A stretch of DNA of 64,000 nucleotides from Bacilli bacterium. GTDB taxonomy: Bacteria > Bacillota_I > Bacilli_A > RF39 > UBA660. This document shows, one piece after another, positions 1-64,000 of the stretch; position 1 is the stretch's first letter, and every line of letters begins with the position of its first letter. Under the pieces are notes generated by a model. That model had not been told where the DNA came from and did no database searches. It was given only the letters and a program-made list of their open reading frames with translations. The position numbers and the translations under genes are program-made. The stretch lies in contig JBJEEA010000004.1 of assembly GCA_051872635.1 (NCBI GenBank), positions 12,739 through 76,738 of the forward strand. Direction: 5' to 3'.

Positions 1-1086
1 AATTATTTTTTGTAAATCTTCTTTAATATTGTTACTAGTTAATATTTGAGTTAAATAAACGATTAAATTATCTTTTTTTACTAATTGTTCTAAGTGAATA
101 GGCCCAAGAATTAAATTATTTGGTTTTAAATCTTTTAATACACTAGGAAAGTTTTCAAGTACTAAAGCAGGCATAACATAAGTTTTTAATCCTAAACACT
201 GCATAGCATGAAAAGTACCAAGCCAATAAGCAATTGATGGGAGAAGTAAATCTAAAATAGTATCTCCCTTTTGATAATCTAATTCTACTTTAATGTGCTC
301 GAGGGCTACATAGTTGACATTTTTATCTGATAACATTACGCCTTTTGGAATTCCAGTGGTACCACTAGTGGATTCAATAATAGCCACTTTATTGCTTTCG
401 TATGCGCTTGTTATTTTTCCCCTATATTTTTTACCAAGTGCTATAAACGATTTCCAGTCAGTTACCATTCTTGTTTTTTCAATTACTACTTTTTCAGGTA
501 GTTTCTCGTGATTTCGATATAATTTGTAAGCTTCTTTTAATAATCTTACTTTGGAAAAACATTCGATAGCACCGGCAGTAATGACTTTTTTTGAAGCTAG
601 AGCTTCTTCATAGCCTTTATATAAATCTTCAAAACATAATATTAAATCAGCATCTTTAGTCATTTCTTTTAATGCTTCAGGATTAGTTCTCGGATCAATA
701 GGATGAATAGTAGCTCCTACTAGAGAGCAGGCATAAATTAAAGCACGTACTTCTGGAGTATTGGGCATAATTGAAACGACATGGCTTCCTTTTTTTATAC
801 CAGATTGTTTTAAACTTTTAGCAACCTTGTAAACTAATTTTATCATATCACGATTAGTAAATTTTTCACCTAAATACTCGATGAAAGTTTCATCTAAACG
901 GTCGCTTACACAATCTACATAAAATTCAAACATAGATTTATCAATATTATAACTACTATAATCCTTTTCTAAATTATATATCTTCTTTTTATGAAAAGGA
1001 TAATCTTTACTTGGATAACCAGTTAAATAATCAAATTCATGACTTTTATCTCGATCTATTTTATATGTTTTTCCACTATTTTCCAT
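1..1086 (-). CDS. AMP-binding (acyl-CoA synthetase / ANL superfamily) enzyme, 3' end runs off the window
   Basis: Manual translation from ATG at 1086 (RBS GGAGG upstream) gives MENSGKTYKIDRDK..., open to base 1. It contains the ANL P-loop ESTSGTTGIPKG (~340-375). It is absent from the ORF track because there is no stop in the window. Confidence 0.85.
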   Translation of the reverse strand, partial: MENSGKTYKIDRDKSHEFDYLTGYPSKDYPFHKKKIYNLEKDYSSYNIDKSMFEFYVDCVSDRLDETFIEYLGEKFTNRDMIKLVYKVAKSLKQSGIKKGSHVVSIMPNTPEVRALIYACSLVGATIHPIDPRTNPEALKEMTKDADLILCFEDLYKGYEEALASKKVITAGAIECFSKVRLLKEAYKLYRNHEKLPEKVVIEKTRMVTDWKSFIALGKKYRGKITSAYESNKVAIIESTSGTTGIPKGVMLSDKNVNYVALEHIKVELDYQKGDTILDLLLPSIAYWLGTFHAMQCLGLKTYVMPALVLENFPSVLKDLKPNNLILGPIHLEQLVKKDNLIVYLTQILTSNNIKEDLQKII

Positions 1087-1194
1087 AAGAATTCCTCCAA
1101 TTTCGAGGTTATAGTATCACAAAAATGTAAATATGTCAATTTATCTTGAAAAAGAGAGGCAATTTTGATATAATTTATCTAGGATGTGAAATGT

Positions 1195-1743
1195 ATGGAA
1201 ATTCTTATGATTATCATTTTAATTATTATTATTGTTATTTGTTTAATTACTGTTTTTTATGCAATAACATATAATAGATTCCAAGATTATATTATTAGAA
1301 TTAATGAAGTTGAAAGTATGATTGATACCAACTTAAGAAATAAATATGATTTAATTAATAGAGCTATTCCTATTGTTAAGAGTAATATTGATGAAGACAG
1401 TAAAATATTTGAAGAAATTATTAAACTTAGAAGTAGAAAAATTGGAAATTTTGAATTATATAGAATACTTACCAATGCCTCAATTGAACTTAACTCTCTA
1501 AAAGAAAAATTTCCTACAATTGATAAAAGTGAAGAAATTAAAAAGATAAAGAAACAGATTGATGATATTGATATTAAAGTAGATAATTCTATAGATTACT
1601 ACAATGATAATATTACTACTTATAATACAATGATAAAGAAATTTCCTTCAAATATCGTGGCTACTTTTTGTAAATATAAAGAAAAACTTTTCTTTGATAG
1701 AAAAGATATGAGTGACGAAGATTATAATGATTTTAAATTATAA
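1195..1743 (+). CDS. lemA: LemA family protein
   Basis: N-terminal TM helix, then YNRF...; C-terminal YYNDNITTYNTMIKKFPSNIVA matches the LemA motif. Start moved to ATG 1195. Confidence 0.8.
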   Translation: MEILMIIILIIIIVICLITVFYAITYNRFQDYIIRINEVESMIDTNLRNKYDLINRAIPIVKSNIDEDSKIFEEIIKLRSRKIGNFELYRILTNASIELNSLKEKFPTIDKSEEIKKIKKQIDDIDIKVDNSIDYYNDNITTYNTMIKKFPSNIVATFCKYKEKLFFDRKDMSDEDYNDFKL

Positions 1744-1750
1744 TCTTTTT

Positions 1751-2248
1751 TTATTTTGTTATTATGGTAACCGTAATGTCTAAAAGAAATATTAAAGTAA
1801 AAAAATAAGTCATTTCTTTAGGAATTATTTTTATAATCTTATCAAAATAAGGCTTTAAGACATAAGTTATAAGAACTCCTAGTAAGCCCCATATAGGAGC
1901 ATAATATAAGCACATATATTTGCCAATATTATATGGTTTATTTTGATAATTCCACATATCAACATCAAATATTATTTTACAAAGGTAACCAGATATTCCT
2001 TCAATTAAAGTCAAAATAATAGTAAAAATAATAAAGGATAGAAAAATTTTGAGATATTTATTTATGTTTAGTTTTTTTAATATATATTTATCAATTAAAA
2101 TTATGGCAAGACCTCCTAGTCCATAAACAATGGTAATAGGACCATTTAAAACACCACTAGTTCTAATTGCTTCAGTATTTTTAAAAAGAGTACTCTCCAT
2201 AATGAAACCTAAAATAGAGTATAATAAAAAAGAATTTAAGTAATACAT
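1751..2248 (-). CDS. Putative ABC-transporter permease-like membrane protein (CmpB/TMEM229-like)
   Basis: Hydrophobic; motifs YSILGFIME, GVLNGPITIVYGLG, MWNY...YNIGKYMCL typical of this family. Confidence 0.7.
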   Translation of the reverse strand: MYYLNSFLLYSILGFIMESTLFKNTEAIRTSGVLNGPITIVYGLGGLAIILIDKYILKKLNINKYLKIFLSFIIFTIILTLIEGISGYLCKIIFDVDMWNYQNKPYNIGKYMCLYYAPIWGLLGVLITYVLKPYFDKIIKIIPKEMTYFFTLIFLLDITVTIITK

Positions 2249-2290
2249 GCTATCACCAATTATAGCTTAACCTACTTAAATTCTTTTATA

Positions 2291-2959
2291 CTATTTTACC
2301 GTAAAGTCAATAGGATCTAAATCGTTATTTATTAAATATAAATTGGTTTTAGAAAAAGGTCTACTGCCAAAGAAACTATAATTACAAGAAAATGGAGATG
2401 GATGAGATGCTGTTAAGACAAGATGCTTGGGATTAGTTATTAAGGCACTTTTACTTTTAGCAAAATTCCCCCATAAAATGAAGACTACAGGAGTATCTTT
2501 CTCATTTACTTTTTTTATTATGGCATCGGTAAACTTTTCCCAACCTAAATCTTTGTGGGAAGCAGGTCGATCCTTTTCTACTGTTAGAACGGAGTTTAAA
2601 AGTAGTACGCCTTCTTTAGCCCAACAGGTTAGGTCGCCATTTTGAGAAATGGGTATTCCTAAATCGTTTTTTAATTCTTTATAGATATTCTGAAGTGAAG
2701 GTGGTAATTTTACACCATTATTGACAGAGAAGGCTAGTCCATTGGCTTCGCCGACACCATGATAAGGATCTTGTCCTAATATTACAACTTTTACATCATC
2801 ATAATCAGTAAGTTTAAGGGCTCTTAAGATATCATTTTTAGGAGGAAAGATTGGTCTTTCCCTATATGCTTTGTTAATAAACAATACAATCTTTTTAAAA
2901 TAATCTTTTTGATATTCTTCTTCTAGGACTTCATCCCATTTATTTCCTACTAAGTTCAT
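2291..2959 (-). CDS. ung: Uracil-DNA glycosylase, family 1
   Basis: GQDPYH, GLAFSV, PPSL, GVLLLN and HPSP motifs. Start reassigned to ATG 2959 behind GGAGG. Confidence 0.97.
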   Translation of the reverse strand: MNLVGNKWDEVLEEEYQKDYFKKIVLFINKAYRERPIFPPKNDILRALKLTDYDDVKVVILGQDPYHGVGEANGLAFSVNNGVKLPPSLQNIYKELKNDLGIPISQNGDLTCWAKEGVLLLNSVLTVEKDRPASHKDLGWEKFTDAIIKKVNEKDTPVVFILWGNFAKSKSALITNPKHLVLTASHPSPFSCNYSFFGSRPFSKTNLYLINNDLDPIDFTVK

Positions 2960-2963
2960 TATT

Positions 2964-3485
2964 TCATCCTCCATACTCTTCTGTCTTTGGGCAAGGCGTT
3001 CCACTATTTGACTCTATTTTATATGTTACTTTAGTATTTTCAATTCCATTAGAATCTGTAATTTCTTCAACATTTTTTTTAATTATAATTATACAATTAC
3101 TTAAATCTTCATCAGTTCTTGGGTCTTTTACGACTTTTTTATCTTTATTATTTTCATCCTCTTCAACATCTGAAACAGTTAAAAAACCAGTATTAGCAAG
3201 GGTTCCGAGATTAGTCTCTATATAGTTATATGTATAGCTGTTACCTTCTTCATCTGTACAAGTTTGAGTATTAATAGTACAAATATTATCAGATAAATCA
3301 CCATATTCACATTCTTGGTAATAGTTTTCAGAAGCTGTGACAATATTTTTAACAAGCATATTGTATGAAGCATTTTTAGAGGCATCTACAGTAGAAAGCA
3401 TGCTTGGAACTACAATTACAGAAATGATAGCTATTAGTACAATGACTGCAAGAAGTTCAATTAAGGTAAAACCTTTTTTATTCAT
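2964..3485 (-). CDS. Type IV pilin-like protein (prepilin N-methylation motif)
   Basis: MNKKG|FTLIELLAVIVLI class III signal; start at ATG 3485. Confidence 0.85.
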   Translation of the reverse strand: MNKKGFTLIELLAVIVLIAIISVIVVPSMLSTVDASKNASYNMLVKNIVTASENYYQECEYGDLSDNICTINTQTCTDEEGNSYTYNYIETNLGTLANTGFLTVSDVEEDENNKDKKVVKDPRTDEDLSNCIIIIKKNVEEITDSNGIENTKVTYKIESNSGTPCPKTEEYGG

Positions 3486-3550
3486 CTTACCACATCCTAT
3501 AATTATTATATAATAAATAAAGTTTTTATACAAGATGTTTTATTTTTGAA

Positions 3551-3790
3551 TTAATCCTTTTTGTCTATATACTTATCGTTTACGAGAATGATATCGTCAC
3601 CTATTTTAGATATTTGTTTCCAGTCTAATTCGTACTCTTCTTTGCTAGCAAATTTTTTACTTCTTTTAGTCTCTAAAATAAGTGATTTTATTGTTCCCGA
3701 AGAATCAATAATTACATCTATGATAAGTCCTAATCTTTTTCCTGTTGTTATATTTATTATCTCTTTGGTTTGTAAATCTGATAAACGCAT
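3551..3790 (-). CDS. ylmC: YlmC/YmxH family sporulation PRC-barrel protein
   Basis: MRLSDLQTKEIINITTGKRLG...WKQISKIGDDIILV; lies downstream of sigG as in Bacillus. Confidence 0.9.
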   Translation of the reverse strand: MRLSDLQTKEIINITTGKRLGLIIDVIIDSSGTIKSLILETKRSKKFASKEEYELDWKQISKIGDDIILVNDKYIDKKD

Positions 3791-3833
3791 ATTATCACCT
3801 ATTAAATTATATGTTTACAATTAGAAAAAGAGC

Positions 3834-4958
3834 CTATTTTTTTAAGACTCTTTGATATTTTTTATAACTAGTTGAAATATAATTATTTATATAATCTAAT
3901 TTTTCTTCAATATCTTCAACTAGTTTTAGTTGATTACGAACTCTATCTAAGTTATGGCTTTCATAGTCTACTTTAAAATAAGTATCTCCATTAATATAGT
4001 CATTTAAGAATCTAATAGCCAGTTCTAAAGTTATTACTCTTATCGACTCTCCCATTAAAGAAAGCTCTTCTTCGGTTAAGTATGGAGCCATTTCACTTAG
4101 ATAACCATCAGTATATGCTTTAAAAAGATCAAGATTAATATAAACTTTACTTAAATCTTTTTCATCTTCTTTGGCATTTGATGAAGTTGATCTAATACCA
4201 TCACCATAGTCATATAGCATACTTCCAGGCATTACGGTATCTAAATCAATTACAGCAAGATAGTCACCAGTATCTTTATTCATCATGACATTATTTACTT
4301 TAGTGTCGTTATGGGTTACGCGAAGAGGAATTTCTTTGCCTAGTCTACTTGTTATTAATGAACAAACGTCTTCTCTTTTTAAGATAAAGACTATCTCTCT
4401 GGCTACATCCATAACACGATTATTGGAATCTATTTTGATATCTTCCATAAGCGTTTGATATCTCTTTTCAGTATTATGAAAGTCTTTAATAGTCTCTTCT
4501 AGCTTCGGCATGGGATAATCTGCTAGCAATCTTTGAAAAGCACCAAAAGCTCTACCGGTATTATAGACAATATTTCTATCTGTAGAGCAATCATACGATA
4601 CAGAGTTTTCAATAAATTCATATACACGATAATATTCTTTACTACCAGTATCACTGACTATTGTACAAAGAGGTTTTCCTTTTTTTGTCTTAATAATTTC
4701 AAGAACTTTATGCTCAGTATCGTTTTCTTTTAGAGTTTTCTTTTTTAGATGACTAGTTACGCCTTCAATATTCTTCATGAGTTTGTATGGTTCGGTGAAA
4801 ACAGCGGTGTTTATCCTTTGAATAAGATATTTTCTCTGACTACCATCAGGCATTTTAAATACTGCTACATAGGTTTTATTAATATTACCTGAATTATTTT
4901 TTTCAACTTCAATTAGTTCACCATTAATATCAAACTCTTTAATTATTTTTTCAATCAT
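3834..4958 (-). CDS. APH/choline-kinase-fold phosphotransferase, N-acetylhexosamine 1-kinase-like
   Basis: SGNINKTY, YLIQRIN, RVTHNDTKVNNVM and VIDLDTVMPG...YDYGDGIR motifs. Confidence 0.75.
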   Translation of the reverse strand: MIEKIIKEFDINGELIEVEKNNSGNINKTYVAVFKMPDGSQRKYLIQRINTAVFTEPYKLMKNIEGVTSHLKKKTLKENDTEHKVLEIIKTKKGKPLCTIVSDTGSKEYYRVYEFIENSVSYDCSTDRNIVYNTGRAFGAFQRLLADYPMPKLEETIKDFHNTEKRYQTLMEDIKIDSNNRVMDVAREIVFILKREDVCSLITSRLGKEIPLRVTHNDTKVNNVMMNKDTGDYLAVIDLDTVMPGSMLYDYGDGIRSTSSNAKEDEKDLSKVYINLDLFKAYTDGYLSEMAPYLTEEELSLMGESIRVITLELAIRFLNDYINGDTYFKVDYESHNLDRVRNQLKLVEDIEEKLDYINNYISTSYKKYQRVLKK

Positions 4959-4995
4959 TTTACCACCCTACTACCATTATACTATAACTATTCCA

Positions 4996-5766
4996 CTATT
5001 TTATATATTTTTTGATATTATTTATAGCATTTTTTTCAATTCTAGATATTTGAGCTTGTGAAATTCCTAATTCTTCTGCTATTTCCATTTGTGTTTTACC
5101 TATTATAAAGCGCTCTTTTAAAATATTGACCTCTCTGTCTTTAAGATTTTTCATGGCTCTATCTAGAGCCAGCTTGCTATCTAATCCATATTCTTCTTCT
5201 TTATTGGCAAGTTGATCATATAAATAGATAGTATCACCACCATCATTATATATTGGTTCATACATACTTACTGGCTCTCTTAAAGATTCAAGAGCGGAGG
5301 TTATTTCATATTCAGTGACGCCTAGAGCTTTGGCTATTTCATTATTTGATGGTTCTCTTCCTAATACTGTCATTTCTTCCTTTAGTTTTAAACTTTTATA
5401 AGCTAAATCTCTAATGCTTCGAGATACTCTGATAGGACTATTATCCCGTAAATATCTTTTTATTTCACCTTCAATCATCGGACAGGCATAAGTTGATAGT
5501 TTTACATCATAAGAAGTATCAAAATTATCAATAGCCTTAACAAGACCTAAACAACCAACTTGAAATAAGTCATCTAGGTTGTCTACTTTGCCAGAAAATT
5601 TTCTTAAAATGCTTAAAACTAATTTTAAATTACCATTGATAAGGTCTTCTCTAGCAAAGGAATCGCCTTCTTTCATTTTATTAAATAGTTCTAGCATTTC
5701 TTCATTAGTTAAAACTTTTATATTCGCAGTATTCACACCAGTTAATTCTACTTTATGGCGTGACAT
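4996..5766 (-). CDS. sigG: Sporulation RNA polymerase sigma factor SigG
   Basis: N-terminus MSRHKVELTGVNTANIKVLTNEEM resembles the SigG N-terminus; DDLFQVGCLGLVKAIDNFD (region 2) and TQMEIAEELGISQAQISRIEK (region 4); ylmC nearby. Confidence 0.88.
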   Translation of the reverse strand: MSRHKVELTGVNTANIKVLTNEEMLELFNKMKEGDSFAREDLINGNLKLVLSILRKFSGKVDNLDDLFQVGCLGLVKAIDNFDTSYDVKLSTYACPMIEGEIKRYLRDNSPIRVSRSIRDLAYKSLKLKEEMTVLGREPSNNEIAKALGVTEYEITSALESLREPVSMYEPIYNDGGDTIYLYDQLANKEEEYGLDSKLALDRAMKNLKDREVNILKERFIIGKTQMEIAEELGISQAQISRIEKNAINNIKKYIK

Positions 5767-5790
5767 AAATAAAAAATCTCCTTTCATATT

Positions 5791-5820
5791 CATTATGAAT
5801 TAAAAGGAAGATTTTTATAC
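5791..5820 (-). promoter_or_regulatory. Sigma-G/F-type promoter upstream of sigG
   Basis: Minus strand reads GTATA-N18-CATAATG, close to the B. subtilis sigma-G consensus GHATA-N18-CATAxTA. Confidence 0.45.
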
Positions 5821-5824
5821 AAAA

Positions 5825-6718
5825 TTACTCTTCTTTATATAATTTTAATATTTCCATAAACCTTTTAGGAGGTTCTTTAGTAAAACTCAAATATTCCTTA
5901 GTGATAGGATGGACAAAACTTATTTTTTCAGCATGTAACATCTGACCAAAATTAGGATCTATTAATTTTTTATGACCGTAGACTGGATCATTGATAATGG
6001 GATGACCGATATAATTTAGATGTACTCTGATTTGATGGGTTCGGCCGGTCTCTAGCTTACATCTTATTAGAGTAGCATTTTTATATCTTTCTATAACCGT
6101 TAAATGGGTGATAGCATCCTTACTATTTTCACTAGTTACGCACATTTTTTTGCGATTTTTAGGATCTCTACCTATTGGAGCGTCAATAGTGGCACTATCT
6201 TCTTTAATAACTCCAGAAACTAAAGCAATATATTCTCTTACTACTTCTTTTTTTTGAATAGCTTCAGCTAGAATGTTATGAACGTGATCATTTTTAGCTA
6301 CCAAGAGAAGTCCTGAAGTATCGGCATCAATTCTATGAACAATGCCCGGTCTAATACTGGTATTTACAGTACTTAAATGATTAGTATGATACATTAAAGC
6401 ATTTACGAGTGTTCCTTTGTAGTTTCCTGGAGCAGGATGAACGACCATACCACTTTCTTTGTTGACGACAATTAAATAATCATCTTCGTATAAAATATCT
6501 AAGGGGATGTTTTCAGGTAGAATATCAATATCTTCAACATAATCTGTTAAAGAGATATTATCATTTTCTTTTAAAATATAACTAGGTTTGACTTTTTTAC
6601 CGTTTACGAGAATACTTTCATTATCAATCATTTTTTTTATTTTACTTCTTGTATAGTCAGTTGTCTCTCCTAAATATTTATCAAGTCTTTGACCTATATA
6701 TGTACTATCTATTATCAT
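5825..6718 (-). CDS. rluD: RluA/RluD family pseudouridine synthase
   Basis: S4 domain; RPGIVHRIDADTSGLL and LETGRTHQIRVH; follows lspA. Confidence 0.92.
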   Translation of the reverse strand: MIIDSTYIGQRLDKYLGETTDYTRSKIKKMIDNESILVNGKKVKPSYILKENDNISLTDYVEDIDILPENIPLDILYEDDYLIVVNKESGMVVHPAPGNYKGTLVNALMYHTNHLSTVNTSIRPGIVHRIDADTSGLLLVAKNDHVHNILAEAIQKKEVVREYIALVSGVIKEDSATIDAPIGRDPKNRKKMCVTSENSKDAITHLTVIERYKNATLIRCKLETGRTHQIRVHLNYIGHPIINDPVYGHKKLIDPNFGQMLHAEKISFVHPITKEYLSFTKEPPKRFMEILKLYKEE

Positions 6719-7169
6719 TACCTTTCTCCTTCCTTAGACTAAATAATATTAAAATAAATATACCAATGGTAATAAAGGTATCAGCTAAATTAAAAATAGG
6801 AAAGTCATAGCCAAAGATTTTAACATCAATGAAATCAATAACATAACCTCTTAAAATACGATCAATTAGATTACCTAAAGAACCTCCAATAACAAGAGAA
6901 AAGGCTATTTTACTTAAGCTATTGTTAGGAGTATTCTTTTTAAGATAATAAATAATAGCCGCTATTATAATGATAGCAATTATAACTAAAAAGATGCGCT
7001 TTCCTGTTAAAATACTAAAGGCTGCTCCTTTGTTATGGGTATATGTTAAATAGAAAAAGTTTTTGATTACTTCGATTGAATGATTTACATTTAAAGCTTT
7101 AATAACAATAAACTTGGATAACTGATCGATAATAGTTAATACTATAGATAAAATAATAATAAAAGTCAT
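6705..7169 (-). CDS. lspA: Lipoprotein signal peptidase II
   Basis: DQLSK, NKGAAFS, GSLGNLIDR, VIDFI and FPIFNLAD motifs; start at ATG 7169. Confidence 0.95.
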   Translation of the reverse strand: MTFIIILSIVLTIIDQLSKFIVIKALNVNHSIEVIKNFFYLTYTHNKGAAFSILTGKRIFLVIIAIIIIAAIIYYLKKNTPNNSLSKIAFSLVIGGSLGNLIDRILRGYVIDFIDVKIFGYDFPIFNLADTFITIGIFILILFSLRKEKGNDNR

Positions 7170-7744
7170 GATTCCTTTACCTCTTCCCAAGAACAGGTGT
7201 TGATAATATAACATTTACTAGAATCTTCACTAGATTCACTACAATTGTTTTCTTTTTTAAAGGCATTTTTAAAGGCATCGGTTAAACAAGTTAGTGCATC
7301 TAACTCTACTTTATGGCAGTATACAAAGTCTTCATCTCGGTATACTTCTACTTGAGCTTTTGGATCACAAGATACATCTTTATTTCCCGGATTAATATAG
7401 TCATTTGAGGTAATAATACCACTATTAATAATATCTTCGATTTTTACATTAGCCTTATAAGCAATCATTTCAATATAAGTATTTGAGCTATTAAAAGTAG
7501 GATTAGTAGGATTTTCTTTTTTTATTTTTATTGGAGTATTACTAAAATTTAATCCTCCAGTTGTAGTATTAAGGGATATGTAGCCTTCAATAGAATCAGA
7601 TAATCTATCTACAAATATTTCTTCAGTTTTTAACTTACTATTTTTATAGGCGTCAGTAATATTAGGGACAGTAAATACTAAAACAAGTCCTAAAATAACT
7701 ATTACTGCAAGTAATTCAATTAGAGTAAAACCTTTTCTATTCAT
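7166..7744 (-). CDS. Type IV pilin-like protein
   Basis: MNRKG|FTLIELLAVIVILG class III signal. Confidence 0.85.
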   Translation of the reverse strand: MNRKGFTLIELLAVIVILGLVLVFTVPNITDAYKNSKLKTEEIFVDRLSDSIEGYISLNTTTGGLNFSNTPIKIKKENPTNPTFNSSNTYIEMIAYKANVKIEDIINSGIITSNDYINPGNKDVSCDPKAQVEVYRDEDFVYCHKVELDALTCLTDAFKNAFKKENNCSESSEDSSKCYIINTCSWEEVKES

Positions 7745-7844
7745 TCTATTTCCTCCATTTATATATTAACATAAATACCATCTTTTATCAATAATGACTT
7801 GCCTTTTTATTTTTTTATTTATATAATTATTTTATGGTGATATA

Positions 7845-8165
7845 ATGAAGCTTTTATATAACAATAAAGAAATTAATCTTAAGAAATGTACTAGTTTCTA
7901 TAGTAGATTAAAAGGGTTTATGTTTACGAAAAATATTGATTATGCTCTTTTATTTGAAAAATGTAATAGTATTCACACTTTCTTTATGAAAGAGAAAATT
8001 GATGTGATAATGTGTGATAATGATAATAATATCTTATTTTACTATAGAGATTTAGGTAAAGGAAAAATTATATGGCCAAAAAGAAGAGTAAAAAAAGTAT
8101 TTGAGACGCCCAGTGGCTTTTTTGATATTGAAATAGGAAAGAAGATGGTTATTAATGAATATTAG
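7845..8165 (+). CDS. DUF192 family protein
   Basis: SFYSRLKGFMF...LLFEKCNSIHTFFMK..IDVI. Confidence 0.8.
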   Translation: MKLLYNNKEINLKKCTSFYSRLKGFMFTKNIDYALLFEKCNSIHTFFMKEKIDVIMCDNDNNILFYYRDLGKGKIIWPKRRVKKVFETPSGFFDIEIGKKMVINEY

Positions 8166-9126
8166 TATTTTAGGTACTGGAGCTTATGGAATGGCTCTTG
8201 CTAGTATTTTTTATTATAATAGATGTAAAATTAAAATGTGGACTAATAGTGAAGATGAAAAAAAATTGCTACTAGAAAGCGGGAAAAGTAATAAGATAGA
8301 CTATGTTATTCCAAAGGATATTACTATTAGTACCGATTTAAGAGAAGTTATTTTTGACGCTAATATTATTGTAATTGCTATACCAACAGCTTTTGTAGAA
8401 GATATCAGTAGAGAAATTAAAACGTGTTTTAAAAAAGAACAAGTTATAGTAATAGCTTCGAAAGGAATAGAACAAAATAGTTGTATGTTTTTATATGATA
8501 TTGTTAGAAATAATATTAAAACTAGTAACATTGCGATAATTTCCGGTGGAACATTTGCTGCAGATATTGTAAAGAAAGTCCCTATTGGTCTTAGTCTAGC
8601 TACGAGAAGTGATTATACTAAAAACCTTATTATCAAAGCTATGGAAAATGATTATGTTAAATTAAGATATACAAGAGATATTATAGGAACCGAAATATGT
8701 GGAGCAATTAAGAATGTTATTGCAATAGCAGCTGGAATGATAGATGGAATGGGATACCCTGATTCTACTAGTGCGATGTTTATTACTGAGTCTTTACATG
8801 ATATTAAAAATCTTATTAAAGCTTTAGGCGGAAATAAGAATACGATTCTTTCTTTTGCTGGATTTGGAGATTTACTGCTTACTTGTACTTCTGATAAGAG
8901 TAGAAATTATACTTTAGGAAAAATTATTGGAGAAAATAGACCGAGAAAAGAAATTGATGATTATATAAAAAGTACCACTATTGAAGGGTTGTATACTTTA
9001 AAATCAATTAAGAAACTTCTTAAAAATAGGAGAATAAAAATGCCAATTATCGATCTTATCTATAATATTATTATAAATGAAAAAGATCCCCAATTATTGG
9101 TTAAATTTTTAATAGAAAAAGAATAA
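8155..9126 (+). CDS. gpsA: NAD(P)H-dependent glycerol-3-phosphate dehydrogenase
   Basis: ILGTGAYG Rossmann motif; IASKGIE; GAIKNVIAIAAG; GFGDLLLTC...SRN. Confidence 0.95.
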   Translation: MNISILGTGAYGMALASIFYYNRCKIKMWTNSEDEKKLLLESGKSNKIDYVIPKDITISTDLREVIFDANIIVIAIPTAFVEDISREIKTCFKKEQVIVIASKGIEQNSCMFLYDIVRNNIKTSNIAIISGGTFAADIVKKVPIGLSLATRSDYTKNLIIKAMENDYVKLRYTRDIIGTEICGAIKNVIAIAAGMIDGMGYPDSTSAMFITESLHDIKNLIKALGGNKNTILSFAGFGDLLLTCTSDKSRNYTLGKIIGENRPRKEIDDYIKSTTIEGLYTLKSIKKLLKNRRIKMPIIDLIYNIIINEKDPQLLVKFLIEKE

Positions 9127-9133
9127 AAGTAAG

Positions 9134-10015
9134 TTACTTACTGTCAATGTAAGTACTTACTTTTTCTATAGTATTATTAAAATTATTAAAGTCAACTTCA
9201 AACCAAGTAAGTGGTATTTGATGATTAAAGAAAGTATACTGTCTTTTGGCATAATGCCTTGAATTTTGTTTTATTTTAGAGACAGCTTCTTCATAAGAAC
9301 ATTTTCCATCTAAATAATTATATAGTTCTTTATAGCCAATAGCACTAAGAAGTACTTTAGTTCGAATGTTTTTTTTATGAAAGCTTTGAACTTCTTCAAG
9401 GAGTCCGTCTTCAAGCATCTTATCAACTCTATTATTAATGCGATTATATAGGATATTTCTATCGCAGGTAAGACCAATAAAGATAGCATCATATAAAAGT
9501 TTATTAGTCTTATTATCTGCTATTGATGCATTATTTTCTAGATAATAATTTATAGCTCTAATTAGTCTTCGGCGGTTGTTTTTATCAATTATGATATCCT
9601 TGTCTAACTCTAATAGTTTTTTATATAATTCATCATTGGTTAAATTATCATAGGTTTTATTTTCTTTTTCCTCTGATAGTTTATAATCATAAAGAGCTGC
9701 TTTAATATAAAGACCAGTTCCTCCTACTAATATGGGGGTTTTACCTCTACTTATTATATCATCAATTACATTTCTAGCATCTTTCTGATAATGATAAATA
9801 GTATATTCTTCATTTACTTCTTTGATATCAAATAAATGATGAGATATTCCTTCTTTTTCTTCTTCGGTTATTTTAGCAGAGCCAATATCTATACCACGAT
9901 ATACTTGGACAGCATCAGCGTTTATTATTTCACCATTATATTTCTTGGCTAGTTCTACTCCTAATTTGGTCTTACCAACTCCAGTTGGTCCTGCTATAAC
10001 GATTATTTTATTCAT
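9134..10015 (-). CDS. miaA: tRNA dimethylallyltransferase
   Basis: IAGPTGVGKT, EIINADAVQVY, VGGTGLY and YAKRQYTFF motifs. Confidence 0.97.
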   Translation of the reverse strand: MNKIIVIAGPTGVGKTKLGVELAKKYNGEIINADAVQVYRGIDIGSAKITEEEKEGISHHLFDIKEVNEEYTIYHYQKDARNVIDDIISRGKTPILVGGTGLYIKAALYDYKLSEEKENKTYDNLTNDELYKKLLELDKDIIIDKNNRRRLIRAINYYLENNASIADNKTNKLLYDAIFIGLTCDRNILYNRINNRVDKMLEDGLLEEVQSFHKKNIRTKVLLSAIGYKELYNYLDGKCSYEEAVSKIKQNSRHYAKRQYTFFNHQIPLTWFEVDFNNFNNTIEKVSTYIDSK

Positions 10016-10044
10016 ATTTATACTCCTCTTTAAAGAAAAGAAGA

Positions 10045-10269
10045 TTATCTAATCTTCTTTTTAGAATTTCCAAGGCTAGCAAATGAATAGTTATCTATGC
10101 TTCTTATTCCAAGTTCTATTTCTTTTAATTCATTGGCTTTAGCTAATTCTAGTGCTAGATTTTTAATTATTTCCATATTTTGATTAAACTCTTTTATGCT
10201 ATATTTCAATCCATCTGCTTGTCTTAAAGCACTTGTTAAATTTCTCATTATATCAGTTTCGTATGACAT
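10045..10269 (-). CDS. Small hypothetical protein
   Basis: 74-aa ORF with GAGGTG RBS and its own TTGACA-N17-TAGTAT promoter. Confidence 0.65.
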   Translation of the reverse strand: MSYETDIMRNLTSALRQADGLKYSIKEFNQNMEIIKNLALELAKANELKEIELGIRSIDNYSFASLGNSKKKIR

Positions 10270-10331
10270 TTTTTCACCTCGTAGATGTTATACTAGCATA
10301 AATAGATATTTATGTCAAATAAAGTAGTTTT

Positions 10332-10562
10332 TTAAGGTCTTCTGCTTCTTATCTTATCTCTTATACCACTACTTGGAATTCCATTCCTTTTCATCTGAAT
10401 TTCTGTTAATTCATTTGAAATTTCAAGTTCATTGGCTATTCTATTTAATGAAATACTAATTTCTTTTAATATTTCTAATCTATCATTACTATCTTCAGAT
10501 AAATTACTTTTAATTAATAATTCAATGATTTTATATAATTCTTCTTTCGTCATAATTTTCAC
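10332..10562 (-). CDS. Small hypothetical protein (start may be ATG 10553)
   Basis: 76-aa ORF; shares EL-x3-NEL-x-EI with the neighbouring ORF. Confidence 0.6.
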   Translation of the reverse strand: MKIMTKEELYKIIELLIKSNLSEDSNDRLEILKEISISLNRIANELEISNELTEIQMKRNGIPSSGIRDKIRSRRP

Positions 10563-10610
10563 TTTTCCTGATACTTATAATATAGCATAAAAAATATTAC
10601 CAAACAATAG

Positions 10611-12389
10611 TTATAAGCTTCTTTTAAACATTTTTTCTATTTCATATATTGTAAAATGAATGATAGTAGGTCTTCCATGAGGACAGTTAAATGGGTTATT
10701 ACATTTTCTTAACTTATTAATTATTTCTTCTTGTGCTTCTCTGGTAATTCTAGTATTGGCTTTAATGCTCATCTTACAGCTTATTAATTTAGCTAAATTA
10801 TCATTAAACTTGCCTAAATTAAAATCTTTGCCTTTACTTATAATTTCTTCAAATATCTTTTTTATTATTTCTTCCTCTCTTCCTTTAGGAAACCAAGTAG
10901 GATGGCTTACGACTCTAAAGGAATTAATACCAAACTCTTCAATCTGAATATTTAATGAAGAGAGAATATCTTTTTTTTCTTTAATAATAATAAACTCACT
11001 AACAGGAAGGGTAATAATAATTGGGACAAGAGAAGAAATAGTATCATTAGTGGGATGAGATAAGAGATAATAATTTTTTTCGTAATTTATTCGCTCTTCA
11101 GCGGCATGCTGATCGATTAGATAGATTCCTTTTTCATTTTCACATACTATATATGTACCTAAAGCTAGTCCAATTGGATATAATTCGGGCAGTTTTTCAG
11201 TGGGAAGCTCTTCAATATATGTATCATCTGTTATTTCTTCATTATCTAACTCATTGTTAGCTTCGTAGTTAAAGTTTACAAGATTTGTTAAACGAGCCTT
11301 ATCTTCTCTAGTATCTATATCTGAAATAATATTTCTCTCTAAATCTAATGCTATATTTTCATATTTTGGTTCTTCTATTTTAGGAATTTCAATTTTGGGT
11401 ATTAATAATTTAGTTTTAATGGTATCGATAATAGCACTACTAATAAGATTTTTTAAATCTTCAAAGTTACTAAATTTGATATCTTGTTTAGATGGATGAA
11501 TATTAACATCTATTAAAGATGGATCAGTATTTATTTTTAATACGACGATTGGATATCTTGTATCTTCTTTAAATGAAGAGTATGAATCATTAATTACCTT
11601 ATTTAAAACTTGATTTCTAACAACTCTTCCATTTACTAAAACAGTCATATGATTTCTGCTAGAGCGGTTTACTTCAGGAAGGGAGATATAACCAGATACC
11701 TCGTAGTCATCATTAGAAATATTTATCTCTAGCATTTTTTTGGCTACATCTAGACCATATATGGATTTAATTACTTTAAGTAAATTGCCACTTCCATCAG
11801 TATTTAGTATTTCTCTTTCATCATTAGTAAGTACAAATTTAATATTAGGATATGATAAAGACATTTTGTTTACATATTCAGTTACATTTGCTAGTTCTGA
11901 ATAGGGACTTGATAAGTGTTTTAATCTAGCTGGCGTATTAAAAAAGAGATTAGTAACTTTGATTTTAGTTCCTTTTCGCGCCTCACTACTTTTATTTTCT
12001 AGTACTTTTCCACCTTTAATATGAATAAATGTACCAGCTTCACCAAAACAGGTTTTTAACTCGACATCGGAAACAGCGGCAATTGAAGGAAGGGCTTCAC
12101 CACGAAAGCCTAGTGAATTTATAGTAAATAGATCATCATCAGTATATAATTTACTAGTTGCATGTCTTTGAAAGGCAAGAAGAGCATCATCTTTATCCAT
12201 ACCGATACCATCATCAGTTACTACTATTTCACGAAGTCCAGCTTCTTTTAAGTCAATTTTAATGCTTGTCGAAGAGGCATCAACGGAATTTTCTACTAAT
12301 TCTTTTACTATTGATACTACTTTTTCTACAACTTCACCAGCTGCTATTTTATTGGATAATAGCTCACTCATTACTCTTATTTTACTCAC
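10611..12389 (-). CDS. mutL: DNA mismatch repair protein MutL
   Basis: NKIAAGEVVE, KELVENSVDA, LGFRGEAL, DQHAAEER, SCK and CPHGRP. Likely GTG start at 12389. Confidence 0.98.
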   Translation of the reverse strand: MSKIRVMSELLSNKIAAGEVVEKVVSIVKELVENSVDASSTSIKIDLKEAGLREIVVTDDGIGMDKDDALLAFQRHATSKLYTDDDLFTINSLGFRGEALPSIAAVSDVELKTCFGEAGTFIHIKGGKVLENKSSEARKGTKIKVTNLFFNTPARLKHLSSPYSELANVTEYVNKMSLSYPNIKFVLTNDEREILNTDGSGNLLKVIKSIYGLDVAKKMLEINISNDDYEVSGYISLPEVNRSSRNHMTVLVNGRVVRNQVLNKVINDSYSSFKEDTRYPIVVLKINTDPSLIDVNIHPSKQDIKFSNFEDLKNLISSAIIDTIKTKLLIPKIEIPKIEEPKYENIALDLERNIISDIDTREDKARLTNLVNFNYEANNELDNEEITDDTYIEELPTEKLPELYPIGLALGTYIVCENEKGIYLIDQHAAEERINYEKNYYLLSHPTNDTISSLVPIIITLPVSEFIIIKEKKDILSSLNIQIEEFGINSFRVVSHPTWFPKGREEEIIKKIFEEIISKGKDFNLGKFNDNLAKLISCKMSIKANTRITREAQEEIINKLRKCNNPFNCPHGRPTIIHFTIYEIEKMFKRSL

Positions 12390-12390
12390 T

Positions 12391-13257
12391 TTACACCTCA
12401 ATCATTTTATATGGTTTTACTTTACCATTATCTGTCTTTTGGTAAATTGCTATTTCTTTACCATCTTTATCTACAAGAAGAGACATTTCTTCTTTAAAAA
12501 AACTATCTAATACTTGACCATTTTTTACTTTTGAAATAAGCACATCATCAATCATAGTTACTTCAATACCTTTTAGTGCATCTTTTATAGAAATTAATTT
12601 ATAATTATTGTTCTCAATATCTTCAATGGTATAAGAATCTTCAATATAAAAATTCCCCTGTCTGGTTCTAATTAGACTTTTCATAGTTCCATATGTACCT
12701 AATTTATAGGCAATATCACGTATTAGGCTTCTAATATAAGTTCCTTTGCTCACTTCACATTTTATAGTAAACTCAATAGTACTTTTATTATATATTAAGT
12801 CACTTATTAATTCAAGGGCGTATATTTCTATTTCTTTACTAGGAGGGGTTATTGTTATATTATTTCTAGCATATTCGTATAGTTTTTTACCGTTTACTTT
12901 AACAGCTGAATACATTGGTACTTGCTGATACTGTTTTCCAATAAACACTTTTAATACTTTTTTTAGTTCATTTTCCGTTACAAATGGTTTGTCTCTTTTT
13001 GTCTCTTTACCAGTAATATCTAACATATCTGTCTCATATCCTAAGATAACTTCTGCAATATATTCTTTGGTTTTAGCAGTTAATAATTCGGATACTTTTA
13101 AAGCTCTACCAATAGGAATTACTAAAACTCCAGTAGCTATGGGATCTAAAGTACCTGTGTGTCCTACTTTTTTAGTATTTATTTTTTTCGATACTATATT
13201 GACAATATCACGACTAGTATATCCTTGTGGTTTATTTACTACTAATATTCCATTCAT
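12391..13257 (-). CDS. truB: tRNA pseudouridine(55) synthase
   Basis: KVGHTGTLDP, PMYSAVKVNGKKLYEYAR and SKGTYIRSL. Confidence 0.97.
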   Translation of the reverse strand: MNGILVVNKPQGYTSRDIVNIVSKKINTKKVGHTGTLDPIATGVLVIPIGRALKVSELLTAKTKEYIAEVILGYETDMLDITGKETKRDKPFVTENELKKVLKVFIGKQYQQVPMYSAVKVNGKKLYEYARNNITITPPSKEIEIYALELISDLIYNKSTIEFTIKCEVSKGTYIRSLIRDIAYKLGTYGTMKSLIRTRQGNFYIEDSYTIEDIENNNYKLISIKDALKGIEVTMIDDVLISKVKNGQVLDSFFKEEMSLLVDKDGKEIAIYQKTDNGKVKPYKMIEV

Positions 13258-14188
13258 TTATCTCTTTCCTTGTCTCTTCTATTAATTTTTTCTTTAATGT
13301 TTGATAATCTATTTCTGTCGTTATACCAGAAGCATTTATATGACCACCACCACCAAAAATACTAGCAATTTTATTTACATCAATGTTAGTACTACGTAAT
13401 GATACTCTCGTGTTTTCGTCATATATTCTTACAAAAATGGATACTTCTACACTAGATATTTCCATTGGAATATTTACTAAAATATCACACTCTTCACGAG
13501 TAGCCCCAACACTATTTATATCATTATCTGTTATATATGAAAAAGCTATTTTATCATTTTCATATAATTCTAAATTATCTAGGGCTATTCTCTTTAATTC
13601 AAACTGACTTTTTGTAATAGTTTGAAGTACTTTTTTATAGATGTCGGAAATATTTATAATCTTACTTAACTGAGAGGCTACTAGAAAGGTATTTGAAGTG
13701 ACATCTTGATGAGCAAAGCCTCCAGTATCAGTAAGTAAGCCAGTACAAATAGCGGTAGCTACACTCTTATTTATCTTTATATTCATATTCTTAATTAAAC
13801 TATATATAATTTCGCAGCAGGCTGGAGCTTTTGCAATATAGTTTATATTACCGTATTTAGTATTGCTCATATGATGGTCGATGACAATTAATGTCTTTAC
13901 TTTTTCTAAATTAAATGAAGAGCCAATTCGATCTTTATTGGCTGTATCCACTACTATTCCTAAATCATATTTTTTATTTGTCCCTGTTTTTATATCTTCG
14001 TAGCCATTAATGAAAGAAAATCTCGGCGGTGGATTGTCAACTACCATATCGACATCTTTATTTAACTCTTTTAAAGTGTGGTATAGAGCAAGTACACTTC
14101 CGATAGCATCACCATCGGGATTTTGATGGCAAAGCAAAATGATATTATTGCTCTTTTTTATGGTGTCAATAATATCATTCATACTCAT
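13232..14188 (-). CDS. nrnA: DHH/DHHA1 family nanoRNase/pAp phosphatase
   Basis: HQNPDGDAIGS, IDHH, TDTGGF and GGGHINASG. Confidence 0.9.
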   Translation of the reverse strand: MSMNDIIDTIKKSNNIILLCHQNPDGDAIGSVLALYHTLKELNKDVDMVVDNPPPRFSFINGYEDIKTGTNKKYDLGIVVDTANKDRIGSSFNLEKVKTLIVIDHHMSNTKYGNINYIAKAPACCEIIYSLIKNMNIKINKSVATAICTGLLTDTGGFAHQDVTSNTFLVASQLSKIINISDIYKKVLQTITKSQFELKRIALDNLELYENDKIAFSYITDNDINSVGATREECDILVNIPMEISSVEVSIFVRIYDENTRVSLRSTNIDVNKIASIFGGGGHINASGITTEIDYQTLKKKLIEETRKEINEWNISSK

Positions 14189-14529
14189 CTATCCTCTCCG
14201 TTTATATTATCAATTATTTTTTCGATTTTTTTGCCATATTCAATTGACTCATCATAAATAAAAGTTAATTCAGGCATTTTTCTTATCTCAACACGGTCAA
14301 ATAACTTTCCTCTTATGAAACCACTTGCTTTATTTAAAGCTTTTGTTACTTTTTCTCTATCTTTGTCTATAAGATTGGTAAAATAAACTTTAGCATATGA
14401 TAAATCACTTGATATATCAACTGCTGTTATAGTAACAAAATTTATATCTTCATCTTTTACTTCTTCACTAATTATTTTTGATATTTCTTCAGTAAAAATA
14501 TGGCCTAATCTATCTAACTTTATACTCAT
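14185..14529 (-). CDS. rbfA: Ribosome-binding factor A
   Basis: VTITAVDISSDLSYAKVY...IRKMPELTFIYD. Confidence 0.95.
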   Translation of the reverse strand: MSIKLDRLGHIFTEEISKIISEEVKDEDINFVTITAVDISSDLSYAKVYFTNLIDKDREKVTKALNKASGFIRGKLFDRVEIRKMPELTFIYDESIEYGKKIEKIIDNINGEDR

Positions 14530-14547
14530 GGAATATCCTCCTTATTT

Positions 14548-15135
14548 TTATCTTTTATAGTGATTTTTATTTAAACTATCTAATTTATCTTGCAAGCTAA
14601 TTACAACTTCATTTCTATAAACTTGATTAGAATTTATGATGCTTAGCAAATGATCTTCAATAGCCTTTTGGTAACCTTCCATATAACTAGTATTTTTAGA
14701 TAGTATGCTAGGACTAGCTATACCGAAATAAGTATAATCATTATAACCAATTAATCTTATTTCTTCATCAGAAAGGTTTTTACTACTTATATAAGCATTT
14801 AGTTTACGATTTCCAAATTCGCCAAGTAAACCATAATTTAGGGATTTTAATGAATATAAATTTGACTCATTTGCAATAATTTCTAAAAGCTTATTACGAA
14901 GAATTTTTTCTTCTTCACTACTAGGTGATGCATGAAATAATAATCTATAATCGGAACTTATCTTTACATATTTACCATTGCCAATTTCTTCTAAACGGGC
15001 TTTTTTACTTTCTTCTTCTTGTTTGGTTTTTATATCATTATAAATTTTTGAAGTGTTAAACTCTTTAGCATAGTTTATGCCAGATGATTTATATGTTCTA
15101 CCTTCACTTCTACTTTGCTCATAATATTCACTCAT
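14548..15135 (-). CDS. Hypothetical protein (paralog of 15190-15663)
   Basis: 195-aa ORF with RBS; shares GNR...LS-x-EE-x3-IGYND...KNTSY-x2-GY. Confidence 0.7.
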   Translation of the reverse strand: MSEYYEQSRSEGRTYKSSGINYAKEFNTSKIYNDIKTKQEEESKKARLEEIGNGKYVKISSDYRLLFHASPSSEEEKILRNKLLEIIANESNLYSLKSLNYGLLGEFGNRKLNAYISSKNLSDEEIRLIGYNDYTYFGIASPSILSKNTSYMEGYQKAIEDHLLSIINSNQVYRNEVVISLQDKLDSLNKNHYKR

Positions 15136-15189
15136 TTTATTTTTTTCTCCTATATATTCGATACTAAAATTTTTTAAATATTGTAAATG

Positions 15190-15663
15190 TTATCTACTTT
15201 TCTTATTGCTTTTTTCTATTGCTGCTGATAAGTATCCCAATGCATATGAAGTGTTTTTCTTAACTTTTTCAGGCAATGATGACATTTTTATTCCCGAAAT
15301 ATGATCATTATATCCAATGGATGTTAGCTCTTCTTCTGATAACATTTCTAATTTACCTAAAATTTCTCTATTTCCATGTTCAAAAAAGCCTTCATGATAT
15401 GCTCCTTGACTTTGCTTATTTGAATATTTATTAGGATTATAAGGAACTGATAGTAATCTATCTCTTGATCCTTCTAATATTATACTACCAGTAAATTCAT
15501 TATTACCTACTTTTTGATTTCGCTCAGCCATTCTTTGAAGTGCGGCATCGGTATTGTTATTGCTCTCCCATATTATATCTTTTTGTTTTTGTATTTCATT
15601 TCTTTTCATTTTATTTATTGGTCCTCTGTTTAATTCTGGATTAGAATGATATTTTTTCAACAT
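15190..15663 (-). CDS. Hypothetical protein (paralog of 14548-15135)
   Basis: 157-aa ORF; same shared motif. Confidence 0.7.
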   Translation of the reverse strand: MLKKYHSNPELNRGPINKMKRNEIQKQKDIIWESNNNTDAALQRMAERNQKVGNNEFTGSIILEGSRDRLLSVPYNPNKYSNKQSQGAYHEGFFEHGNREILGKLEMLSEEELTSIGYNDHISGIKMSSLPEKVKKNTSYALGYLSAAIEKSNKKSR

Positions 15664-15671
15664 ATAATTAC

Positions 15672-17777
15672 CTACTTTCTTATTTCCACCATTTCATATG
15701 CTTCAATAATATCTTTTTCTTTGATATCATTAAAGTTTTCGATAGTTATTCCACATTCTAAGCCTTGCTTTACTTCTTTTACTTGATCTTTTTCTCTAGC
15801 AAGAGATGCTATTATACTATCGTTTATGATGACGCCATCTCTTATAACTCTGGCTTTAGCATTTCTTTTGATAATACCAGACGTTACATATGAACCGGCT
15901 ATGGTTCCAACTTTGGAGAATTTAAATATTTTTCTTACTTCTGCTTCTCCTAGCACTTTCTCTTCGTATTCTGGCTCTAATTTTCCTTTTAAAGCAGCTT
16001 CCATCTCTTCAACTACTTTGTAGATAATATCATATAATCTAATATCTACACCTTTATCTTTAGCTATTTCTACTATTTTATGATCAGGCCTAATATTAAA
16101 ACCAATTATGATAGCATTAGAGGCATCTGCTAATGAAATATCGCTTTCAGATATGGCACCTATACCACTTCTTATGACATTTATTTTTATTCCTTCAACA
16201 TCTAATTTAAGAAGAGAATTTTTAACAGCTTCCTCACTACCTTTGACATCAGCTTTTAAAATAATATTTATTTCTTTTTCTCCCTCTTTTACTCTACTAA
16301 ATAAGTCGTCTAAAGTGACAGCGGCTTTTGGTTTATTTTTATTCTCTTTAGCTTTTTCTCTTCTTTGATCGGCTACCCATTTAGCTTTCTTTTCACTTTC
16401 AAAAGCCATAAACTTGTCTCCAGCAGAGGGACTTTCTGATAGTCCAGTTATCGAAACGGGCATTGAAGGAAAAGCTTCAACTAGATTTTCACCTTTATCA
16501 TTTTTTAAAGTTCTTACTTTACCAGAGGTTGTTCCAACAACGATAGGATCTCCTAGTCTTAAGGTACCATTTTGTATAAGAATATTGGCTATTACACCTG
16601 AATTTTTATCTAATTTAGACTCTATTACTGTACCACTTGCATATCTGTTAGGGTTGGCTTTTAACTCACTTACTTCACTTAATAATATTATTCGCTCTAA
16701 TAAATCATCAATACCTTCTCCTGTCATGGCAGAAATATTTACAAACATAACATCTCCGCCCCACTCTTCAGGTTGAATACCATTATTAGACATTTCAGTC
16801 AAAACTCTTTCTATATTGGCATTAGGTTTATCTATTTTGTTCACTGCTACTATTATTGGAACTCCAGCAGCTTTAGCATGATCAATAGCTTCTTTAGTTT
16901 GGGGCATAACACCGTCATCTGCAGCGACAATAATGATGACAATATCTGTTATTGAAGCTCCTCTAGCACGCATTTCGGTAAAAGCGGCATGTCCTGGTGT
17001 ATCGATAAAAGTTATTTTTTTACCTTTATATTCAATTTGATAAGCACCAATAGCTTGCGTAATTCCGCCTGCTTCACCTGAAGCGACATTAGTCTTTCTA
17101 ATAGTATCTAAAAGGGTTGTTTTACCATGGTCAACATGTCCCATTATAGTTACAACAGGTGGTCTTGGTGATAAATCTTCTTCATTATCTATTATTTCTA
17201 GTCCTTCAAAATTTACTTCATCTCTAGTGCTATCTCTTTTTAATGTTTTATTATAATCAAGCGCAATTATTTCAGCAGTATCAAAGTCTAGGGAAGCGTT
17301 TATCGTTACCATCATTCCCAAAGTCATAATCTTTTTAATAATTTGAGTAGGATTTATTGCAAGAGCAGAAGCTAGCTCTGCTACAGTCATATTATCAGTA
17401 TAGAAAATAACATCAGCGCTTTCTTCAGTTATATTAGACTGAAGTTTTTCTTTATGCTTGTACATTTCTTTTCTTTTTTCTTTATAATCATTTTTACGTT
17501 CTTCATTTTTAACTGATTTTCTTTTTTTTGCAGATCTTTCTTCTTTTATATCTCCTAATTCTTCATATTCTTCTTCAAGTTCTTCTTCAGTTTCTTCAAC
17601 TTCTTCACTTTCATTTTCTTCTTCATATGAAGCGATTTCATTATCTAACATTATAATATCATCATCAGATAATAAATAACTTTCGTCATTAGCAGGTATT
17701 TCTAATTTTTTGCACAAGTTTAAAATTTCTTTAACGCTCATACCTACATCATTTGCATATTCTGATACACTCATCAT
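15672..17777 (-). CDS. infB: Translation initiation factor IF-2
   Basis: [25 protein letters not shown] and DTPGHAAF. Start at ATG 17777 after GGAGGTG. Confidence 0.99.
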
Positions 17778-17789
17778 ATGTATCACCTC

Positions 17790-18050
17790 CTAATTATTAT
17801 TTATTATATTTTCTATTTCATTATATAATTCATCTTCAATTTTAACTTCTAAAACCTTTTCTATTACTTTTTTCTTTTTAGCTATGGCTAATACCTCAAG
17901 ATCTTTTTTTATGTATGCTCCTCTTCCATTAGCTTTACCTGTTAAATCTATAAAAACTTCACCATCTTTATTTTTTACTATTCTAAGAAGATCACTTTTA
18001 GGTAGTTGCTCTCTTGTGACAACGCATCTTCTAAGTGGTATTTTCTTCAT
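17790..18050 (-). CDS. ylxR: YlxR (RnpM) family RNA-binding protein
   Basis: PLRRCVVTRE...GKANGRGAYI; between nusA and infB. Confidence 0.93.
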   Translation of the reverse strand: MKKIPLRRCVVTREQLPKSDLLRIVKNKDGEVFIDLTGKANGRGAYIKKDLEVLAIAKKKKVIEKVLEVKIEDELYNEIENIINNN

Positions 18051-18067
18051 ATTATCACCTTATTTTT

Positions 18068-19150
18068 CTATTCAATCTCTGAAGTAGTGCTATTTTCTTC
18101 CTCATTCATAGCTGATTCACTTTTTACCTCAATCTTATAATGAGTAAGGCGTGAAGCTAATTTAACATTTTGACCTTTTCTTCCAATAGCTAAGGATAGA
18201 TTACTATCATTTACTAATGCTAATGCTTCCTTCTTTTCTTCATCTTTAATCGTCACCTTAACATCTTTGGCAGGGCTTAAAGCGTTAGCTATAAATTTGA
18301 CAGGATCTTTATCATAGAGAATAACATCTATTTTTTCACCATGTAGTTCTTTTAAAACATTAGCTATTCTTCTTCCTTTTTCACCAATAATGGCACCAAT
18401 CGGATCAACATTATTATATTCGGTATAAACGGCTATTTTGCTTCGGCTTCCAGCTTCTCTTGCTACGGAATACAGCATAACGGTACCATCTGATAATTCT
18501 GGTATTTCTATTTCTAATAATCTCTTTAAGAAACCATAATGACTACGAGAGAGCATAATAAATGGTCCTTTTGGTCCTATCTCAAGTTTTGATACGTATA
18601 CTTTTATCGATGATCCCATCTCTAACTTTTCACCTGGGATAATTTGATCTTTTGGAAGGATACCACTGCATCTTCCTAAGTCAACAAAATAGTTATGTTG
18701 GTCTTCTCTAGATAATGTTCCGACCATTAATTCGCCATCTTTGTCTTTAAATTCTTCGGAAATACTTTCTTTTTCAGCTTCTTTTATTCTTTGAACGACA
18801 ATTTGTTTAGCTGTTCCTGCTGCTACACGTCCAAAATCTTTAAGTGGAAGTTCTTTATCTATGATTGTCTCTCCTACTTCTATACCTTCTACTTCCTTTT
18901 GAGCGTCTTCTAATGATATTTCAAGGTCAGGATTATTTACCTCTTCAACAACGGTTTTATAAGAATATATTCTAATATCTCCTGTTACATCATCAACTTT
19001 AGCTTGAACGTTTGGTATCCCCTCATTTTTCTTATATGCCGCAGCCATAGCCTGTTCCATAGCTTCGACAATTATCTTTTTGTCAATTTTCTTCTCTTCG
19101 ACGATAGCATCTAATGCCTTCATGAATTCTTTCATCTGTTTTTGATTCAT
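18068..19150 (-). CDS. nusA: Transcription termination/antitermination factor NusA
   Basis: DFGRVAAGTAKQ; S1 and KH domains (AREAGSRSKIAV; LAIGRKGQNVKLA). Confidence 0.98.
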   Translation of the reverse strand: MNQKQMKEFMKALDAIVEEKKIDKKIIVEAMEQAMAAAYKKNEGIPNVQAKVDDVTGDIRIYSYKTVVEEVNNPDLEISLEDAQKEVEGIEVGETIIDKELPLKDFGRVAAGTAKQIVVQRIKEAEKESISEEFKDKDGELMVGTLSREDQHNYFVDLGRCSGILPKDQIIPGEKLEMGSSIKVYVSKLEIGPKGPFIMLSRSHYGFLKRLLEIEIPELSDGTVMLYSVAREAGSRSKIAVYTEYNNVDPIGAIIGEKGRRIANVLKELHGEKIDVILYDKDPVKFIANALSPAKDVKVTIKDEEKKEALALVNDSNLSLAIGRKGQNVKLASRLTHYKIEVKSESAMNEEENSTTSEIE

Positions 19151-19152
19151 CT

Positions 19153-19404
19153 TTATCTTCCCTTCTCCTTTGTAGATATATCTAGAATGTATGATTCTTC
19201 AATTAAATCGGCTTTATCAAGTAATGGATTTACAAGATTGGTAACTTCAACACAAGTATCAATATCAATTGTTTCTTCTCTATCGATTACGATTCTAAGA
19301 AAAAGGTTTCCTCCTTCTTTTTCTAATTTAACTGAATCAATAGTTACTCCTAGCTTTTCTACTTCCTTTTCTAATAAGTCTTTTACCTTATCTTCAGTTT
19401 TCAT
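19153..19404 (-). CDS. rimP: Ribosome maturation factor RimP, N-terminal domain only
   Basis: FLRIVIDRE..IDIDTCVEVT...LD...YILDIS; first gene before nusA; only 83 aa. Confidence 0.85.
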   Translation of the reverse strand: MKTEDKVKDLLEKEVEKLGVTIDSVKLEKEGGNLFLRIVIDREETIDIDTCVEVTNLVNPLLDKADLIEESYILDISTKEKGR

Positions 19405-19424
19405 AAGTTCCTCCTAAATATATA

Positions 19425-19497
19425 TAAAAGAGTGGATTTTTATGCCACTCTTTCTCAAGACAGTTATATTATAACACAGTTTTAGTTATTAATACAA
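19425..19497 (-). promoter_or_regulatory. Sigma-A promoter and leader hairpin of the rimP-nusA-infB operon
   Basis: TTGTAT-N18-TATAAT with TGn extension, then the AAAGAGTGG...CCACTCTTT hairpin just before the RBS. Confidence 0.6.
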
Positions 19498-19511
19498 GTG
19501 TTTTTTTTATA

Positions 19512-20681
19512 TTATTTGCTATCTATCTTCTTTTTTAGTTTGATAATCCTACTAAAAAGTAAAGTACATATTTTATTTATTCTTCTATCAGTCATTTTGG
19601 TAATTGGTTGATATTTATGTAATAAATCATCAAATTCCTCACATATTCCATCTAATTTATTTAAATCATATTTTTTTAAATCTTTAATACAATCAAGTAT
19701 ATCATCAAAATTATTAATATTGTAAAAGAATCTTCCTTCTCCGTTAATTATTACTTCTTCATCACTATAATCTATTATATTTAAAGATTCTCCAGTATCA
19801 AATATTGGTGCAGTACCAATCCAATCTAATGTTTCAACATTTCTAATAATACCAAAATTATTAAGATGTCTATCTTCATTTAACATAATATAATCTAAGA
19901 TAAACATATTTTCTAAAGAACTTCTAGCATCTTTTATTCCTTTTTTTTCAAGTAAATCAATATATGTTTCATATGCATTATCTTTATCACAATTATTATA
20001 TAGTATTTGATATGCTGAAACTAGCTCAGTATTCTTATTTATAAAACATTCACATTTTGATACTACTTTATCTTTAACTATCTCTAAGGTATATGATACA
20101 TAATTAAATCCTAGACGTTTACTAATCATTGAGGCTAATACTTCATTAAATGGTTGTAATACTTCATTTTTATATCCGCCCTTTAATAAGTATCTTTTAT
20201 TATCATCAATTATCCAGGTTTTCTTTAATCTACCATCAGTTGTATTATTTGGAGAAATTAAACTTATTGTTGTACTAGTCTCTGTATTATTAGAAAAAGT
20301 TGCATCTATAAACTCAGTATCTTTAAAATCATGTTCAAAAAAATTAATATCTTTATATTCTATTCTAGAATCATATGGCTTAATCCAATATTGATCTGAT
20401 AGTGATAATCCAAATGCCTTATCTAATAATTCAGTAGGAGCAGAAATATTTAATTTGGTAAGTAATAAATCCAAATCATCTCTCCATAAAGGAATACCTC
20501 TACCTTTAAACCAGTTAGATAGTATTACTTTTAAATTTTCTTCTTTGTTATAAATATTTTTTAAAATTACTGGAGCAAAGTCTATATCATAGATATCATA
20601 AACATCAGTAAATACTCCTAGCGAAGAATGATATTCTGCTGATAAAACTTTTGTATTTTTATTCATAAGTATACACTTCAT
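19512..20681 (-). CDS. HipA/CtkA-like kinase
   Basis: GLSLSDQYWIKP; TTDGRLKKTW (G-loop/Lys); NEDRHLNNFG (catalytic); APIFDTG. Confidence 0.85.
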   Translation of the reverse strand: MKCILMNKNTKVLSAEYHSSLGVFTDVYDIYDIDFAPVILKNIYNKEENLKVILSNWFKGRGIPLWRDDLDLLLTKLNISAPTELLDKAFGLSLSDQYWIKPYDSRIEYKDINFFEHDFKDTEFIDATFSNNTETSTTISLISPNNTTDGRLKKTWIIDDNKRYLLKGGYKNEVLQPFNEVLASMISKRLGFNYVSYTLEIVKDKVVSKCECFINKNTELVSAYQILYNNCDKDNAYETYIDLLEKKGIKDARSSLENMFILDYIMLNEDRHLNNFGIIRNVETLDWIGTAPIFDTGESLNIIDYSDEEVIINGEGRFFYNINNFDDILDCIKDLKKYDLNKLDGICEEFDDLLHKYQPITKMTDRRINKICTLLFSRIIKLKKKIDSK

Positions 20682-20718
20682 ACTATCTTCACCTCTTGAT
20701 ATTATTCTATCATACTAT

Positions 20719-21046
20719 TTATTTTTTATCTATTACTTTTTCTAAAAACTCTTTATCTTTAAATGCTCTTCTTTTATTGTTTTTTATGTGGGCAATATTA
20801 ATTATTTATTCTAGTGTAGTATGTTCCAATTTTCCTAATGGTTTTATTACCTCAAGAATAAACGATAGTTCTTCTATTCTATTACTACCACCAGAATCTA
20901 ATACCTCATTATATTCTTCATATAACTTTTTTCTAGTTCTTCTTTGTACTCTTTATCTGATAATATTTTAGTAAGGTTATTCATCTTTTTCTTTTATTAT
21001 GTTTGGAATATTATTCTCTTACTAATTTATGGTATATTCTTTCCAT
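20719..21046 (-). pseudogene. Decayed nucleoside-triphosphate pyrophosphohydrolase (PRA-PH/MazG-like)
   Basis: Manual reading across about 3 frameshifts and 2 stops: MERIYHKLVR/xNIPNIIKEKDE*..KILSDKEYKEELE/KLYEEYNEVLDSGGSNRIEELSFILEVI...KRRAF. Matches the family's KLVRDxIP...EEL pattern. Confidence 0.75.
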
Positions 21047-21075
21047 GTTATTCATTTTTCCAATTTTCCTACATG

Positions 21076-22740
21076 CTATTTTTTGGGTTTTATTTCATCC
21101 TTTTCATATTGTTGCTGAGCAAATTCCATAGAATGTTCTATAAGATCTAAATATGTCTTTTTTAATGCTAATTCTCCGCTTGATAAAATAAATTTCATAC
21201 TTCCATATAGTTTTAATAATGTTTGATAATTTTTTAATTCTATCTTTTCTTGTGATTTTTCTGATTTTTTATATTCACCATTCAAATTATTCCTATCATT
21301 ATAATTTGAATAAATTATAGGCTTTCTATACCTTGAAAAGCAGTAGCTCATATTTGATAATGCCAAAGATAATTCACTTTCATTTAGATTATTTAAATAA
21401 TTTGATACTTTTCTTGGAAAATTTATACATAAATATGCTAAATAATCTGCTCCTACTGATGTATTACAAATATTATTTATCTTTAAAAAGTCTAATGTTG
21501 TATTACCTTTTTCATCATAAAATGTTTTTAGCATAGGAAACTTTTGTATATATTGTGGTTTTTTAGAAATAATATCATTTAAGTGTGCTACATCATAAAA
21601 AGAGGTTTTTGAAAAAGTTTTTGTAGTAGCATCAGTTTTTTCATATTCAAATCTTCTGTTAGCTGTACCTTGGCTATTTAATTGTGATTTTTTGCATAAT
21701 TCTTCCCTTAACTTACTATTTTGTATAACATCTGAATAAAACTTTTGGCAAACATCCCAACCTTTTTCTGTAGCATCAACTTCTATATCATCTGAATCAT
21801 GATTTTCAGCATAATCTTTTAATTCGTTATCTAGGATGACTCGTTTTAACATCATATAACCTTCACTATTAAATGTACTTTTTCTTGACATATGCGTCTG
21901 ATATTGATGTGAGAACTCGTGATATGCCACTATCATCAAAAATGTGAAATCTGTTCCTTTTTTTACATATGTTTTGTCTATGTCATTTATGCTTTTAAAA
22001 TTTATATGTTTAAAAATTTCTCTATTCATATAAACATGTGATTGGCGATGTGATACACCTGGACCTTTAACATTTTTATCATCTGCAACTATTCTAGAAT
22101 TCATCGGATTGAATCCATTTTCTCTAGGATAGAATTTAGGTATAAATGATAAAATTGCATCTAGCACATATTCACTACATTCTAATTTAGAATTAGATTT
22201 TGTTAAATTATTAAATATATATTCAATTAATTTTTTATGATACTGATTATTAGGATCACGATTAAATGCATATACATCGCAAATTTTGTTTAATTCCTGC
22301 TGTGTTATTTGCTCATTTCTTGAAATCTTTTCATTAATTACTTTAATACTATTTATCTTTTCATTTGTACTCTGATTTATTTTATTATAAACTTCACTAC
22401 CTAGCATTTGTATTAGTTCTTCTCTTGTAAAGCAATGAAAAAAACAGCTTTGAAAAAAGTATCCGGTATTTAAGTTTATTGATTCTTTTAGATGCTCTAT
22501 ATAATTTTTAAATTCAGTTGTTTTTATAAATTCAGGATTTTTTTTTATTCTTTTAACTACATAATTATTTAATGATTCTTGAAATAATATTAATGACCCA
22601 TCCACCTTTTTATCTTGTTCATATCTATGTTTGTAATTTACTGCTAAACCATTTAACAATTTAGGATCTAATAAAAACTTTAAATAAGATTGTTCTGGAT
22701 AGTCATTTACATATTTTTCATTATACTCCATATTTCTCAT
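21076..22740 (-). CDS. Large hypothetical protein with HEXXH (zincin-like) motif
   Basis: 554-aa ORF; VAYHEFSHQYQ followed by YAENHDSDDIEVDA. Confidence 0.7.
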   Translation of the reverse strand: MRNMEYNEKYVNDYPEQSYLKFLLDPKLLNGLAVNYKHRYEQDKKVDGSLILFQESLNNYVVKRIKKNPEFIKTTEFKNYIEHLKESINLNTGYFFQSCFFHCFTREELIQMLGSEVYNKINQSTNEKINSIKVINEKISRNEQITQQELNKICDVYAFNRDPNNQYHKKLIEYIFNNLTKSNSKLECSEYVLDAILSFIPKFYPRENGFNPMNSRIVADDKNVKGPGVSHRQSHVYMNREIFKHINFKSINDIDKTYVKKGTDFTFLMIVAYHEFSHQYQTHMSRKSTFNSEGYMMLKRVILDNELKDYAENHDSDDIEVDATEKGWDVCQKFYSDVIQNSKLREELCKKSQLNSQGTANRRFEYEKTDATTKTFSKTSFYDVAHLNDIISKKPQYIQKFPMLKTFYDEKGNTTLDFLKINNICNTSVGADYLAYLCINFPRKVSNYLNNLNESELSLALSNMSYCFSRYRKPIIYSNYNDRNNLNGEYKKSEKSQEKIELKNYQTLLKLYGSMKFILSSGELALKKTYLDLIEHSMEFAQQQYEKDEIKPKK

Positions 22741-22840
22741 CTCCTATTTTAATTTTATCATTTATTAAGTTATAATTCTATCTTTTATTTAATAGTATGT
22801 AAAATCTGTAAATGGTAAAATAATTTAATAATAAACTATT

Positions 22841-22916
22841 AAATTAATAGACCTTAGGCTATTAATTTCTTTTTGAAGACCTTAGGCTTCAAAAAAAGTG
22901 AGGAGACTACAGGCTC
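22841..22916 (+). repeat. Cluster of three hairpins with AC-YNNA-GG apex
   Basis: AAATTAATAG-ACCTTAGG-CTATTAATTT; TTTTTGAAG-ACCTTAGG-CTTCAAAAA; GAG-ACTACAGG-CTC. Confidence 0.85.
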
Positions 22917-23045
22917 TGAACTTAACAAAACATTTGCTTTTTTATAAAATATGTAGTATAATTTAATGCAGTGGTTATTCTTTTTAATTTTACATTTTTG
23001 TAGTTTTATTTTTTTAACGAAAAAATTTAGAGAAAGGAGAATTTA

Positions 23046-24719
23046 ATGAATACAAAAATAATCCCTCTTGGGGGACTTGGTGAAGTCGGTAAAAACATGT
23101 ATGTAGTAATGCATGATTCGGAAATTATTATTGTCGACTCTGGTGTTATGTTTCCAGATGATGAACTACTTGGAATCGACTATGTTATTCCCGACTATAC
23201 CTTTTTAAAAGAAAATGAAAGTAAAATTAAGGCACTTTTTATTACGCATGGACACGAAGATCATATTGGAAGTATTCCCTTTTTACTTCAAAGTGTGAAT
23301 ATTCCTAAAATTTATGCTCCAGCGAACGCTAAAGAGCTTATTGAAAAGAAATTAGATGAAAGAAATATTATATATAAAAATTTAATTGTTTACGATGAAA
23401 ACACTATTGTTAAAACGAAATACTTTAATGTAGAATTTTTTAGAACAACTCACTCTATTCCTGATTCTCATGGTCTTGCAATTGGTACTCCTGATGGTAC
23501 TATTGTCATGACTGGAGATTTTAAGTTTGATATGACTCCTATTGGACCAATGGCTAATTTACATAAGATGGCTAGATTAGGTGAAAAAGGGGTAGCAGTA
23601 CTTATGAGTGATTCTACTAATGCTCTGTCTCCTGGAACTTCGCTTAGTGAATCTGTAGTTGATGAAAATTTAGGAGAGATTTTTGCTACTTGTAAATACA
23701 ATAGAATTATTCTCGCTACGTTTGCTTCAAATGTATATAGAATTAAACATATTATTGAAACTTGTAAAAAGAATAATAGAAAGATTGCTCTATTTGGAAG
23801 AAGTATGGAGAATACTGTTGATATTGCCCTTAAATGTGGATATTTTAAAGATAAGAGTATTATTGTTACAGCGGAAGAAGCTAATCATATGAAGCCTAGT
23901 GAAGTATGTCTTTTATGTACAGGTAGTCAAGGTGAACCACTCGCAGCACTATCACGTATTGCCAGTGGTACGCATAGACAAATTACACTAATGCCTAATG
24001 ATGTTGTTATATTCTCTTCTTCTCCTATCCCAGGAAATACGGCTTCAGTATCAAGAACGATTAATAAACTATACAAGAAAGGCGTTAAAGTATTTACTAA
24101 TTCTACTGTAGATATTCACTCATCAGGACATGCTAATCAAGAAGAACTTAAGCTCATGATAAGATTATTTAAACCTAAATACTTTGTTCCTTATCATGGT
24201 GAATTTAGAATGCTTAAAACTCATGCTGACCTTGGAGTGATGTGTGGTGTAGATAAAGAAAATACTTTTGTCTTAGAAAACGGCGATGTTTTGGATTTAT
24301 GTAAAGGTACTCTAAAAAAGGGTGGAAAAGTTCAAGCAGGTGAAGTTTATGTCGATGGATCGCGTATTGGAGATGTAGGAAGTGCCGTTATTAAGGATAG
24401 AATTCTGATGAGTAATAATGGTATTTTGGTTATCATTGCCAATATTGATCTTCAAAATAAAGTACTTTTGAGTAGTCCTGCTATTACTACTAGAGGATAT
24501 ATTTTGGTAAATGAAAATGCTGAACTTATTCGAGAAGTGCAAAATAAGGCAGAAGAGATTATTCGAAACGAACTTGCTAAAAAAATATTTAATTTTAATG
24601 ACATGAAGACGGAAATGATTAATGGTCTTATGCCAATATTATCGGATAAAACGGGAAGAGTTCCAATTATCTTGCCGATTGTTATGGATGTTAAGACAAA
24701 TAAAGTAGAGATCAAGTAA
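23046..24719 (+). CDS. rnj: Ribonuclease J
   Basis: PLGGLGEVGKNM, THGHEDHIG, HSIPD, GSQGEP and HSSGHA. Confidence 0.98.
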   Translation: MNTKIIPLGGLGEVGKNMYVVMHDSEIIIVDSGVMFPDDELLGIDYVIPDYTFLKENESKIKALFITHGHEDHIGSIPFLLQSVNIPKIYAPANAKELIEKKLDERNIIYKNLIVYDENTIVKTKYFNVEFFRTTHSIPDSHGLAIGTPDGTIVMTGDFKFDMTPIGPMANLHKMARLGEKGVAVLMSDSTNALSPGTSLSESVVDENLGEIFATCKYNRIILATFASNVYRIKHIIETCKKNNRKIALFGRSMENTVDIALKCGYFKDKSIIVTAEEANHMKPSEVCLLCTGSQGEPLAALSRIASGTHRQITLMPNDVVIFSSSPIPGNTASVSRTINKLYKKGVKVFTNSTVDIHSSGHANQEELKLMIRLFKPKYFVPYHGEFRMLKTHADLGVMCGVDKENTFVLENGDVLDLCKGTLKKGGKVQAGEVYVDGSRIGDVGSAVIKDRILMSNNGILVIIANIDLQNKVLLSSPAITTRGYILVNENAELIREVQNKAEEIIRNELAKKIFNFNDMKTEMINGLMPILSDKTGRVPIILPIVMDVKTNKVEIK

Positions 24720-24725
24720 AAGAAG

Positions 24726-24762
24726 AAAAGACAGTTTATTTTTATAATAGATTGTCTTTTTT
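24726..24762 (+). terminator. Intrinsic terminator after rnj
   Basis: AAAAGACAGT...ATTGTCTTTT hairpin ending in a T-run. Confidence 0.6.
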
Positions 24763-24862
24763 ATAAAACAATATATTAGTTCCACTACAGAAAATTTTAA
24801 AATAAACTCAAGATTTAGTTTGCTTTGTTTTATATTTATGTTATAATTTAAGTGTGATAATT

Positions 24863-25684
24863 ATGAATATATTGGTGACTATAAATAGAAATTATTTGAA
24901 ACAACTATTAATTTTATTAAAATCTTTACAAAAAAGTAATGATAATGTATTATTTGATGTTTTTGTTATGGCTAAAGATATAACTGATTTAGATATTAAA
25001 AATATTCAAGAAAATTTATCAAAAAAAATTACTATACATTTAATAAATATTCCTGATAGTGAAATTGATAATTTCCCAGTTGTAGAAAAAAGATATCCTA
25101 TTGAAATATATTTTAGATTATTTGCAACTAAATATTTACCACAAGATATTGATAAAATATTATATTTAGATACAGATATAGTTGTTATTAATTCCTTACA
25201 AAAACTTTATGATATGGATTTTCAAAATAATTATTTTATTGCCACTACGCATGTTCGAAAATTTATTCATAAGTTTCATGAAGTTAGATTAAATATGAAC
25301 AGTAGTAATGTTTATGTTAATACAGGGGTTTTATTGATGAATTTAAAGGCTTTAAGAAAAACCAATATTGAAAGAGACGTTATTAACTTTGTAGATAAAA
25401 ATAAGTATAAATTGATGTTACCTGATCAAGATATATTAAGTGCTTTATATGGTGATAAAGTCATGTTGGTTGATGCCCTAATTTATAATTTAGGTGAGAG
25501 AGGATATAATTTATATAACTTAAATAATAAAAATAAAATAGATTTGAATTGGGTAAGAAAAAACAGTGTTATTATTCATTATTATGGACGTAATAAACCT
25601 TGGGCTAAAAATTATCGTGGTGAATTAAATGTTTTTTACAATGAAATAGTTGATGAAAGGGAAGTTATACACAAGAATGTATAA
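24863..25684 (+). CDS. Glycosyltransferase family 8
   Basis: YFRLF, ILYLDTD, YVNTGVLLMNL, PDQDILS and IIHYYGRNKPW. Confidence 0.9.
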   Translation: MNILVTINRNYLKQLLILLKSLQKSNDNVLFDVFVMAKDITDLDIKNIQENLSKKITIHLINIPDSEIDNFPVVEKRYPIEIYFRLFATKYLPQDIDKILYLDTDIVVINSLQKLYDMDFQNNYFIATTHVRKFIHKFHEVRLNMNSSNVYVNTGVLLMNLKALRKTNIERDVINFVDKNKYKLMLPDQDILSALYGDKVMLVDALIYNLGERGYNLYNLNNKNKIDLNWVRKNSVIIHYYGRNKPWAKNYRGELNVFYNEIVDEREVIHKNV

Positions 25685-25916
25685 CTTTCTTTAGTATTAT
25701 TTATAATATTTTCCTTTTATATAGATTAGAAGTGTAAAAAAACATCTAATTTAATAATTACATATACCAATATGACCAATAAGGATATAATAGTAAAAGA
25801 AAAAGTTATAAAAGCTAGTTATGGAGAAGTTAATTTAATCAAAAAATATATAATCACCTATAAATATTAGTTAAATAAAAGATAAAAATAAATACTAGTA
25901 TATTAAAAGTAAAAAG

Positions 25917-26354
25917 CTATAGATACTCTTTAAAAATATCTATAGTTTTTTCTTGAAATTGTAAAAACTCTTTAGCTAGTTCCAAATCTTTATCGGATGC
26001 TTCCTTTTCATAATCTTTAATTTTCTTTTCCATGTCGATAGTTCCCATCGATACACCTTTAATAAGAAGGTCCGCTATAGCAGAATCACTATTATCGTGT
26101 TTGACTTCTTTGCTGATGCCCATTTTTGCCATCATTTTCTCAAATATACCAGTTTCGGATATTTCAGCTTTTTCTTTTTTTAAATACTTTTTAGTCTTAC
26201 TCTTCCATTCTTCATACTCTTTAAGAACATCTTCAAGTACTTGTTTAATTTTATTATCTTTGTCTTTTAAATCTTCAAGAAGTTTAGTTAGTGTATAAGA
26301 AGCCATCTCGGCATCTTGATAAATATGTAATACTAGTTCATTATTTTCTTTCAT
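25917..26354 (-). CDS. Conserved-type helical (possibly ferritin-like) hypothetical protein
   Basis: 145 aa with strong RBS; LHIYQDAEM...SDSAIADLLIKGVSMG; all-helical pattern. Confidence 0.65.
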   Translation of the reverse strand: MKENNELVLHIYQDAEMASYTLTKLLEDLKDKDNKIKQVLEDVLKEYEEWKSKTKKYLKKEKAEISETGIFEKMMAKMGISKEVKHDNSDSAIADLLIKGVSMGTIDMEKKIKDYEKEASDKDLELAKEFLQFQEKTIDIFKEYL

Positions 26355-26632
26355 AGAAGTCTCCTTTCACATATATTATTAACACTTTGATATAAAATAT
26401 AATTGTTATTTTCATACATAATCTAACTTTATAAATGACCGCTAGTACATTAGAAATTAAAAATATAATAATAAATTAATTGAATAATATCTATTAGGAA
26501 AAAATTAAATGGAAAAAAAGCAATAGCGAAATCTATTCATAATATTACTAAATTTGTTTTAGAAACTAAGATATTTATTTAATTTACTTCTTAAAATATA
26601 CATGTTATAATATTTCAAAAGGAAGTGCTGTA

Positions 26633-27082
26633 ATGAAAAGAATATATGTAATTGCCAATACAAATTTTAATATTGAAAATAAGGACTATAATAATATTTT
26701 AATAGAAAATTGGAATAGTATTGTAAATAAAGAAGATATAGTATATCATTTGGGTAATTTTGGGATAGGAACTTTAGAGGAATTAAAGTCATTATATGAT
26801 AAGTTAAATGGTATTAAATATCTAATACTAGGGGAAGAAGATATGCGTTATGATAAAGATTTTTTTGATGAAATAGGTTTTAAAGAAGTATATGAACATG
26901 AAATAGTAATCGGTAAGTACGTTCTTACGTATTATCCTAAAGATGTTCTAAATGGCATGATAAATATTTATGGTAAAGATAATTGTGAAGATATAGTTAG
27001 TAATTTTAAAAATAAGAATTATGTATGTGTATCGGCAGAGAATATAAATAGTAGACCTATTCTATTAAAGGAAGAAGAATAG
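26633..27082 (+). CDS. Calcineurin-like phosphoesterase homolog lacking canonical metal ligands
   Basis: IYVIANTNF...NWNSIVNKEDIVYHLGNF...YLILGEED aligns to the SDTHF/NWNxxV/YHLGDF/GNHD family with ligands substituted. Confidence 0.7.
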   Translation: MKRIYVIANTNFNIENKDYNNILIENWNSIVNKEDIVYHLGNFGIGTLEELKSLYDKLNGIKYLILGEEDMRYDKDFFDEIGFKEVYEHEIVIGKYVLTYYPKDVLNGMINIYGKDNCEDIVSNFKNKNYVCVSAENINSRPILLKEEE

Positions 27083-27092
27083 CTAAATATTA

Positions 27093-27134
27093 AAATAAAA
27101 AGACAGTAGCATTTTTACTACTGTTTTATTTTGT
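27093..27134. terminator. Bidirectional terminator between convergent genes
   Basis: AATAAAAAGACAGTAG...CTACTGTTTTATT inverted repeat with A- and T-runs. Confidence 0.6.
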
Positions 27135-27136
27135 AG

Positions 27137-28236
27137 TTATTGAACTATTAGAATCTGACCGATACTAAGTAGATTAGAAGATAGGTTATTGAGCTCTTTT
27201 AATTTATCAACTGTTGTATTATATTTTCGAGCTATAGAGTAGAGACTATCACCACTTTTAACGGTATAGGTAGTTTCCAAACTAGCTTCTTTTGGTATTT
27301 TTAACACTTGGCCGATACTTAACAAGTTGGATTGCAAGTTATTTTCACTTTTAATAGCATCAACAGTTGTGTTATATTCCCTAGCAATGGAATATAAGGA
27401 ATCTCCACTTTTTACCGTATAAGTAATTGTTGTGGTAGTTTCACTAGCAGTAGGTAATTTTAGTACTTGACCGATGGATAAAATATTACTAGTAAGATTA
27501 TTTGCTTCTTTTAAGGCATCAACAGTTGTGTTGAATTTTTTAGAAATTGAATAGAGAGAATCGCCTTTTTGAACAGTATATGTTTCTTCTGGAATTAAAG
27601 GGCTTTGCAATTTAAGTAACTGTCCAATTTGAAGAGTATTGCTAGTGAGATTATTTAATTCTTTTATAGTATCAACAGTTGTATTGTTGTCTCTAGCTAT
27701 GGAATATAAAGTATCTCCGGCTTTTACGATATAAATATTTTCTTCTCCCTCATAGACTTCTTCAGTAGGTATTTTTAGTACTTGACCGATACTGAGTGAT
27801 GAACTAGTTAAATTATTTAATTTAGTTAGCTCTTGTACTGTAGTTCCAAGTTTATTGGCAATGCTATATAGGGTATCACCCTTTTGGACGATATAGGTAT
27901 TAGATGTTATTCCTTCAGGAGAAGTGTATGGGACACCAGCATAATTTGCTACTGCTGAAATTACAGCCTCTGCTAGTTGTTGGTAGTTATTATTTAGAAA
28001 ATTTACATCTTTGGCATTATCAATAAAACCATATTCGACAATTATTGGTTGAGTATTACCAGTATTTCTATGTATAAAGTAGTAATCTTTAGAAGTATCA
28101 CTAGGAAGTCTTCTCTGATAGTATTTTCTGGTAGTCTGTCCTGTAGCGCCAATATTGTTTAGGACGTTTTTGGCGAGGGTATCTGAATTTCTAAGGGCAT
28201 AGATTACTTCAGCACCTTCGCCACCTCCGGAGTTTA
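27137..28236 (-). CDS. 3' part of split N-acetylmuramoyl-L-alanine amidase (Amidase_3 C-terminal half + 5 LysM domains)
   Basis: Manual translation from 28235: NSGGGEGAEVIYALRNSDTLAKNVL...IIVEYGFIDNAKD... then five LysM repeats (YIVQKGD, YIVKAGD, YTVQKGD, YTVKSGD x2). No stops. The first in-frame start codon is TTG 27610 and an in-frame TAA lies just upstream of the junction. Confidence 0.93.
28221..28236. repeat. attR core: 16-bp direct repeat CCACCTCCGGAGTTTA
   Basis: Identical to 40693-40708. Confidence 0.95.
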
Positions 28237-28299
28237 GTTACCGCTGTTAATTATTTACTTTTGTTCCACATTGTTCCGTTTGCGGTATAAAAGTAATTC

Positions 28300-29703
28300 T
28301 TATATCATTATATTGCATCTAAACAATTCGTTAATTACATGTTTTATTTTATCATCATCTACTCCATAATACTTAAGTTGCATAATATATATAACATATT
28401 CTAAATAAATTAAATCAAGTAAAGATAATCCTATAAATTCTTGATCTATGTCTCCGTGTGCAAAATGATTTCTTTGCGTTGATAATCTATTTCCCATTTT
28501 AGTATAATTTAGTTTTTCACCATTTAAACTATATAAGTGATTACCAAATATATCAGAAATATCACTATAATCTTTCCCATATTGAACTATACTAGATTTT
28601 AAACTATCTGTTTTTATTAATTTTTTCAAAAACTTAAATATTTCTTTCGTCTTTCCAGAATTATTATTTATTAAATTTTCAATTTTGTTTGTTACATTTT
28701 GTTCAGCTATTATCGTTTTTTCACTTTTTTTAATACCGTTAGGATAATTTCTTTTAAATTCCCATTCAAATCCAGCTGTTATCATCACAAATCTTCCTGC
28801 ATTAATTCTTCTTCCAGATTCATATGTATCTGGGATATGTTCAAAATAAATACTTTTACTGTTTATGTCATTCATAATATTACCCATAGCACCTTTTATA
28901 TATTCATATTTTATAAATTTACCTTTTTCTAATGGATACAATTCTACATCACTTTCGTTATCTTCGCTTTTATACAACGTTGCAAAATGTTGATGTAACC
29001 CATTATCGGCCGGAGCAGATATTTCAACACTCGTAAAAATAATATTTCTTCTATAACACAAATATTGTACAAATTTCTTTGTTAATTCCAGTAATTTAAT
29101 AATAAATTCATAATTATTAGTAGGTTCAAACTCTAAATATAAAGTAGAATTCATATTTAAAGGGGCTTCTCCTATTTTATAACTACTAGATATAGAAATA
29201 CCGAAATACATATAAATTTCCGTATCATCTATTTTAAACATTTCTTTATCAGTTGTAGTTTCTCTAAATGGGCGCGTATCAACACCTAAAGTTCCATCTT
29301 CTCCCCACTTTAATTTATTTAATGCTATAGTCGTTGGATATATATAATTTATTTCTGGTCCTTTGATAGCAATTCTGTCTATTGTTTCTTTTCTTAATTT
29401 ATTTATTATAAAATATTTCACATTAACTATCAGTACAGAATTTATTCTTCCAACATCGTATGTATCTGGAATAAAAATAATATTGTTTCCAGTTTCATTA
29501 CATGTCCCAACTAAAGTTTCCTCAATATACAAAGGTTCACCTAAAGTGTATATACCTGTTTCTAATTTCTTCATAAACCATCGTTCAATCGTTTCTTTTT
29601 CTTCTTTTGGCGGTATTAATTTCAATTTTTTCTTATCAAACACAAAAGTAAAATCTATATCTCTATATTTTAAACTTCCAGTATAAATTTCTAATTCTTT
29701 CAT
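28300..29703 (-). CDS. ApeA-like N-terminal domain + HEPN RNase protein
   Basis: C-terminal RLSTQRNHFAHGD (R-x4-H HEPN motif) after a ~300-aa beta-rich N-terminal region; architecture resembles ApeA-type proteins. Confidence 0.7.
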   Translation of the reverse strand: MKELEIYTGSLKYRDIDFTFVFDKKKLKLIPPKEEKETIERWFMKKLETGIYTLGEPLYIEETLVGTCNETGNNIIFIPDTYDVGRINSVLIVNVKYFIINKLRKETIDRIAIKGPEINYIYPTTIALNKLKWGEDGTLGVDTRPFRETTTDKEMFKIDDTEIYMYFGISISSSYKIGEAPLNMNSTLYLEFEPTNNYEFIIKLLELTKKFVQYLCYRRNIIFTSVEISAPADNGLHQHFATLYKSEDNESDVELYPLEKGKFIKYEYIKGAMGNIMNDINSKSIYFEHIPDTYESGRRINAGRFVMITAGFEWEFKRNYPNGIKKSEKTIIAEQNVTNKIENLINNNSGKTKEIFKFLKKLIKTDSLKSSIVQYGKDYSDISDIFGNHLYSLNGEKLNYTKMGNRLSTQRNHFAHGDIDQEFIGLSLLDLIYLEYVIYIMQLKYYGVDDDKIKHVINELFRCNIMI

Positions 29704-29735
29704 ATAATTTCTCCTTATGGCTAATTATTATAACA

Positions 29736-31397
29736 TTAATCTTTCTTTTTGCCAATTCTTCCATAATGATTTCTAACTAAATTCCTATTTTCATATATAA
29801 AATTAATTTTTGGTATTACATTATACTTAAACATAATGGTTATATTTCTATTTTCATCAATTACTATTTTATCTATTAATGTATTAATTAATTCTTTTTT
29901 AGTTTTCTTTAAATCTAACAGCTCTTTTATCTTTTTAGTATAATCTGGTAGTATATTTGTTTTATTCTTTATATTTTGTTTTTTTAATTTTTCTTCTTCT
30001 ATTATGCTATTAATTTTTTTGAGTTTAATTTCTGATTCTGTAGATAATTCTTTATATAATTGAGTCGAAATAACATTATTATATCTATCATTATATAATG
30101 TTGATAATTTATTCATGATTTGTTCTTTTTCTTTTAATAAATCATTTATTTTTTTATCTATATCTTCTGTTTCTCTATGAACATTTTTTTGTACTTCTTT
30201 ATTTAATTCTTCTACATCTAACTCTTTTATAAATGTTGATACTGAATTATTAAATTGTTCTAGTATTTGTTCTTCTAAATAATCATATGGATAAAAATGT
30301 GAACTACATCTTCCTCTCTTTGGATCTCTAGAATATTTATTACAATTAATTGACCAGTAATCAAGTTTCTTTCTGTAATAAACAGATAATCTATTACCAC
30401 ACTCTTTACAAAATATTTTACCTTCTAAAATTCTTTTTGGTCTTTCTGTTTTTAAACTATAATTTCTAGTTTTTCTTTTTCCTAAAGATTTAATATATTT
30501 AAAAGTTTCTTTATCCACTAAAGGTTCATGAGTATCTTCAACTATTACCCATAAACTTTCATCTAAAGTTATTTTCTTCTTTGATTTATAATTTACTTTT
30601 GTTTGAGTGTGCTGAACCATATCGCCAGTATAAATTCTATTACTTAAAATTTTCTTTACTGTTGATATATTCCAACTATCTCTATCAATCAATCTAGAAG
30701 AATAATTAGTTTTCTTATATCCTGCTGGTGTAGGTGCATTCATATCATTTAATCTTGTTGCTATTTCTGTTGGTCCTATTCCCTCTGCTCTCCAATTAAA
30801 TATTTTTTTTACAATTGGTGCAGTTTCTAGATTAGGTATTAAATGTCCTTTATCTAATGGATCTCTCATATAACCATAACATGGCTGACTTCCTATAAAT
30901 TTACCATTCTTTCTTTTATCATTTAATACATTTCTTATCTTTATAGAATTTTGTTTACTATAATAATCATTACAAGCAATTATAAATGTTGAAGAATCAT
31001 TACTAGCTTGATTTTTAAAACTATCATATGATTCAAGTATAGATATAAATCTTATATTATTCTCAGGAAAAAATGTTTCAATATAATACCCTGTCATAAC
31101 ATGATCTCTACCAAATCTAGATAAATCTTTAACAACTACGCAATTAATCTTTTTTTGTTTTATATCTTCTAACATTTTTTGAAATCCAGGTCTATCAAAA
31201 TTAGTTCCAGAATATCCATCATCTATATATTCTCCACACAGATTAAAATTATTATTTTTAACATAACTTCTTAGTAATTCTTTTTGATTAATAACACTTT
31301 CACTATCAGATTCATATTTTTTATCTTTATCTTCTTGAGATAATCTTATATAGATTCCAACATTGAAATCCATTTCAGTTAAGTAAGTATTATACAT
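29736..31397 (-). CDS. Large serine recombinase (resolvase + recombinase + Zn-ribbon + coiled coil)
   Basis: GIYIRLSQED (catalytic Ser), DDGYSGTNFDRPGF, VVKDLSRFGR, PCYGY, and Zn ribbon CKECG...CNKY...C. Confidence 0.96.
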   Translation of the reverse strand: MYNTYLTEMDFNVGIYIRLSQEDKDKKYESDSESVINQKELLRSYVKNNNFNLCGEYIDDGYSGTNFDRPGFQKMLEDIKQKKINCVVVKDLSRFGRDHVMTGYYIETFFPENNIRFISILESYDSFKNQASNDSSTFIIACNDYYSKQNSIKIRNVLNDKRKNGKFIGSQPCYGYMRDPLDKGHLIPNLETAPIVKKIFNWRAEGIGPTEIATRLNDMNAPTPAGYKKTNYSSRLIDRDSWNISTVKKILSNRIYTGDMVQHTQTKVNYKSKKKITLDESLWVIVEDTHEPLVDKETFKYIKSLGKRKTRNYSLKTERPKRILEGKIFCKECGNRLSVYYRKKLDYWSINCNKYSRDPKRGRCSSHFYPYDYLEEQILEQFNNSVSTFIKELDVEELNKEVQKNVHRETEDIDKKINDLLKEKEQIMNKLSTLYNDRYNNVISTQLYKELSTESEIKLKKINSIIEEEKLKKQNIKNKTNILPDYTKKIKELLDLKKTKKELINTLIDKIVIDENRNITIMFKYNVIPKINFIYENRNLVRNHYGRIGKKKD

Positions 31398-31466
31398 TCA
31401 ATCCTCCTTTTCTTCTTACTTGACTGAGTATTAAGACAATTTAATAATACCGCATTATTAAAAAAA

Positions 31467-31550
31467 TTACAGCGCATTATTTTCTTTTTCTATCTCTTCG
31501 ATAAGATATTTTAAAATAAGATCTTTAAAAGTTATATTATTTTCATTCAT
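31467..31550 (-). CDS. 27-aa micro-ORF upstream of the recombinase
   Basis: Manual: MNENNITFKDLILKYLIEEIEKENNAL*, preceded by AGGTG RBS. Confidence 0.5.
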   Translation of the reverse strand: MNENNITFKDLILKYLIEEIEKENNAL

Positions 31551-31664
31551 AGCAACACCTACTTAAAGTTATGTTGTTTTTATTTATTTTATTATTGTTT
31601 AAATCCATTTTATATTCCCCCTTTTATTCAATAAAAAAATCCCTATATTATTTTGATATAAGGA

Positions 31665-31832
31665 TTATTCTTCGTTTATAACTGAATCAATATTTTTTAT
31701 AATATATTCTATTAATAAAGTTTCCATTATAGATTGTATTGTAACTTTTTTGTTTTCTATCACTCTTTTAAGAGCCATTTTTTTATGGTCGTCAATTCTA
31801 AATTTAACTTGATTATTTTTTGCTAAAGCCAT
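31665..31832 (-). CDS. 55-aa ribbon-helix-helix-like DNA-binding protein
   Basis: Manual: MALAKNNQVKFRIDDHKKMALKRVIENKKVTIQSIMETLLIEYIIKNIDSVINEE*; RBS GAGAGGAG; beta-strand VKFRID followed by two helices. Confidence 0.65.
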   Translation of the reverse strand: MALAKNNQVKFRIDDHKKMALKRVIENKKVTIQSIMETLLIEYIIKNIDSVINEE

Positions 31833-32185
31833 TTTTCACTCTCCTCTCTAAAAAATTGGTCCCAAAGTATGCACGTTAATTTTTAAACACTATTTTAAGA
31901 AAAGGATTTTGATAAAGCAGGATAAACCTGTTTACAAACAACTCACCAGTGGTGAGTTTTACCTTATTTTATAAGTATTTATAAAATTAATTAGTGTTTA
32001 CACTTTTAATATTTGTTATACAATTGTATACTTTTGATTCCTTATATTATAAGGTATGTTATACAATCGTACACATTTTTTAAAATAACTTACTAAGGTT
32101 TTTGGTACTAAAAAAATATAAAAATACAATTAACACTTAGTACCAAACTTTTTATATTGAATTTAAAGGGGGATTTTTGAATATG

Positions 32186-32258
32186 AAAAAAAAGCACTGA
32201 CCTTTTCTGTAAGATCAATGCCATAAATACATCTAATTGCATTATTATTTCATATTCT
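32186..32258 (-). ncRNA. Candidate ~70-nt small RNA or attenuated leader inside the element
   Basis: TTGACT-N16-TACAAT promoter with TG extension (32264-32291), then GCATTGATCTT/AAGGTCAGTGC hairpin + T8; no ORF within. Confidence 0.35.
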
Positions 32259-32426
32259 ACTATATTGTATCACATGATTGTTGAAAGTCAATTAGTAATT
32301 AATGTCGTATCTATATGGATAAAAATGTTGTACAAAATCTTTCTAAACACTTATAAATACTACATTTCAGTAAATAGATACTTTAATAGTTTTTATATTA
32401 TCGACACATATATATAAATTTTTTAA

Positions 32427-33392
32427 TTATTTTTTAAATACAAGTTCCCTATGATAATATAAATATGCTTCACGCCCCTCGGTAGGAAGCATTCTTATTT
32501 TTTTGCCATTAAATATATCGAGTCTTTTTTGATTCATCGGTGAAATCCAAGGGGATACTAACATAGTTCCATCATTTTCAAAAGATATAAAACCTCTATC
32601 AAATAATTTATCATATGTTGGAGTTAACATAAATCCATTTTTTGGATCCGTCTTTTCAAAATTAGTAGATTTAGCCCACGGTTTTATATGAGATGCTATT
32701 AATAATCTTTCATCATTTACCATTGTTATTGGACAATAAGGACATTCATCTAATAATTTTTCTCTATATTTTCCTTGTCCAACACGAGATTTAATAATAC
32801 TTTCTCTTTCTGATGTAGTAATGTTTTCATCTTCTTCAATTTCAGCAATTTCTTCTTCATACAATAATTCTTTATTATATTCTACAAAAGGTCTAAAATA
32901 ATATAATAACTCTTCATCCTTCTGTAATTTTAAAATAGCCACATAAGAGATGTTAGGCAAAGAAATTTCTCTAATTAAATCATATGCAAGAGAGCGTGAA
33001 TTAATATAAATTCTAGGTGGTTTAACGTCTACCCTATAAATATTAAAATATAAAAAATCTTCCTCAAGATTATAAATTTTGTCATAATGATTAGAGAAAA
33101 TTTGAGGCATATTCGCTTTGTTTCTATATTCTTGATCAGGTCTTTTATATTCGTTTTCACTATCCATTAAATAACTAATTAAATCCTCTTTTTTTATAAC
33201 ACATTTTCCATCAAAATTTTCAAAGAAATCTAAAGTAGAACCATCTGTAGTTTGACCGACATAAAGTTTTGCTTCTCCATGGCCTGTACCGATTTTATTT
33301 GAATCTTTTACAAAACAATCAGGAATAGTAATACATTCTTTAGCGTCCAACACATTATATTCTGCTCCATCAATAATTATTTTATTATTCAT
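32427..33392 (-). CDS. HNH endonuclease (putative restriction enzyme)
   Basis: SRVGQGKYR..LL...CPIT...LIASHIKPW...NGFMLTPTYDKLFDRGFISF; overlaps the end of the methylase gene. Confidence 0.88.
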   Translation of the reverse strand: MNNKIIIDGAEYNVLDAKECITIPDCFVKDSNKIGTGHGEAKLYVGQTTDGSTLDFFENFDGKCVIKKEDLISYLMDSENEYKRPDQEYRNKANMPQIFSNHYDKIYNLEEDFLYFNIYRVDVKPPRIYINSRSLAYDLIREISLPNISYVAILKLQKDEELLYYFRPFVEYNKELLYEEEIAEIEEDENITTSERESIIKSRVGQGKYREKLLDECPYCPITMVNDERLLIASHIKPWAKSTNFEKTDPKNGFMLTPTYDKLFDRGFISFENDGTMLVSPWISPMNQKRLDIFNGKKIRMLPTEGREAYLYYHRELVFKK

Positions 33393-34599
33393 TTTCTTCA
33401 CCACCAAACATTGAAAGATCTAATTGTTTTAGTATCTCAATGAAATTATTAGATACAATACTATTACCAGCTTGTTTATACATCTGTGTATCACTAACAA
33501 CAATTTTAAATCTATCATCAAACCCCATTAATCTTAAGCACTCCCTAGGAGTCAACTTTCTAATTCTATTGTCTTTAGATATATAGTTATCAACACCTGC
33601 TCGATGCATTTTTCCCATTGTAGATAATAATGGTCTAGCTATATCTAAATCTATTTCGGGTTTAGAATAAAAATTTTTAGTCCCAGTTTTCATCACATAC
33701 TCTGTAACCTTATCTGATAAAAAATATTTATTATCAACTTCTTTTGGTCCTTCACAAATAAAATCACCATGCCAATTAAATTGTTGATTTGCTTTTTCAC
33801 ATAAAGCAATATCTCCATTAATTTGAGTAAATCTTTTTTGTAAATTTTTTTGATTTGTAACAAATGCTATCCCCTTATCATTCAAATAATATTTGGAATC
33901 TGGATTATCTTCTAATAAATCCTTCATAGTAATATCTAATTTCATAGGTTTAGGGAACGAAAATTTCACAGAATGATCCTTAAATCCTATAACAAATAAT
34001 CTTTCTCTATTTTGAGGTATACCATAATCTTTAGAATTCATTATTTGCTTATGTATTTTATATCCAAGTTTTTCAAATTCTTTTTGTATTTTCTCCCAAG
34101 TTTTACCACCATCATGATTTAATAGACCTTTTACATTCTCATATATAAACACTTTTGGTTTAATTTCATCTACTAATCTACAAAATTGAAATATAAGTAA
34201 TCCTCTAGCATCTTCTAGTCCTTTTCTCTTTCCAACCATAGAAAAAGATTGACATGGGCTACCACCAACAAATAAATCAACTTTATCTTTATAATCTGTA
34301 CCATCTAGTAATTTTATATCTAAATGAAAATCATCTTCATTTAGATCATAATTTGCCATATAACTTTTTTTTACATAATTTTGCTTTGAACTTTGTGATG
34401 AATATAATTCATCTACATACTTTTTTTTCTCTAGTTTAGATTTCATTTTCTTTATTTTATTTAATTCTTTTTCTTCATCATATTCAACAGGAATATCCCC
34501 ATTATCACAAGCAAATACAATTTGATGTGGAATTTCTAATCTATCTAAAGCATGTTCTATAGAACCAATGCCACTAAATACTGTTGCTACACGTATCAT
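33385..34599 (-). CDS. DNA (cytosine-5)-methyltransferase
   Basis: FSGIG (motif I), GGSPCQSFS (IV), ENVKG (VI), PQNRERLFVIG (VIII), RKLTPRECLRLMGF (IX), YKQAGNSI (X). Confidence 0.95.
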   Translation of the reverse strand: MIRVATVFSGIGSIEHALDRLEIPHQIVFACDNGDIPVEYDEEKELNKIKKMKSKLEKKKYVDELYSSQSSKQNYVKKSYMANYDLNEDDFHLDIKLLDGTDYKDKVDLFVGGSPCQSFSMVGKRKGLEDARGLLIFQFCRLVDEIKPKVFIYENVKGLLNHDGGKTWEKIQKEFEKLGYKIHKQIMNSKDYGIPQNRERLFVIGFKDHSVKFSFPKPMKLDITMKDLLEDNPDSKYYLNDKGIAFVTNQKNLQKRFTQINGDIALCEKANQQFNWHGDFICEGPKEVDNKYFLSDKVTEYVMKTGTKNFYSKPEIDLDIARPLLSTMGKMHRAGVDNYISKDNRIRKLTPRECLRLMGFDDRFKIVVSDTQMYKQAGNSIVSNNFIEILKQLDLSMFGGEENE

Positions 34600-34707
34600 A
34601 ATTACCTCCTTTTAAAACAACATAAATCTATGTTGATAACTGTATAACATAATTATAACATATAAAATTTTAAAAGTCTGGCATAAATCTAAATCTTTAG
34701 CAAAATT

Positions 34708-35628
34708 TTATAATTCTTTAGGACAATTAAATTTGTATTTAACATCATTAAATCCATATACCTTTTTGCAATCATGACAAATAACAGCTATAAAATCAGC
34801 ACCATTAATTCTATGTCCATCTCCCTTTTGTATTAAAATATTTTTAGAATTACATTTAGGACAAAATACTTCTTTTCCCATCACTTCATTTTGACTATAA
34901 GCATCTCTTACTATTTCATAACCATTTCTATCATACTTAGGATAAAATTCGTCTTTATTAAATATTTTAATTCTTCCAAACATAAACTCTAATTTATCAA
35001 TTTGTTTTTCAGTATGATAATGTCCACAATACCATTTATCATAATCTATAGATTGCTCTATTTTATCTAAAAACTTTTCCATACTTTTATCTACATGAGA
35101 TTGATCAATACCTTTTATAAATACTTCGGTAGGTTCATACTTTAATGGACAAGTATGTGATAAAACAATATCGATATGTTGTCCTTTATATTTATTTAAA
35201 ATATTATCAATTTCTTCTTTGCTAAGTTGTTCATCTTTAAACCATGGATGACCATATATTATTCTATAATTTTTATCAACGGAATAAGCACCACCAATTA
35301 CTAATACTTTTTTATTATCTATATCATACAATTCGCCATTTTTAGCAAATATTAAATTCGGATATTCTTCTTCAATAAATACTTTACCACCAAACATATC
35401 AATTTCTTTATATGTTAATATATTTTCCGGTCTTTCTTCATGATTACCTTGAACACAAAATAATTTTATATCATAACTATTTAATTGTTCTTTTAACATT
35501 TTATCTCTTTCATCTAAATAGTAATTAATTCCGGCATCACCTAATATAATTAACATATTACTTTTATTTTTTTCTATATCACGTAATCTATAAAATTCTC
35601 TATGCGTATCTCCTGTAATATAAATCAT
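34708..35628 (-). CDS. Calcineurin-like metallophosphoesterase with C-terminal Zn-ribbon
   Basis: ITGDTH, ILGDAG, VQGNHE, VLSHTCP and WYCGHYH; C-terminal CPKC...CHDC; start at ATG 35628. Confidence 0.88.
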   Translation of the reverse strand: MIYITGDTHREFYRLRDIEKNKSNMLIILGDAGINYYLDERDKMLKEQLNSYDIKLFCVQGNHEERPENILTYKEIDMFGGKVFIEEEYPNLIFAKNGELYDIDNKKVLVIGGAYSVDKNYRIIYGHPWFKDEQLSKEEIDNILNKYKGQHIDIVLSHTCPLKYEPTEVFIKGIDQSHVDKSMEKFLDKIEQSIDYDKWYCGHYHTEKQIDKLEFMFGRIKIFNKDEFYPKYDRNGYEIVRDAYSQNEVMGKEVFCPKCNSKNILIQKGDGHRINGADFIAVICHDCKKVYGFNDVKYKFNCPKEL

Positions 35629-35647
35629 TTTATCAACTCCTATAATA

Positions 35648-38600
35648 CTATCTTTTATTACAATGATATATAAATAATATATTCCCAAAATTTATATATG
35701 TTTTTTTGATAATTCTTTTAATTTTTACAAAATATATTTTCATTAAAACTTTGGATTCAATTTTGTTTTTTAAATAACTTACAAAATTACATTTGGATAT
35801 TTCAAGTATTCTATACTTCAAATTTCTATCAGCTAATCCTTCTCCGTAATCTTGAATTAAATTAGCATTATACCTATAAACTTTATCAGATTCTATTATT
35901 GCTATCCCTCTAAAATTAGGGATTAATATAGACTTTAATTCATCATTTATTCTAGTTCCAGTAACTTCTTCAATAGCAGTTCTTGAAATATTCATTTCAA
36001 ACTTTAAAATGTTTTTTTCTTTATATACACAATAGTTCATGAATCCTTGATAATTTAACCTCAAAATATTTTTATACATTTTTAAAAAATCTAGTAAATA
36101 TTTTATTGAATTACCATCTGATTTTTCCAAATAAACAATTTTATTTAAATTAATTTTTTTTAATTCAAATAATTTGATTAAAATTACTTCATTAATTATG
36201 GACAAATTATTATTTTTTTTAGAATACATTAACTTTATTAAAAAATAGTTCAATAAAATGTCATTTTTATCAAATGTTGACATATCCCATATTTTATTAA
36301 ATATTTTATAGTTTGGCAATCTTGAAAAATATATATTTACAACATTTTTATAAACTTTTTCTAATTCATTATCCTCCAATAGATATTTATAAAATTTACC
36401 TGATTTTCTTCCTATGTTAGGATTTAAATCATTTACTATATATTTTTTTAAAATCAATTTCGCTTTAGTTGGAGAAATTTCTAATGCTTTTTCGTAAATT
36501 TCATCATAATACATGTTTGAAACATTTCCCAAACTTTTATAGTATATGCCCACTAAAAGTTCAACTACAAGGTCACTATTTAAACTATTGTAATTAAAAT
36601 TATTCCTATTTAAAATATTGTAAATATAATTTAATTCATATGAATTTTCAATTTTTATGAAAGAATCATATATTATCTGTGGATTATCTAACTTTTTTAA
36701 ATTTTCTATAAAATTTTCATATTCTATAGACCTACAATCTACATGACTTTCATTAATATCATTTATCATTTCAACAAATGAGTTATATTTTAAAGAATTA
36801 GTATAATATTTTTCTGAATCATAAGTATTTAAATTAGATGGTTTTTCAATATATTTTAATATGGTTTTTTTCTTTTTAAAATTTTCTTCTATTATATTAT
36901 AATTCAAATTACTATGATTAGTTTTCAAAGTTTCTAAAACATTATTTTTAATAAAGGCATACTCTCTTTTATTAGAAAATTTTATACATGCTTTCAAAGG
37001 AGTTTGATTATCAGAAAATTGATATTCAACATTCATATTCATGAATTTCCAATAATTATATATTACTTTTAATTTTCTACTTTCTTTAGTATTTATATTA
37101 TCATATAAACTATAAAATAATTCATCACAATCCCTAATATAAAAATCCAACATTTCTAATGAACTAAAAAATACATTCATCGCATCAATAGCCGACACTT
37201 TTTCAGAGTATATTTTTATTAATTCATTAGGTATAAACCATACATCTTTTGCTCTATCCATTCTATCTATCGCATTATATGCAATAATAACTAATTGCAT
37301 AAATTTATCCAAACTTATTTGATTTGATGAAATTAATTTATATAAAATATCCTTTAATTCCCAAATTTGAATATCTCTATAACTTCCATAACTAAACATG
37401 CAATTTATTATATTATCAAAATAAATCTCAAAATTGTAACCGGAAATTAAACCCAAAATATAATTAGTTAAGTTATTCTCAAATTCTGATATATTACTCT
37501 GTTGATATTCAGTAGTTATTAATAAAGACTTTAAACAAGTTTCTGATAAAATTACTGAATACTGTTTAACATTACTGATTATTTGTGAATAAATAGTACC
37601 TAATAGAGAAACAATTCCATCATGATAGTTTTTTCCATTTCTTTCATTTAATATTTTTTGTTTAAAATGCATAAATTCTTCTATGATAAAATCTTTATTC
37701 TTACTTAAAACTATTAATCTACCAAGAAAATTTAATTCATCATTACTATATGCAGTGATATACCCTTCAAAATTCAATTTGTCAAAATTATAATTATTAA
37801 AAATTTTAATAAAATCTTCATCATTAGAATCATCTTTAATTAATAACTGTATAAACTCACATATAAACTTATATACCAATGGTGCTCCTGAAAAATAATC
37901 ATTCCAAGAAGAAATTATTGTATCTATAGTTTCTAAATCATTATTAAAAACATAGTTAATAAGTAATAATAAATTTTTGGTGGAAGAAATATATATTTCT
38001 TCAGTTATTATGTTATTTAATTCTTCTGTACTATATTTTTTTGTTATAGGAATAAGTATATTTTTTTCATAAAATATTTTAATAAAGTTATCACTTTTTC
38101 TTTTTAATAAATCATCTACAATTTTATATATTTTAGAATTAACATCCATGTTATTATTCGTTGATGATAAATCTAATATATTTTTATATTTCAAATATTC
38201 AAAAATAAGTATAATGCTATCTGGTGAATTTATAACATTTAACCTATTAATTTTTAATATTTTATTTTTTTCATAACTATTAAAATACTGATTGATAATT
38301 TCTTCATAATTCATTTCAAACTTGTTTCTTAAAAGAAAAACAATTATTTTTTGCATATATTCCCACTGTTGTTCAAAATTAGAATATTTAGAAAATCTTT
38401 TACTATAAATTAATTTTCTTATCAAATCATATTTTCCCAAATAAAATAACATATATATATAATTTTCAAATATATTTATATCAAAGTCATAGATGAAGGT
38501 ACTATAAATATCATGAAAATGTTCAAAATAATATAGCATTTGAAAATCTTGCTTTATTTGATAAATTTTATAATTATTTGATATAAAAGTATATACTTCA

Positions 38601-40504
38601 TTTTCAGAATAACCATTATTTATAATTGCTAACTTAATTTTTTCATAATCAAAATATTCATTATATTCTTCAATTTTATTTTTTTCTAATACTAATGAAG
38701 GATAATAATTAAATTTTTTTGGATTCATATACAAATCTTTTACTTTAAACCATCTCAAAACGTCATTTAATAGTTTATCTATATTTACTTTTTCAAATTC
38801 TAAAATATATCTTCTTAAACTTTCATGGAAAATAATATATTCATCTTTTTCATTCTTTAATAAGACATTTATAATACACTTAAATTCTTTTTCTATTTCA
38901 CTCTTTGAAACAGATGATATTTCATGTAATTCATTTATTGAAATTGGAAATTTAATAAGCGAAAAGTATAAATAAATATGAAATTGTTGTCCTTTAAAAA
39001 TTAAATCATAATACTCATTTAAATTTGTAATATTTTTTTCAAATACATTACCATTTATTATATAGTCAATTAACATATATTTTAATAATAATGGATTCCC
39101 ACTACTTTTTTCAAAAAAATCAATTTTATCTAAATCATCCAAATCGAAATTATAATTTTCAGAATATAATTTTACAAGTTCCTGAACTTGTAATTTATTT
39201 AAGTTACCTAATTCATATTTATTTTTTATGGGCATATTGTCTAATACTTGTGACAAAACAACAATTTTTATTTGTGGATTATTATTAGAAAACATTATTA
39301 TCTCATTTAATAATTCGTTAAGTTGAATATTGCTTGTTGATCTCTCACGCACAATATGATCTAATCCATCAATTATTATATAATGTTCATGTTTATCATC
39401 AATTAAGGTCAAATCACTCATTTTAAGATTAAATAAATTTATATTATAACCATGAAGCTTTTGTAAATTATAATTAAATGTAGTTATAAAACAATATTTA
39501 TTTAATCTAGTTTCAGCATATTCATCATCTAAATTAAAATAAAAATAATATGAACTGTTTTTTATATTTATACTTTCTAAATATTCTGAAAACTCTTTGG
39601 AAAACCAACTTTTTCCAACACCAGGCGCACCATAAACATGAAGTAAATTATTATCTTTTAACATTTCTAAAATATTTTCAATGTCTTGTTTTCTAGAAAT
39701 ATATTTATCTTTATCAATAATTAATTCATTATTAATTGGTATTGTATAATTAAATAATTTTATATTATTTAACCATTTTTCAGCTATTTCAGCAATTTTA
39801 ATCTTCTTATAATCATCTTCCGCTCTATATTCTCTAATTGTTTCTAACATATCTTTATAGATTACAGTTACAGGAATATTTGATATATCTCCAATGGCAT
39901 TTTCTATTTGCTCTATTACCACTTCTTTAATACTATTATCAACAACAGAATTACTGGTTATCTCAAAAGTAAAATTTTCTAAAAAATGTCTAATATCTTC
40001 TTTAGACAAATCTGAATAATCAATTTTTGAGTTTGGATTTTTTGATATCCTTTTTTCAAAAAAAAGTTCTATCATTTCTTTATTAATATTAAATTTATAT
40101 CTATTAGAATCTTTAAAAAATGATTCATCCTCAATTTTTGTAATCCATTTAGAAAGTTCATCCGATATATTCATTTCTTTCAAACTAATAATAAGACATA
40201 ATTCACTATCTTTATTATTTTTGTGACTTTTAACAAATTGATAAATGCTAAAATCTCCACTATAATTTGAAAAGTCATTCAAGTCTAATATTGTTTTCAT
40301 TTCCCTATATTTTATCTGAATTTCCTTAATATTGTCATTATTAATTATTTTCAAATCATCGAATTTATCAAAATTATTTTTCTTTTTATCTAGCACAACT
40401 TCCGTTAATACTTCATTACCACATAATAATTTATAAATTTCTCTAAATATAATATAAGACGTAAATGCATCTTGAAATATATATCCTCTTTCTTTATAAT
40501 TCAT
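35648..40504 (-). CDS. Nuclease-STAND (NACHT-like) ATPase, Avs-like candidate
   Basis: N-terminal GYIFQD...FDDL...EIQIK (PD-(D/E)xK, Cap4-like); Walker A YGAPGVGKS; Walker B IIIDGLDH; SSGNPLLLKY; over 1000 aa of helical C-terminal region. Confidence 0.78.
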   Translation of the reverse strand: MNYKERGYIFQDAFTSYIIFREIYKLLCGNEVLTEVVLDKKKNNFDKFDDLKIINNDNIKEIQIKYREMKTILDLNDFSNYSGDFSIYQFVKSHKNNKDSELCLIISLKEMNISDELSKWITKIEDESFFKDSNRYKFNINKEMIELFFEKRISKNPNSKIDYSDLSKEDIRHFLENFTFEITSNSVVDNSIKEVVIEQIENAIGDISNIPVTVIYKDMLETIREYRAEDDYKKIKIAEIAEKWLNNIKLFNYTIPINNELIIDKDKYISRKQDIENILEMLKDNNLLHVYGAPGVGKSWFSKEFSEYLESINIKNSSYYFYFNLDDEYAETRLNKYCFITTFNYNLQKLHGYNINLFNLKMSDLTLIDDKHEHYIIIDGLDHIVRERSTSNIQLNELLNEIIMFSNNNPQIKIVVLSQVLDNMPIKNKYELGNLNKLQVQELVKLYSENYNFDLDDLDKIDFFEKSSGNPLLLKYMLIDYIINGNVFEKNITNLNEYYDLIFKGQQFHIYLYFSLIKFPISINELHEISSVSKSEIEKEFKCIINVLLKNEKDEYIIFHESLRRYILEFEKVNIDKLLNDVLRWFKVKDLYMNPKKFNYYPSLVLEKNKIEEYNEYFDYEKIKLAIINNGYSENEVYTFISNNYKIYQIKQDFQMLYYFEHFHDIYSTFIYDFDINIFENYIYMLFYLGKYDLIRKLIYSKRFSKYSNFEQQWEYMQKIIVFLLRNKFEMNYEEIINQYFNSYEKNKILKINRLNVINSPDSIILIFEYLKYKNILDLSSTNNNMDVNSKIYKIVDDLLKRKSDNFIKIFYEKNILIPITKKYSTEELNNIITEEIYISSTKNLLLLINYVFNNDLETIDTIISSWNDYFSGAPLVYKFICEFIQLLIKDDSNDEDFIKIFNNYNFDKLNFEGYITAYSNDELNFLGRLIVLSKNKDFIIEEFMHFKQKILNERNGKNYHDGIVSLLGTIYSQIISNVKQYSVILSETCLKSLLITTEYQQSNISEFENNLTNYILGLISGYNFEIYFDNIINCMFSYGSYRDIQIWELKDILYKLISSNQISLDKFMQLVIIAYNAIDRMDRAKDVWFIPNELIKIYSEKVSAIDAMNVFFSSLEMLDFYIRDCDELFYSLYDNINTKESRKLKVIYNYWKFMNMNVEYQFSDNQTPLKACIKFSNKREYAFIKNNVLETLKTNHSNLNYNIIEENFKKKKTILKYIEKPSNLNTYDSEKYYTNSLKYNSFVEMINDINESHVDCRSIEYENFIENLKKLDNPQIIYDSFIKIENSYELNYIYNILNRNNFNYNSLNSDLVVELLVGIYYKSLGNVSNMYYDEIYEKALEISPTKAKLILKKYIVNDLNPNIGRKSGKFYKYLLEDNELEKVYKNVVNIYFSRLPNYKIFNKIWDMSTFDKNDILLNYFLIKLMYSKKNNNLSIINEVILIKLFELKKINLNKIVYLEKSDGNSIKYLLDFLKMYKNILRLNYQGFMNYCVYKEKNILKFEMNISRTAIEEVTGTRINDELKSILIPNFRGIAIIESDKVYRYNANLIQDYGEGLADRNLKYRILEISKCNFVSYLKNKIESKVLMKIYFVKIKRIIKKTYINFGNILFIYHCNKR

Positions 40505-40652
40505 AAACAATCACCACTACTTCTAAAAAAGAGCAATATTAACCCTAAATCCAAGATTAAATACTGCTCATCTCTTTTATAATTATAACATATATTCCCA
40601 CTGTTTTTTAATTTTATCTATATTTTATAAACAAAACTTAAATTTACTCATC

Positions 40653-40976
40653 TTAATACCCAATCAAATCTTTGTAGTGGTAACTGAACTCCCCACCTCC
40701 GGAGTTTACGTGATTAGATATTACTATCACATCACTAGAGTTACCAAACTTTGATAAGATACTATTTACCCTATCTGTGGGAGATAAAGTTATATCTTCT
40801 TCTCTTGTTATAGCAACTGGCACGCCTAGTTCTTTAAATCTATCATACATATATTTTGATATTAATAAATTATAATCTTTTTCTAGCATGTTATTACCTA
40901 CTGCTCCTGAATCAGTTCCACCATGTCCTGGATCTATAACTACTTTTTTTGTTGCTCTATCTTCATTATTATTCAT
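40653..40976 (-). CDS. 5' part of split N-acetylmuramoyl-L-alanine amidase (truncated by the element)
   Basis: MNNNEDRATKKVVIDPGHGG...LEKDYNL...TREED..LSPTDRV...ISNHVNSGGG, then 11 element-derived residues (EFSYHYKDLIG-Y*). Confidence 0.93.
   Translation of the reverse strand: MNNNEDRATKKVVIDPGHGGTDSGAVGNNMLEKDYNLLISKYMYDRFKELGVPVAITREEDITLSPTDRVNSILSKFGNSSDVIVISNHVNSGGGEFSYHYKDLIGY
40693..40708. repeat. attL core: 16-bp direct repeat CCACCTCCGGAGTTTA
   Basis: Identical to 28221-28236. Confidence 0.95.
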
Positions 40977-40993
40977 AATAATCACCTTCAAAG

Positions 40994-41021
40994 TAGTATA
41001 TGTAATTATTAGAATTTGGTT
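40994..41021 (-). promoter_or_regulatory. Sigma-K-like promoter of the amidase gene
   Basis: Minus strand: AAC C...; AC-N16-CATATACTA matches the B. subtilis sigma-K consensus AC-N16-18-CATAnnnTA, directly before the GAAGGTG RBS. Confidence 0.45.
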
Positions 41022-41056
41022 AATTTAACTAAGTATATTTATCTCAATATTGTTTT

Positions 41057-41653
41057 CTAAGATGTTTTTAATACATCATATATAATTTTTCTAATTTCTT
41101 CAATTCTATTATCAAATTCTGGATGTTCTTTAAACCATTTAATATTTAATGGTGATGGATGAGGTAGTACTATAGTTAATTTATCATTTATGTAATTATT
41201 TTTAAATATTAACTCATTAAAATTTTCTTTAGGAAAGAATACTTTAGCAACCTTAGCCCCAATTATAATATATAATTCATTATTTATATATTGTAATTCT
41301 TTTTTTAGCTATTTTTCATAGCATATTTTAGGAGGTATTCTGTCATTACCTTTTTCATCTTTACCTGGGTAACAATGTGAAAGGGCCGCTATATAAAAGT
41401 TGTTAGGATTATAAAAGATATCATCAGTTATCTTATACCACTCATATTTTAATTTTTTACCACTTTGATCAGTAAATGGTTTTAATGTTTCATGTACTGT
41501 TTTTGATGGTGCCTGACTAATTTGAACTATTTTAGAATTGATATTTCCTAAAAATATGGGATGTGGTTTAAAGCCAAATTTATCTTGACAAATAGTACAA
41601 TTTTGAATTTTATGTATTAATTTTTTAAAGTCTTTATTCATATAAGTTACCAT
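41057..41653 (-). pseudogene. Uracil-DNA-glycosylase-superfamily protein (family 4-like) with one in-frame nonsense codon
   Basis: CTICQ...ISQAP...HCYPGK...CYEK*LKKEL: TAG at 41309-41311 where Trp is expected. The frame continues to LPHPSPLNIKWF and TAG at 41057. Confidence 0.8.
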
Positions 41654-41663
41654 TTTATAATCC

Positions 41664-42065
41664 TTATATATTACCTTTCTTCCTCCACTTTGGATAATCA
41701 TAATATATTTTATTTAAATAATTTATAATGATATTTTTTTCTTTACTATTGATTTCAAAGTATTGATCTAAATTTTTTAATATGGACTCTTTAGCTCTTG
41801 ATTTTGATTCTTGTAGTTGATAAATATAATCGCAAACTATTAATTCAAATATTTCTTCTTCTTTATTTAAATCTAAATCATAATGTTTTAATAAATAGTC
41901 ATATAGGATTTCATAAGATTTTAAGTTTTTTAAGTATCTTCTATTAAAGACATCAAAATAGAATTCTTTAGGATATATTTTATATTCACCAGCTATATTA
42001 TTTATATATTCTTCTGCTTCTATTTCATCTAAAATCATTGTTGTTACATAATTAATGTCATTCAC
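41664..42065 (-). CDS. Hypothetical protein
   Basis: 133-aa ORF, coupled to the next gene. Confidence 0.6.
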   Translation of the reverse strand: MNDINYVTTMILDEIEAEEYINNIAGEYKIYPKEFYFDVFNRRYLKNLKSYEILYDYLLKHYDLDLNKEEEIFELIVCDYIYQLQESKSRAKESILKNLDQYFEINSKEKNIIINYLNKIYYDYPKWRKKGNI

Positions 42066-42137
42066 TCTTATTGTATCATTTTATACAAGAAATATAAAAC
42101 TATCTTATCCTATATTGGCATTTTTGGTCAACCGTTT

Positions 42138-44252
42138 TTATCTTGTTTTATTATTAGAATTATTTTCTTTTTTTTCTTCTTTATTATCCAATAAATTTAT
42201 ATATTCTTTAAAATAGTCTTTTAGCTTTATATTATATTTATATAGTTCTAATAATTTTTCTTTTTTACTATCAACTAGTGTATTATTTTCCTTATCATTT
42301 TGTATTAAATTTTTATTTAACTCTGGGTCTTCATATAGTTTAATATTAATTTCTTGAAGGTGAATATAATTATCTAATTGTTTTGAAATTTCTTTAATTA
42401 ACTTTTTTTCATAATTAATAGAATAATCTATGCTATTTTGCTTATTATATCTGTATTCATTAAATATTTTTATATTATACTTTATATTATCACTATATCT
42501 TTCTAATTTTAGTATTCTTCCGGTAGTTTTTTCAGTTATCATACTAATTGGATATTCTATTCCTTCTTTTGTCCAACTGGTAATATATTCATAGTAATTT
42601 GTAGAGCATATTGTTTCACAGTAATGATAATGTTCAAATGGAATTAAGCTATTATTTTCATATTTACTAATTCTTTCTTTTTCTTCTTTCGAAGAGGCAA
42701 AACCAATTAAGCTTATATTCTCTGGAGTATTAATTTTTTCTTTGAGTATCATATTTTTATAGTTTTCTTCTTTATTATCCATTTGTCTAAAATAATATCT
42801 ATCTTCAGGTGGAAAGTTTATTAATGATTTAATTAATGATATATAATCATTAGTTATATTATTGTTTGATTCTTTTACATTATCTTCATTTAATATTTTA
42901 TCGCTCTGTTTATCTAATTTTTCTCTTTCTTTTTTAGAATATGAAACTAGAAATAAATCTGATTTCTTTTCTGTACGTAGTTCTTCTGTTTCTTTTTGTG
43001 AATTTTTAAATTCTGGGTTTGGTTGATAGTCTACGATAATGCTGTTTAGATTTTCAAATAATGAAAAGTTATAAAAACTTATATTTTTTGTTAATAATTT
43101 GTCAAATTCAATTAATGGATATGAATATCCAAAATTATTTTTGAACTTTTCTTTAAGATTATTATCCTCATCCAATTTTATTTTTGAATTTTCTACATAT
43201 TCATCTAATATATGTCGTAAAGTTTTATCTTTTGTGGAAATATTTTGATCTTCAATTATGGCTATCTTATCTTCTTGTTTGATTTGATTTATTACACTTT
43301 TTCTTGTGTTTTTGCTATTTAGTTTTTTTAAAAGTATTTCATTACGAATATATTCATATATAAAATCATTCACTTTTTCATTTTCTTTTATTAATTTGCT
43401 AATATTATTTGGATTTGAATAAAACTCTATAGTTTGACTTTTTGGAGCCATATTTGATATTTCATTTAATATTTTTTCTTCTTCAGTTAATTTTCTTTTT
43501 AAATCTTGCTCTGTTTTATATCTCCATGTTATCAACTTAATATAATTTTCTTTACTATAATCAAGTTTAAATACAGTTTTAAATCTTCTGCAAAATTCAT
43601 TTATCTGTTTTGGATTATTTGTATTATCCCAATTTATTTCTTTTAATATATCATTTATTTTTTGATTAATAATTGTTTTTTTATAAAAAGCATATAATGA
43701 TCCTTTTTCACTTGTTAAGCCTAAAAGGTGCGATAAATTACTTTTATTTATACTTAATACTTCAGTAATATTTTTGTGTAGCCCATTATTTATTGTTTGG
43801 GAAAAATCTATTCCATCAAATTCTTCATCATATATCTTTTTATTTGAATATATTAATGTCATTAAATACTCTAATTGTTCATTTGAAGGTAAAAAATTTC
43901 TACTATGTATTTTACTCTTTATTTCATCTGGAATAGTAATTTCTTTTAAGTTACTTCCATTTATTAAATAATTATAAAGTGATAAATATGTTTGAATTAC
44001 AACGTCCTTCGTCTTTTCACCCATTGTTTTATTTGACAAGGCTATAGCTACAGACTTAATTAAGAATTCTATTCTACTATCATAATCTGACATTATACTC
44101 TCATATGACTTATCTTGCTTTTCATACGAATTGATTATGCTATATAGATTTTTAAATGAATTTAATAATTTTGTGTTATACCTTTTTATATTATTATTAG
44201 TATTTATAATATTTAATATTTTATAATTTTTAAAGAATTCATTTGTATTCAT
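42138..44252 (-). CDS. Large hypothetical protein
   Basis: 704-aa ORF with GGAGG RBS; no family confidently recognised. Confidence 0.7.
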   Translation of the reverse strand: MNTNEFFKNYKILNIINTNNNIKRYNTKLLNSFKNLYSIINSYEKQDKSYESIMSDYDSRIEFLIKSVAIALSNKTMGEKTKDVVIQTYLSLYNYLINGSNLKEITIPDEIKSKIHSRNFLPSNEQLEYLMTLIYSNKKIYDEEFDGIDFSQTINNGLHKNITEVLSINKSNLSHLLGLTSEKGSLYAFYKKTIINQKINDILKEINWDNTNNPKQINEFCRRFKTVFKLDYSKENYIKLITWRYKTEQDLKRKLTEEEKILNEISNMAPKSQTIEFYSNPNNISKLIKENEKVNDFIYEYIRNEILLKKLNSKNTRKSVINQIKQEDKIAIIEDQNISTKDKTLRHILDEYVENSKIKLDEDNNLKEKFKNNFGYSYPLIEFDKLLTKNISFYNFSLFENLNSIIVDYQPNPEFKNSQKETEELRTEKKSDLFLVSYSKKEREKLDKQSDKILNEDNVKESNNNITNDYISLIKSLINFPPEDRYYFRQMDNKEENYKNMILKEKINTPENISLIGFASSKEEKERISKYENNSLIPFEHYHYCETICSTNYYEYITSWTKEGIEYPISMITEKTTGRILKLERYSDNIKYNIKIFNEYRYNKQNSIDYSINYEKKLIKEISKQLDNYIHLQEINIKLYEDPELNKNLIQNDKENNTLVDSKKEKLLELYKYNIKLKDYFKEYINLLDNKEEKKENNSNNKTR

Positions 44253-44282
44253 CTTTTACCTCCAATTTAATTATAACATAAG

Positions 44283-45878
44283 TTATTTGTTTTTTTCTCT
44301 ATAATCATCATAATTACCTATATATTTAGTTATCTTTTTATTCTTTATTTCTAATATACTAGTGGCTATTTTATTTATAAAATATCTATCATGAGATACA
44401 AAAAGAATTGTACCACTATAATCTTTTAGTGATTCTTCAAGCATTTCTCTAGTATCTATATCAATATGATTAGTTGGTTCATCTAAGATTAAGAAGTTAT
44501 ATGAATTTTGTATTAGACAAAATATTTTTAATCTTACTTTTTCCCCACCAGATAAATACTTTATTTTCTTATAGATATTTTCTCCTGCAAAAAGATATTT
44601 AAATAAGGCACTTCTCAAATTTTGTTCTGGTCCTATGAAATATTTTTTTGCTTCTTCTAATATTGTTATGTTATTATCATCAAATTCTATTTCTTGAGGT
44701 ATATACCCTATTTTTATATTACTACCTATTTTAATACTACTATTTCCTTTTAATATTTCTTTTATTAAAGTAGATTTACCTACTCCATTCTCTCCGACTA
44801 GACAAGATTTATCTTGATATTTTATACTTAAATTTAAATCATTAAATATTTCTTTATTGGTAAATGATAAATTTAAATTAGTTATAGTCAGAACATCTTT
44901 ACCTGATCTATCATTATTATCAAAAGTTATGTTTAATTTTTTATTTTCTTCTGGTTTATCTAATTTATTTAATTTATCTAGTCTTTTTTGAATACTTGCT
45001 GCTCTTCTATAAAATATTTCACCACCACTAGGCCCACATAATCTTCCATATTCTTGCAGTTTTTTAATACTATTTTGCATAGCTTTTATTTGTTTTTGTT
45101 GATCTTTATAATTTTTTATTTCTAATAAAATCCTATTTTCACTTTCTTTAACATAGTAACTATAATTTCCATGATATATTTCTATACCTCTTTTGGTTAA
45201 TAAATATGTTTTATTTATAACATTATCCATAAAGTATCTATCATGAGATACTAGTATTACTGTACCTTTATAATTATTTAATGTTTTTTCTAACCAAACC
45301 ATCTTATTTATATCTAAGTGATTAGTTGGTTCATCTAATAATAGTACATCTGGTTCTTGTAATAATAGTTTTATTAATGATATGATTGTCTTTTCTCCTC
45401 CTGAGAGATTATTGAAATTTCTATTTAACATTTCTTCAGTTATATTAAATATGGGAAGTATTTTTTCTATTTTGCTTTCATATTCATATCCTCCTATACT
45501 CATAAATTTTTCTTGAAGATTTGTATATTTGGTTATTGTTTTATAATCATCTGTTAATAATTCATTTTCATATCTTGTTAGTTTTTCTTTTAGTTGTAAT
45601 ATTTCTTTAAAGGCACTATTTATATAATCCTTTACTTTTATATTATGATCTTCTGGTATTTGACTTAAGTAGCCTATGCTAATATCTTTTCTTATAGATA
45701 GCAAGCCGGAGTCAACGGTTTCTTTACCTGATATTATTTTTAGAAGTGTACTTTTACCACACCCGTTTGGACCTATTAACCCTACTTTTTCACCTTTTTG
45801 CACAGTTATATCTATATTATTTAAAACCATATCAAATCCAAAAGACTTACATACTTTACTTATATTTATATCTATCAT
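44283..45878 (-). CDS. ABC-F family ATPase, possible antibiotic-resistance (ribosomal protection) type
   Basis: Two ABC cassettes (GPNGCGKS, LSGGEK, LLDEPTNHLD; GENGVGKS, LSGGEK, ILDEPTNHID); no TM segments; upstream attenuator. Confidence 0.9.
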   Translation of the reverse strand: MIDINISKVCKSFGFDMVLNNIDITVQKGEKVGLIGPNGCGKSTLLKIISGKETVDSGLLSIRKDISIGYLSQIPEDHNIKVKDYINSAFKEILQLKEKLTRYENELLTDDYKTITKYTNLQEKFMSIGGYEYESKIEKILPIFNITEEMLNRNFNNLSGGEKTIISLIKLLLQEPDVLLLDEPTNHLDINKMVWLEKTLNNYKGTVILVSHDRYFMDNVINKTYLLTKRGIEIYHGNYSYYVKESENRILLEIKNYKDQQKQIKAMQNSIKKLQEYGRLCGPSGGEIFYRRAASIQKRLDKLNKLDKPEENKKLNITFDNNDRSGKDVLTITNLNLSFTNKEIFNDLNLSIKYQDKSCLVGENGVGKSTLIKEILKGNSSIKIGSNIKIGYIPQEIEFDDNNITILEEAKKYFIGPEQNLRSALFKYLFAGENIYKKIKYLSGGEKVRLKIFCLIQNSYNFLILDEPTNHIDIDTREMLEESLKDYSGTILFVSHDRYFINKIATSILEIKNKKITKYIGNYDDYREKNK

Positions 45879-45896
45879 AATTGTTTCCTCCCATTA

Positions 45897-46100
45897 AAAA
45901 AGTTATATGAACATGCATCCATATAACTTTTATTTATATATAGATGCAGGCACGACAAAAATTCACACCTACATCTCAATTTTTTACTTTTTAATGAGAA
46001 TAAGGTGTGATATTTATAGTGAACATGATTACATTACCTATATGTCTATACATAAATATCCCTCCATTAGTAATATATTATAATTTTTTATTTTTGTCAA
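45897..46100 (-). promoter_or_regulatory. Promoter + leader peptide + terminator (attenuator) of the ABC-F gene
   Basis: TTGACA-N17-TATATT; GGAGG RBS and uORF 46053-45991; hairpin TCACACCT/AGGTGTGA; terminator AAAAGTTATATG/CATATAACTTTTT immediately before the ABC-F RBS. Confidence 0.8.
45991..46053 (-). CDS. 20-aa leader peptide MYRHIGNVIMFTINITPYSH
   Basis: Strong RBS GGAGG 7 nt upstream; overlaps the 5' arm of the first hairpin. Confidence 0.7.
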   Translation of the reverse strand: MYRHIGNVIMFTINITPYSH

Positions 46101-46304
46101 ATATTATTTAATTATTTCTTTGCTTAATATAAAATAGTATTATTACTTTATGGTTAATATTTCTATTTCTTTTTCTAATAAATTTATGTGGACTACTATT
46201 GTATTTATTTGAGTACATTTTTTAAGCCAGTTATAAATATTTATATCAAATAAATTTACTATAAAGAATAAAGCATATATGTTTTTTTATCAACAACATT
46301 TGTA

Positions 46305-46386
46305 GATAAAAGAAAAACTATAGATATTATCTATAGTTTATACTTTAATTTTAAAGACTAAAGGCTTTAAAATTCTTTTTGAAGAC
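46305..46386 (+). repeat. ~82-bp repeat, copy A (CTATAGATA palindrome + AC-TAAA-GG hairpin + half hairpin)
   Basis: Matches 52772-52854 except for one A-run indel and one substitution. Confidence 0.9.
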
Positions 46387-46399
46387 AAGGAATAATATA

Positions 46400-46837
46400 T
46401 TATCTACTTCTTCCCTTTTTATTTTCAATGTGTTCTTCTCTTAATTCTTTGATATATTCTATTATATTAACATATTTATTTTCTTCTTCACTAAAGTACC
46501 AAATAGATGTTAAATCTTCTAAAGGGATAGCTCCCATTTGACCTTCTATTACTTTATCTGCTGGTGCTTGTAAGACTGGTCTTTTATTGTAATAAAATAA
46601 TTTATCTCCTCCTCTAGACCAGAATAATTCTTTTTTATGGCTTCCTTTTACTTTTTCTTTGGCTCTTACATATCCTGTATTTATAATATCTTCTATTTGG
46701 AGCATACCTGTTACTCTATATACAGAAGTATCTTTTGTTTTTAAGGAATTTGGATTATCTTTACCAAAGGCTAGTTCTTGAGTAAAAACTCTATTTCTAG
46801 TACTTTCTATTCTATCATCAATATTTTCTTCTGACAT
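46400..46837 (-). CDS. Hypothetical protein
   Basis: 145-aa ORF with AAGGAG RBS. Confidence 0.7.
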   Translation of the reverse strand: MSEENIDDRIESTRNRVFTQELAFGKDNPNSLKTKDTSVYRVTGMLQIEDIINTGYVRAKEKVKGSHKKELFWSRGGDKLFYYNKRPVLQAPADKVIEGQMGAIPLEDLTSIWYFSEEENKYVNIIEYIKELREEHIENKKGRSR

Positions 46838-46861
46838 GATATTCTCCTTTCTTATCTTTTG

Positions 46862-47236
46862 TTATTCTTTATCTATTATGGTTCTACCACTAATTCTTCC
46901 TTCATCATCTTTTATCCAAACATAGTATTTTTTATATTTAAAGTAAGGTACTTCTACTCTATTGTTTTCTATTTTATTCCAACATAATGCATTATTATCA
47001 GGTATACTTTTAGTAGTCTTCATACAATATGCTATGGGTTCTCCAATTGTTGTTATTACTATTTTATCATTATTCTTTTCTATTTTATCTATTCTAGCAG
47101 TCATTTCTTCAGTTGGCTTAGAATAATATTTATCATTATCATTATTTGGTAAAATATTCTTGACTACAATAAAACTGAATACTGCTAGTACAAATACTCC
47201 TGTTGTTATAATAAATGTACTACTATTACTTTTCAT
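46862..47236 (-). CDS. Membrane-anchored hypothetical protein
   Basis: N-terminal TM helix; overlaps the stop of the ATPase gene. Confidence 0.7.
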   Translation of the reverse strand: MKSNSSTFIITTGVFVLAVFSFIVVKNILPNNDNDKYYSKPTEEMTARIDKIEKNNDKIVITTIGEPIAYCMKTTKSIPDNNALCWNKIENNRVEVPYFKYKKYYVWIKDDEGRISGRTIIDKE

Positions 47237-49847
47237 TTTTAACCTCCCTGTAATCTTTAAATAATTTAGTATATATTGGTTTTACTAATTCTCCTAATAC
47301 TAGCATAAGTAGGCATGAACATATTGTTATTATTATATATTTTAGTTCTATATTTGGTACTATAAAGAATTTTCTAATAGGAGTTACTAATACTAATATT
47401 TGAATTAATATTATTGAAAATACTCCTAGTGTTAATTTTTTATTTGAGAAGATATTTTTATTTAATACTGATTTCTTAATATTACGACATGAGAATGAGA
47501 ATAATAATTCATGAACAATTAAGAAGATAAATAATAGTGAACCTGCAGTATTTAGATCAAGAGTCTTTGCAAAAAATATATATAATCCTAACATTACTAC
47601 TGATTTTATAATGGCTCCTATTGCTATTTTAGCAGTTAGTAGTGGAGTAAAGAAACTTTCATTATATTTATTTGATAAATTATTTTCCATTTGATCTTCT
47701 GTTTTCTTTTCAAAGGCTAACATAATAGCAGGTATTGAATCAGTTACTAGATTTAACCATAATAATTGTAATGTTGTAAACATTTCCATATTTAAAATCA
47801 TAGATACGAATACTAATATTACTTCAACTATATTTCCTGCTAGTAAGTATAATATTATTTTCTTTATATTAGCAGTTATTCTTCTTCCTTCTTCGACACC
47901 ATCTACGATCGTTGAAAAACTATCATCTACAAGAATACAATCTGCTACTTTCTTTACTACTTCGGTTCCTGTTACTCCCATACCGATCCCAATATCGGCT
48001 TTTTGAATAGCAGGAGCATCATTGACACCATCTCCAGTCATTGCTACGACATAACTATTACTTTGAAGGGCTTCAACAATTCTTAATTTCGTACTTGGTG
48101 ATATTCTAGCATAAACATTATACTCTTTGACTGCTTCTTTTAATTCATCATCAGTCATTTTATCTACTACTTTACCTGTAGTAGCTTTATCTTCACTGTC
48201 TATAATACCAACACTTTTAGCAATGGCAGTGGCGGTACTTATGCTATCTCCAGTTATCATAACTATTTTTATACCAGAATTTTTACAAATATTTATGGCA
48301 TTTGGTACTGATGCTCTCGGTGGATCCATCATTCCTATTAATCCAATAAATATCATATTTTTTTCTGGATTGTCTAGATTTTCTGTTTTATATGCTAAAG
48401 CAAGTAATCGAAGTGATTTTTTGGACTCTTCTTCTTCTATTTTGAATATTTTTTCTTTATATTCTGATGTTATATTATATAATTTTCCATCTTCTAAATA
48501 ATAAGCACAATTAGATATTACTGAATCTAAACTACCTTTAGTAAATGAATACTCACTACCATTTATTTTATTTATAGTACTCATCATCTTTCGATCTGAG
48601 TCAAAAGGGTATTCTTTTATTCTTGGAATATTTGTTATAAGATTATTTGTTTCTTCAAGATATTTATATATAGCTACTTCTGTTTCATCTCCAAGATATT
48701 TGTCATTATTCTTGGTTACATTTTGACAAGCTGATAGACAATAGTTATGTATATTTATATTTGTAATATTATCTTTTTCACTATATAGTTTGTTATTTAC
48801 ATAGATGCTCTTTACTTGCATTTTATTTTCAGTTATTGTTCCTGTCTTATCAGAACAAATAATATCAGTTGAGCCTAATGTTTCAACAGAAGACATCTTT
48901 CTTATAATTACATTTCTTTTAGCCATTTCGGACATTCCTAGTGAAAGAATAATTGTTATAACAGATGACATTCCTTCAGGAATAGCTGCTACTGCAAGTG
49001 ATATTGAAAGCATTAAGATATCAAAGAAATCATTTTTCTTAATAAGTCCTACAATCATCATAACTATTATTATTCCGAGTATAATATATGTTAACACTTT
49101 ACTTATTTGATTTACTTTCTTCTGAAGAGGAGTTAGTTCATTTTTGTTATTCATAAGGCTAGCTCCTATTTTACCTAATTCAGTATTCATAGCGGTACTA
49201 CATACTAAAACTAAGGCATGTCCATTTGTTACATTGCAGCCAGCATAAACCATATTTTTTCTTTCATATAATTCTTTTTCTTCATTTATATCTTGAGCAT
49301 CTTTCTTAATACTTTTTGATTCTCCAGTTAGAGTTGATTCATTTACTTCAAGAGACTCTGATGTTATTATTCTACAGTCAGCTGATACATAATCTCCTGC
49401 TTCTAGTTCGATAATATCTCCAGGTACGACTTTTCTTACATCGATATTTTGTTTAATACCTTCTCTTATGACATTGTTATTAGTAATAAACATTTTATTT
49501 AACTCTTCAATAGCTTTATCAGCTTTCTTTTCTTCTATAAAACTTAGAGTGGCATTTATAACTACTATTACTAATATTATAATTGAGTCAACATATGATT
49601 CTTTTTGAATATATGATACTACAGCTGAGAATATGGAAGCAAATATTAATAGAATTATCATTAAATCATTGAACTGACTTATAAATATTATGAAATTTGA
49701 TTTTTTCTTTCTTTCTGTTAATTTATTTTCTCCATACTTTTCTAATCTAATATGAGCTTCTTCTTCAGTTAAACCATTGATACTTGTATTTAATTCTTTA
49801 TATAATTCTTCTAATTTTTTATTATAGTATTTATTTTCTTCTTTCAT
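47226..49847 (-). CDS. Cation-transporting P-type ATPase (P2A, Ca2+-type)
   Basis: LTGES, IPEG, CSDKTGT, MMDPPR and MTGDGVNDAPA. Confidence 0.96.
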   Translation of the reverse strand: MKEENKYYNKKLEELYKELNTSINGLTEEEAHIRLEKYGENKLTERKKKSNFIIFISQFNDLMIILLIFASIFSAVVSYIQKESYVDSIIILVIVVINATLSFIEEKKADKAIEELNKMFITNNNVIREGIKQNIDVRKVVPGDIIELEAGDYVSADCRIITSESLEVNESTLTGESKSIKKDAQDINEEKELYERKNMVYAGCNVTNGHALVLVCSTAMNTELGKIGASLMNNKNELTPLQKKVNQISKVLTYIILGIIIVMMIVGLIKKNDFFDILMLSISLAVAAIPEGMSSVITIILSLGMSEMAKRNVIIRKMSSVETLGSTDIICSDKTGTITENKMQVKSIYVNNKLYSEKDNITNINIHNYCLSACQNVTKNNDKYLGDETEVAIYKYLEETNNLITNIPRIKEYPFDSDRKMMSTINKINGSEYSFTKGSLDSVISNCAYYLEDGKLYNITSEYKEKIFKIEEEESKKSLRLLALAYKTENLDNPEKNMIFIGLIGMMDPPRASVPNAINICKNSGIKIVMITGDSISTATAIAKSVGIIDSEDKATTGKVVDKMTDDELKEAVKEYNVYARISPSTKLRIVEALQSNSYVVAMTGDGVNDAPAIQKADIGIGMGVTGTEVVKKVADCILVDDSFSTIVDGVEEGRRITANIKKIILYLLAGNIVEVILVFVSMILNMEMFTTLQLLWLNLVTDSIPAIMLAFEKKTEDQMENNLSNKYNESFFTPLLTAKIAIGAIIKSVVMLGLYIFFAKTLDLNTAGSLLFIFLIVHELLFSFSCRNIKKSVLNKNIFSNKKLTLGVFSIILIQILVLVTPIRKFFIVPNIELKYIIITICSCLLMLVLGELVKPIYTKLFKDYREVKNEK

Positions 49848-49861
49848 CTTCTTACTCCTTT

Positions 49862-50038
49862 TTATATAAAATATGAAACTATAAACATTATAATCATAAT
49901 GATAAATATTATAATTAGTAATATTTTACTTATATTAATTAAGATATTTTGATATGATTTTAGTATTCTGGTTCCACAATTACGACAATATTTGTCGGTA
50001 GTTCTTATTACTTTATGACAATTTAGGCATTCTTTCAT
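49862..50038 (-). CDS. 58-aa zinc-ribbon + TM micro-protein
   Basis: Manual: MKECLNCHKVIRTTDKYCRNCGTRILKSYQNILINISKILLIIIFIIMIIMFIVSYFI*; starts 2 nt after the upstream stop. Confidence 0.7.
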   Translation of the reverse strand: MKECLNCHKVIRTTDKYCRNCGTRILKSYQNILINISKILLIIIFIIMIIMFIVSYFI

Positions 50039-50040
50039 TA

Positions 50041-51177
50041 CTATAACCTTTCCTTTATTACTTTTATTATTTCTAGGGTACTTTTATTAGAATTTTCTTC
50101 ATGTAAATAATAGTCATGTATAGCTTCAGCAATTACTTCATCATAAATGATATTACCATTGCTACTCTTATGTCCGGCATATCCTGAGATGTTACTCGAG
50201 AATTCAAATATATTTAAATTAGTATTATATTTCTTGTTATAATTTTGCATTGACAGTTCTACTAATTGTTTAGAATATATTTCTTCATTTAAAATATTTA
50301 ATACTTTCTGGTATTCATTATAATTATCTTTGGTTACTAGTGTTATATCACTAATATTATTTGTTTTTAATAATGATACAAAGGTTATATAATGACCTAA
50401 TTCATGTGCTATTAATGATTCGTAGGAGGCTCCTATTGGATACCAGTTTTCTTTAGTTATATTATTTGTTCCTTTATTTAGAATATCTTTGTTTAAAAAA
50501 TAATAACTATTTAGTAATATTTGAGTTTTATTAACTTTGTTATAATCATCTATACTATTATTTGTGTTTACAAAGGTATATATTGGTTCGAAACAGGCTA
50601 TATAATCTTCGCCAACTTTAGCATTGGTTATTGTTATATTTGTTAAGTACCCTTTAATACTTGGAAACATACTATATACTTTGTCTATGACATTCTTTAT
50701 TTTAGTGGATGTTTCTTCATCTACATCACATAAGCTAACACTTGGAATGTTGTAGTTTTCGCTTATTTCTTTTTCTATTATTGAGATATTAATATTTCTT
50801 TTACATTGCCATGATTCTTTGGTTATATCCTTTTTTATTAACTCTAGTGCTTCTTTATTGGTATTTACTACTACACCTGTATACTGATTATCAGTATTGA
50901 TAAGGGATATTTTATAGCCATATTTTAAACTATATATTTGTTTTTTTATTTCTATGTATGGTCTAAATAAATCTTTACCGCTTATTAGTGTCATAATGGT
51001 AAAAACTACTATTAATAGGGCTACTAATGTAAATATAGATCCTAAATTGCTTTCTCTATATTTTATTTCATTTGGTTTATTTTTTAAACTTAGATATCCA
51101 TGAGGAGTTAATTCTCCACACTTTGGGCAAAAATTATCATCATTTTCTAACTCTTCATCACATTTTGTGCAATTCAT
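50041..51177 (-). CDS. Zinc-ribbon, TM-anchored putative zincin metallopeptidase
   Basis: CTKC...FCPKCG, one TM helix, IAHELGHY and a downstream EVIAEA. Confidence 0.72.
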   Translation of the reverse strand: MNCTKCDEELENDDNFCPKCGELTPHGYLSLKNKPNEIKYRESNLGSIFTLVALLIVVFTIMTLISGKDLFRPYIEIKKQIYSLKYGYKISLINTDNQYTGVVVNTNKEALELIKKDITKESWQCKRNINISIIEKEISENYNIPSVSLCDVDEETSTKIKNVIDKVYSMFPSIKGYLTNITITNAKVGEDYIACFEPIYTFVNTNNSIDDYNKVNKTQILLNSYYFLNKDILNKGTNNITKENWYPIGASYESLIAHELGHYITFVSLLKTNNISDITLVTKDNYNEYQKVLNILNEEIYSKQLVELSMQNYNKKYNTNLNIFEFSSNISGYAGHKSSNGNIIYDEVIAEAIHDYYLHEENSNKSTLEIIKVIKERL

Positions 51178-51283
51178 AATAATCTCCTCACTACTTTATA
51201 TAATTATATCACATTTTGTCGTATTTGTTTGTAAAAAAATAATATTTTTGCTTTTAATGGGAAAATTATATTGGGTGTTAGAT

Positions 51284-51727
51284 ATGAACTTTCAAAGATT
51301 GGTAGAAACAAGGGAAGATTTTAACCTTAAGCAAAAAGACATTGCTAATATTTTGAATATTACTCAGCAATCTTATTCTTTATGGGAAAATGGTACTAAG
51401 ATTATTCCTTTAAAGCATCTTAACTCTTTATGTAATTATTATAATGTTAGTATGGATTATATGTTAGGACTATCTAATACTAGGCATTATGATGTTATTA
51501 ATATTGATATTGATAAATCTCTTATTGGTAAACGATTAAGAGAGTTTAGAATAGAAAATAATATAACACAAACGGAACTTGCTAAATTACTTAATACTAC
51601 TCATTCGACAATTAGTGCTTACGAAAGTGGAAAAACTACTATTCTTACTGCATTTGCTTATGAAATATGTAACAAATATAATATTTCTATGGATTATTTA
51701 TGTGGAAGAACAAACGCTAAAAACTAG
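51284..51727 (+). CDS. Tandem XRE (HTH_3 x2) transcriptional regulator
   Basis: Two repeats: LKQKDIANIL..TQQSYSLWENG and ITQTELAKLL..THSTISAYESG; start at ATG 51284. Confidence 0.9.
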   Translation: MNFQRLVETREDFNLKQKDIANILNITQQSYSLWENGTKIIPLKHLNSLCNYYNVSMDYMLGLSNTRHYDVINIDIDKSLIGKRLREFRIENNITQTELAKLLNTTHSTISAYESGKTTILTAFAYEICNKYNISMDYLCGRTNAKN

Positions 51728-51828
51728 AATATTTATGTATTCTAGTATGCATAACTTTTCTATTTAGAAATATAATAATAGTACAATAATACCTTGACTT
51801 TTATTGATAGTTATTGTATTATTGTATT

Positions 51829-51940
51829 ACCGGAGAGAAATCTTGTCAGGTCGATAGCTCAATGTTGATTTTTTTAAATTAAGTGTACTTTTGAGTACAC
51901 CACTTGAGTTGGGAGGAGACTTATGTCTCCTTTCTTTTTT
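51829..51940 (+). ncRNA. Candidate structured ncRNA convergent with the DUF3800 gene
   Basis: TTGACT-N17-TATTAT promoter (51794-51822); multi-helix fold; AGGAGAC-TTAT-GTCTCCT + T-run terminator; no ORF. Confidence 0.65.
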
Positions 51941-52679
51941 ATGGAAAAAATATTTTATAATCTATAAAATCTAAGTTATTACTTATATTATTTTTATTTT
52001 CGATATTATCTTTTACCTTTCTTCTTGTTGTACCTGCAATTAAGTCGGCAGCTTGTACTAGATAACTTTTTCCCGAATCTTGGTATGACAATACTATTTC
52101 TAATTTACCATATAAAACTTTATTATAAAAAGTATCATAATTAAAATTTGATATGCCATGTAATAATTCTTCAATTAAACCATCTTTCAAATTATAATAA
52201 CCGTTACTCTTAGTAGATTGTTCATCTATATTTATTATTAATCTTACATTTTTATGTGGGTCTATTTTTTTGTTTTTTATTAACTCTTGTACTACACTTT
52301 TTATCAATCTTCTTATTGTATAGTCTATGTATCTTCCTTTAGAAGCTTTATTATTTATTATATAATCATATACTTTATTATTATCTATAATTAGTGCTAT
52401 ACTAAAGTATGATTTTATATAATTCATTATTCGTCTTTTATGTTTTGGTTTAATATTGGTATTTTTTATTTCTGTGCATTTTTTGTTACATTTTTCTACT
52501 TTGCAGTAATGACACTTTATTTCATTTATTATTTTACGATATTGAGTTATAAACTTATCTTTTTCTTCTTTTGATAAAAATACTAGACCAGCATATACTG
52601 CCACTTTTTCTTTCCTTGTCAATTTTCCTGAATCGTCTAGATTTATATATATTTCTTGGTACTCTTCTTTTTTATTCAT
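51939..52679 (-). CDS. DUF3800 domain protein
   Basis: IYINLDDSGK (N-terminal acidic motif), INIDEQ, and QDSGKSYLVQAADLIAG (Q-x-AD motif). Confidence 0.8.
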   Translation of the reverse strand: MNKKEEYQEIYINLDDSGKLTRKEKVAVYAGLVFLSKEEKDKFITQYRKIINEIKCHYCKVEKCNKKCTEIKNTNIKPKHKRRIMNYIKSYFSIALIIDNNKVYDYIINNKASKGRYIDYTIRRLIKSVVQELIKNKKIDPHKNVRLIINIDEQSTKSNGYYNLKDGLIEELLHGISNFNYDTFYNKVLYGKLEIVLSYQDSGKSYLVQAADLIAGTTRRKVKDNIENKNNISNNLDFIDYKIFFP

Positions 52680-52771
52680 GTAATGACTCCCTTCAAGTAT
52701 TTAATGCTTATTATAACACTTGCATTTATAGTTGTCATTATTTTTTATTTATTAAATTAACAATTTTTGTG

Positions 52772-52869
52772 GATAAAAGAAAAAACTATAGATATTATCT
52801 ATAGCTTATACTTTAATTTTAAAGACTAAAGGCTTTAAAATTCTTTTTGAAGACCTTAGACTTCAAAAA
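52772..52869 (+). repeat. ~82-bp repeat, copy B, plus a further AC-CTTA hairpin
   Basis: See 46305-46386; continues TTTTTGAAG-ACCTTAGA-CTTCAAAAA. Confidence 0.9.
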
Positions 52870-52900
52870 CCCAGAGAAACCGAAGGGTTCGAAGGGAATA

Positions 52901-53473
52901 CTAATTTATACTAAAATATTTAGCTAAGTCTTTAAATACTCTTTTATGATAGAATATTAAGAGTATTATTAAGCTTAGTAATCCTACTCCTCCTAATACT
53001 ATAATAGGCCAGTTTAATTTTACTACTTTAGTTAAAGCTAATATGCAGAATATTATAGCCCCAATAGCAGTAAAAAATAATGGTATAAATTTTTTTCTTT
53101 GTAATTTAAATTCTGATAAGAATAATACTAACTGAAATATTATTATACTAAAGAGAATTATGTTTATAATAAAATATGAAAAACTAGTTTTTTCTATTAT
53201 ATCTATCATGTATAGATAAGCACATATTATCATTACTACAATAGTTATTCTTCTTATTAGGGTATTATCTATTAATGGTTTATTTAAGAAAGCAAAATAG
53301 AATATTATTTCTCCTCCAATAACATAGAACATCCATTTTTTACCTCCGACTGATAGATTTACTATTGTACAAGTAATAATTGATATTAGAAATATTATTA
53401 ACATTATTCTTCTAAAGATAAGGAATTTATTTACTTCTTTTTTTATTTTAGGATAATTATTTTTTATTGTCAT
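52901..53473 (-). CDS. Membrane protein (DUF6320-like) paired with the acetyltransferase
   Basis: About 6 TM helices; ends KYFSIN; this gene pairing is familiar in Firmicutes. Confidence 0.6.
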   Translation of the reverse strand: MTIKNNYPKIKKEVNKFLIFRRIMLIIFLISIITCTIVNLSVGGKKWMFYVIGGEIIFYFAFLNKPLIDNTLIRRITIVVMIICAYLYMIDIIEKTSFSYFIINIILFSIIIFQLVLFLSEFKLQRKKFIPLFFTAIGAIIFCILALTKVVKLNWPIIVLGGVGLLSLIILLIFYHKRVFKDLAKYFSIN

Positions 53474-54941
53474 AGTTCTCACTTCCATATACTTTTACTT
53501 TTATATTATTTTGTACTAATAGATTATATAGATTATTTTCTACTGATGTATTTAAAGTATATTTACTTATTGATAATGTTAATATATTATTACATGTTAT
53601 AACAGAAAATAGTAATTTATTTGTAATAGTGGTTCCTAAAACAAAGTCCATCTTTTCTACTTCTTTTTGCATATTATTTGGAAGATTTATATTACCAAGA
53701 TTAGATAATACTGTAGTAAATGATTTATCTCCAGCATATCCATAGATTATTTTTGCTACTGGTTTCTTTATGAATAGTGGAATAAATCTTAGATACTTTA
53801 TTAATTTATTTGTATATTCTAATATTCCATTTAAATTATCGATATTATTCTTTTCATGTAACTGTCTTTTTACTTCGATTAATACATTATCTAAATCCGT
53901 TATTTCTTCTCTTGGTATATTTATTGTTACATATAATGAGAAGTTTCTTAATGTTTTAGATGGATAGTACTTTCGCATATTTACTGGTACTTGAATTTTA
54001 ATTGGCCCTTCTTTAGAAGTTGAATATGATATAGATATAAATAATAGACTTAATATTATTTCTGTAATAGTGGCATTTTTATTTTTAGATAATTCTTTTA
54101 TATCTTTTAAATCAATATCGAAATGTAATATTTGACATGGTCTTACATTAGATCTTTTTCCATCTATTTGAACTGCCTTACCTTCAATAAGACTCTGCGA
54201 TTTTACATTTGGTGTTTTATCTTTAAATTCATCTTTTGATTCTGCTTCTTTTGGTTTTTCATTTATATCTAAAACAGTATCGTTAGTACTTATTTCTTTT
54301 CCTAATAGTTTTAGATAAGTAGCCACTAGTGTAGAAAGAAAGATAGTAGCACTTGTTCCGTCCGCTAGAATATGGAAGTATTCAATACTTATTCTATTTT
54401 TATAATATACTGCTTTAAATGACTGTTTACCTATATTAGATACATTTATATATGAACATGGTAGTTTTTTATCTTCATAGATATGGAATCTTTTCTTGAT
54501 ACCATCAATATAATGCCAAAAGAATCCTTTTCTTACTGATGTCCTAAAGGTAGGAAATCTTTTCATAGTAAAAAGAAGAGCTATTTGAAATATTTCTGGT
54601 ACTATATCTTCTTTTAGATAACATGATACTCTATATACACTCATCCAATTTTCTCTCATTGATAATGGATATATTTTAGCAGCATTATCGAGTGGATACC
54701 AATTTTCTGGTTCTTTTTGATAGATATCTCCTAGATTATCTATAGATAGTATCTTTAATGTTTCTTTAAGATTTTTTCCTTGTTTTAGGTAATAGTTTAT
54801 TGCTTTTTCAAAATCTTCATTTAGTTTAATAGTCTCTTTTTTTGTTAAAGATATATTATTATTTAGATTATTAAAATATTCTTTTATTATTTCTACTTCT
54901 TTTATATTAAACTTTTTATAAAATGGATTTTTCTTTTTCAA
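53457..54941 (-). CDS. Alcohol acetyltransferase / condensation-domain-like acyltransferase
   Basis: WYPLDNAAKIYP, RFPTFRTSVRKGFFWHY, FHILADG (HxxxDG), PVNMRKYYPSKTLRNF and VLSNLG. Confidence 0.8.
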   Translation of the reverse strand: MKKKNPFYKKFNIKEVEIIKEYFNNLNNNISLTKKETIKLNEDFEKAINYYLKQGKNLKETLKILSIDNLGDIYQKEPENWYPLDNAAKIYPLSMRENWMSVYRVSCYLKEDIVPEIFQIALLFTMKRFPTFRTSVRKGFFWHYIDGIKKRFHIYEDKKLPCSYINVSNIGKQSFKAVYYKNRISIEYFHILADGTSATIFLSTLVATYLKLLGKEISTNDTVLDINEKPKEAESKDEFKDKTPNVKSQSLIEGKAVQIDGKRSNVRPCQILHFDIDLKDIKELSKNKNATITEIILSLLFISISYSTSKEGPIKIQVPVNMRKYYPSKTLRNFSLYVTINIPREEITDLDNVLIEVKRQLHEKNNIDNLNGILEYTNKLIKYLRFIPLFIKKPVAKIIYGYAGDKSFTTVLSNLGNINLPNNMQKEVEKMDFVLGTTITNKLLFSVITCNNILTLSISKYTLNTSVENNLYNLLVQNNIKVKVYGSENYDNKK

Positions 54942-55075
54942 TATACCACTTCCGTATTTATTTTACCAACTTTCTGACGAAAAGTCACTAGTTTCAAATT
55001 AAAAAATATTGCAAAAGAAAAAGTGTTTGCTTATTGTATATCATTATTTTTGTTTATTCAAGTAGTTTGAATATA

Positions 55076-55126
55076 TTTTTTAAAGACTTTAGCTTAAAAA
55101 CCTCTTAAGACTATAGGCTTAAGAGG
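55076..55126 (+). repeat. AC-YNNA-GG hairpin cluster
   Basis: CCTCTTAAG-ACTATAGG-CTTAAGAGG (55101-55126), preceded by a degenerate copy. Confidence 0.85.
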
Positions 55127-55136
55127 AATACTTAAA

Positions 55137-55511
55137 TTAATTATATTTAATTTCTGTGATATATGGTTTAGCTGCGATTAGTCCCATTTTAGGGATGATA
55201 TGGATTTCAGCGCTTTTTTGATTTTCATTTAAGATTATATTTTGTACTACATCTTTTTCAGTAGATTTAAATATAATTTCATGTGTTCCAAATGGTAAGT
55301 TACAAGACAGACTACTATTATTTTTAAGAGTGCCAAGCTTGCTATCATCAACATATACTTCAAAAGAAATAGCAAAGCCCATTGTTTTCTTTTCTCTAAT
55401 AACTGTTAATTTTCCAACACTATTTTCATCGGATAGTTTAGTTGGAGATCCACAATAAGGACAAAATTTTGAGCCAAGATCAATTTTATAACCACAATTT
55501 AAACATATCAT
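55137..55511 (-). CDS. Zinc-ribbon domain protein
   Basis: CLNCG...FCPYCG N-terminus followed by a beta-rich domain. Confidence 0.75.
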   Translation of the reverse strand: MICLNCGYKIDLGSKFCPYCGSPTKLSDENSVGKLTVIREKKTMGFAISFEVYVDDSKLGTLKNNSSLSCNLPFGTHEIIFKSTEKDVVQNIILNENQKSAEIHIIPKMGLIAAKPYITEIKYN

Positions 55512-55621
55512 AATTAATCACTTCCTCTACTTATAGAGTATCATATTTTTATATTTTTAGCAATTTACTTATATACAATTTTTAATTTATGCTGTATAAT
55601 TAAAATAGGTGAAGAATAGAT

Positions 55622-57394
55622 ATGGGGAATAATGTATTAGGAAAAATTATTGCTATTAATGATAGTATTGTGTCTGTTAGATTAGATGTTAATATATATG
55701 ATTTTGATGGTTTGATTGGTAAGAATGTTGTTTTTAGAGATGTAGATTTTTCTAATATTGGTGAAGTTATAGCCATTGGAAATGGTATTATGCAAGTATC
55801 ACTAGTTGGAGAAGTACGTGGTAATAAGTTTTTATTTGGAGATATTACTAAACCTTCTTTTAAAGCATTATGTTATTTAATTGATGACAATACTTTAAAT
55901 ATTATTCTTAATAGTGATGCTCCTAATACAATTACACTTGGTAAATCCTATATTTATCCTAATTATGATATTAAATTAGACGTCGGTAATTTTTTCTCGA
56001 ATCATTTTGCTATTTTAGGTAACTCTGGTAGTGGTAAATCTTATTCAGTAGCTAAGATATTGCAAAGTGTCTTCTACCAATGTAAGAGTCTTCCCTTTTA
56101 TTCTAATATCTTTTTATTTGATGCATATGGTGAATATCAGAGGGCTTTCTCAAGAATTCACGAAGTAAATGAAAATATTAACTACAAAGTATATACAACG
56201 GACTTAAATAGTACAGAATTTGAAATTTTAAGTTATCCTTTTTGGCTTCTAGGAGTAGATGATTTATGTTTACTTATGGGTGTTACTTCTAAAGAACAAA
56301 TTCCAATAGTTGAAAAGGCTCTTAAGTTAGTTAGTTACTTTTCAAGAAAAGAAGATGAAGTTATTAATCAAAAAAACGATATTATTGCTAGGTGTTTACT
56401 TGATGTTTTATTTTCGGGTAAGAGTCCTAGTATGATTAGAAATAAGATTGTATCTATTTTGACTAAGTTTAATACCTCTAATCTTAATTTGGAAATAAAA
56501 CTTGAAAAAGGTGGATGGACAAGAACGATTAGACAGTGTTTATTCGTCGAACAAGGTGGAGAATTTGCAGATGTAGAACTAGTTATTGAATACCTAGAGA
56601 GTTTATGTCTTGATAATTTTGAACTATCACTTCCTAATGGTGAATATATGTATTCAATGAAAGATTTTTCCGTAGCCCTAGAATTTGCTTTGATATCAGA
56701 AGGAGCATTAAATAGTGATACTACTTTTGAACTAGCTAATACTCTTAAAGTTAGATTTAATAATCTTATGAATAGTGATTATGCTAGATATTTTGATTAT
56801 AATGGTTATGTTAATAGAGAAGGATATATTAATTTACTTCTTACTTGTAATAATGGTAGAAAAGCGCAAATTGTAAACTTTAATATTAATTATGTCGACG
56901 ATAGATTTGCTAAAAATCTTGTTAAAATATATTCAAAATTATTATTTGATTATATTGTATCTTTAAATCAAAGAGCTTCAATGCCATTTCATATTGTACT
57001 TGAAGAAGCACATAGATATGTTCAAAATGATAGTGATGTAGAAATATTAGGATATAATATATTTGAAAGAATTACTAAAGAGGGTAGAAAATATGGATTA
57101 CTTCTCGGTATAGTATCGCAAAGACCATCAGAACTATCTGAAACTACGATATCTCAATGTAGTAATTTCTTAGTATTTAAAATGTTTCATCCAAAAGATT
57201 TACAGTTTATTAAAGATATTATATCTAGTGCCGATATTACAGTGACAAATAAAATTAAGACACTACATCCTGGTACTTGTATTATGTTTGGTACAGCTTT
57301 TAAAATGCCAACGATTGCAATACTAGATAAACCTAATCCTGAACCTCTTAGTCAGAGTTGTGATATTAATAAAACTTGGTATATACATAGTTAA
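55622..57394 (+). CDS. HerA/FtsK-like (DUF87) ATPase
   Basis: N-terminal barrel; HFAILGNSGSGKS; FDAYGEY; VLEEAHRY; ITKEGRKYG...SQRPSEL. Confidence 0.9.
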   Translation: MGNNVLGKIIAINDSIVSVRLDVNIYDFDGLIGKNVVFRDVDFSNIGEVIAIGNGIMQVSLVGEVRGNKFLFGDITKPSFKALCYLIDDNTLNIILNSDAPNTITLGKSYIYPNYDIKLDVGNFFSNHFAILGNSGSGKSYSVAKILQSVFYQCKSLPFYSNIFLFDAYGEYQRAFSRIHEVNENINYKVYTTDLNSTEFEILSYPFWLLGVDDLCLLMGVTSKEQIPIVEKALKLVSYFSRKEDEVINQKNDIIARCLLDVLFSGKSPSMIRNKIVSILTKFNTSNLNLEIKLEKGGWTRTIRQCLFVEQGGEFADVELVIEYLESLCLDNFELSLPNGEYMYSMKDFSVALEFALISEGALNSDTTFELANTLKVRFNNLMNSDYARYFDYNGYVNREGYINLLLTCNNGRKAQIVNFNINYVDDRFAKNLVKIYSKLLFDYIVSLNQRASMPFHIVLEEAHRYVQNDSDVEILGYNIFERITKEGRKYGLLLGIVSQRPSELSETTISQCSNFLVFKMFHPKDLQFIKDIISSADITVTNKIKTLHPGTCIMFGTAFKMPTIAILDKPNPEPLSQSCDINKTWYIHS

Positions 57395-57448
57395 TTGATA
57401 TATATAATAAAAAGATAATTCTTTATTTGGAATTATCTTTATTTTATT

Positions 57449-57501
57449 CTTCTTAAGCCTATGGTCTTAAGAAGTAAATTAGAGCCTAAGGTCTCTAATT
57501 T
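57449..57501 (-). repeat. Two AC-YNNA-GG hairpins in inverted orientation
   Basis: Minus strand: AAATTAGAG-ACCTTAGG-CTCTAATTT and CTTCTTAAG-ACCATAGG-CTTAAGAAG. Confidence 0.85.
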
Positions 57502-58562
57502 AATACTTTTTTCTTTTTAATTTCTTTTTCAACTAAATCTTCTCTAAATATATTTATGTTTTTTAATATTTTATTTAATGATTCTTGATCTAATTTTATA
57601 TCTATTATTTTTAGAGCATCCTCAAGTGATATGTCTTTCATTATTTCTTTATTTAATTTTTTTATTTTTTCCAAGAAACTAGGATCTTTCTTATATTCTA
57701 TATAATTGTATATAGACATTAGTCCTATTCCATAAAATAACACTGTAAAAATAATATCTTTATTGTTGTTTATTTTTGTATTGAATTTTTTTAGGAGGTC
57801 ATCATAATCTTTATCTTCTTTATATAAAAATTTATAGTTTTCTTTTGATACTTCTCCAAGTAAAAAGTACAACAGTGCTATTTTTACTATATAGTAACCT
57901 TTTTTGATAAAACTATGAAGATTTTTATATTCTTCTATTTTAAACATCTTTGCTTCTTTAGCATAGCCTATTTGTTCTAAATAATCTGCATAAATAAATT
58001 CTTCAGTAAAGGATAATAATTCGGTTAAAATATCGTTTACGCCATCTCTTTTTTCTGGAGGTTGATTTTTATAATGGGATATTTCATGAACCCATATTAT
58101 TGAATCTGTTATTAGAGTATTATTGTAGACATTTATGGTCTTGTGAATTCCTTCGTATATGATTATCTTCTCTTTTGTTTTAGGGTCTTCAAAGTACTCT
58201 GTTATTACATAATAGTTATTATTTCCTGTGTATAGTTCATAATTAGATGCTTCTTTGGGATTATTGGTTCTTATTATATTAAATGTTCCATCTTTAATTA
58301 TTTCATTAAATTTAAAATCAATACCTATATTTTTATAGAAGTCATCTATTATTTTTTCTACTTCAACAATACTTGTTCTTTGACCTTGTCTTAAATTTTG
58401 CTCCTCAACATCTAGTTCTTGCATATTATAGTATAGAAAAGCTATTAAATTATATATATTTTGCATATTATCAAATAGTAATATATTGTCATTATAATTT
58501 TCATCATAGAATTCCTTTAAAAATGAATTTACTGAATGTTCATTATTAATTATTTCATCCAT
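57495..58562 (-). CDS. Hypothetical protein with HEXXH (zincin-like) motif
   Basis: IWVHEISHYKNQ...LTELLSFTEE. Confidence 0.7.
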   Translation of the reverse strand: MDEIINNEHSVNSFLKEFYDENYNDNILLFDNMQNIYNLIAFLYYNMQELDVEEQNLRQGQRTSIVEVEKIIDDFYKNIGIDFKFNEIIKDGTFNIIRTNNPKEASNYELYTGNNNYYVITEYFEDPKTKEKIIIYEGIHKTINVYNNTLITDSIIWVHEISHYKNQPPEKRDGVNDILTELLSFTEEFIYADYLEQIGYAKEAKMFKIEEYKNLHSFIKKGYYIVKIALLYFLLGEVSKENYKFLYKEDKDYDDLLKKFNTKINNNKDIIFTVLFYGIGLMSIYNYIEYKKDPSFLEKIKKLNKEIMKDISLEDALKIIDIKLDQESLNKILKNINIFREDLVEKEIKKKKVLN

Positions 58563-58612
58563 ATAATTCTCCTTGCGCTATATTATAGCAGAATATTTTG
58601 AAAAAACAAGTT

Positions 58613-59223
58613 TTATTTCATTTCTACCTCTTTTTCTTTTATATATTCATAGTTTAAATAATTATCTTTGGTTACTACTGACTCTCCTAGATTTTTTTCG
58701 ATGTCTTCTCTAGCTACTTTGGCAACATGACCACCCATTCTAGCTGCTTTTTTATTTTGACTTAATCCTTGGGGTCTATGTTTTTTAGAAATCCATTCTT
58801 CATCATAGTCTTTTGCTCTATAAGTATCAATCGCTCTTTGTACTGTTAATGATGGGTCAAATGCTTTATCTATTCTTTGACTACCTAATTTTGCTAACCA
58901 CTGTTTAATAGGCCAGCATTCTTACTAGGTATTGACTCTATAATTCTAAGCATTCCTTCAATATCAACAACATCAGTCATACGATATTTTCCATCTTTGG
59001 CTTTTAGTTTCAACTGGTCACAATTTGTGACCGTTTCATTTACTTCTTTTTTTAGTCTTGATTTTAAAGCGTTCCAATAGTGTCTTGGATCTTTGCTTTC
59101 AGTTAAAATTTTAACTACATCTACTACACTAATATAGTACTTTTCACTTTCTTTGTCCTATATTGTTCTAATTGTTTCGTTATTGAATATTTTCCTTATT
59201 AAATGCATTTTATTTTCTTCCAT
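58613..59223 (-). pseudogene. Decayed Bro-N domain protein
   Basis: Manual: FNNETIRTI*DKESEKYYISVVDVV..LTES..PRHYWNALK..L...QLKLKAKDGKYRMTD...RIIESIPSKNA/fs/IKQWLA...GGHVAKVAREDIEKNLG. One nonsense codon, one frameshift and an apparent internal deletion. Confidence 0.8.
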
Positions 59224-59318
59224 AATCTATACCCTCATTGCTTCCATTTCAATATACTATACATGTATTTCAATGTCAGTCTCATATATTTATTTGCTTA
59301 CTTTATAAACAAAACAAC

Positions 59319-59405
59319 TTAATTTTAAAGACAATCTGGGCTTTAAAATTATTTTTTGAAGACTACAGGCTTCAAAAAACCTCATTAAACTTTAGGTTAA
59401 TGAGG
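59319..59405 (+). repeat. Cluster of three hairpins with AC...GG apex
   Basis: TTTTAAAG-ACAATCTGGG-CTTTAAAA; TTTTTTGAAG-ACTACAGG-CTTCAAAAAA; CCTCATTAA-ACTTTAGG-TTAATGAGG. Confidence 0.85.
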
Positions 59406-59412
59406 CATATAA

Positions 59413-62235
59413 TTATTTATTATTTTTTAATATATCTTTTAAAAACTGTCCAGTATAAGATTCTTTTACTTCGGATACTTCTTCAGGTGTCCCTGTAGCT
59501 ACGACAGTACCACCACCTGAACCTCCTTCTGGTCCTAAGTCAATTATATAGTCCGCTACTTTGATAACATCTAAATTATGTTCAATGATAATAACAGTAT
59601 CTCCATTATCGACTATTCTTTCTAGAATAACTAATAGTTTTTTGATATCATCTTGATGAAGACCAGTAGTAGGTTCATCTAAAATGAATACTGTTTTACC
59701 AGTAGGTTTCTTTTGAAGTTCTTTAGCTAATTTTACTCTAGCAGCTTCACCACCAGACAGTGTTGGAGCAGGCTGACCTAGTTTGACATAACCAAGTCCA
59801 ACATCATGTAATACTTGTAATTTATTTAAGACTTTAGGATGATTAGCAAAGAAGTCCATTGCTTCATCGACTCTTAAATTTAAAACATCATAAATACTTT
59901 TATCTTTATATTTTATCTCAAGTGTCTCTCTATTATATCTTGTACCACCACATACTTCACATGGAACATAAACATCTGGTAAGAAGTGCATTTCTATTTT
60001 CTTAACGCCATCTCCCCAACATGCTTCACATCTTCCACCCTTGACATTGAAGCTAAATCTTCCTTTATCATAACCTCTAATTTTAGCCTCTTTAGTTTCG
60101 GCAAAAATATCTCTAATATCATCAAAGACACCAGTATAAGTTGCTGGATTACTTCTCGGTGTTCTACCAATTGGACTTTGAGTTATTTGAACGACTTTAT
60201 CGACATTCTCAAGGCCTTTTATTTCTTTATGTTTACCAGGTTTTAATTTAGAACCATAGACATTAACGGCGAGAGCTTTGTATAATATTTCATTTATAAG
60301 AGTAGACTTACCAGATCCTGATACACCTGTTACTAAAGTCATTGTTCCAAGAGGCAATCTTACATTTATGTTTTTTAAGTTATTTTCTTTAGCCCCTTTA
60401 ATTTCTAAATATTTTTTATTTCCCTTTCTTCTTTTTGATGGAATTTCTATTTTTTCAGTACCTTTTAAATATTTTCCAGTTATACTGTTTTCGTTATTCA
60501 TAACTTCCTCGGGAGTGCCTTTAGCAACGACATAACCACCATTTTCTCCTGCTCCTGGTCCAATATCTATAAGGTAATCGGCTGCTAGCATAGTATCAGT
60601 ATCATGTTCTACGACGATTAATGAATTTCCTAGGTCACGCATTTCAAGTAATGAATTTATTAATTTTTGATTATCTCTTTGATGAAGACCAATACTAGGT
60701 TCATCTAGAACATAGAGGACACCTGTTAATCTTGAACCTATTTGCGTAGCAAGTCTTATTCTTTGACTTTCTCCACCAGACAATGTTCCTGCCTCTCTAG
60801 AAAGGGTCAAATAGCCTAATCCAACATTACTTAAAAAGTTTAAGCGTGATAATATTTCCTTAACAATCGTACTAGATATTTCTTCTTTTTCTTTACTTAG
60901 TTTTAACTTAGATATAAATTCTTTTAGTTCTTCAATGGACATACATGTTACTTCATAAATGTTTTTCTTATTTACTAATACATTTAGAACAGATGATTTT
61001 AATCTTGAACCATGACAAGTTGGACACTCTAATTCAGTCATGTATCCTTCTATCCATTCTCTTATCCAAGTACTCTTTGTTTCAACATAACGTCTTTCTA
61101 AGTTAGTTATTATACCTTCATAGTAATTAGTAGCTTTTCTGGTATTACCATTTTTTGATTCATAGTTAAAAGTTATTTGATCTTTAGAACCATATAGAAT
61201 AATATCTAATTCTTCTTTAGTCAAATCTTTTACTTTTTTAGTTAAATCGATATTGTAATATTTGGCAACAGAAGTTAGTTCAGTATAAGTAATACTTGAC
61301 TCTTCATCAATATTTATTACTTTGATAGCACCATCTAAAATGGATTTGTTTTTATCAGGTATGACTAGATCAATATCGATTTTATATTTTACACCAAGTC
61401 CTTTACAATCTTCACAAGAACCATATGGAGCATTAAATGAGAAGATACGTGGTTCTAATTCTTCAAGAGAATAATCACAATAAGGGCAAGCATAATCTTC
61501 CGACATTAAAATAGCCTCTCCACCAATGACATCTATTACTACTTTGCCATGACCTAAGCTAGTAGCGGTTTCTATCGATGAATATAGTCTACTTCTTATA
61601 CCTTCTTTTATAACTAGTCTATCTATTACTACTTCAATATTGTGTTTCTTATTTTTTTCTAATTCTAGCTCTTCAGATAAGTCTTTTAATTCACCATCGA
61701 CCTTTACTCTTATGTAACCTTCTTTGCGAAGCTTTTCAAAAAGATCTTTCTGCGTTCCTTTCTCTCCTCTTACTACGGGAGAAGTAACCATTATTTTGGT
61801 ATTTGCTTCTAACTCAAGAACTCTATTTACCATTTCTTCAATTGACTGAGATGTTATGGGTATATTGTGATTAGGGCAATAAGGAGTTCCAACCCTAGCA
61901 AAGAGAAGTCTTAAATAATCATATATTTCGGTTACTGTTCCTACAGTACTACGCGGATTTTTATTAGTAGTCTTTTGATCTATTGATATACTAGGAGATA
62001 AGCCCTCTATTGAATCAACATCAGGTTTATTTGAGTTATCTAAAAACTGCCTAGCATAAGCTGATAAACTCTCTACATATCTTCTTTGGCCTTCAGCATA
62101 TATGGTATCAAAAGCTAGTGATGATTTACCACTACCAGAAACACCTGTCATTACAACTAATTTATTCTTAGGTATTTCAATATTAATATTTTTTAAATTA
62201 TTTTCTCTAGCTCCTCTTATTATTATTTTATCCAT
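59413..62235 (-). CDS. uvrA: Excinuclease ABC subunit A
   Basis: GARENNLKNI, GVSGSGKSSLAF, EGQRRYVESLS, LSGGESQRIRLA and FSFNVKGGRCEAC. Confidence 0.99.
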   Translation of the reverse strand: MDKIIIRGARENNLKNINIEIPKNKLVVMTGVSGSGKSSLAFDTIYAEGQRRYVESLSAYARQFLDNSNKPDVDSIEGLSPSISIDQKTTNKNPRSTVGTVTEIYDYLRLLFARVGTPYCPNHNIPITSQSIEEMVNRVLELEANTKIMVTSPVVRGEKGTQKDLFEKLRKEGYIRVKVDGELKDLSEELELEKNKKHNIEVVIDRLVIKEGIRSRLYSSIETATSLGHGKVVIDVIGGEAILMSEDYACPYCDYSLEELEPRIFSFNAPYGSCEDCKGLGVKYKIDIDLVIPDKNKSILDGAIKVINIDEESSITYTELTSVAKYYNIDLTKKVKDLTKEELDIILYGSKDQITFNYESKNGNTRKATNYYEGIITNLERRYVETKSTWIREWIEGYMTELECPTCHGSRLKSSVLNVLVNKKNIYEVTCMSIEELKEFISKLKLSKEKEEISSTIVKEILSRLNFLSNVGLGYLTLSREAGTLSGGESQRIRLATQIGSRLTGVLYVLDEPSIGLHQRDNQKLINSLLEMRDLGNSLIVVEHDTDTMLAADYLIDIGPGAGENGGYVVAKGTPEEVMNNENSITGKYLKGTEKIEIPSKRRKGNKKYLEIKGAKENNLKNINVRLPLGTMTLVTGVSGSGKSTLINEILYKALAVNVYGSKLKPGKHKEIKGLENVDKVVQITQSPIGRTPRSNPATYTGVFDDIRDIFAETKEAKIRGYDKGRFSFNVKGGRCEACWGDGVKKIEMHFLPDVYVPCEVCGGTRYNRETLEIKYKDKSIYDVLNLRVDEAMDFFANHPKVLNKLQVLHDVGLGYVKLGQPAPTLSGGEAARVKLAKELQKKPTGKTVFILDEPTTGLHQDDIKKLLVILERIVDNGDTVIIIEHNLDVIKVADYIIDLGPEGGSGGGTVVATGTPEEVSEVKESYTGQFLKDILKNNK

Positions 62236-62340
62236 TTATATCACCTTCGTTTTTTCTTTGGTTATTATAACATAAACTTACTATTTTTATACGTTAAATT
62301 ATAGTTTATTTGCCACTACTAACAAGTGGAAACTAATATG

Positions 62341-62393
62341 ATTATATATCATCAAAGGGGAAATGTCAATATTATTTTAGTACATATGTTTGC
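62341..62393 (-). promoter_or_regulatory. Consensus sigma-A promoter of uvrA with a degenerate LexA(DinR)-like box
   Basis: TTGACA-N17-TATAAT (62341-62369); CAAAC-ATAT-GTACT (62380-62393) versus the Firmicute consensus CGAAC-N4-GTTCG. Confidence 0.55.
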
Positions 62394-62419
62394 TTTTTAG
62401 CTTATATAAAAAATGCTAA

Positions 62420-62854
62420 TTATAGCATTTCTTGATTATTATACATACTTCCTGGTGCTACTACTTTGGCATCAGGGAAATTATTTTTAGGTGGTCCTAA
62501 GACTTTTTTCTTTGTTAAAGTTTCTTCTTCTACTCTATTTTTAATTGGTTGATCTACTACATTAGGATTATTTTTTCTATTTAATACATCTTCTGCTACT
62601 TTTGAAATATCTTCTGGGTCATATATTCTAGTTTTAGCTAGAGAAGCATAAATATCATTATTAGGAGATGCCTCTGTTGGCTCTGATATAGGCTCTATTG
62701 AACTATCAATATCTGGAATATCAGCATTGGGAAAATAGCTTTTAATAGCTTCAATAATACCCGCTAAACCTTTATTATTTACTATTGTCTGAATTAATGA
62801 AAGTCTTTGTTCTGCTGTTAATTCTATATTTAAATTTTTTTCTTTTTCATTCAT
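62420..62854 (-). CDS. Hypothetical protein
   Basis: 144-aa ORF with AGGAGG RBS. Confidence 0.65.
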   Translation of the reverse strand: MNEKEKNLNIELTAEQRLSLIQTIVNNKGLAGIIEAIKSYFPNADIPDIDSSIEPISEPTEASPNNDIYASLAKTRIYDPEDISKVAEDVLNRKNNPNVVDQPIKNRVEEETLTKKKVLGPPKNNFPDAKVVAPGSMYNNQEML

Positions 62855-62926
62855 AAGTACTTCCTCCTAACAAGTTTAGTATAAAATAAAATTTTTAAAA
62901 TGTAAATAATTTTAGACAATTATCAT

Positions 62927-63493
62927 CTAATTTGACATTATATTGGATACTTTATTTTGAATTCTCTTAATAATATTATAGACGGTTTTTAAATTATTAT
63001 CAGTTATTTCAGATATTTCTCTACTAGTGTAGTTTTGTTCTTTTAAAGTAAATACTAACTCTTCTTTCCAAGTTAATTTATCTATAATTTTCTTTCTTAA
63101 AGTATGATAATCATAATCCATAAATAATAATTCTTCAGGATTATATTTCTTATCTTTAAATACCACTGTCATATCATTTTTTTCATCATTAATTGAAATG
63201 GCTTCGTTTAATAGTTTATTTTTATTCCTACTTAATGACTTTCTATAATTTAACAAAGCATTATCTAGGCATTTGTTTAGATATGTAGAAAAGGAAGTAC
63301 TATCTTTATAGTTTTGGATGGCTTCATATAATGATAGTTTAGCTTCATTTAGATAATCTTCTAAAGTTAAATCTGAACTACTATATTTAAATGCTTTCAT
63401 ATATAATAGTTTTTGATATTTACTATATAAGATATCTATAGCTTCTTCGTTATTTTCTTTTGCTAAATACAATAGTTCATAGTCATTATACAT
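62927..63493 (-). CDS. sigH: RNA polymerase sigma-H-like factor
   Basis: MYNDYELLYLAKENNEEAI..., FSTYLNKC, and a region 4 HTH; directly downstream of rlmB as in the Firmicute rlmB-(yacP)-sigH locus. Confidence 0.78.
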   Translation of the reverse strand: MYNDYELLYLAKENNEEAIDILYSKYQKLLYMKAFKYSSSDLTLEDYLNEAKLSLYEAIQNYKDSTSFSTYLNKCLDNALLNYRKSLSRNKNKLLNEAISINDEKNDMTVVFKDKKYNPEELLFMDYDYHTLRKKIIDKLTWKEELVFTLKEQNYTSREISEITDNNLKTVYNIIKRIQNKVSNIMSN

Positions 63494-63494
63494 T

Positions 63495-64000
63495 TTAATT
63501 CCCCCTTGATCTTACTATTTCCGATAAAAATATACCACAGGCAACGGAAGCGTTTAAACTATTTACAGTACCTTTCATTGGTATTTTAGCTAAATAATCA
63601 CAGTTCTCACTTACTAGTCTACTTATGCCTTTACCTTCGTTACCAATGACAATAGCTATTTTGGTCTTATAATCTATTTGGGTATAGTTGGTTCCTTCCA
63701 TATCTGTTCCAACAATCCAATAGCCATATTCTTTTAATTTTTTTATAGTATTATTTAAATTAGTTACTTTTATTATTTTCATTTTGTCTATAGTTCCTAC
63801 TGAAACTTTGACTACAGTACTAGTTATGTCTACTGATCTATCACTTGGAATGATAATAGCATCGACGCCAAAAGCTTCACTACTTCTTATGATAGCTCCA
63901 AAATTATGTGGGTCTTCTAAATGGTCTAATATTACTATTAGAGGCATTTCTTTAGTGATATATGGAATTACTTCGTCAAAAGTATAAGTTTTTATATTTT
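63495..64000 (-). CDS. rlmB: 23S rRNA (G2251-2'-O)-methyltransferase, 5' end outside window
   Basis: LDHLEDPHNFGAIIRS, VIGNEGKG and IPMKGTVNSLNASVA SPOUT motifs; the frame stays open upstream to the window edge. Confidence 0.93.
   Translation of the reverse strand, partial: NIKTYTFDEVIPYITKEMPLIVILDHLEDPHNFGAIIRSSEAFGVDAIIIPSDRSVDITSTVVKVSVGTIDKMKIIKVTNLNNTIKKLKEYGYWIVGTDMEGTNYTQIDYKTKIAIVIGNEGKGISRLVSENCDYLAKIPMKGTVNSLNASVACGIFLSEIVRSRGN

What the first reader, a model, noticed from the sequence alone, without database searches (positions are those of the whole stretch)
22841..59405. Modular intergenic hairpin family: variable stems, invariant AC-YNNA-GG apex
At least 12 hairpins occur in six clusters: 22841-22916, 46350-46386, 52817-52869, 55076-55126, 57449-57501 (inverted) and 59319-59405. 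Stems fall into interchangeable types (TTTTAAAG, TTTTTGAAG, CCTC(T/A)TTAA, AAATTA..AG) with full compensatory change. The apex is nearly always AC-(C/T)NNA-GG. On that strand it can fold as a bulged A, then C-G and Y-G pairs and an NNA triloop. The C/T variation is tolerated only on that strand (G-U/T wobble), implying strand-specific selection on structure. One cluster lies between divergent genes, so these are not simply terminators. Most clusters sit just upstream of accessory genes. Candidate roles are REP/BIME-like substrates of an HUH (RAYT/Y1) enzyme, a protein-bound RNA hairpin, or recombination hot spots for gene acquisition.
Basis: partly seen in the sequence, partly recalled or inferred. 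Interest (0 to 1): 0.7.

Follow-up and report, generated by a model that had tools for sequence, protein, structure and literature searches.

The report
Triple-hairpin intergenic repeat modules
The hairpins are real copies of a repeat family confined to a group of uncultured low-GC gut bacteria: short hairpins with one shared loop, stacked in fixed-order groups of up to three at operon borders, resembling the REP/BIME and BOX repeats of other bacteria but not yet described.

Summary
The window has 14 hairpin units in six clusters: 11 clean, 3 variant or decayed, plus one truncated arm. Strict members number 9, against 0.005 expected by chance.

The units form a module, H1-H2-H3, head to tail and always in one polarity.
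- H2 is T5-6GAAG / CTTCA5-6.
- H3 has a GC-rich foot and often tandem G.A mismatches.
- The shared loop is better written AC-N3-6-GG, after a closing G-C pair.

Modules sit at the same operon borders (uvrA 3', rnj 5', secA 5', soj 5' and others) in many related species. They evolve more slowly than synonymous sites. Their H1 side faces variable gene content.

Orientation follows neither transcription nor GC skew, and 15 of 76 modules lie between divergent genes. So they are not plain terminators. Yet rc(H3) and H1 are each followed by a T-run supplied by H2, and some relatives have a canonical terminator in the module's place.

The same loop hairpin occurs in Streptococcus SSRC8-type elements and in Lactobacillaceae repeats.

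Best reading: a REP/BIME- or BOX-like repeat family, partly used as transcript punctuation, whose loop is read by an unknown factor.

The parts
22841..22868 (+). Cluster 1, H1: aaattaatag-ACCTTAGG-ctattaattt
   Evidence: Covariance model hit of 37.6 bits. Orthologous unit in L100 and L101.
22870..22895 (+). Cluster 1, H2: tttttgaag-ACCTTAGG-cttcaaaaa
   Evidence: Covariance model hit of 40.3 bits.
22897..22922 (+). Cluster 1, H3: AGT-GA-GGAG-ACTACAGG-CTCT-GA-ACT, a stem with tandem G.A mismatches. The whole module lies about 125 nt upstream of the rnj start, between divergent genes.
   Evidence: Sequence and fold. The same H3 type occurs at the rnj locus of L100 and L101.
46347..46374 (+). Cluster 2, H1: aattttaaag-ACTAAAGG-ctttaaaatt
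   Evidence: Covariance model hit of 39.9 bits.
46376..46386 (+). Cluster 2, truncated H2: tttttgaagAC, broken just inside the apex. It lies 13 nt from the stop of the minus-strand gene 46400-46837.
52815..52842 (+). Cluster 3, H1: aattttaaag-ACTAAAGG-ctttaaaatt
   Evidence: The L142 ortholog has apex ACTACAGG.
52844..52869 (+). Cluster 3, H2: tttttgaag-ACCTTAGA-cttcaaaaa
   Evidence: Covariance model hit of 35.8 bits.
52870..52896 (+). Cluster 3, H3: CCC-AGA-GAA-ACCGAAGGG-TTC-GAA-GGG. It abuts the stop of the DUF6320 gene (52901-53488, minus strand).
52786..52804 (-). Canonical terminator-like hairpin (ctatagataatatctatag followed by a T-run, read on the minus strand). It follows module 3 in the direction of the minus-strand genes. 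The same element lies at 46318-46336, next to cluster 2.
   Evidence: It is conserved next to both modules in L103 as well.
55077..55100 (+). Cluster 4, decayed first unit: tttttaaAGACTTTAGCttaaaaa
   Evidence: The L142 ortholog is intact: tttttaaag-ACTTTAGG.
55101..55126 (+). Cluster 4, H3-type unit: cctcttaag-ACTATAGG-cttaagagg. It lies 10 nt after the stop of the zinc-ribbon gene (55137-55511, minus strand).
   Evidence: The reverse strand is flagged as terminator-like.
57475..57502 (-). Cluster 5, H1-type unit on the minus strand: taaattagag-ACCTTAGG-ctctaattta. It overlaps the stop of gene 57495-58562.
57449..57474 (-). Cluster 5, H3-type unit on the minus strand: cttcttaag-ACCATAGG-cttaagaag. 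It lies next to the HerA terminator at 57411-57440.
59320..59351 (+). Cluster 6, H1: taattttaaag-ACAATCTGGG-ctttaaaatta, with a 10-nt apex
   Evidence: Covariance model hit of 29.2 bits.
59352..59379 (+). Cluster 6, H2: ttttttgaag-ACTACAGG-cttcaaaaaa
59380..59405 (+). Cluster 6, H3: cctcattaa-ACTTTAGG-ttaatgagg. It lies 7 nt after the uvrA stop (uvrA 59413-62235, minus strand).
   Evidence: The reverse strand plus the T-run is flagged as terminator-like. Orthologs are aligned.

Best explanation
These are copies of one clade-specific family of short palindromic intergenic repeats. In kind they are closest to REP/BIME elements of Proteobacteria and BOX elements of streptococci.

Anatomy (shown):
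- The unit is a 26-32-nt hairpin with an AT-rich stem of 9-11 bp that usually ends in a G-C pair.
- The apex is 5'-AC-N3-6-GG-3'.
- Units abut head to tail, all in one polarity, in modules of up to three, H1-H2-H3.
- H1 is AT-only.
- H2 is T5-6GAAG / CTTCA5-6.
- H3 has a GC-rich foot and often tandem G.A mismatches.

Behaviour (shown):
- Modules sit at operon borders and have stayed at the same borders since the species of the clade diverged.
- They change more slowly than synonymous sites.
- They gain, lose and fuse units by slippage between apexes.

How they act (inferred):
(i) In cis they act as hairpin punctuation of transcripts. The two T-rich arms of H2 give H1 (in one direction) and rc(H3) (in the other, with a GC-rich foot) a following U-run. 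So the module is a two-way terminator/insulator and 3'-end cap, stronger in the H3-to-H1 direction. That is the direction in which modules usually follow a stop codon.
(ii) The invariant apex letters, the fixed polarity and the purine-purine mismatches exist on one strand only. They mark recognition of that strand, as single-stranded DNA or RNA, by a trans-acting factor that spreads or maintains the family. That factor is not identified.
For: Reality:
- The window holds 9 strict members against 0.005 expected by chance.
- Stem lengths are bimodal.
- The covariance model finds 11 units and none elsewhere.

Family and module:
- In 555 kb of low-GC relatives the commonest loops of perfect hairpins are all of this type.
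- The fixed H1-H2-H3 order appears in about 70 modules.
- Hairpins next to H2, which were not selected for, carry AC..GG in the same polarity in about 39 of 42 distinct cases. Only one has an inverted apex.

Persistence and constraint:
- The same modules occur at uvrA, rnj, DUF6320, zinc-ribbon, HerA, secA and soj in many species.
- The uvrA module is 82-97% identical between species, against 59-73% at uvrA third codon positions for distant pairs.
- One compensatory pair is seen in L102.

Turnover:
- Units are fused in L052.
- H2 is decayed in L105 and L061.
- H2 is truncated in cluster 2.
- The apex is inverted in L045.

Punctuation role:
- Modules that follow a stop codon by 45 nt or less are about 3:1 in the H3-first orientation.
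- rc(H3) plus a T-run is flagged as terminator-like at clusters 4 and 6.
- H1 is followed by at least 5 T in 8 nt in 81% of modules, and rc(H3) in 65%.
- L083, L150, L152 and L207 have a canonical terminator where relatives have the module.

Wider kinship of the apex hairpin:
- All 20 Lactobacillales hits are true hairpins and carry only the three commonest apex types. The 36 hits in other taxa behave as chance matches.
- The Rfam SSRC8_2 consensus holds GaG-ACCCUAGG-CuC.
Against: - No partner enzyme was found. REP hallmarks are missing: there is no GTAG/CGTC foot, no alternating orientation and no flanked RAYT.
- Each hairpin is weak, about -7 kcal/mol.
- Canonical terminators stand beside several modules: the HerA 3' end, clusters 2 and 3, and hpf-secA. 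There the module is not needed for termination.
- 15 of 76 modules lie between divergent genes, and about 30 lie some 100 nt upstream of a gene start, ahead of its predicted promoter.
- G.A-type H3 units also occur right after stop codons, where their reverse strand pairs poorly.
- No transcript data exist for this clade.
- Many of the counted modules are orthologs of each other, so the counts overstate the number of independent cases.
Confidence: 0.5

Rival explanations
1. They are only intrinsic terminators or insulators of an AT-rich genome. On this view the shared apex is just a convenient GC clamp inherited by duplication, and no trans factor reads it.
For: - Modules lie 7-40 nt after stop codons at uvrA, the zinc-ribbon gene and DUF6320.
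- The scan tool gives terminator-like calls there.
- T-runs follow the outer hairpins in both directions.
- Relatives have canonical terminators at the same place.
Against: - Modules also lie between divergent genes and upstream of promoters.
- Canonical terminators stand directly beside some modules.
- Polarity is the same for all units of a module, with one inverted apex among about 42 neighbours. G.A mismatches are conserved on one strand only. A terminator does not need either feature.
- The same three apex types recur in unrelated-looking Lactobacillales elements.
Confidence: 0.2
2. They are a protein-bound RNA element or small RNA module. The three loops, in the AC..GG sense, would be bound by an RNA-binding protein, as part of UTRs or of their own transcript, as in Streptococcus SSRC8.
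For: - The one-strand features are of the RNA type: G.U wobble at Y3-G7 and tandem sheared G.A.
- SSRC8 is an expressed RNA that carries the hairpin in this sense.
- The Lentilactobacillus elements lie in a transcribed 3' UTR.
Against: - In the commonest context (30 of 76 modules) both flanking genes are on the opposite strand. The AC..GG strand would then need its own promoter.
- No conserved promoter precedes H1 and no terminator follows H3 (my reading).
- There is no Rfam match even at E<=10.
- No RNA data are available.
Confidence: 0.15
3. They are structure-specific recombination sites, read as folded single-stranded DNA by an HUH or tyrosine enzyme in an integron-like or IS200/RAYT-like way. 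Such sites would drive gene gain and loss at the H1 edge.
For: - The H1-side flank is a synteny break at all six clusters, while the H3 side stays attached to a conserved gene.
- One rearrangement breakpoint lies inside an apex (cluster 2).
- One deletion lies between two apexes (L052).
- One strand folds better under DNA parameters in 72 of 76 modules.
Against: - No recombinase or Y1 gene is linked to modules. The one IS200 TnpA seen has unrelated ends.
- Breakpoints are not at a fixed base: at uvrA, 12 nt beyond H1 are still shared.
- Variable genes do not carry their own module as cassettes would.
- Operon borders are where gene flux occurs in any case.
Confidence: 0.1

Closest known systems
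REP / BIME elements (repetitive extragenic palindromes) of Enterobacteria and Pseudomonas, with their RAYT transposase (PMC3733652, PMC3116915)
   Same: - Both are short (20-40 nt) imperfect palindromes.
- Both are extragenic, mostly at gene 3' ends and operon borders.
- Both cluster in composite arrays.
- Both have a polarity defined by conserved asymmetric features.
- Both persist at orthologous sites.
- Both are proposed to act in termination and mRNA stabilisation.
   Different: - Here the conserved block is the loop, not a GTAG/CGTC tetranucleotide at the stem foot.
- Units are co-oriented in tandem, not alternating or inverted pairs.
- The stems are AT-rich and interchangeable.
- No RAYT was found. 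This could not be tested genome-wide.
BOX elements of Streptococcus pneumoniae and S. suis (boxA-boxB(n)-boxC) (PMC3049150)
   Same: - Both are modular repeats.
- In both, an independently folding hairpin module is tandemly repeated in variable number.
- Both are intergenic.
- Both vary in unit number by slippage.
- Both can be transcribed and can affect neighbouring genes.
   Different: - The window modules have no flanking boxA/boxC 'clamp' and no terminal inverted repeats or target duplication.
- Units are 27-28 nt, not 45 nt.
- From my memory of the BOX consensus the sequence is unrelated. This was not tested here.
Rfam RF02616 SSRC8_2 (Streptococcus sRNA 8; detected in S. pyogenes, PMC3675131)
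   Same: - The family consensus contains the same hairpin, auuuuuGaG-ACCCUAGG-CuCaaaaau, in the RNA sense.
- A Streptococcus hillyeri repeat found with my hairpin pattern matches the family at E 2e-13.
   Different: - SSRC8 is an RNA of about 280 nt, closed by a long outer stem, with other unrelated hairpins.
- The window modules do not match the model at E<=10.
- Only this one hairpin is shared.
Bidirectional intrinsic terminators
   Same: - A hairpin followed by a T-run on both strands.
- Placement right after stop codons and between convergent genes.
- Replaced by a canonical terminator in some relatives.
   Different: - There are three hairpins instead of one.
- The T-runs are themselves the arms of the middle hairpin.
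- The loop is conserved and the polarity fixed.
- Modules also occur between divergent genes and beside ordinary terminators.

Membership tests
REP/BIME | Short imperfect palindromes in extragenic positions, in many dispersed copies | tested here: met
   - 14 units in six intergenic clusters within 64 kb.
- About 100 clusters in 555 kb of related loci, though those loci were chosen for holding at least one.
REP/BIME | Conserved GTAG or CGTC tetranucleotide at one end of the palindrome | tested here: not met
   The outer stem columns are the most variable, and conservation is confined to columns 9-12 and 17-20 around the loop.
REP/BIME | Composite arrays with alternating orientation (BIME) or inverted pairs (REPIN) | tested here: not met
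   Units of a module are co-oriented.
REP/BIME | A RAYT (Y1/HUH) gene in the genome, flanked by the repeats | tested here: inconclusive
   - A regular-expression screen of about 0.96 Mb of held low-GC loci found one IS200-type TnpA. Its end hairpins are unrelated and it is not flanked by modules.
- A whole-genome search was not possible.
BOX elements | boxA and boxC ends that pair with each other, enclosing tandem boxB modules; terminal inverted repeats and target-site duplication | tested here: not met
   - The window modules have no conserved flanks beyond H1 and H3.
- Clamped versions exist only in Lactobacillales.
Rfam RF02616 SSRC8_2 | Match to the covariance model at or above the gathering score | tested here: not met
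   - There is no hit in the window at gathering threshold, nor in 52700-59500 at E<=10.
- The Streptococcus hillyeri element scores 50.6 bits against a gathering score of 72.
Intrinsic terminators | A stable stem-loop directly followed by a U-run at a transcript's 3' end | tested here: inconclusive
   - Met on sequence grounds for rc(H3) at clusters 4 and 6, and statistically for H1 and rc(H3).
- Not met for cluster 1 or for the other modules between divergent genes.
- No 3'-end data are available.
Integron attC sites | One long imperfect hairpin with R/L boxes and extrahelical bases after each cassette gene, with an IntI integrase and attI nearby | tested here: not met
   - The modules are three separate perfect hairpins.
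- The variable genes lack their own module.
- The only recombinase seen in the window is a large serine recombinase at 29736-31397, which lies away from the clusters.

The most novel reading that the evidence does not exclude
The apex hairpin (AAG-AC-YNNA-GG-CTT and its variants) may be a recognition module shared by repeat families that otherwise look unrelated across Bacilli:
- the triple-hairpin modules of uncultured gut Bacilli;
- SSRC8-type elements of Streptococcus;
- 'clamped' repeats of Companilactobacillus (at least 13 copies);
- inverted pairs in Lentilactobacillus 3' UTRs.

On this reading it is read on one strand by a conserved, still unknown protein. One candidate is a structure-specific single-strand DNA enzyme that copies or maintains the repeats and makes the H1 edge of modules a preferred place for gene gain and loss.
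Probability: 0.15. Interest if true: 0.8.

Novelty: new variant of a known kind. Interest (0 to 1): 0.55.

Why it matters
Short palindromic repeats are well studied in Proteobacteria (REP/RAYT) and in pneumococci (BOX). Almost nothing is known for the small-genome, uncultured gut Bacilli.

This family has three unusual features:
- It is defined by its loop rather than by its stem.
- It is built into a fixed three-part module whose middle hairpin supplies T-runs to both neighbours.
- It has been kept at the same operon borders across species.

If the punctuation role holds, it shows how a 25% GC genome can build two-way terminators from AT-rich hairpins.

If the loop is a protein recognition site shared with Streptococcus SSRC8 and the Lactobacillaceae repeats, it gives a concrete handle, a 12-14-nt hairpin, for finding the partner. 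That could be tested in cultured lactic acid bacteria.

The modules also break metagenome assemblies, so they matter for binning these organisms.

Tried and rejected
I therefore worked from one pattern scan of genome contigs, one protein-anchored scan of metagenome contigs, and the window.
- Viral contigs: a tandem-apex pattern gave only unrelated coding tandem repeats.
- Phages and plasmids: no match.
- Rfam: nothing for the modules at gathering threshold or at E<=10. There was nothing for the Companilactobacillus element either.
- Literature search by apex strings: only primers and unrelated sequences.
- Replication-linked orientation: no association with local GC skew, 32 against 27 modules where skew was marked. 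This is a weak test, because the loci are 8 kb and gene strand confounds it.
- Own promoter upstream of H1: -10-like strings occur, but at no fixed distance. I rejected them as evidence in a 25% GC genome.
- Theme among downstream genes (secA, soj, herA, rnj): none found.
- PyrR-, K-turn-, CsrA- and primase-site-like readings of the apex or of H3: considered from memory only. None fits the defining features (H3 has a 1-nt, not a 3-nt, bulge; the apex has GGC, not GGA).
- Apex 'toggling' by gene conversion: rejected. All common apex types are linked by single-base steps, and the closest pair (window against L142) differs by single bases.
- Transcript evidence for the clade: no RNA runs for the window. 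The 'RNA?' runs for L077 look like DNA.
- Strain-level contigs only showed that assemblies break at the repeats.
- IS200 TnpA in L041: its ends are unrelated.

Full report
**1. What is in the window**

I scanned every ACNNNAGG occurrence on both strands. Those inside the clusters have perfect flanking stems of 9-10 bp. One weak case, with a 3-bp stem, turns out to be H3 of cluster 1. All other occurrences have stems of 0-2 bp.

Of the perfect hairpins with stems of 9 bp or more and loops of 3-12 nt in the window, roughly half carry this apex. Strict members (ACYNNAGG plus a perfect stem of at least 7 bp) number 9, against a mean of 0.005 in 200 second-order Markov simulations.

A covariance model built from 58 distinct units of related genomes finds 11 units in the window with filters off. 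It finds none in the other 60 kb. The named strand scores 18-20 bits above the opposite strand.

Adding the variant and decayed units gives the full count:
- H3 of cluster 1 at 22897-22922.
- H3 of cluster 3 at 52870-52896.
- A decayed unit at 55077-55100.
- A truncated H2 arm at 46376-46386.

The total is 14 units plus one half-unit.

**2. The unit and the module**

It brought in 119 loci of 8 kb, and 68 of them are low in GC (under 31%). Apart from four chance matches and two contigs labelled Campylobacter, these come from uncultured 'Bacilli/Tenericutes' gut MAGs, including Clostridium sp. CAG:302, UMGS1185, UMGS1739, UMGS610 and CP091726.1. Many are syntenic with the window at about 80% nucleotide identity.

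In these loci the commonest loops of all perfect hairpins belong to this family.

The units form a module of up to three abutting hairpins in a fixed order and a single polarity:
- H1 has an AT-only stem and a locus-specific sequence.
- H2 is T5-6GAAG or T5-6AAAG paired with its complement.
- H3 has a GC-rich foot (CCTC.., CACC.., CCC..). Often it also has a tandem G.A/G.A internal loop, as in AGT-GA-GAG[apex]CTC-GA-ACT or CACC-A-GA-GTG[apex]CAC-GA-GGTG.

The hairpins next to H2 were not selected by my pattern. They carry AC...GG in the same polarity in about 39 of 42 distinct cases. The exceptions are two unrelated loops and one inverted apex: L045 has CCATAAGT where its orthologs have ACTTATGG.

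The apex is 7-10 nt long. A1, C2, G7, G8 and the closing G-C pair are at least 90% conserved, and the interior varies.

Two apex folds fit equally well:
- An alternative: an A1.G8 mismatch plus a C2-G7 pair closing a 4-nt loop.

Stem covariation in my alignment is large, with 9 of 9 stem pairs changed on both sides. It is partly circular, because units were chosen for perfect stems.

**3. One-strand features**

- Position 3 is C in 24 and T in 31 of 58 units. A at position 7 or 8 is rare, 3 units each.
- H3 carries purine-purine mismatches on the AC..GG strand. These become pyrimidine-pyrimidine mismatches on the other strand.
- The AC..GG strand folds better in 56 of 76 modules with RNA parameters and in 72 of 76 with DNA parameters. 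The mean gain is 1.4-1.8 kcal/mol.
- In the window the difference is clear only for cluster 1, at -22.8 against -18.8 kcal/mol.
- Many of these modules are orthologs of each other, so they are not independent cases.

**4. Where modules sit**

I oriented 76 modules by the AC..GG strand. The strands of the flanking genes (left, right) are then:

| Left, right | Modules |
|---|---|
| -, - | 30 |
| +, - | 16 |
| -, + | 15 |
| +, + | 15 |

Modules within 45 nt of a stop codon are about 3:1 in the orientation that puts H3 next to the stop. Others lie about 95-150 nt upstream of a start codon, ahead of the predicted promoter. The genes involved are secA, soj, a herA-like gene and rnj, which share no functional theme.

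Orientation shows no link to local GC skew, 32 against 27. This is a weak test.

In the window, clusters 2, 3, 4 and 6 follow minus-strand genes by about 3-13 nt, with H3 first. Cluster 5 lies between convergent genes. Cluster 1 lies between divergent genes.

**5. Evolution**

Modules are anchored to conserved genes across species. The anchors are uvrA 3', rnj 5', DUF6320 3', zinc-ribbon 3', HerA 3', secA 5' and soj 5'.

At the uvrA locus the alignment is good from H1 to the stop codon and fails just beyond H1. There, three lineages have different neighbours. The same holds for all six window clusters: the H1 side faces gene content that differs among relatives.

The whole uvrA module is 82-97% identical between species. 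uvrA third codon positions are 59-73% identical for the distant pairs. So the module is constrained, or else homogenised.

There is also turnover:
- Two units fused by a deletion between their apexes in L052.
- A decaying H2 in L105 and L061.
- An H2 broken inside its apex in cluster 2.
- A decayed unit in cluster 4.

The common apex types are linked by single-base steps. The closest pair (window and L142, 98.5% identical in the flanks) differs by single bases. Point mutation in the loop interior is therefore enough to explain the variation.

I also ran a protein-anchored scan, which is unbiased with respect to hairpins. It returned 80 uvrA 3' ends from metagenomes. The module is present only in the closest relatives, those with UvrA C-terminus identity of at least 88%. 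In those it always has H3 next to the stop. More distant relatives have none in about 6 kb each. The family is therefore confined to one clade.

**6. What they may do**

The two arms of H2 are T-rich at their 5' ends on both strands.
- H1 is followed by at least 5 T in the next 8 nt in 81% of three-hairpin modules.
- On the other strand, rc(H3) is followed by such a run in 65%.
- About 3 of the 6 basal letters of H3 are G or C, against 0.6 for H1.

The consensus scan calls rc(H3) plus the T-run terminator-like at clusters 4 and 6. In L083, L150, L152 and L207 a canonical hairpin with a T-run stands just after the uvrA stop, where relatives have the module. This supports a punctuation role that is stronger in the H3-to-H1 direction.

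Several facts argue against this being the whole story:
- Canonical terminators stand beside several modules: after HerA, after modules 2 and 3 in the direction of the minus-strand genes, and after hpf.
- Each hairpin has only about -7 kcal/mol.
- Many modules lie where no transcript should need ending.
- A terminator needs neither the conserved polarity nor the G.A mismatches.

I could get no transcript data for the clade.

**7. Kin outside the clade**

The same scan hit Lactobacillales 20 times. All 20 are true hairpins, and they carry only the apexes ACTACAGG, ACTTTAGG or ACCTTAGG. These are three of the commonest types in the clade. The 36 hits in other taxa show 21 different apexes, and their two free stem letters are complementary at the chance rate of 9 in 36.

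In these bacteria the hairpin is the middle arm of larger 'clamped' multi-hairpin elements:
- Companilactobacillus sp. HBUAS59699 has at least 13 copies of a roughly 150-nt element whose outer stem covaries.
- Lentilactobacillus species have inverted pairs. In L. parabuchneri the pair lies in a 3' UTR of about 390 nt that is covered by metatranscriptome contigs with adapter-marked ends.
- Streptococcus caprae and S. hillyeri carry similar elements.

The S. hillyeri element matches Rfam RF02616 (SSRC8_2, Streptococcus sRNA 8) at 50.6 bits, E 2e-13, which is below the gathering score. The family consensus itself contains auuuuuGaG-ACCCUAGG-CuCaaaaau in the RNA sense. SSRC8 was detected by Northern blot and mapped by circular RACE in S. 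pyogenes, and no function was assigned (PMC3675131).

The window modules do not match that model.

**8. Comparison with known kinds**

The family works like REP/BIME or BOX elements in these respects:
- It consists of short extragenic palindromes in composite arrays at operon borders.
- It is polar.
- It persists at orthologous sites.
- It varies in unit number.
- It is probably useful as transcript punctuation (PMC3733652, PMC3116915, PMC3049150).

It fails their membership tests:
- There is no GTAG/CGTC foot.
- There are no alternating or inverted units.
- There are no boxA/boxC ends.
- No RAYT was seen. An IS200-type TnpA in L041 has unrelated GC-rich end hairpins.

I found no description of this family. 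Rfam has nothing and a text search for the apex strings found nothing relevant. Other first readers of this scan noted the same hairpins in other genomes, but none of those notes was followed up.

**9. Verdict**

This is a real, clade-wide and apparently undescribed variant of the REP/BIME/BOX kind of repeat. It is defined by its loop and by a three-part module.

Confidence by part:
- Anatomy, distribution and constraint: shown.
- The terminator/insulator role: inferred from sequence and from positional replacement.
- A loop-reading factor: inferred from the one-strand conservation and its recurrence in other Bacilli.

Limits:
- Genome-wide numbers, orientation relative to replication, enzyme co-occurrence and transcription remain untested.
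- The window organism comes from pig gut.

Noticed in passing
window 51822-51943 (+): Rfam DUF3800-I RNA (RF02969), 59.3 bits. It converges on the DUF3800 gene at 51939-52679 (Pfam PF12686). This gene-plus-RNA pair is absent from the same position in L057 and L103.
   Followed up: partly
L039:4095-4255 and at least 12 other loci of Companilactobacillus sp. HBUAS59699 (L033, L035, L048, L053, L055, L085, L099, L118, L139): A 'clamped' three-hairpin repeat of about 150 nt with a covarying outer stem. Its middle hairpin is ctttgaag-ACTACAGG-cttcaaag. It has no match in Rfam, plasmids or phages.
   Followed up: partly
L129:4724-5301 (Lentilactobacillus parabuchneri); also L032, L090, L120, L135: Two inverted copies of a Y-shaped structured element, each with the apex hairpin AGACTACAGGCT. 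They lie in the long 3' UTR of the minus-strand gene 5112-6368. Metatranscriptome contigs cover the region at higher depth than its neighbours, and their ends carry adapters.
   Followed up: partly
L113:7507-7749 (Streptococcus hillyeri); L075 (S. caprae); L064: Repeat copies related to Rfam SSRC8_2 (Streptococcus sRNA 8), scoring below that family's gathering score. This suggests that SSRC8 belongs to a dispersed repeat family rather than being a single-copy sRNA gene.
   Followed up: partly
L054 and L143 (contigs labelled uncultured Campylobacter sp., 25% GC): A complete H1-H2-H3 module, including the G.A-type H3. It lies next to a GC-rich hairpin (ggggcgttgcggggtatccccgc). Either the contigs were mis-binned, or the family occurs outside Bacilli.
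   Followed up: no
window 55001-59418: Pig-gut metagenome contigs (runs X1 and X4, laid at 85% likeness or more) join 59418 to 55001 with 'TAG' in between. Some strains or relatives therefore lack the 4.4 kb that holds clusters 4-6, the zinc-ribbon gene, herA and the 355-aa gene.
   Followed up: no
window 57495-58562 (-) and 21076-22740 (-): Two accessory proteins with no Pfam hit, each carrying an HExxH motif (WVHEISHY and AYHEFSHQ). They may be metallopeptidases. Both lie on the variable (H1) side of a module, and relatives of the first lie next to uvrA or rnj in other species.
   Followed up: no
L041, reverse strand 5113-5631: An IS200/IS605-type Y1 transposase gene (YHIVFIPKYRRK...DHIHMLV...YIREQ) with GC-rich subterminal hairpins, in a member of the clade.
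   Followed up: partly
window 52800-59400, as covered by runs X1-X6: Metagenome assemblies of this organism break at the hairpin clusters: contig ends fall at 52814, 52840, 55119, 55133, 57476, 59341, 59382 and 59396. The H2 unit joins many different neighbours in the assembly graphs.
   Followed up: partly

What the first reader, a model, noticed from the sequence alone, without database searches (positions are those of the whole stretch)
27137..40976. Skin-like element: a cell-wall amidase-LysM gene split by a 12.5-kb serine-recombinase island that excision would restore
Seen in the sequence: the amidase N-terminal half (40976 down to 40693) ends at ...SNHVNSGGG. The C-terminal half plus 5 LysM domains (28236 down to 27137) begins at NSGGGEGAEVIY. 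Both junctions share the exact 16-mer CCACCTCCGGAGTTTA. Deleting 12,472 bp between the repeats joins 284 + 1084 nt = 456 codons, a stop-free 455-aa protein with all four Amidase_3 catalytic positions (GHGG, LEK, NH, VE). Neither half shows decay, and the 3' half has no usable start until the third LysM domain, so the full enzyme requires excision. Established knowledge: large serine recombinases excise elements from sporulation genes in the mother cell (skin in sigK, SPbeta in spsM, and elements in gerE, spoVFB and spoVR). Inference: this is a developmentally gated element in a target class (autolysin) that I do not recognise from those examples, in a lineage where such elements are little studied.
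Basis: partly seen in the sequence, partly recalled or inferred. Interest (0 to 1): 0.93.

Follow-up and report, generated by a model that had tools for sequence, protein, structure and literature searches.

The report
Recombinase defence island splitting sporulation amidase
A 12.5-kb mobile block of anti-phage genes with its own serine recombinase sits inside a cell-wall amidase gene of an uncultured gut bacterium (order RF39). The amidase carries a spore mother-cell type promoter, and dozens of related species have the same insertion at the same codon. The block is therefore probably cut out during spore formation to rebuild the gene, but excision itself was not observed.

Summary
An exact 16-nt direct repeat flanks 12,472 bp, and removing that stretch rebuilds a stop-free 455-aa Amidase_3 + 5xLysM gene.

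- **Element:** it encodes a large serine recombinase (LSR), small ORFs next to it, and defence cargo (a type II R-M pair, a STAND NTPase, a weak HEPN candidate).
- **Empty site:** a 98%-identical intact allele exists in another metagenome.
- **Recurrence:** 76 loci with LSRs 59-100% identical have the amidase C-half starting at the same Gly codon. All 27 loci holding both halves, this window included, rebuild a complete ORF.
- **Cargo:** only the LSR is shared by all 22 distinct elements.
- **Promoter:** amidase orthologues carry a conserved AC-N16-CATAnnnTA motif. In the control ORFs that motif otherwise marks almost only CwlJ/SleB-like and CotJB genes.
- **Host:** RF39 is predicted in the literature to sporulate.
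- **Selection:** split alleles show the same purifying-selection signature as intact ones.

Best reading (about 0.6): a skin/gin-type gene-intervening element in a new target, a late mother-cell amidase.

Limits:
- Excision, its timing and the directionality factor are untested.
- No sporulation-type promoter was found on the LSR.
- The elements spread horizontally.
- This scan has met the same phenomenon in 36 or more other genomes.

The parts
40994..41020 (-). Candidate mother-cell (sigma-K/sigma-E type) promoter of the amidase. AC lies at 41020-41019, followed by 16 nt and then CATATACTA at 41002-40994. The RBS AAGGTGA is at 40988-40982.
   Evidence: Sequence read. Of 76 unique orthologous upstream regions, 60 carry CATAnnnTA 23-30 nt before the ATG, and 92% of those have C at position -17. 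Among 1,117 control ORFs the full motif marks 32 amidase orthologues, 3 Hydrolase_2 (CwlJ/SleB-like) genes, 1 CotJB gene and 1 NrtR/Nudix gene.
40693..40976 (-). Amidase N-terminal half (codons 1-94 plus part of codon 95). It carries GHGG, LEK and the SNHVN zinc-site motif. In the occupied state the ORF runs on to a stop at 40653.
   Evidence: tblastn gives 100% identity over residues 1-96.
40693..40708 (.). attL core: the 16-nt direct repeat, TAAACTCCGGAGGTGG on the gene strand.
35648..40510 (-). Cargo: a 1,620-aa STAND-type P-loop NTPase, a candidate defence sensor.
   Evidence: Pfam NPHP3_N at E 1.4e-10, with weak nSTAND6 and AAA_22 hits. No PADLOC or NCBIfam hit.
34708..35688 (-). Cargo: a 326-aa calcineurin-like metallophosphoesterase.
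   Evidence: Pfam Metallophos at E 6e-11. The cluster is shared by 4 of 22 elements.
33385..34599 (-). Cargo: a C5 cytosine DNA methyltransferase (type II R-M).
   Evidence: Pfam DNA_methylase at E 4e-72. PADLOC MTase_II at E 7e-79. NCBIfam dcm at 258 bits.
32427..33407 (-). Cargo: an HNH restriction endonuclease, partner of the methylase. The two genes overlap by 23 nt.
   Evidence: Pfam HNH_2 at E 1e-11. PADLOC HNH and type II REase at E 5e-27.
31665..31832 (-). A 55-aa ribbon-helix-helix-like protein, a candidate regulator.
   Evidence: Weak RelB/RHH hit at E 0.003, below the family cut-off. It is conserved at about 270 nt upstream of the LSR in the clade with 92-95% LSR identity.
31543..31608 (-). 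Micro-ORF a, 21 aa (MDLNNNKINKNNITLSRCCYE). It overlaps the start of micro-ORF b by 8 nt.
   Evidence: Its N-I-x-L motif is conserved and is fused in frame with micro-ORF b in the clades with 59-62% LSR identity.
31467..31550 (-). Micro-ORF b, 27 aa (MNENNITFKDLILKYLIEEIEKENNAL), a candidate recombination directionality factor or LSR regulator.
   Evidence: The motif F-K-D-L-I-L-x-Y-L-I-E-E-I lies within 260 nt upstream of the LSR in 71 of 77 loci. Variable sites by codon position are 10, 2 and 13, a coding pattern.
29736..31397 (-). Large serine recombinase, 553 aa.
   Evidence: Pfam Resolvase, Recombinase and Zn_ribbon_recom, all above their cut-offs. More than 120 protein clusters at 82-95% identity.
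28300..29703 (-). Cargo: a 467-aa protein of unknown family with an Rx4H motif (RNHFAH), a weak ApeA-like HEPN candidate.
   Evidence: Only sub-threshold Pfam hits: HEPN_Apea and HEPN_MAE_28990 at E about 0.01. Nothing in PADLOC or NCBIfam.
28221..28236 (.). attR core: the second copy of the 16-nt repeat. The inferred crossover dinucleotide is the GG of GGA|GGT.
   Evidence: The dyad centre of the rebuilt attP falls on this GG, with 17 of 25 positions complementary. Across the LSR clades the shared in-register core shrinks to GG or GGT.
27137..28236 (-). Amidase C-terminal half: the rest of the catalytic domain, including the VE glutamate, plus five LysM domains.
   Evidence: It is 98.2% identical in DNA to the intact allele in L001.

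Best explanation
This is a gene-intervening element of the skin/SPbeta/gin kind in a new target gene.

Shown. A 12.5-kb non-phage cassette has integrated by serine-recombinase crossover at a GG dinucleotide inside the Gly-Gly-Gly codons that follow the SNHxN active-site motif of a conserved Amidase_3-LysM gene. The cassette carries an LSR, micro-ORFs and interchangeable defence genes.

Inferred. The amidase has no signal peptide and carries a sigma-K/sigma-E-type promoter, so it most likely acts late in the spore mother cell, as CwlC does in B. subtilis (mother-cell wall lysis). In vegetative cells and in the forespore the element stays integrated, and its defence cargo is inherited. In the terminally differentiated mother cell the LSR, helped by a small directionality factor, recombines attL with attR and releases a circle. 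The conserved micro-ORF(s) just upstream of the LSR are the best candidates for that factor. Excision rebuilds the 455-aa amidase gene exactly. Because the mother-cell genome is discarded, excision costs the lineage nothing. That would explain why this site is a tolerated docking place for a whole family of horizontally moving LSR cassettes.
For: - Architecture: exact 16-nt repeat and in-frame, stop-free rejoining. LSR with all three defining domains. The rebuilt attP has dyad symmetry centred on GG within the repeat.
- Empty site: the intact 455-aa allele P0001/L001 runs straight across the junction.
- Recurrence: 76 loci with LSRs of 59-100% identity have the C-half starting at the same codon. 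All 27 split loci with both halves, this window included, rebuild a complete ORF.
- Selection: lineage-specific changes are 27 nonsynonymous to 141 synonymous in split alleles and 134 to 793 in intact ones (Fisher p = 0.56). The neutral expectation is 3.46:1.
- Sporulation link: AC-N16-CATAnnnTA sits at a fixed distance before the amidase ATG in 52-60 of 76 unique orthologues, with C at -17 in 92%. Among 1,117 control ORFs the full motif otherwise marks 3 Hydrolase_2 (CwlJ/SleB-like) genes, 1 CotJB gene and 1 other. Among 2,304 ORFs of the occupied loci it marks only amidase N-halves and CwlJ-like genes.
- Host: RF39 is predicted to sporulate (PMC10868615).
- Precedent: gin in gerE is a non-phage element with R-M cargo, an LSR and a 42-aa directionality factor (PMC5595907).
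- Directionality-factor candidate: a micro-ORF is co-conserved with the LSR in 71 of 77 loci.
Against: - Excision was never observed. The sample behind the window is not in the run index, and only assembled contigs were available.
- No sigma-K/E-type motif lies before the LSR, the micro-ORFs or any cargo gene. LSR upstream regions look sigma-A-like by eye.
- LSR divergence and host amidase divergence are uncorrelated (Mantel r = 0.02). Insertions may therefore be recent, which weakens both the intact-halves argument and the selection argument.
- In one species the split allele is a minority: about 25 member sequences against about 580 intact.
- Sporulation in RF39 is a genomic prediction, not an observation.
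- I could not check this genome for spo0A, sigE, sigK or a second copy of the amidase.
Confidence: 0.6

Rival explanations
1. Plain gene-disrupting integration. A mobile LSR defence island uses a conserved DNA motif in the amidase gene only because it is a widely available attB. The amidase is knocked out. The loss is tolerated because the enzyme is dispensable or redundant, or because the defence cargo outweighs the cost. Excision occurs only for horizontal transfer.
For: The elements spread horizontally, with no co-divergence between LSR and host gene. The split allele is a minority in the one species sampled. No sporulation promoter was found on the LSR or the micro-ORFs. One C-half, in L142, is cut to 127 aa where its siblings have 327 aa, which may be decay. 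An earlier unchecked note reports another Amidase_3 gene in this genome.
Against: All 27 split genes rebuild intact ORFs. Split alleles show the same low N:S ratio as intact ones. At least five or six LSR/attP types, with LSRs as low as 59% identical, have kept the same crossover dinucleotide in a gene carrying a mother-cell promoter motif. Per the cited papers, the previously tested LSR elements in mother-cell genes (skin, SPbeta, vfbin, gin) excise during sporulation.
Confidence: 0.27
2. A reversible switch unrelated to sporulation, in the manner of 'active lysogeny'. The element would excise and reintegrate in response to stress, growth phase or phage attack, so that amidase activity toggles in a subpopulation of vegetative cells.
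For: The LSR upstream regions look like ordinary sigma-A promoters followed by a conserved leader. A small RHH-like regulator sits upstream. The yin element in yabG excises in a growth-phase-dependent, heterogeneous way (PMC10747680).
Against: The amidase has no signal peptide. Its promoter motif is shared with CwlJ/SleB-like and CotJB genes, not with housekeeping genes. Rebuilding the gene in vegetative cells would therefore not obviously lead to its expression or export. The LSR leader fold in this window is no better than shuffled sequence (z = +0.4).
Confidence: 0.1
3. Assembly or binning artefact: a chimeric contig joins two amidase fragments around unrelated DNA.
For: The window comes from a metagenome-assembled genome, and its source reads could not be examined.
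Against: The same split at the same codon, with LSR-type att structure, recurs in dozens of independent assemblies from ENA, Logan, JGI and NCBI, including contigs of 0.5-1.2 Mb.
Confidence: 0.01

Closest known systems
gin element in gerE of Bacillus cereus ATCC 10987 (GirC LSR plus the 42-aa directionality factor GirX; PMC5595907)
   Same: Both are non-phage cassettes with restriction-modification cargo. Both split a mother-cell gene at a short core repeat. In both, an LSR and a very small element-encoded protein are the (candidate) excision machinery. Both are polymorphic among strains.
   Different: gin is 28.6 kb, carries three recombinases, targets a transcription factor and is known in a few B. 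cereus-group strains. Here the target is a cell-wall amidase. There is a single LSR. The family spans dozens of uncultured RF39 species with several attP types and almost wholly exchangeable defence cargo. Excision and directionality-factor function are shown for gin and untested here.
skin element in sigK (B. subtilis SpoIVCA/Skr; C. difficile CD1231/CD1234)
   Same: An LSR-bounded element inside a late mother-cell gene, with in-frame restoration by excision. The element is kept in the germ line and lost only from the mother cell.
   Different: skin interrupts the sigma factor itself, so its excision is a regulatory checkpoint, and it is a decayed prophage. Here the target is a terminal effector enzyme that presumably lies downstream of that sigma factor, and the cargo is defence systems.
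SPbeta prophage in spsM (SprA/SprB) of B. subtilis
   Same: A mobile, horizontally transmissible element that also acts as a sporulation-excised intervening element. As I recall, the core repeat is also 16 bp.
   Different: SPbeta is a 134-kb active phage. Its directionality factor SprB has a demonstrated sigma-E/K-dependent promoter. No such promoter was found here.
CwlC / CwlH, sigma-K-dependent mother-cell lysis amidases of B. subtilis (comparison for the target gene; from my own knowledge)
   Same: An N-terminal Amidase_3 catalytic domain, no signal peptide, C-terminal peptidoglycan-binding repeats and a late mother-cell type promoter.
   Different: CwlC binds the wall through SPOR-type repeats, whereas this protein has five LysM domains. 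Orthology is not shown: the best NCBIfam hit is CwlD at 84 bits against a cut-off of 221.55.
XisF / fdxN element of Anabaena heterocysts
   Same: A developmentally programmed LSR excision that rebuilds a gene in a terminally differentiated cell. XisF is among the best NCBIfam hits for this LSR, at 88.9 bits.
   Different: The hit is far below the XisF cut-off of 375 bits. The phylum, target gene and helper factors (XisH and XisI) all differ.

Membership tests
Large serine recombinase (LSR) | N-terminal resolvase catalytic domain, followed by a Recombinase domain and a zinc beta-ribbon domain | tested here: met
   PF00239 at E 3e-22, PF07508 at E 3e-23 and PF13408 at E 1e-10, all above their curated cut-offs. 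The nucleophile context reads YIRLSQED in the sequence.
Large serine recombinase (LSR) | att sites with imperfect dyad symmetry around a central, non-palindromic crossover dinucleotide shared by attL and attR | tested here: met
   The rebuilt attP is GGTAACTAAACTCC-GGAGGTGG-GGAGTTCAGTTACC, with 17 of 25 positions complementary and the centre on GG. GG or GGT is the only core shared in register by all the LSR clades.
Sporulation gene-intervening element (skin / SPbeta / vfbin / vrin / gin / yin class) | The element interrupts a coding sequence, and precise site-specific excision restores an intact frame | tested here: met
   An intact allele is 98% identical. All 27 split loci with both halves, this window included, rebuild a complete ORF.
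Sporulation gene-intervening element (skin / SPbeta / vfbin / vrin / gin / yin class) | The interrupted gene is a sporulation gene expressed in the mother cell | tested here: inconclusive
   A conserved AC-N16-CATAnnnTA motif is shared almost only with CwlJ/SleB-like and CotJB genes, and the protein has no signal peptide. This is comparative inference only. There are no expression data, and the sigma factor that reads the motif is unknown in RF39.
Sporulation gene-intervening element (skin / SPbeta / vfbin / vrin / gin / yin class) | The host is an endospore former | not testable with these tools
The literature predicts that RF39 can sporulate from its gene content (PMC10868615). The 64-kb window holds no recognisable sporulation gene.
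Sporulation gene-intervening element (skin / SPbeta / vfbin / vrin / gin / yin class) | Excision occurs specifically during sporulation, in the mother cell | not testable with these tools
   The window's own sample is not indexed (best share of words 0.35), and all runs were held as assembled contigs. No attB or attP joint was seen.
Sporulation gene-intervening element (skin / SPbeta / vfbin / vrin / gin / yin class) | An element-encoded recombination directionality factor, under sporulation control, works with the LSR | tested here: inconclusive
   A candidate micro-ORF is co-conserved with the LSR in 71 of 77 loci and varies in a coding pattern. Its function is untested, and no sigma-K/E-type motif lies before it.
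Amidase_3 (N-acetylmuramoyl-L-alanine amidase) | A complete catalytic domain with the zinc ligands and the catalytic glutamate | tested here: met
   This holds only after rejoining. PF01520 then covers residues 12-186 against profile positions 1-173 of 174. The N-half carries GHGG, LEK and NH, and the C-half carries VE.
CwlD (spore cortex amidase) equivalog TIGR02883 | Score at or above the curated equivalog cut-off | tested here: not met
   84 bits against a cut-off of 221.55. The protein is a general Amidase_3, not CwlD.
Anti-phage defence island | The cargo matches known defence-system protein families | tested here: met
   In the window, a type II MTase and an HNH REase hit PADLOC. The STAND NTPase is supported by Pfam only and the HEPN candidate is weak. 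In sister elements PADLOC finds type I REase, type II and IIG MTases, HamB (Hachiman) and PtuA-like ATPases. HamA, MutH and Bpu10I appear in the gene tables.

The most novel reading that the evidence does not exclude
In a whole order of uncultured, genome-reduced gut spore-formers, one late mother-cell amidase gene may serve as a common 'germline-safe' docking site for a guild of horizontally exchanged LSR cassettes. Together these cassettes would form a hypervariable anti-phage gene pool that is inherited through the spore and deleted only in the discarded mother cell. Excision would be driven by a directionality factor of only about 27-40 aa. That factor is encoded as one micro-ORF in some clades and as two overlapping micro-ORFs in others, and it would be smaller than the 42-aa GirX, the smallest such factor I found described.
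Probability: 0.4. Interest if true: 0.85.

Novelty: new variant of a known kind. Interest (0 to 1): 0.7.

Why it matters
If excision in the mother cell is confirmed, three things follow.

1. A cell-wall lytic enzyme joins the short list of genes rebuilt by programmed DNA rearrangement during sporulation (sigK, spsM, spoVFB, spoVR, gerE, yabG). The phenomenon would also extend to RF39, an abundant but uncultured gut lineage whose ability to sporulate is so far only predicted.
2. It would show a general way to carry defence islands at no fitness cost: park them in a gene needed only by a cell that is about to die.
3. The family offers many natural LSR/attB/attP sets that share one target but differ in their attP arms, each with a very small candidate directionality factor. 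Such sets are useful raw material for recombinase tools.

Within this scan the phenomenon is recurrent. It has been noted in 36 or more other genomes, so this window adds a well-preserved instance rather than a first sighting.

Tried and rejected
- **Read-level search for attB and attP.** Four run searches found no run holding the window's junctions; the best shares of words were 0.25-0.35. A sister element, L092, was held at 0.72-0.84. All runs were available only as Logan contigs. Three read-laying runs gave noisy AT-rich cross-matches and no joint at the att sites.
- **Exact 24-mer attL/attP pattern in metagenome contigs.** No hits.
- **My initial prior that RF39 does not sporulate.** Dropped after reading PMC10868615.
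- **Vertical co-divergence of LSR and amidase.** This would have dated the insertions. It was rejected (Mantel r = 0.02, p about 0.27).
- **Sporulation-type promoter before the LSR or micro-ORFs.** None was found under the criterion that works for the amidase. A conserved CATAAATTTAA block upstream of the micro-ORF first looked like a -10 element. It is better explained as coding sequence for an (N/D)-I-N-L motif, which is in frame in the clades where the ORFs are fused.
- **Circular contigs.** No locus shows terminal overlaps.
It is not significant in this window (z = +0.4) and only modest across the family (median z about -1; 16 of 56 below -1.64).
- **Longest-common-substring joining of halves.** This failed wherever the cores are short. 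I replaced it with in-register joining anchored on NHxN and EVIY.


Full report
**1. The observation**

- CCACCTCCGGAGTTTA occurs exactly twice in the window, at 28221-28236 and 40693-40708. None was expected in 100 shuffles.
- On the minus strand, an ORF starting with the ATG at 40976 reads MNNNEDRATKKVVIDPGHGG...SNHVNSGGG. It then runs 13 codons into foreign sequence.
- The frame entering at 28236 reads NSGGGEGAEVIY... and continues through five LysM repeats to the stop at 27137.
- Deleting the 12,472 bp between the repeats gives a 455-aa stop-free protein: Amidase_3 over residues 12-186 (E 8e-31) and five LysM stretches (E 5e-85).
- The island is more AT-rich than its flanks, at 22.8% G+C against 25-28%.

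**2. What lies between the repeats**

All genes are on the minus strand.

- A 1,620-aa STAND-type NTPase.
- A metallophosphoesterase.
- A C5 DNA methyltransferase overlapping an HNH restriction endonuclease, which together form a type II R-M pair.
- A 55-aa RHH-like protein.
- Two overlapping micro-ORFs of 21 and 27 aa.
- A 553-aa large serine recombinase with Resolvase, Recombinase and Zn_ribbon_recom domains.
- A 467-aa protein with only weak ApeA-like HEPN similarity.

No phage structural genes and no conjugation genes are present. The element is a small, LSR-driven defence island.

**3. The att sites behave as LSR sites**

Joining the two element-side flanks gives an attP with dyad symmetry: GGTAACTAAACTCC-GGAGGTGG-GGAGTTCAGTTACC. 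Seventeen of 25 positions are complementary. The centre falls on the GG of GGA|GGT, inside the repeat.

**4. Empty sites and host**

- A search with the rejoined protein found thousands of intact relatives. The best is a 455-aa protein 98% identical over the first 200 residues (P0001).
- Its contig, L001, runs straight across the junction. The C-half DNA is 98.2% identical to the window.
- In the species-representative genomes, the 80 best loci all hold an uninterrupted gene. Their titles are 'Bacilli bacterium', 'uncultured Tenericutes', 'Clostridium sp. CAG:302', 'CAG:1000' and 'CAG:321'.
- Earlier notes on this genome name the order as RF39.
- The neighbours are housekeeping genes: NusA, RNase J, a GT8 glycosyltransferase, a UDG-family gene, an ABC-F protein, a P-type ATPase and UvrA. 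The amidase is therefore a chromosomal core gene and not a prophage endolysin.

**5. Is the lineage a spore-former?**

I began by assuming it was not. The one dedicated study (PMC10868615) concludes that RF39 retains spo0A and a reduced but coherent sporulation gene set, including spoIIGA, spoIIM, spoIIP and spoIIQ. It states that RF39 'is predicted to be capable of forming spores'.

**6. Is the amidase a sporulation gene?**

- The protein has no signal peptide or membrane segment, as read from the sequence.
- Upstream of the ATG lies AC-N16-CATATACTA, then an RBS.
- In 76 unique orthologous upstream regions, 60 carry CATAnnnTA 23-30 nt before the start codon. In those, the base 17 nt upstream of the motif's C is C in 92% of cases, in genomes of about 25% G+C. 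The three inner positions vary freely.
- From my own knowledge, this is the B. subtilis sigma-K consensus.

Controls:
- Among 1,117 ORFs of at least 120 aa in the window and 82 loci, only 37 have the full motif at that distance. Of these, 32 are amidase orthologues, 3 are Hydrolase_2 proteins (the CwlJ/SleB spore cortex-lytic family), 1 is a CotJB protein and 1 is an NrtR/Nudix regulator.
- In a second set of 2,304 ORFs from occupied loci, the motif plus an RBS marks only amidase N-halves and CwlJ-like genes.
- In many species the amidase lies tail-to-tail with that CwlJ-like gene.

The motif thus behaves as a mother-cell promoter of this lineage, and the amidase belongs to its small regulon. 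This is comparative inference, not expression data. I cannot tell sigma-E from sigma-K.

**7. The split recurs across the lineage**

- The LSR has more than 120 protein clusters at 82-95% identity, some on contigs of 0.5-1.2 Mb.
- Contigs encoding two of them show the same layout: Amidase_3 N-half, variable cargo, a small ORF, the LSR, small ORFs, then the LysM C-half.
- A metagenome scan gave 80 more loci with LSRs 59-94% identical.
- Of the 77 loci analysable (the window, L083-L089 and the scan loci), 76 have the amidase C-half beside the LSR. It nearly always begins at the same ...GGTGG(C/A)GA....
- All 27 split loci with both halves, this window included, rebuild a complete ORF of 345-470 aa when joined in register.
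- The direct repeat ranges from 16 nt here down to 3-4 nt. The only core common to all clades is GG or GGT, which matches the dyad centre.
- There are at least five or six different attP arm types. In one clade the LSR sits next to the N-half in the opposite orientation (L156, L157, L164, L169).

**8. Cargo**

- The 22 distinct elements range from 2.9 to 16.8 kb and hold 161 ORFs of at least 100 aa, which fall into 85 clusters.
- Only the LSR cluster is present in all 22 elements, and 60 clusters are singletons.
- Of the eight large cargo proteins sampled, six hit PADLOC families: a type I REase, type II and IIG-like MTases, a type II REase, HamB of Hachiman and a PtuA-like ATPase.
- The gene tables add HamA, MutH-like and Bpu10I enzymes.

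**9. Vertical or horizontal?**

- LSR distances and amidase distances are uncorrelated (Mantel r = 0.02).
- LSRs less than 8% apart sit in amidases a median of 46% apart.
- Amidases less than 10% apart carry LSRs up to 39% apart.
- The cassettes therefore move between species and replace one another at this site.
- In one human-gut species the intact 462-aa clusters hold about 580 member sequences, against 25 for the 338-aa C-half cluster. The split allele is a polymorphic minority there.
- By length and domain content, about 17 of the 120 listed clusters are C-half-only forms (my count).
- Earlier notes claim 40-50% of species are occupied. I did not verify that figure.

**10. Selection**

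- Changes specific to terminal lineages in the catalytic domain are 27 nonsynonymous to 141 synonymous for split alleles and 134 to 793 for intact alleles (Fisher p = 0.56).
- The window's gene differs from the intact L001 allele by 5 nonsynonymous and 31 synonymous single-step changes. The neutral expectation is 3.46:1.
- Split genes thus look as constrained as intact ones.
- Caveat: because the elements are mobile, part of this divergence may predate each insertion.

**11. Candidate directionality factor**

- A micro-ORF with the motif F-K-D-L-I-L-x-Y-L-I-E-E-I lies 60-90 nt upstream of the LSR in 71 of 77 loci, across all clades. Its variable sites by codon position number 10, 2 and 13, a coding pattern.
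- In the window it is 27 aa (31467-31550). A 21-aa ORF (31543-31608) precedes it and overlaps it. In the clades with 59-62% LSR identity the two are a single ORF of 37-41 aa.
- The proven directionality factor of gin, GirX, is 42 aa.
- No sporulation-type promoter motif lies before these ORFs or the LSR. The LSR upstream region looks sigma-A-like by eye.

**12. What could not be done**

Direct evidence for excision is missing. No indexed run holds the window's junctions, and all runs were available only as assembled contigs, which drop rare variants. None of the joints reported lies at the att sites. An exact attL/attP 24-mer was absent from metagenome contigs.

**13. Comparison with what is known**

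- The literature I could search lists sigK, spsM, spoVFB, spoVR, gerE, yabG and spoVK-type sites as targets of such elements. No paper combines 'gene-intervening' with 'amidase'.
- The closest case is gin in gerE: non-phage, with R-M cargo, an LSR and a tiny directionality factor.
- Three things are new here: the target class, which is a lytic enzyme rather than a regulator or spore-component gene; the host lineage; and the scale, with many LSR/attP types and near-total cargo turnover at a single dinucleotide.

**14. Relation to earlier notes of this scan**

- Notes on this genome gave me the order name and the promoter lead before my own promoter tests.
- I ran my recurrence, cargo, selection and micro-ORF analyses, except the directionality-factor literature check, without guidance from the notes on other genomes. 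I looked those notes up only.
- Those notes report the same phenomenon in 36 or more other genomes, with the same reading. They are AI notes, not independent evidence. They do mean that this window is a further instance, not a first discovery within the scan.

**15. Verdict**

| Reading | Probability |
|---|---|
| skin/gin-type intervening element excised in the mother cell to rebuild a late sporulation amidase | about 0.6 |
| Plain tolerated gene disruption | about 0.27 |
| Switch unrelated to sporulation | about 0.1 |
| Assembly artefact | about 0.01 |

Excision itself remains unobserved.

Noticed in passing
window 41069-41641 (-): The UDG-family gene just upstream of the amidase aligns over residues 1-192 with its 196-aa relative in L001, but it has an in-frame TAG where the relative has Trp (...KICYEK*LKKEL against ...KICYDKWIKKEL). 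It is either a nonsense pseudogene or a sequencing or strain error.
   Followed up: partly
window 31467-31608 (-): Two overlapping micro-ORFs of 21 and 27 aa, sharing 8 nt, lie upstream of the LSR. In the clades with 59-62% LSR identity the same two motifs (I-N-L and FKELIxxYL) sit in one ORF of 37-41 aa. The protein is therefore either split here or made through translational coupling or a frameshift.
   Followed up: partly
L141:940-3839: A minimal element of only 2.9 kb sits at the same amidase codon. It holds the micro-ORF, the LSR and about 1 kb more, with no defence cargo. This looks like the bare mobile platform.
   Followed up: partly
L085:1-1400: In this locus a second, different LSR gene (531 aa, with a DUF4368 tail) ends just upstream of a 5'-truncated amidase N-half that starts near residue 16. 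The same gene therefore appears to be hit at a second site near its 5' end.
   Followed up: partly
L156, L157, L164, L169: In one LSR clade (about 61% identity) the recombinase gene lies next to the amidase N-half and on the opposite strand. This is the reverse of the arrangement in the window.
   Followed up: partly
L142 (C-half near 13101): The C-half ORF is only 127 aa, whereas near-identical siblings (L108, L111, L113) have 327 aa. This may be a decayed copy or an assembly error, and it is the only clear exception to 'halves intact'.
   Followed up: no
L083-L089 near 14183-14669; also L039, L042, L045: A 140-142-aa Hydrolase_2 (CwlJ/SleB-like) gene lies tail-to-tail with the amidase in many species. 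It carries the same AC-N16-CATAnnnTA motif, which suggests a small spore-wall-lysis gene neighbourhood.
   Followed up: partly
window 41664-44252 compared with L001:1978-8982: The stretch upstream of the UDG gene also differs between close relatives. The window has two unknown ORFs of 133 and 704 aa. L001 has two DNA methylases, an HNH protein and an 822-aa protein. This may be a second variable (defence?) spot beside the amidase locus.
   Followed up: no
window 35635-40553 (run X28): One pig-gut run holds a 7.1-kb contig that matches the R-M and phosphoesterase part at about 98%. A joint in it skips the STAND NTPase gene, but only 21 nt support the far side, so this is weak. It hints at modular gain or loss of cargo within the same island.
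   Followed up: no
window 19512-20681 (-), 51939-52679 (-), 55622-57394 (+): Other defence- or toxin-like genes lie outside the element: a HipA_C-like kinase, a DUF3800 protein and a HerA/DUF87 ATPase.
   Followed up: no

What the first reader, a model, noticed from the sequence alone, without database searches (positions are those of the whole stretch)
34708..40504. Nuclease-STAND ATPase tightly coupled to a Zn-ribbon metallophosphoesterase: candidate two-gene antiviral module
The ~1620-aa protein has an N-terminal PD-(D/E)xK (Cap4-like) nuclease signature, a NACHT-like P-loop and a very long helical sensor region, which is the Avs/bNACHT layout. Its stop is 19 nt from the start of a calcineurin-like phosphoesterase with all metal ligands intact and a fused CxxC...CxxC ribbon. 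The pair appears to be its own transcription unit. I do not recall this pairing among named Avs types. A functional link between the two is inference from adjacency.
Basis: partly seen in the sequence, partly recalled or inferred. Interest (0 to 1): 0.68.

Follow-up and report, generated by a model that had tools for sequence, protein, structure and literature searches.

The report
Lone phage sensor beside unrelated phosphoesterase
The giant gene is a self-contained phage-sensing nuclease of the known Avs (antiviral STAND) kind. It sits in a swappable cargo slot of a mobile island, and the phosphoesterase after it is a fixed island gene found behind many different defence systems, not its partner.

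Summary
A 1618-aa gene (window 35648-40504, minus strand) has a Cap4/DUF4297-type nuclease head, a NACHT-like STAND NTPase and about 1000 residues of uncharacterised tail. Nineteen bases downstream lies a 306-aa metallophosphoesterase (MPE) with intact motifs and a CxxC...CxxC ribbon.

- The MPE, 96-97% identical, sits in the same frame in other metagenomes (split-amidase fragment ... MPE, C5 methylase, HNH, serine recombinase).
- In those loci the STAND position is filled by Hachiman+DUF3800, SIR2-HerA, Gabija, AbiE or helicases, among others.
- None of 36 metagenome MPE loci and none of 7 other MPE-bearing relatives has the STAND.
- None of 13 STAND-homologue loci has an MPE. Their downstream genes are Fic (PDC-S72), a Zn-ribbon protein, ASCH or nothing.

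DNA homology breaks within 5-47 bases of the MPE start codon.

Both genes lie in a 12,472-bp element with a large serine recombinase, flanked by a 16-bp direct repeat. It splits an Amidase_3-LysM gene that is intact in same-genus relatives.

Verdict: a single-gene Avs-like sensor, a new member of a known kind, lying next to an independent phage-type MPE of unknown role.

The parts
35648..40504 (-). Avs-like STAND gene (1618 aa), the cargo of slot A
   Evidence: ORF and start. 25 full-length homologues at 36-56% identity. The C-terminus aligns to the end with homologues, so the gene is full length.
39710..40504 (-). N-terminal Cap4/DUF4297/HamA-type PD-(D/E)xK nuclease domain (residues 1 to about 265)
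   Evidence: AF2 pLDDT 86. Foldseek against PDB: HamA 1.3e-6, LmuA 1.7e-5 and 1.4e-4, DUF4297 1.6e-3. Invariant D39 K41 D49 D50 E61 Q63 K65. A distant relative, P0167, hits PADLOC LmuA at 6.6e-8.
38705..39694 (-). STAND (NACHT-clade) NTPase with a weak winged-helix match (residues 271 to about 600)
   Evidence: Pfam NPHP3_N 1.4e-10; weak NACHT, nSTAND6 and HTH_TANC1. Invariant GxPGxGKS and DGxDH. A distant relative, P0213, hits PADLOC Avs1b at 2e-13 over this region.
35651..38704 (-). C-terminal region of about 1018 residues, the presumed sensor
   Evidence: No Pfam, PADLOC, NCBIfam, PHROG or PDB-sequence match. Conserved within the family. Its role as a sensor is inferred from the Avs architecture.
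35629..35647 (-). 19-nt spacer with GGAG (35637-35640); right edge of variable slot A
   Evidence: Sequence. blastn homology to other loci starts at 35633/35634 (L019, L020) or 35675 (L014).
34708..35628 (-). Zn-ribbon metallophosphoesterase (306 aa), a conserved island gene and not a STAND partner
   Evidence: Metallophos 6e-11, phrog_1649 3e-31. 6770 homologues, more than 120 of them at 84-97% identity. The same gene lies behind Hachiman, SIR2-HerA, AAA15, Gabija, AbiE, helicase and RT cargo. BFVD matches are phage metallophosphatases, best 3e-10.
35634..40552 (-). Variable cargo slot A, which holds only the STAND gene here
   Evidence: Flanks are conserved (amidase fragment and element left end 71-78%; MPE onward 92-97%) while the interior is unrelated in L014-L020. 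GC is 19-20% here against 24-30% around it.
32427..34599 (-). Type II R-M (C5 methylase 404 aa + HNH 326 aa), variable slot B
   Evidence: Pfam DNA_methylase 4e-72 and HNH_2 1e-11. PADLOC MTase_II 7e-79 and HNH/REase_II. Replaced by another methylase + 374-aa protein + ASCH in L020.
29736..31832 (-). 55-aa ORF (31665-31832) and large serine recombinase (29736-31397), the conserved core of the element
   Evidence: Resolvase + Recombinase + Zn_ribbon_recom. 93-96% identical in L014 and L020. Orthologues at 48-74% identity lie beside the amidase 3' fragment in many genera.
28300..29703 (-). 467-aa protein of unknown family, variable slot C
   Evidence: No Pfam or PADLOC hit. The position holds an RVT-trypsin protein in L014 and 239-aa + 187-aa ORFs in L020.
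40693..40708 (-). Left copy of the 16-bp direct repeat TAAACTCCGGAGGTGG, inside the amidase 5' fragment (40653-40976)
   Evidence: Two exact copies in the window, 0 expected. Sequence.
28221..28236 (-). Right copy of the 16-bp repeat. The amidase 3' fragment (27137-28220) follows in frame and has no start codon before 27610.
   Evidence: Joining the flanks gives a 455-aa Amidase_3 (profile 1-173 of 174, 8e-31) + 5 LysM protein. The intact gene in same-genus relatives is up to 95% identical.

Best explanation
Two unrelated functions lie side by side.

(1) The 1618-aa protein is a complete, single-gene antiviral STAND (Avs-like) sensor.
- By analogy with SeAvs3 and SeAvs7, the long C-terminal region would bind a phage protein.
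- Binding would release the NACHT-like NTPase to bind ATP and oligomerise.
- Oligomerisation would bring the N-terminal Cap4/DUF4297-type PD-(D/E)xK nuclease heads together to cut DNA and abort infection.
- The domain identities and cargo status are shown. The trigger, oligomerisation and DNA cutting are inferred.

(2) The gene is the sole occupant of a variable cargo slot in a 12.5-kb large-serine-recombinase element. That element splits an Amidase_3-LysM gene.

(3) The Zn-ribbon metallophosphoesterase is a conserved gene of that element lineage.
- It lies at the right edge of the slot, so whatever cargo lands there ends a few bases before its start codon and is probably read through into it.
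- It acts on its own. It is a phage-type, catalytically intact phosphoesterase, most likely directed at nucleic acids or nucleotides. It serves either as an independent defence or counter-defence gene or in upkeep of the element.
- This last point is a guess, at roughly 35% for defence-related, 25% for element upkeep and the rest for something else.
For: Domains:
- NPHP3_N 1.4e-10.
- The nuclease head fold matches HamA, LmuA and DUF4297 at 1e-6 to 1e-3, probability 0.98-1.0.
- Walker and nuclease residues are invariant.
- The wider clade touches PADLOC LmuA and Avs1b.
- Cap4-STAND sensors (Avs3, Avs7) and at least 90 antiviral STAND families are described in PMC13581612.

Non-co-occurrence:
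- The STAND's best homologue is only 56% identical and the family has about 25 members. The MPE has 6770 homologues, more than 120 of them at 84-97% identity.
- Near-identical MPE follows Hachiman+DUF3800 (L014-18, L059, L077, L088), SIR2-HerA (L019, L052), AAA15+DUF3892 (L020, L062), Gabija-type OLD+UvrD (L060), AbiE+helicase (L061), a helicase (L067) and an RT (L089). In L074 it has no cargo before it.
- 0 of 36 metagenome MPE loci have the STAND.
- In 101 genomes (the window's own genome plus 100 relatives), MPE is in 8 and the STAND only in the window's own genome.
- STAND homologues are followed by Fic (PDC-S72, 2e-79), a 416-aa Zn-ribbon protein, ASCH, distant AAA ATPases or nothing, and never by an MPE.
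- The closest STAND homologues (55-56%) sit in the same slot of related elements that lack MPE.

Breakpoints: identity of 97% starts at 35675/35633, and against L020 the MPE ORF alone is conserved (35634-34706).

Element: the 16-bp repeats, restoration of the ORF on joining the flanks and empty sites in relatives.
Against: - No experiment was done. The trigger and the nuclease activity are unknown.
- Pfam Cap4_nuclease and NACHT do not reach threshold, and PADLOC Avs and bNACHT-era models do not hit the protein itself.
- The sensor fold was not modelled.
- In this genome the two genes are probably co-transcribed: 19-nt gap and no terminator. A local, lineage-specific functional link therefore cannot be formally excluded.
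- The MPE's repeated position directly behind defence cargo could mean more than a neutral anchor.
Confidence: 0.85

Rival explanations
1. One reading: the STAND and the MPE form a dedicated two-gene antiviral operon, with the MPE as a second effector or a regulator of the STAND.
For: 19-nt gap with an RBS, same strand, no terminator between them. Some Avs systems do have accessory genes, for example Avs2 with trypsin and MBL (abstract of 10.64898/2026.08.25.746987). The junction is seen in contigs of two bovine-gut runs, though one of these may be the source sample.
Against: No co-occurrence in either direction. The homology breakpoint lies at the MPE start codon. The same MPE lies behind at least seven mechanistically different systems.
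Confidence: 0.04
2. The MPE is the recombination directionality factor of the element's large serine recombinase, moonlighting like mycobacteriophage Bxb1 gp47, which is a calcineurin-like phosphoesterase.
For: gp47 is an MPE-family RDF that is also needed for phage replication (PMC11795197; annotated as metallo-phosphoesterase in NC_002656). In the window's element lineage, MPE and recombinase are the only large conserved genes. Their divergence runs roughly in parallel across loci.
Against: BLASTP against gp47 is not significant (E = 0.44). Elements at the same site whose recombinases are 50-74% identical lack any MPE: G001, G037, G057, G059, G039, G055 and L001. MPE also occurs near an intact amidase (G010, L068). 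A conserved 55-aa ORF directly upstream of the recombinase is a more conventional RDF candidate.
Confidence: 0.1
3. The MPE is a generic helper or safety device for whichever defence cargo occupies the slot, for example by resetting a phosphorylated or nucleotide signal or limiting self-damage. It would then be functionally linked to the STAND here, but not specifically.
For: It is always immediately downstream of the cargo, with gaps of 14-62 nt. It is catalytically intact and under purifying selection across 53-97% identity. Other notes of this scan report the same pattern independently, though these are unchecked leads.
Against: The cargos share no common chemistry (nucleases, NADase, helicases, RT, R-M). 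The same cargo families and STAND homologues occur without MPE. MPE stands with no cargo before it in L074. Short forms lack the Zn ribbon.
Confidence: 0.07

Closest known systems
SeAvs3 and SeAvs7 (antiviral STAND with an N-terminal Cap4 nuclease; Gao et al. 2022, from memory; PMC13581612)
   Same: Single polypeptide with a Cap4-type PD-(D/E)xK nuclease head, a STAND NTPase and a very long C-terminal region. Lies in a defence island on a mobile element.
   Different: No sequence-level match of this protein to PADLOC Avs1-5 models or to any PDB chain. The NTPase is of the NPHP3/NACHT clade. Sensor fold and trigger are unknown. The family is small (about 25 clusters) and comes from AT-rich gut Firmicute MAGs.
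Cap4/DUF4297 effector nucleases of HerA-DUF4297, Lamassu LmuA and Hachiman HamA
   Same: The fold of residues 1-265 matches (Foldseek 1e-6 to 1e-3). An acidic ... (E/Q)xK motif is conserved.
   Different: Here the domain is fused to a STAND NTPase rather than paired with HerA, SMC or a helicase. TM-scores are only 0.3-0.5. Pfam PF14130 does not hit.
Defence hotspots of mobile elements (P2/P4 hotspots, Rousset et al. 2022; core defence hotspots in Pseudomonas, Johnson et al. 2023; both from memory)
   Same: Conserved flanking genes frame a slot whose content is swapped among unrelated defence systems. Adjacency to the flank gene carries no functional meaning.
   Different: The carrier is a 10-13-kb large-serine-recombinase element inserted in an amidase gene. 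The right-hand frame gene is a Zn-ribbon MPE, and there are three slots (A, B, C).
Bxb1 gp47 (MPE-family recombination directionality factor)
   Same: Calcineurin-like phosphoesterase encoded in an element that uses a large serine recombinase.
   Different: No significant pairwise similarity. The MPE is not coupled to the recombinase clade. It has an extra C-terminal Zn ribbon.
skin, SPbeta and gin gene-intervening elements of spore formers (PMC4191935, PMC5499854, PMC5595907)
   Same: A large serine recombinase element splits a gene. Direct repeats flank it, precise excision would restore the ORF, and the host encodes Spo0A.
   Different: Excision was not observed. The target is an Amidase_3-LysM gene. 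The cargo is almost entirely defence genes in exchangeable slots.

Membership tests
Avs (antiviral STAND) architecture | STAND NTPase with Walker A and Walker B | tested here: met
   NPHP3_N 1.4e-10. Invariant G292-S299 and D379/D382.
Avs (antiviral STAND) architecture | Fused N-terminal effector domain (nuclease) | tested here: met
   AF2 model plus Foldseek matches to HamA, LmuA and DUF4297.
Avs (antiviral STAND) architecture | Long C-terminal repeat or helical sensor that binds a phage protein | tested here: inconclusive
   About 1018 residues, conserved in the family, with no match in any library. Neither the fold nor binding was tested.
Avs (antiviral STAND) architecture | Phage-triggered oligomerisation and protection | not testable with these tools
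   Needs phage challenge and biochemistry.
Named Avs types 1-5 (PADLOC models) | Significant match to a type model | tested here: not met
   P0001 matches only mad8, over the P-loop, at E = 0.022. A distant clade member, P0213, hits Avs1b at 2e-13 over the NTPase only.
bNACHT (Kibby et al. 2023) | Pfam NACHT (PF05729) module | tested here: inconclusive
   NACHT scores 15.2 bits against a cut-off of 26.7. The NACHT-clade model NPHP3_N passes.
Cap4 nuclease / DUF4297 (PF14130) | Family HMM match | tested here: not met
   No Pfam hit on residues 1-270 at E <= 1. Only fold-level similarity.
   0 of 36 metagenome loci, 0 of 13 places and 0 of 7 relatives on the MPE side; 0 of 13 loci on the STAND side.
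Calcineurin-like metallophosphoesterase | Pfam match and the five metal-binding motifs (GDxH, GD, GNHE, H, GHxH) | tested here: met
   Metallophos 6e-11, above its cut-off. D7 H9 D31 N62 H63 H158 H203 H205 are invariant.
Bxb1 gp47-type RDF | Sequence relation to gp47 and strict coupling to its serine integrase | tested here: not met
   BLASTP E = 0.44. Related elements with recombinases 50-74% identical lack MPE.
Gene-intervening serine-recombinase element (skin/SPbeta type) | Direct repeats, ORF restored by precise excision, empty site in relatives | tested here: met
Gene-intervening serine-recombinase element (skin/SPbeta type) | Developmentally timed excision | not testable with these tools
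   Only the presence of Spo0A is shown. The contig-based read lay-out was too noisy to show excision joints.

The most novel reading that the evidence does not exclude
The Zn-ribbon metallophosphoesterase is a 'chassis' gene of a cargo-exchange slot. On this reading it is a conserved, phage-derived enzyme kept at the 3' edge of the slot because it does one of two things:
- it services whichever abortive-infection cargo is inserted, for example by limiting self-damage or resetting a signal; or
- it is itself an unrecognised stand-alone defence or counter-defence gene.

Its constant position behind Hachiman, Gabija, SIR2-HerA, AbiE and Avs-like cargo would then be functional and not only a recombination anchor.
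Probability: 0.12. Interest if true: 0.7.

Novelty: new member of a known kind. Interest (0 to 1): 0.3.

Why it matters
It removes a false lead. Tight spacing in a defence island can be produced by cassette exchange next to a fixed gene, and does not by itself show a functional operon.

What remains is useful in three ways.
- It is a divergent Cap4-nuclease STAND family that current defence finders miss. It comes from small-genome, AT-rich gut Firmicutes and its trigger is unknown.
- It gives a clear map of a three-slot defence-cargo platform carried on a serine-recombinase element that targets one amidase codon.
- It singles out a widespread phage-type Zn-ribbon phosphoesterase whose role at the edge of the slot is still open.

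Tried and rejected
- Two-gene module: rejected on co-occurrence and breakpoints.
- MPE as a Bxb1 gp47-like RDF: considered because MPE and recombinase are the conserved core of this lineage. Downgraded because related elements with 50-74% identical recombinases lack MPE and the similarity to gp47 is not significant.
- An AAA ATPase as STAND partner: L010 and L011 carry related AAA_15/21-type genes downstream, but at gaps of 419-1079 nt. L006's 416-aa neighbour is unrelated to them.
- Library searches on the STAND itself: PADLOC, NCBIfam and PHROGs gave nothing, and a PDB sequence profile gave only a P-loop match to ClpC.
- MPE model against PDB: no match at E <= 1e-3 (LpxH, PP5, Vps29 and Mre11 only weakly), so no subfamily could be assigned.
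- Promoter scan: no better than shuffles in this AT-rich DNA.
- Contig lay-out of four public runs: noisy at 90% likeness. It shows only that the STAND-MPE junction and STAND pieces exist in bovine and faecal metagenomes, and that small STAND pieces occur in one run labelled transcriptomic. No usable excision joint was seen.
- One Pfam call failed on a bad coordinate range.
Full report
**What is there.** Both genes lie on the minus strand.
- The large ORF starts at ATG 40504; homologues all begin MN.KERGY. It stops at TAG 35650-35648 and encodes 1618 aa.
- The next ORF starts at ATG 35628 and ends at 34708, encoding 306 aa.
- The gap is exactly 19 nt, with GGAG 8 nt before the ATG.
- GC content drops to 19-20% over the large gene, against 24-30% nearby.

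**The large protein.**
- Pfam places a NACHT-clade STAND NTPase (NPHP3_N, 1.4e-10) at residues 271-418. NACHT, nSTAND6 and TANC1 winged-helix matches are weak.
- Walker A (G292-S299) and Walker B (D379, D382) are invariant in 25 full-length homologues.
- No library matches residues 1-270 or 600-1618. A profile of the family finds no solved structure by sequence.
- An AlphaFold2 model of residues 1-280, built from nine sequences, has pLDDT 86 and pTM 0.83. Its best PDB matches are Hachiman HamA (8zue_A, 1.3e-6), Lamassu LmuA (9ux7_C, 1.7e-5; 9nxx_D, 1.4e-4) and HerA-DUF4297 (8ziq, 1.6e-3). These are all members of the Cap4/DUF4297/HamA group of PD-(D/E)xK effector nucleases.
- D39, K41, D49, D50, E61, Q63 and K65 are invariant.
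Only the 'helical' nature of the tail is untested.
- An exhaustive search with residues 1-620 finds just 154 representatives among 1.84 billion proteins. Most are 1.85-2.05-kaa proteins aligned from residue ~5 to ~617. Among these, P0167 touches PADLOC LmuA (6.6e-8) and P0213 touches Avs1b (2e-13).
- Cap4-nuclease STAND sensors (Avs3, Avs7) and at least 90 antiviral STAND families are already described (PMC13581612).

**The small protein.**
- Pfam Metallophos scores 6e-11 and PHROG 1649 'metallo-phosphoesterase' scores 3e-31.
- All metal ligands are invariant over 14 sequences of 53-97% identity.
- The C-terminal CxxC...CxxC ribbon is present in long forms and absent from short ones.
- Its model (pLDDT 72) gives no PDB match at E <= 1e-3. 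It does match phage metallophosphatases in BFVD, the best at 3e-10.
- A homologue 49% identical is an early gene of a gut Oscillospirales phage.

**Do the two genes belong together? No.**
- The two families are very unequal. The best STAND homologue is 56% identical and the family has about 25 clusters. The MPE has 6770 homologues, more than 120 of them at 84-97% identity.
- Contigs with 96-97% identical MPE keep the same frame: Amidase_3 fragment ... MPE, C5 methylase, HNH, 55-aa ORF, serine recombinase. Between the amidase fragment and the MPE they carry HamA+HamB+DUF3800 or SIR2+HerA.
- A 90%-identical MPE follows an AAA_15/21 ATPase and DUF3892.
- In 36 further metagenome loci the upstream cargo is again Hachiman, or a Gabija-type OLD+UvrD pair, AbiE plus a helicase, a helicase, a reverse transcriptase or unknown proteins. 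In L074 there is no cargo at all. None has the STAND.
- Among 101 genomes (the window's own plus 100 relatives), MPE occurs in 8 and the STAND only in the window's own genome.
- Conversely, 13 loci with STAND homologues have no MPE. The downstream gene varies:
  - Fic (PADLOC PDC-S72, 2e-79), 32-44 nt after the STAND;
  - an unrelated 416-aa Zn-ribbon protein, 28 nt after;
  - ASCH, after a 516-nt gap;
  - AAA ATPases, after 419-1079 nt;
  - an opposite-strand ORF.
- The closest STAND homologues (55-56%) sit directly after the same amidase fragment in related elements (recombinase 72% identical), with Fic and no MPE.

**Breakpoints.**
- Against L014, 97% identity runs from 35675 to 29746. Against L019 it starts at 35633.
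- Against L020 only the MPE ORF itself (35634-34706, 92%) and the recombinase block (32429-29698, 93%) are conserved. Unrelated DNA lies on both sides of the MPE.
- The left frame (40942-40512) is 71-78% identical.
- So the slot interior, about 35634-40552, holds the STAND alone. The 19-nt spacing arises because the slot's right edge is the MPE start codon.
- No terminator-like site separates STAND, MPE, methylase and HNH; the only one on that strand is at 32222-32193. 'Own transcription unit' is therefore unsupported.

**The carrier.**
- A perfect 16-bp direct repeat, TAAACTCCGGAGGTGG, lies at 40708-40693 and 28236-28221, with 0 copies expected by chance.
- The upstream 'amidase fragment' stops being amidase-like right after ...SNHVNSGGG. 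The frame after the right-hand repeat continues EGAEVIYALRN... and stays open for about 345 codons, with no start codon before 27610.
- Joining the flanks gives a 455-aa protein with a complete Amidase_3 domain (profile 1-173 of 174, 8e-31) and five LysM repeats.
- Many same-genus relatives have the uninterrupted gene, up to 95% identical over residues 1-198. Many genera have it split at the same residue, with an orthologous recombinase (48-74% identical) beside the 3' fragment.
- Host flanks are 65-78% identical where the element core is 92-97% identical. This points to horizontal movement of the element.
- The element is 12,472 bp (28237-40708) and has three variable slots:
  - A: the STAND here;
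  - B: a type II R-M here;
  - C: a 467-aa protein of unknown family here.
- The genome (1.25 Mb, 55 contigs) encodes Spo0A, so a skin-like reading is possible.
- This agrees with other notes of the scan, which I found only after reaching the same structure independently.

**What the MPE does.**
- I tested the idea that it is a Bxb1 gp47-like directionality factor. gp47 is a calcineurin-like phosphoesterase (PMC11795197).
- Similarity to gp47 is not significant (E = 0.44).
- Elements at the same site with recombinases 50-74% identical have no MPE.
- MPE also occurs near an intact amidase.
- A conserved 55-aa ORF in front of the recombinase is a more ordinary candidate.
- The MPE has no constant neighbour. 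I read it as an independent, catalytically intact, phage-type enzyme of this island lineage whose role is open.

**Verdict.**
- The Avs-like reading is supported and the two-gene module is refuted.
- The STAND is a new, divergent member of a known kind.
- The interesting residue is the slot architecture and the recurring MPE at its edge.

Noticed in passing
window 27137-40976: A 12,472-bp large-serine-recombinase element with a 16-bp direct repeat splits an Amidase_3-LysM gene. Joining the flanks restores a 455-aa ORF. Intact genes and split genes at the same residue occur across many genera of the family, and the host encodes Spo0A.
   Followed up: yes
window 28300-29703 (-): A 467-aa protein with no Pfam or PADLOC match occupies variable slot C after the recombinase. 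Its C-terminal part contains RNHFAH, which fits the HEPN Rx4H motif by eye only. Other elements carry an RVT-trypsin fusion at this position.
   Followed up: partly
window 31665-31832 (-): A 55-aa ORF upstream of the recombinase is 93-96% conserved together with it in L014 and L020. It is not detectable in more distant elements. It is a candidate small directionality factor.
   Followed up: partly
window 41309-42065 (-): Two overlapping ORFs (133 and 130 aa) cover what is one 195-aa UDG gene in L020, so the UDG here looks frameshifted or split. In L020 the conserved chromosomal context upstream is rpoA-rplQ ... rplM-rpsI-Abi_2-CofD-UDG.
   Followed up: partly
window 42138-44252 (-): A 704-aa protein with no Pfam, PHROG or PADLOC match lies between an ABC-F gene and the UDG remnant, in a region that is also variable among relatives.
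   Followed up: no
L060 2702-5960; L061 570-6957; L089 6640-8004: The same slot in front of the MPE holds other cargo in other metagenomes: a Gabija-type OLD+UvrD pair; AbiEii with a 188-aa partner plus a 527-aa protein of unknown family and a 902-aa SF1 helicase; or a 454-aa reverse transcriptase. A recurrent 478-aa protein of unknown family fills it in L066, L069 and L091.
   Followed up: partly
L074 468-1764; L078; L068; L065: The MPE also occurs in other positions: 120 bp after an amidase 5' fragment with a different element end, after an amidase 3' fragment, 6 kb from an intact amidase, and directly after a recombinase only 52% identical. Its association is with the island family, not with one position.
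   Followed up: partly
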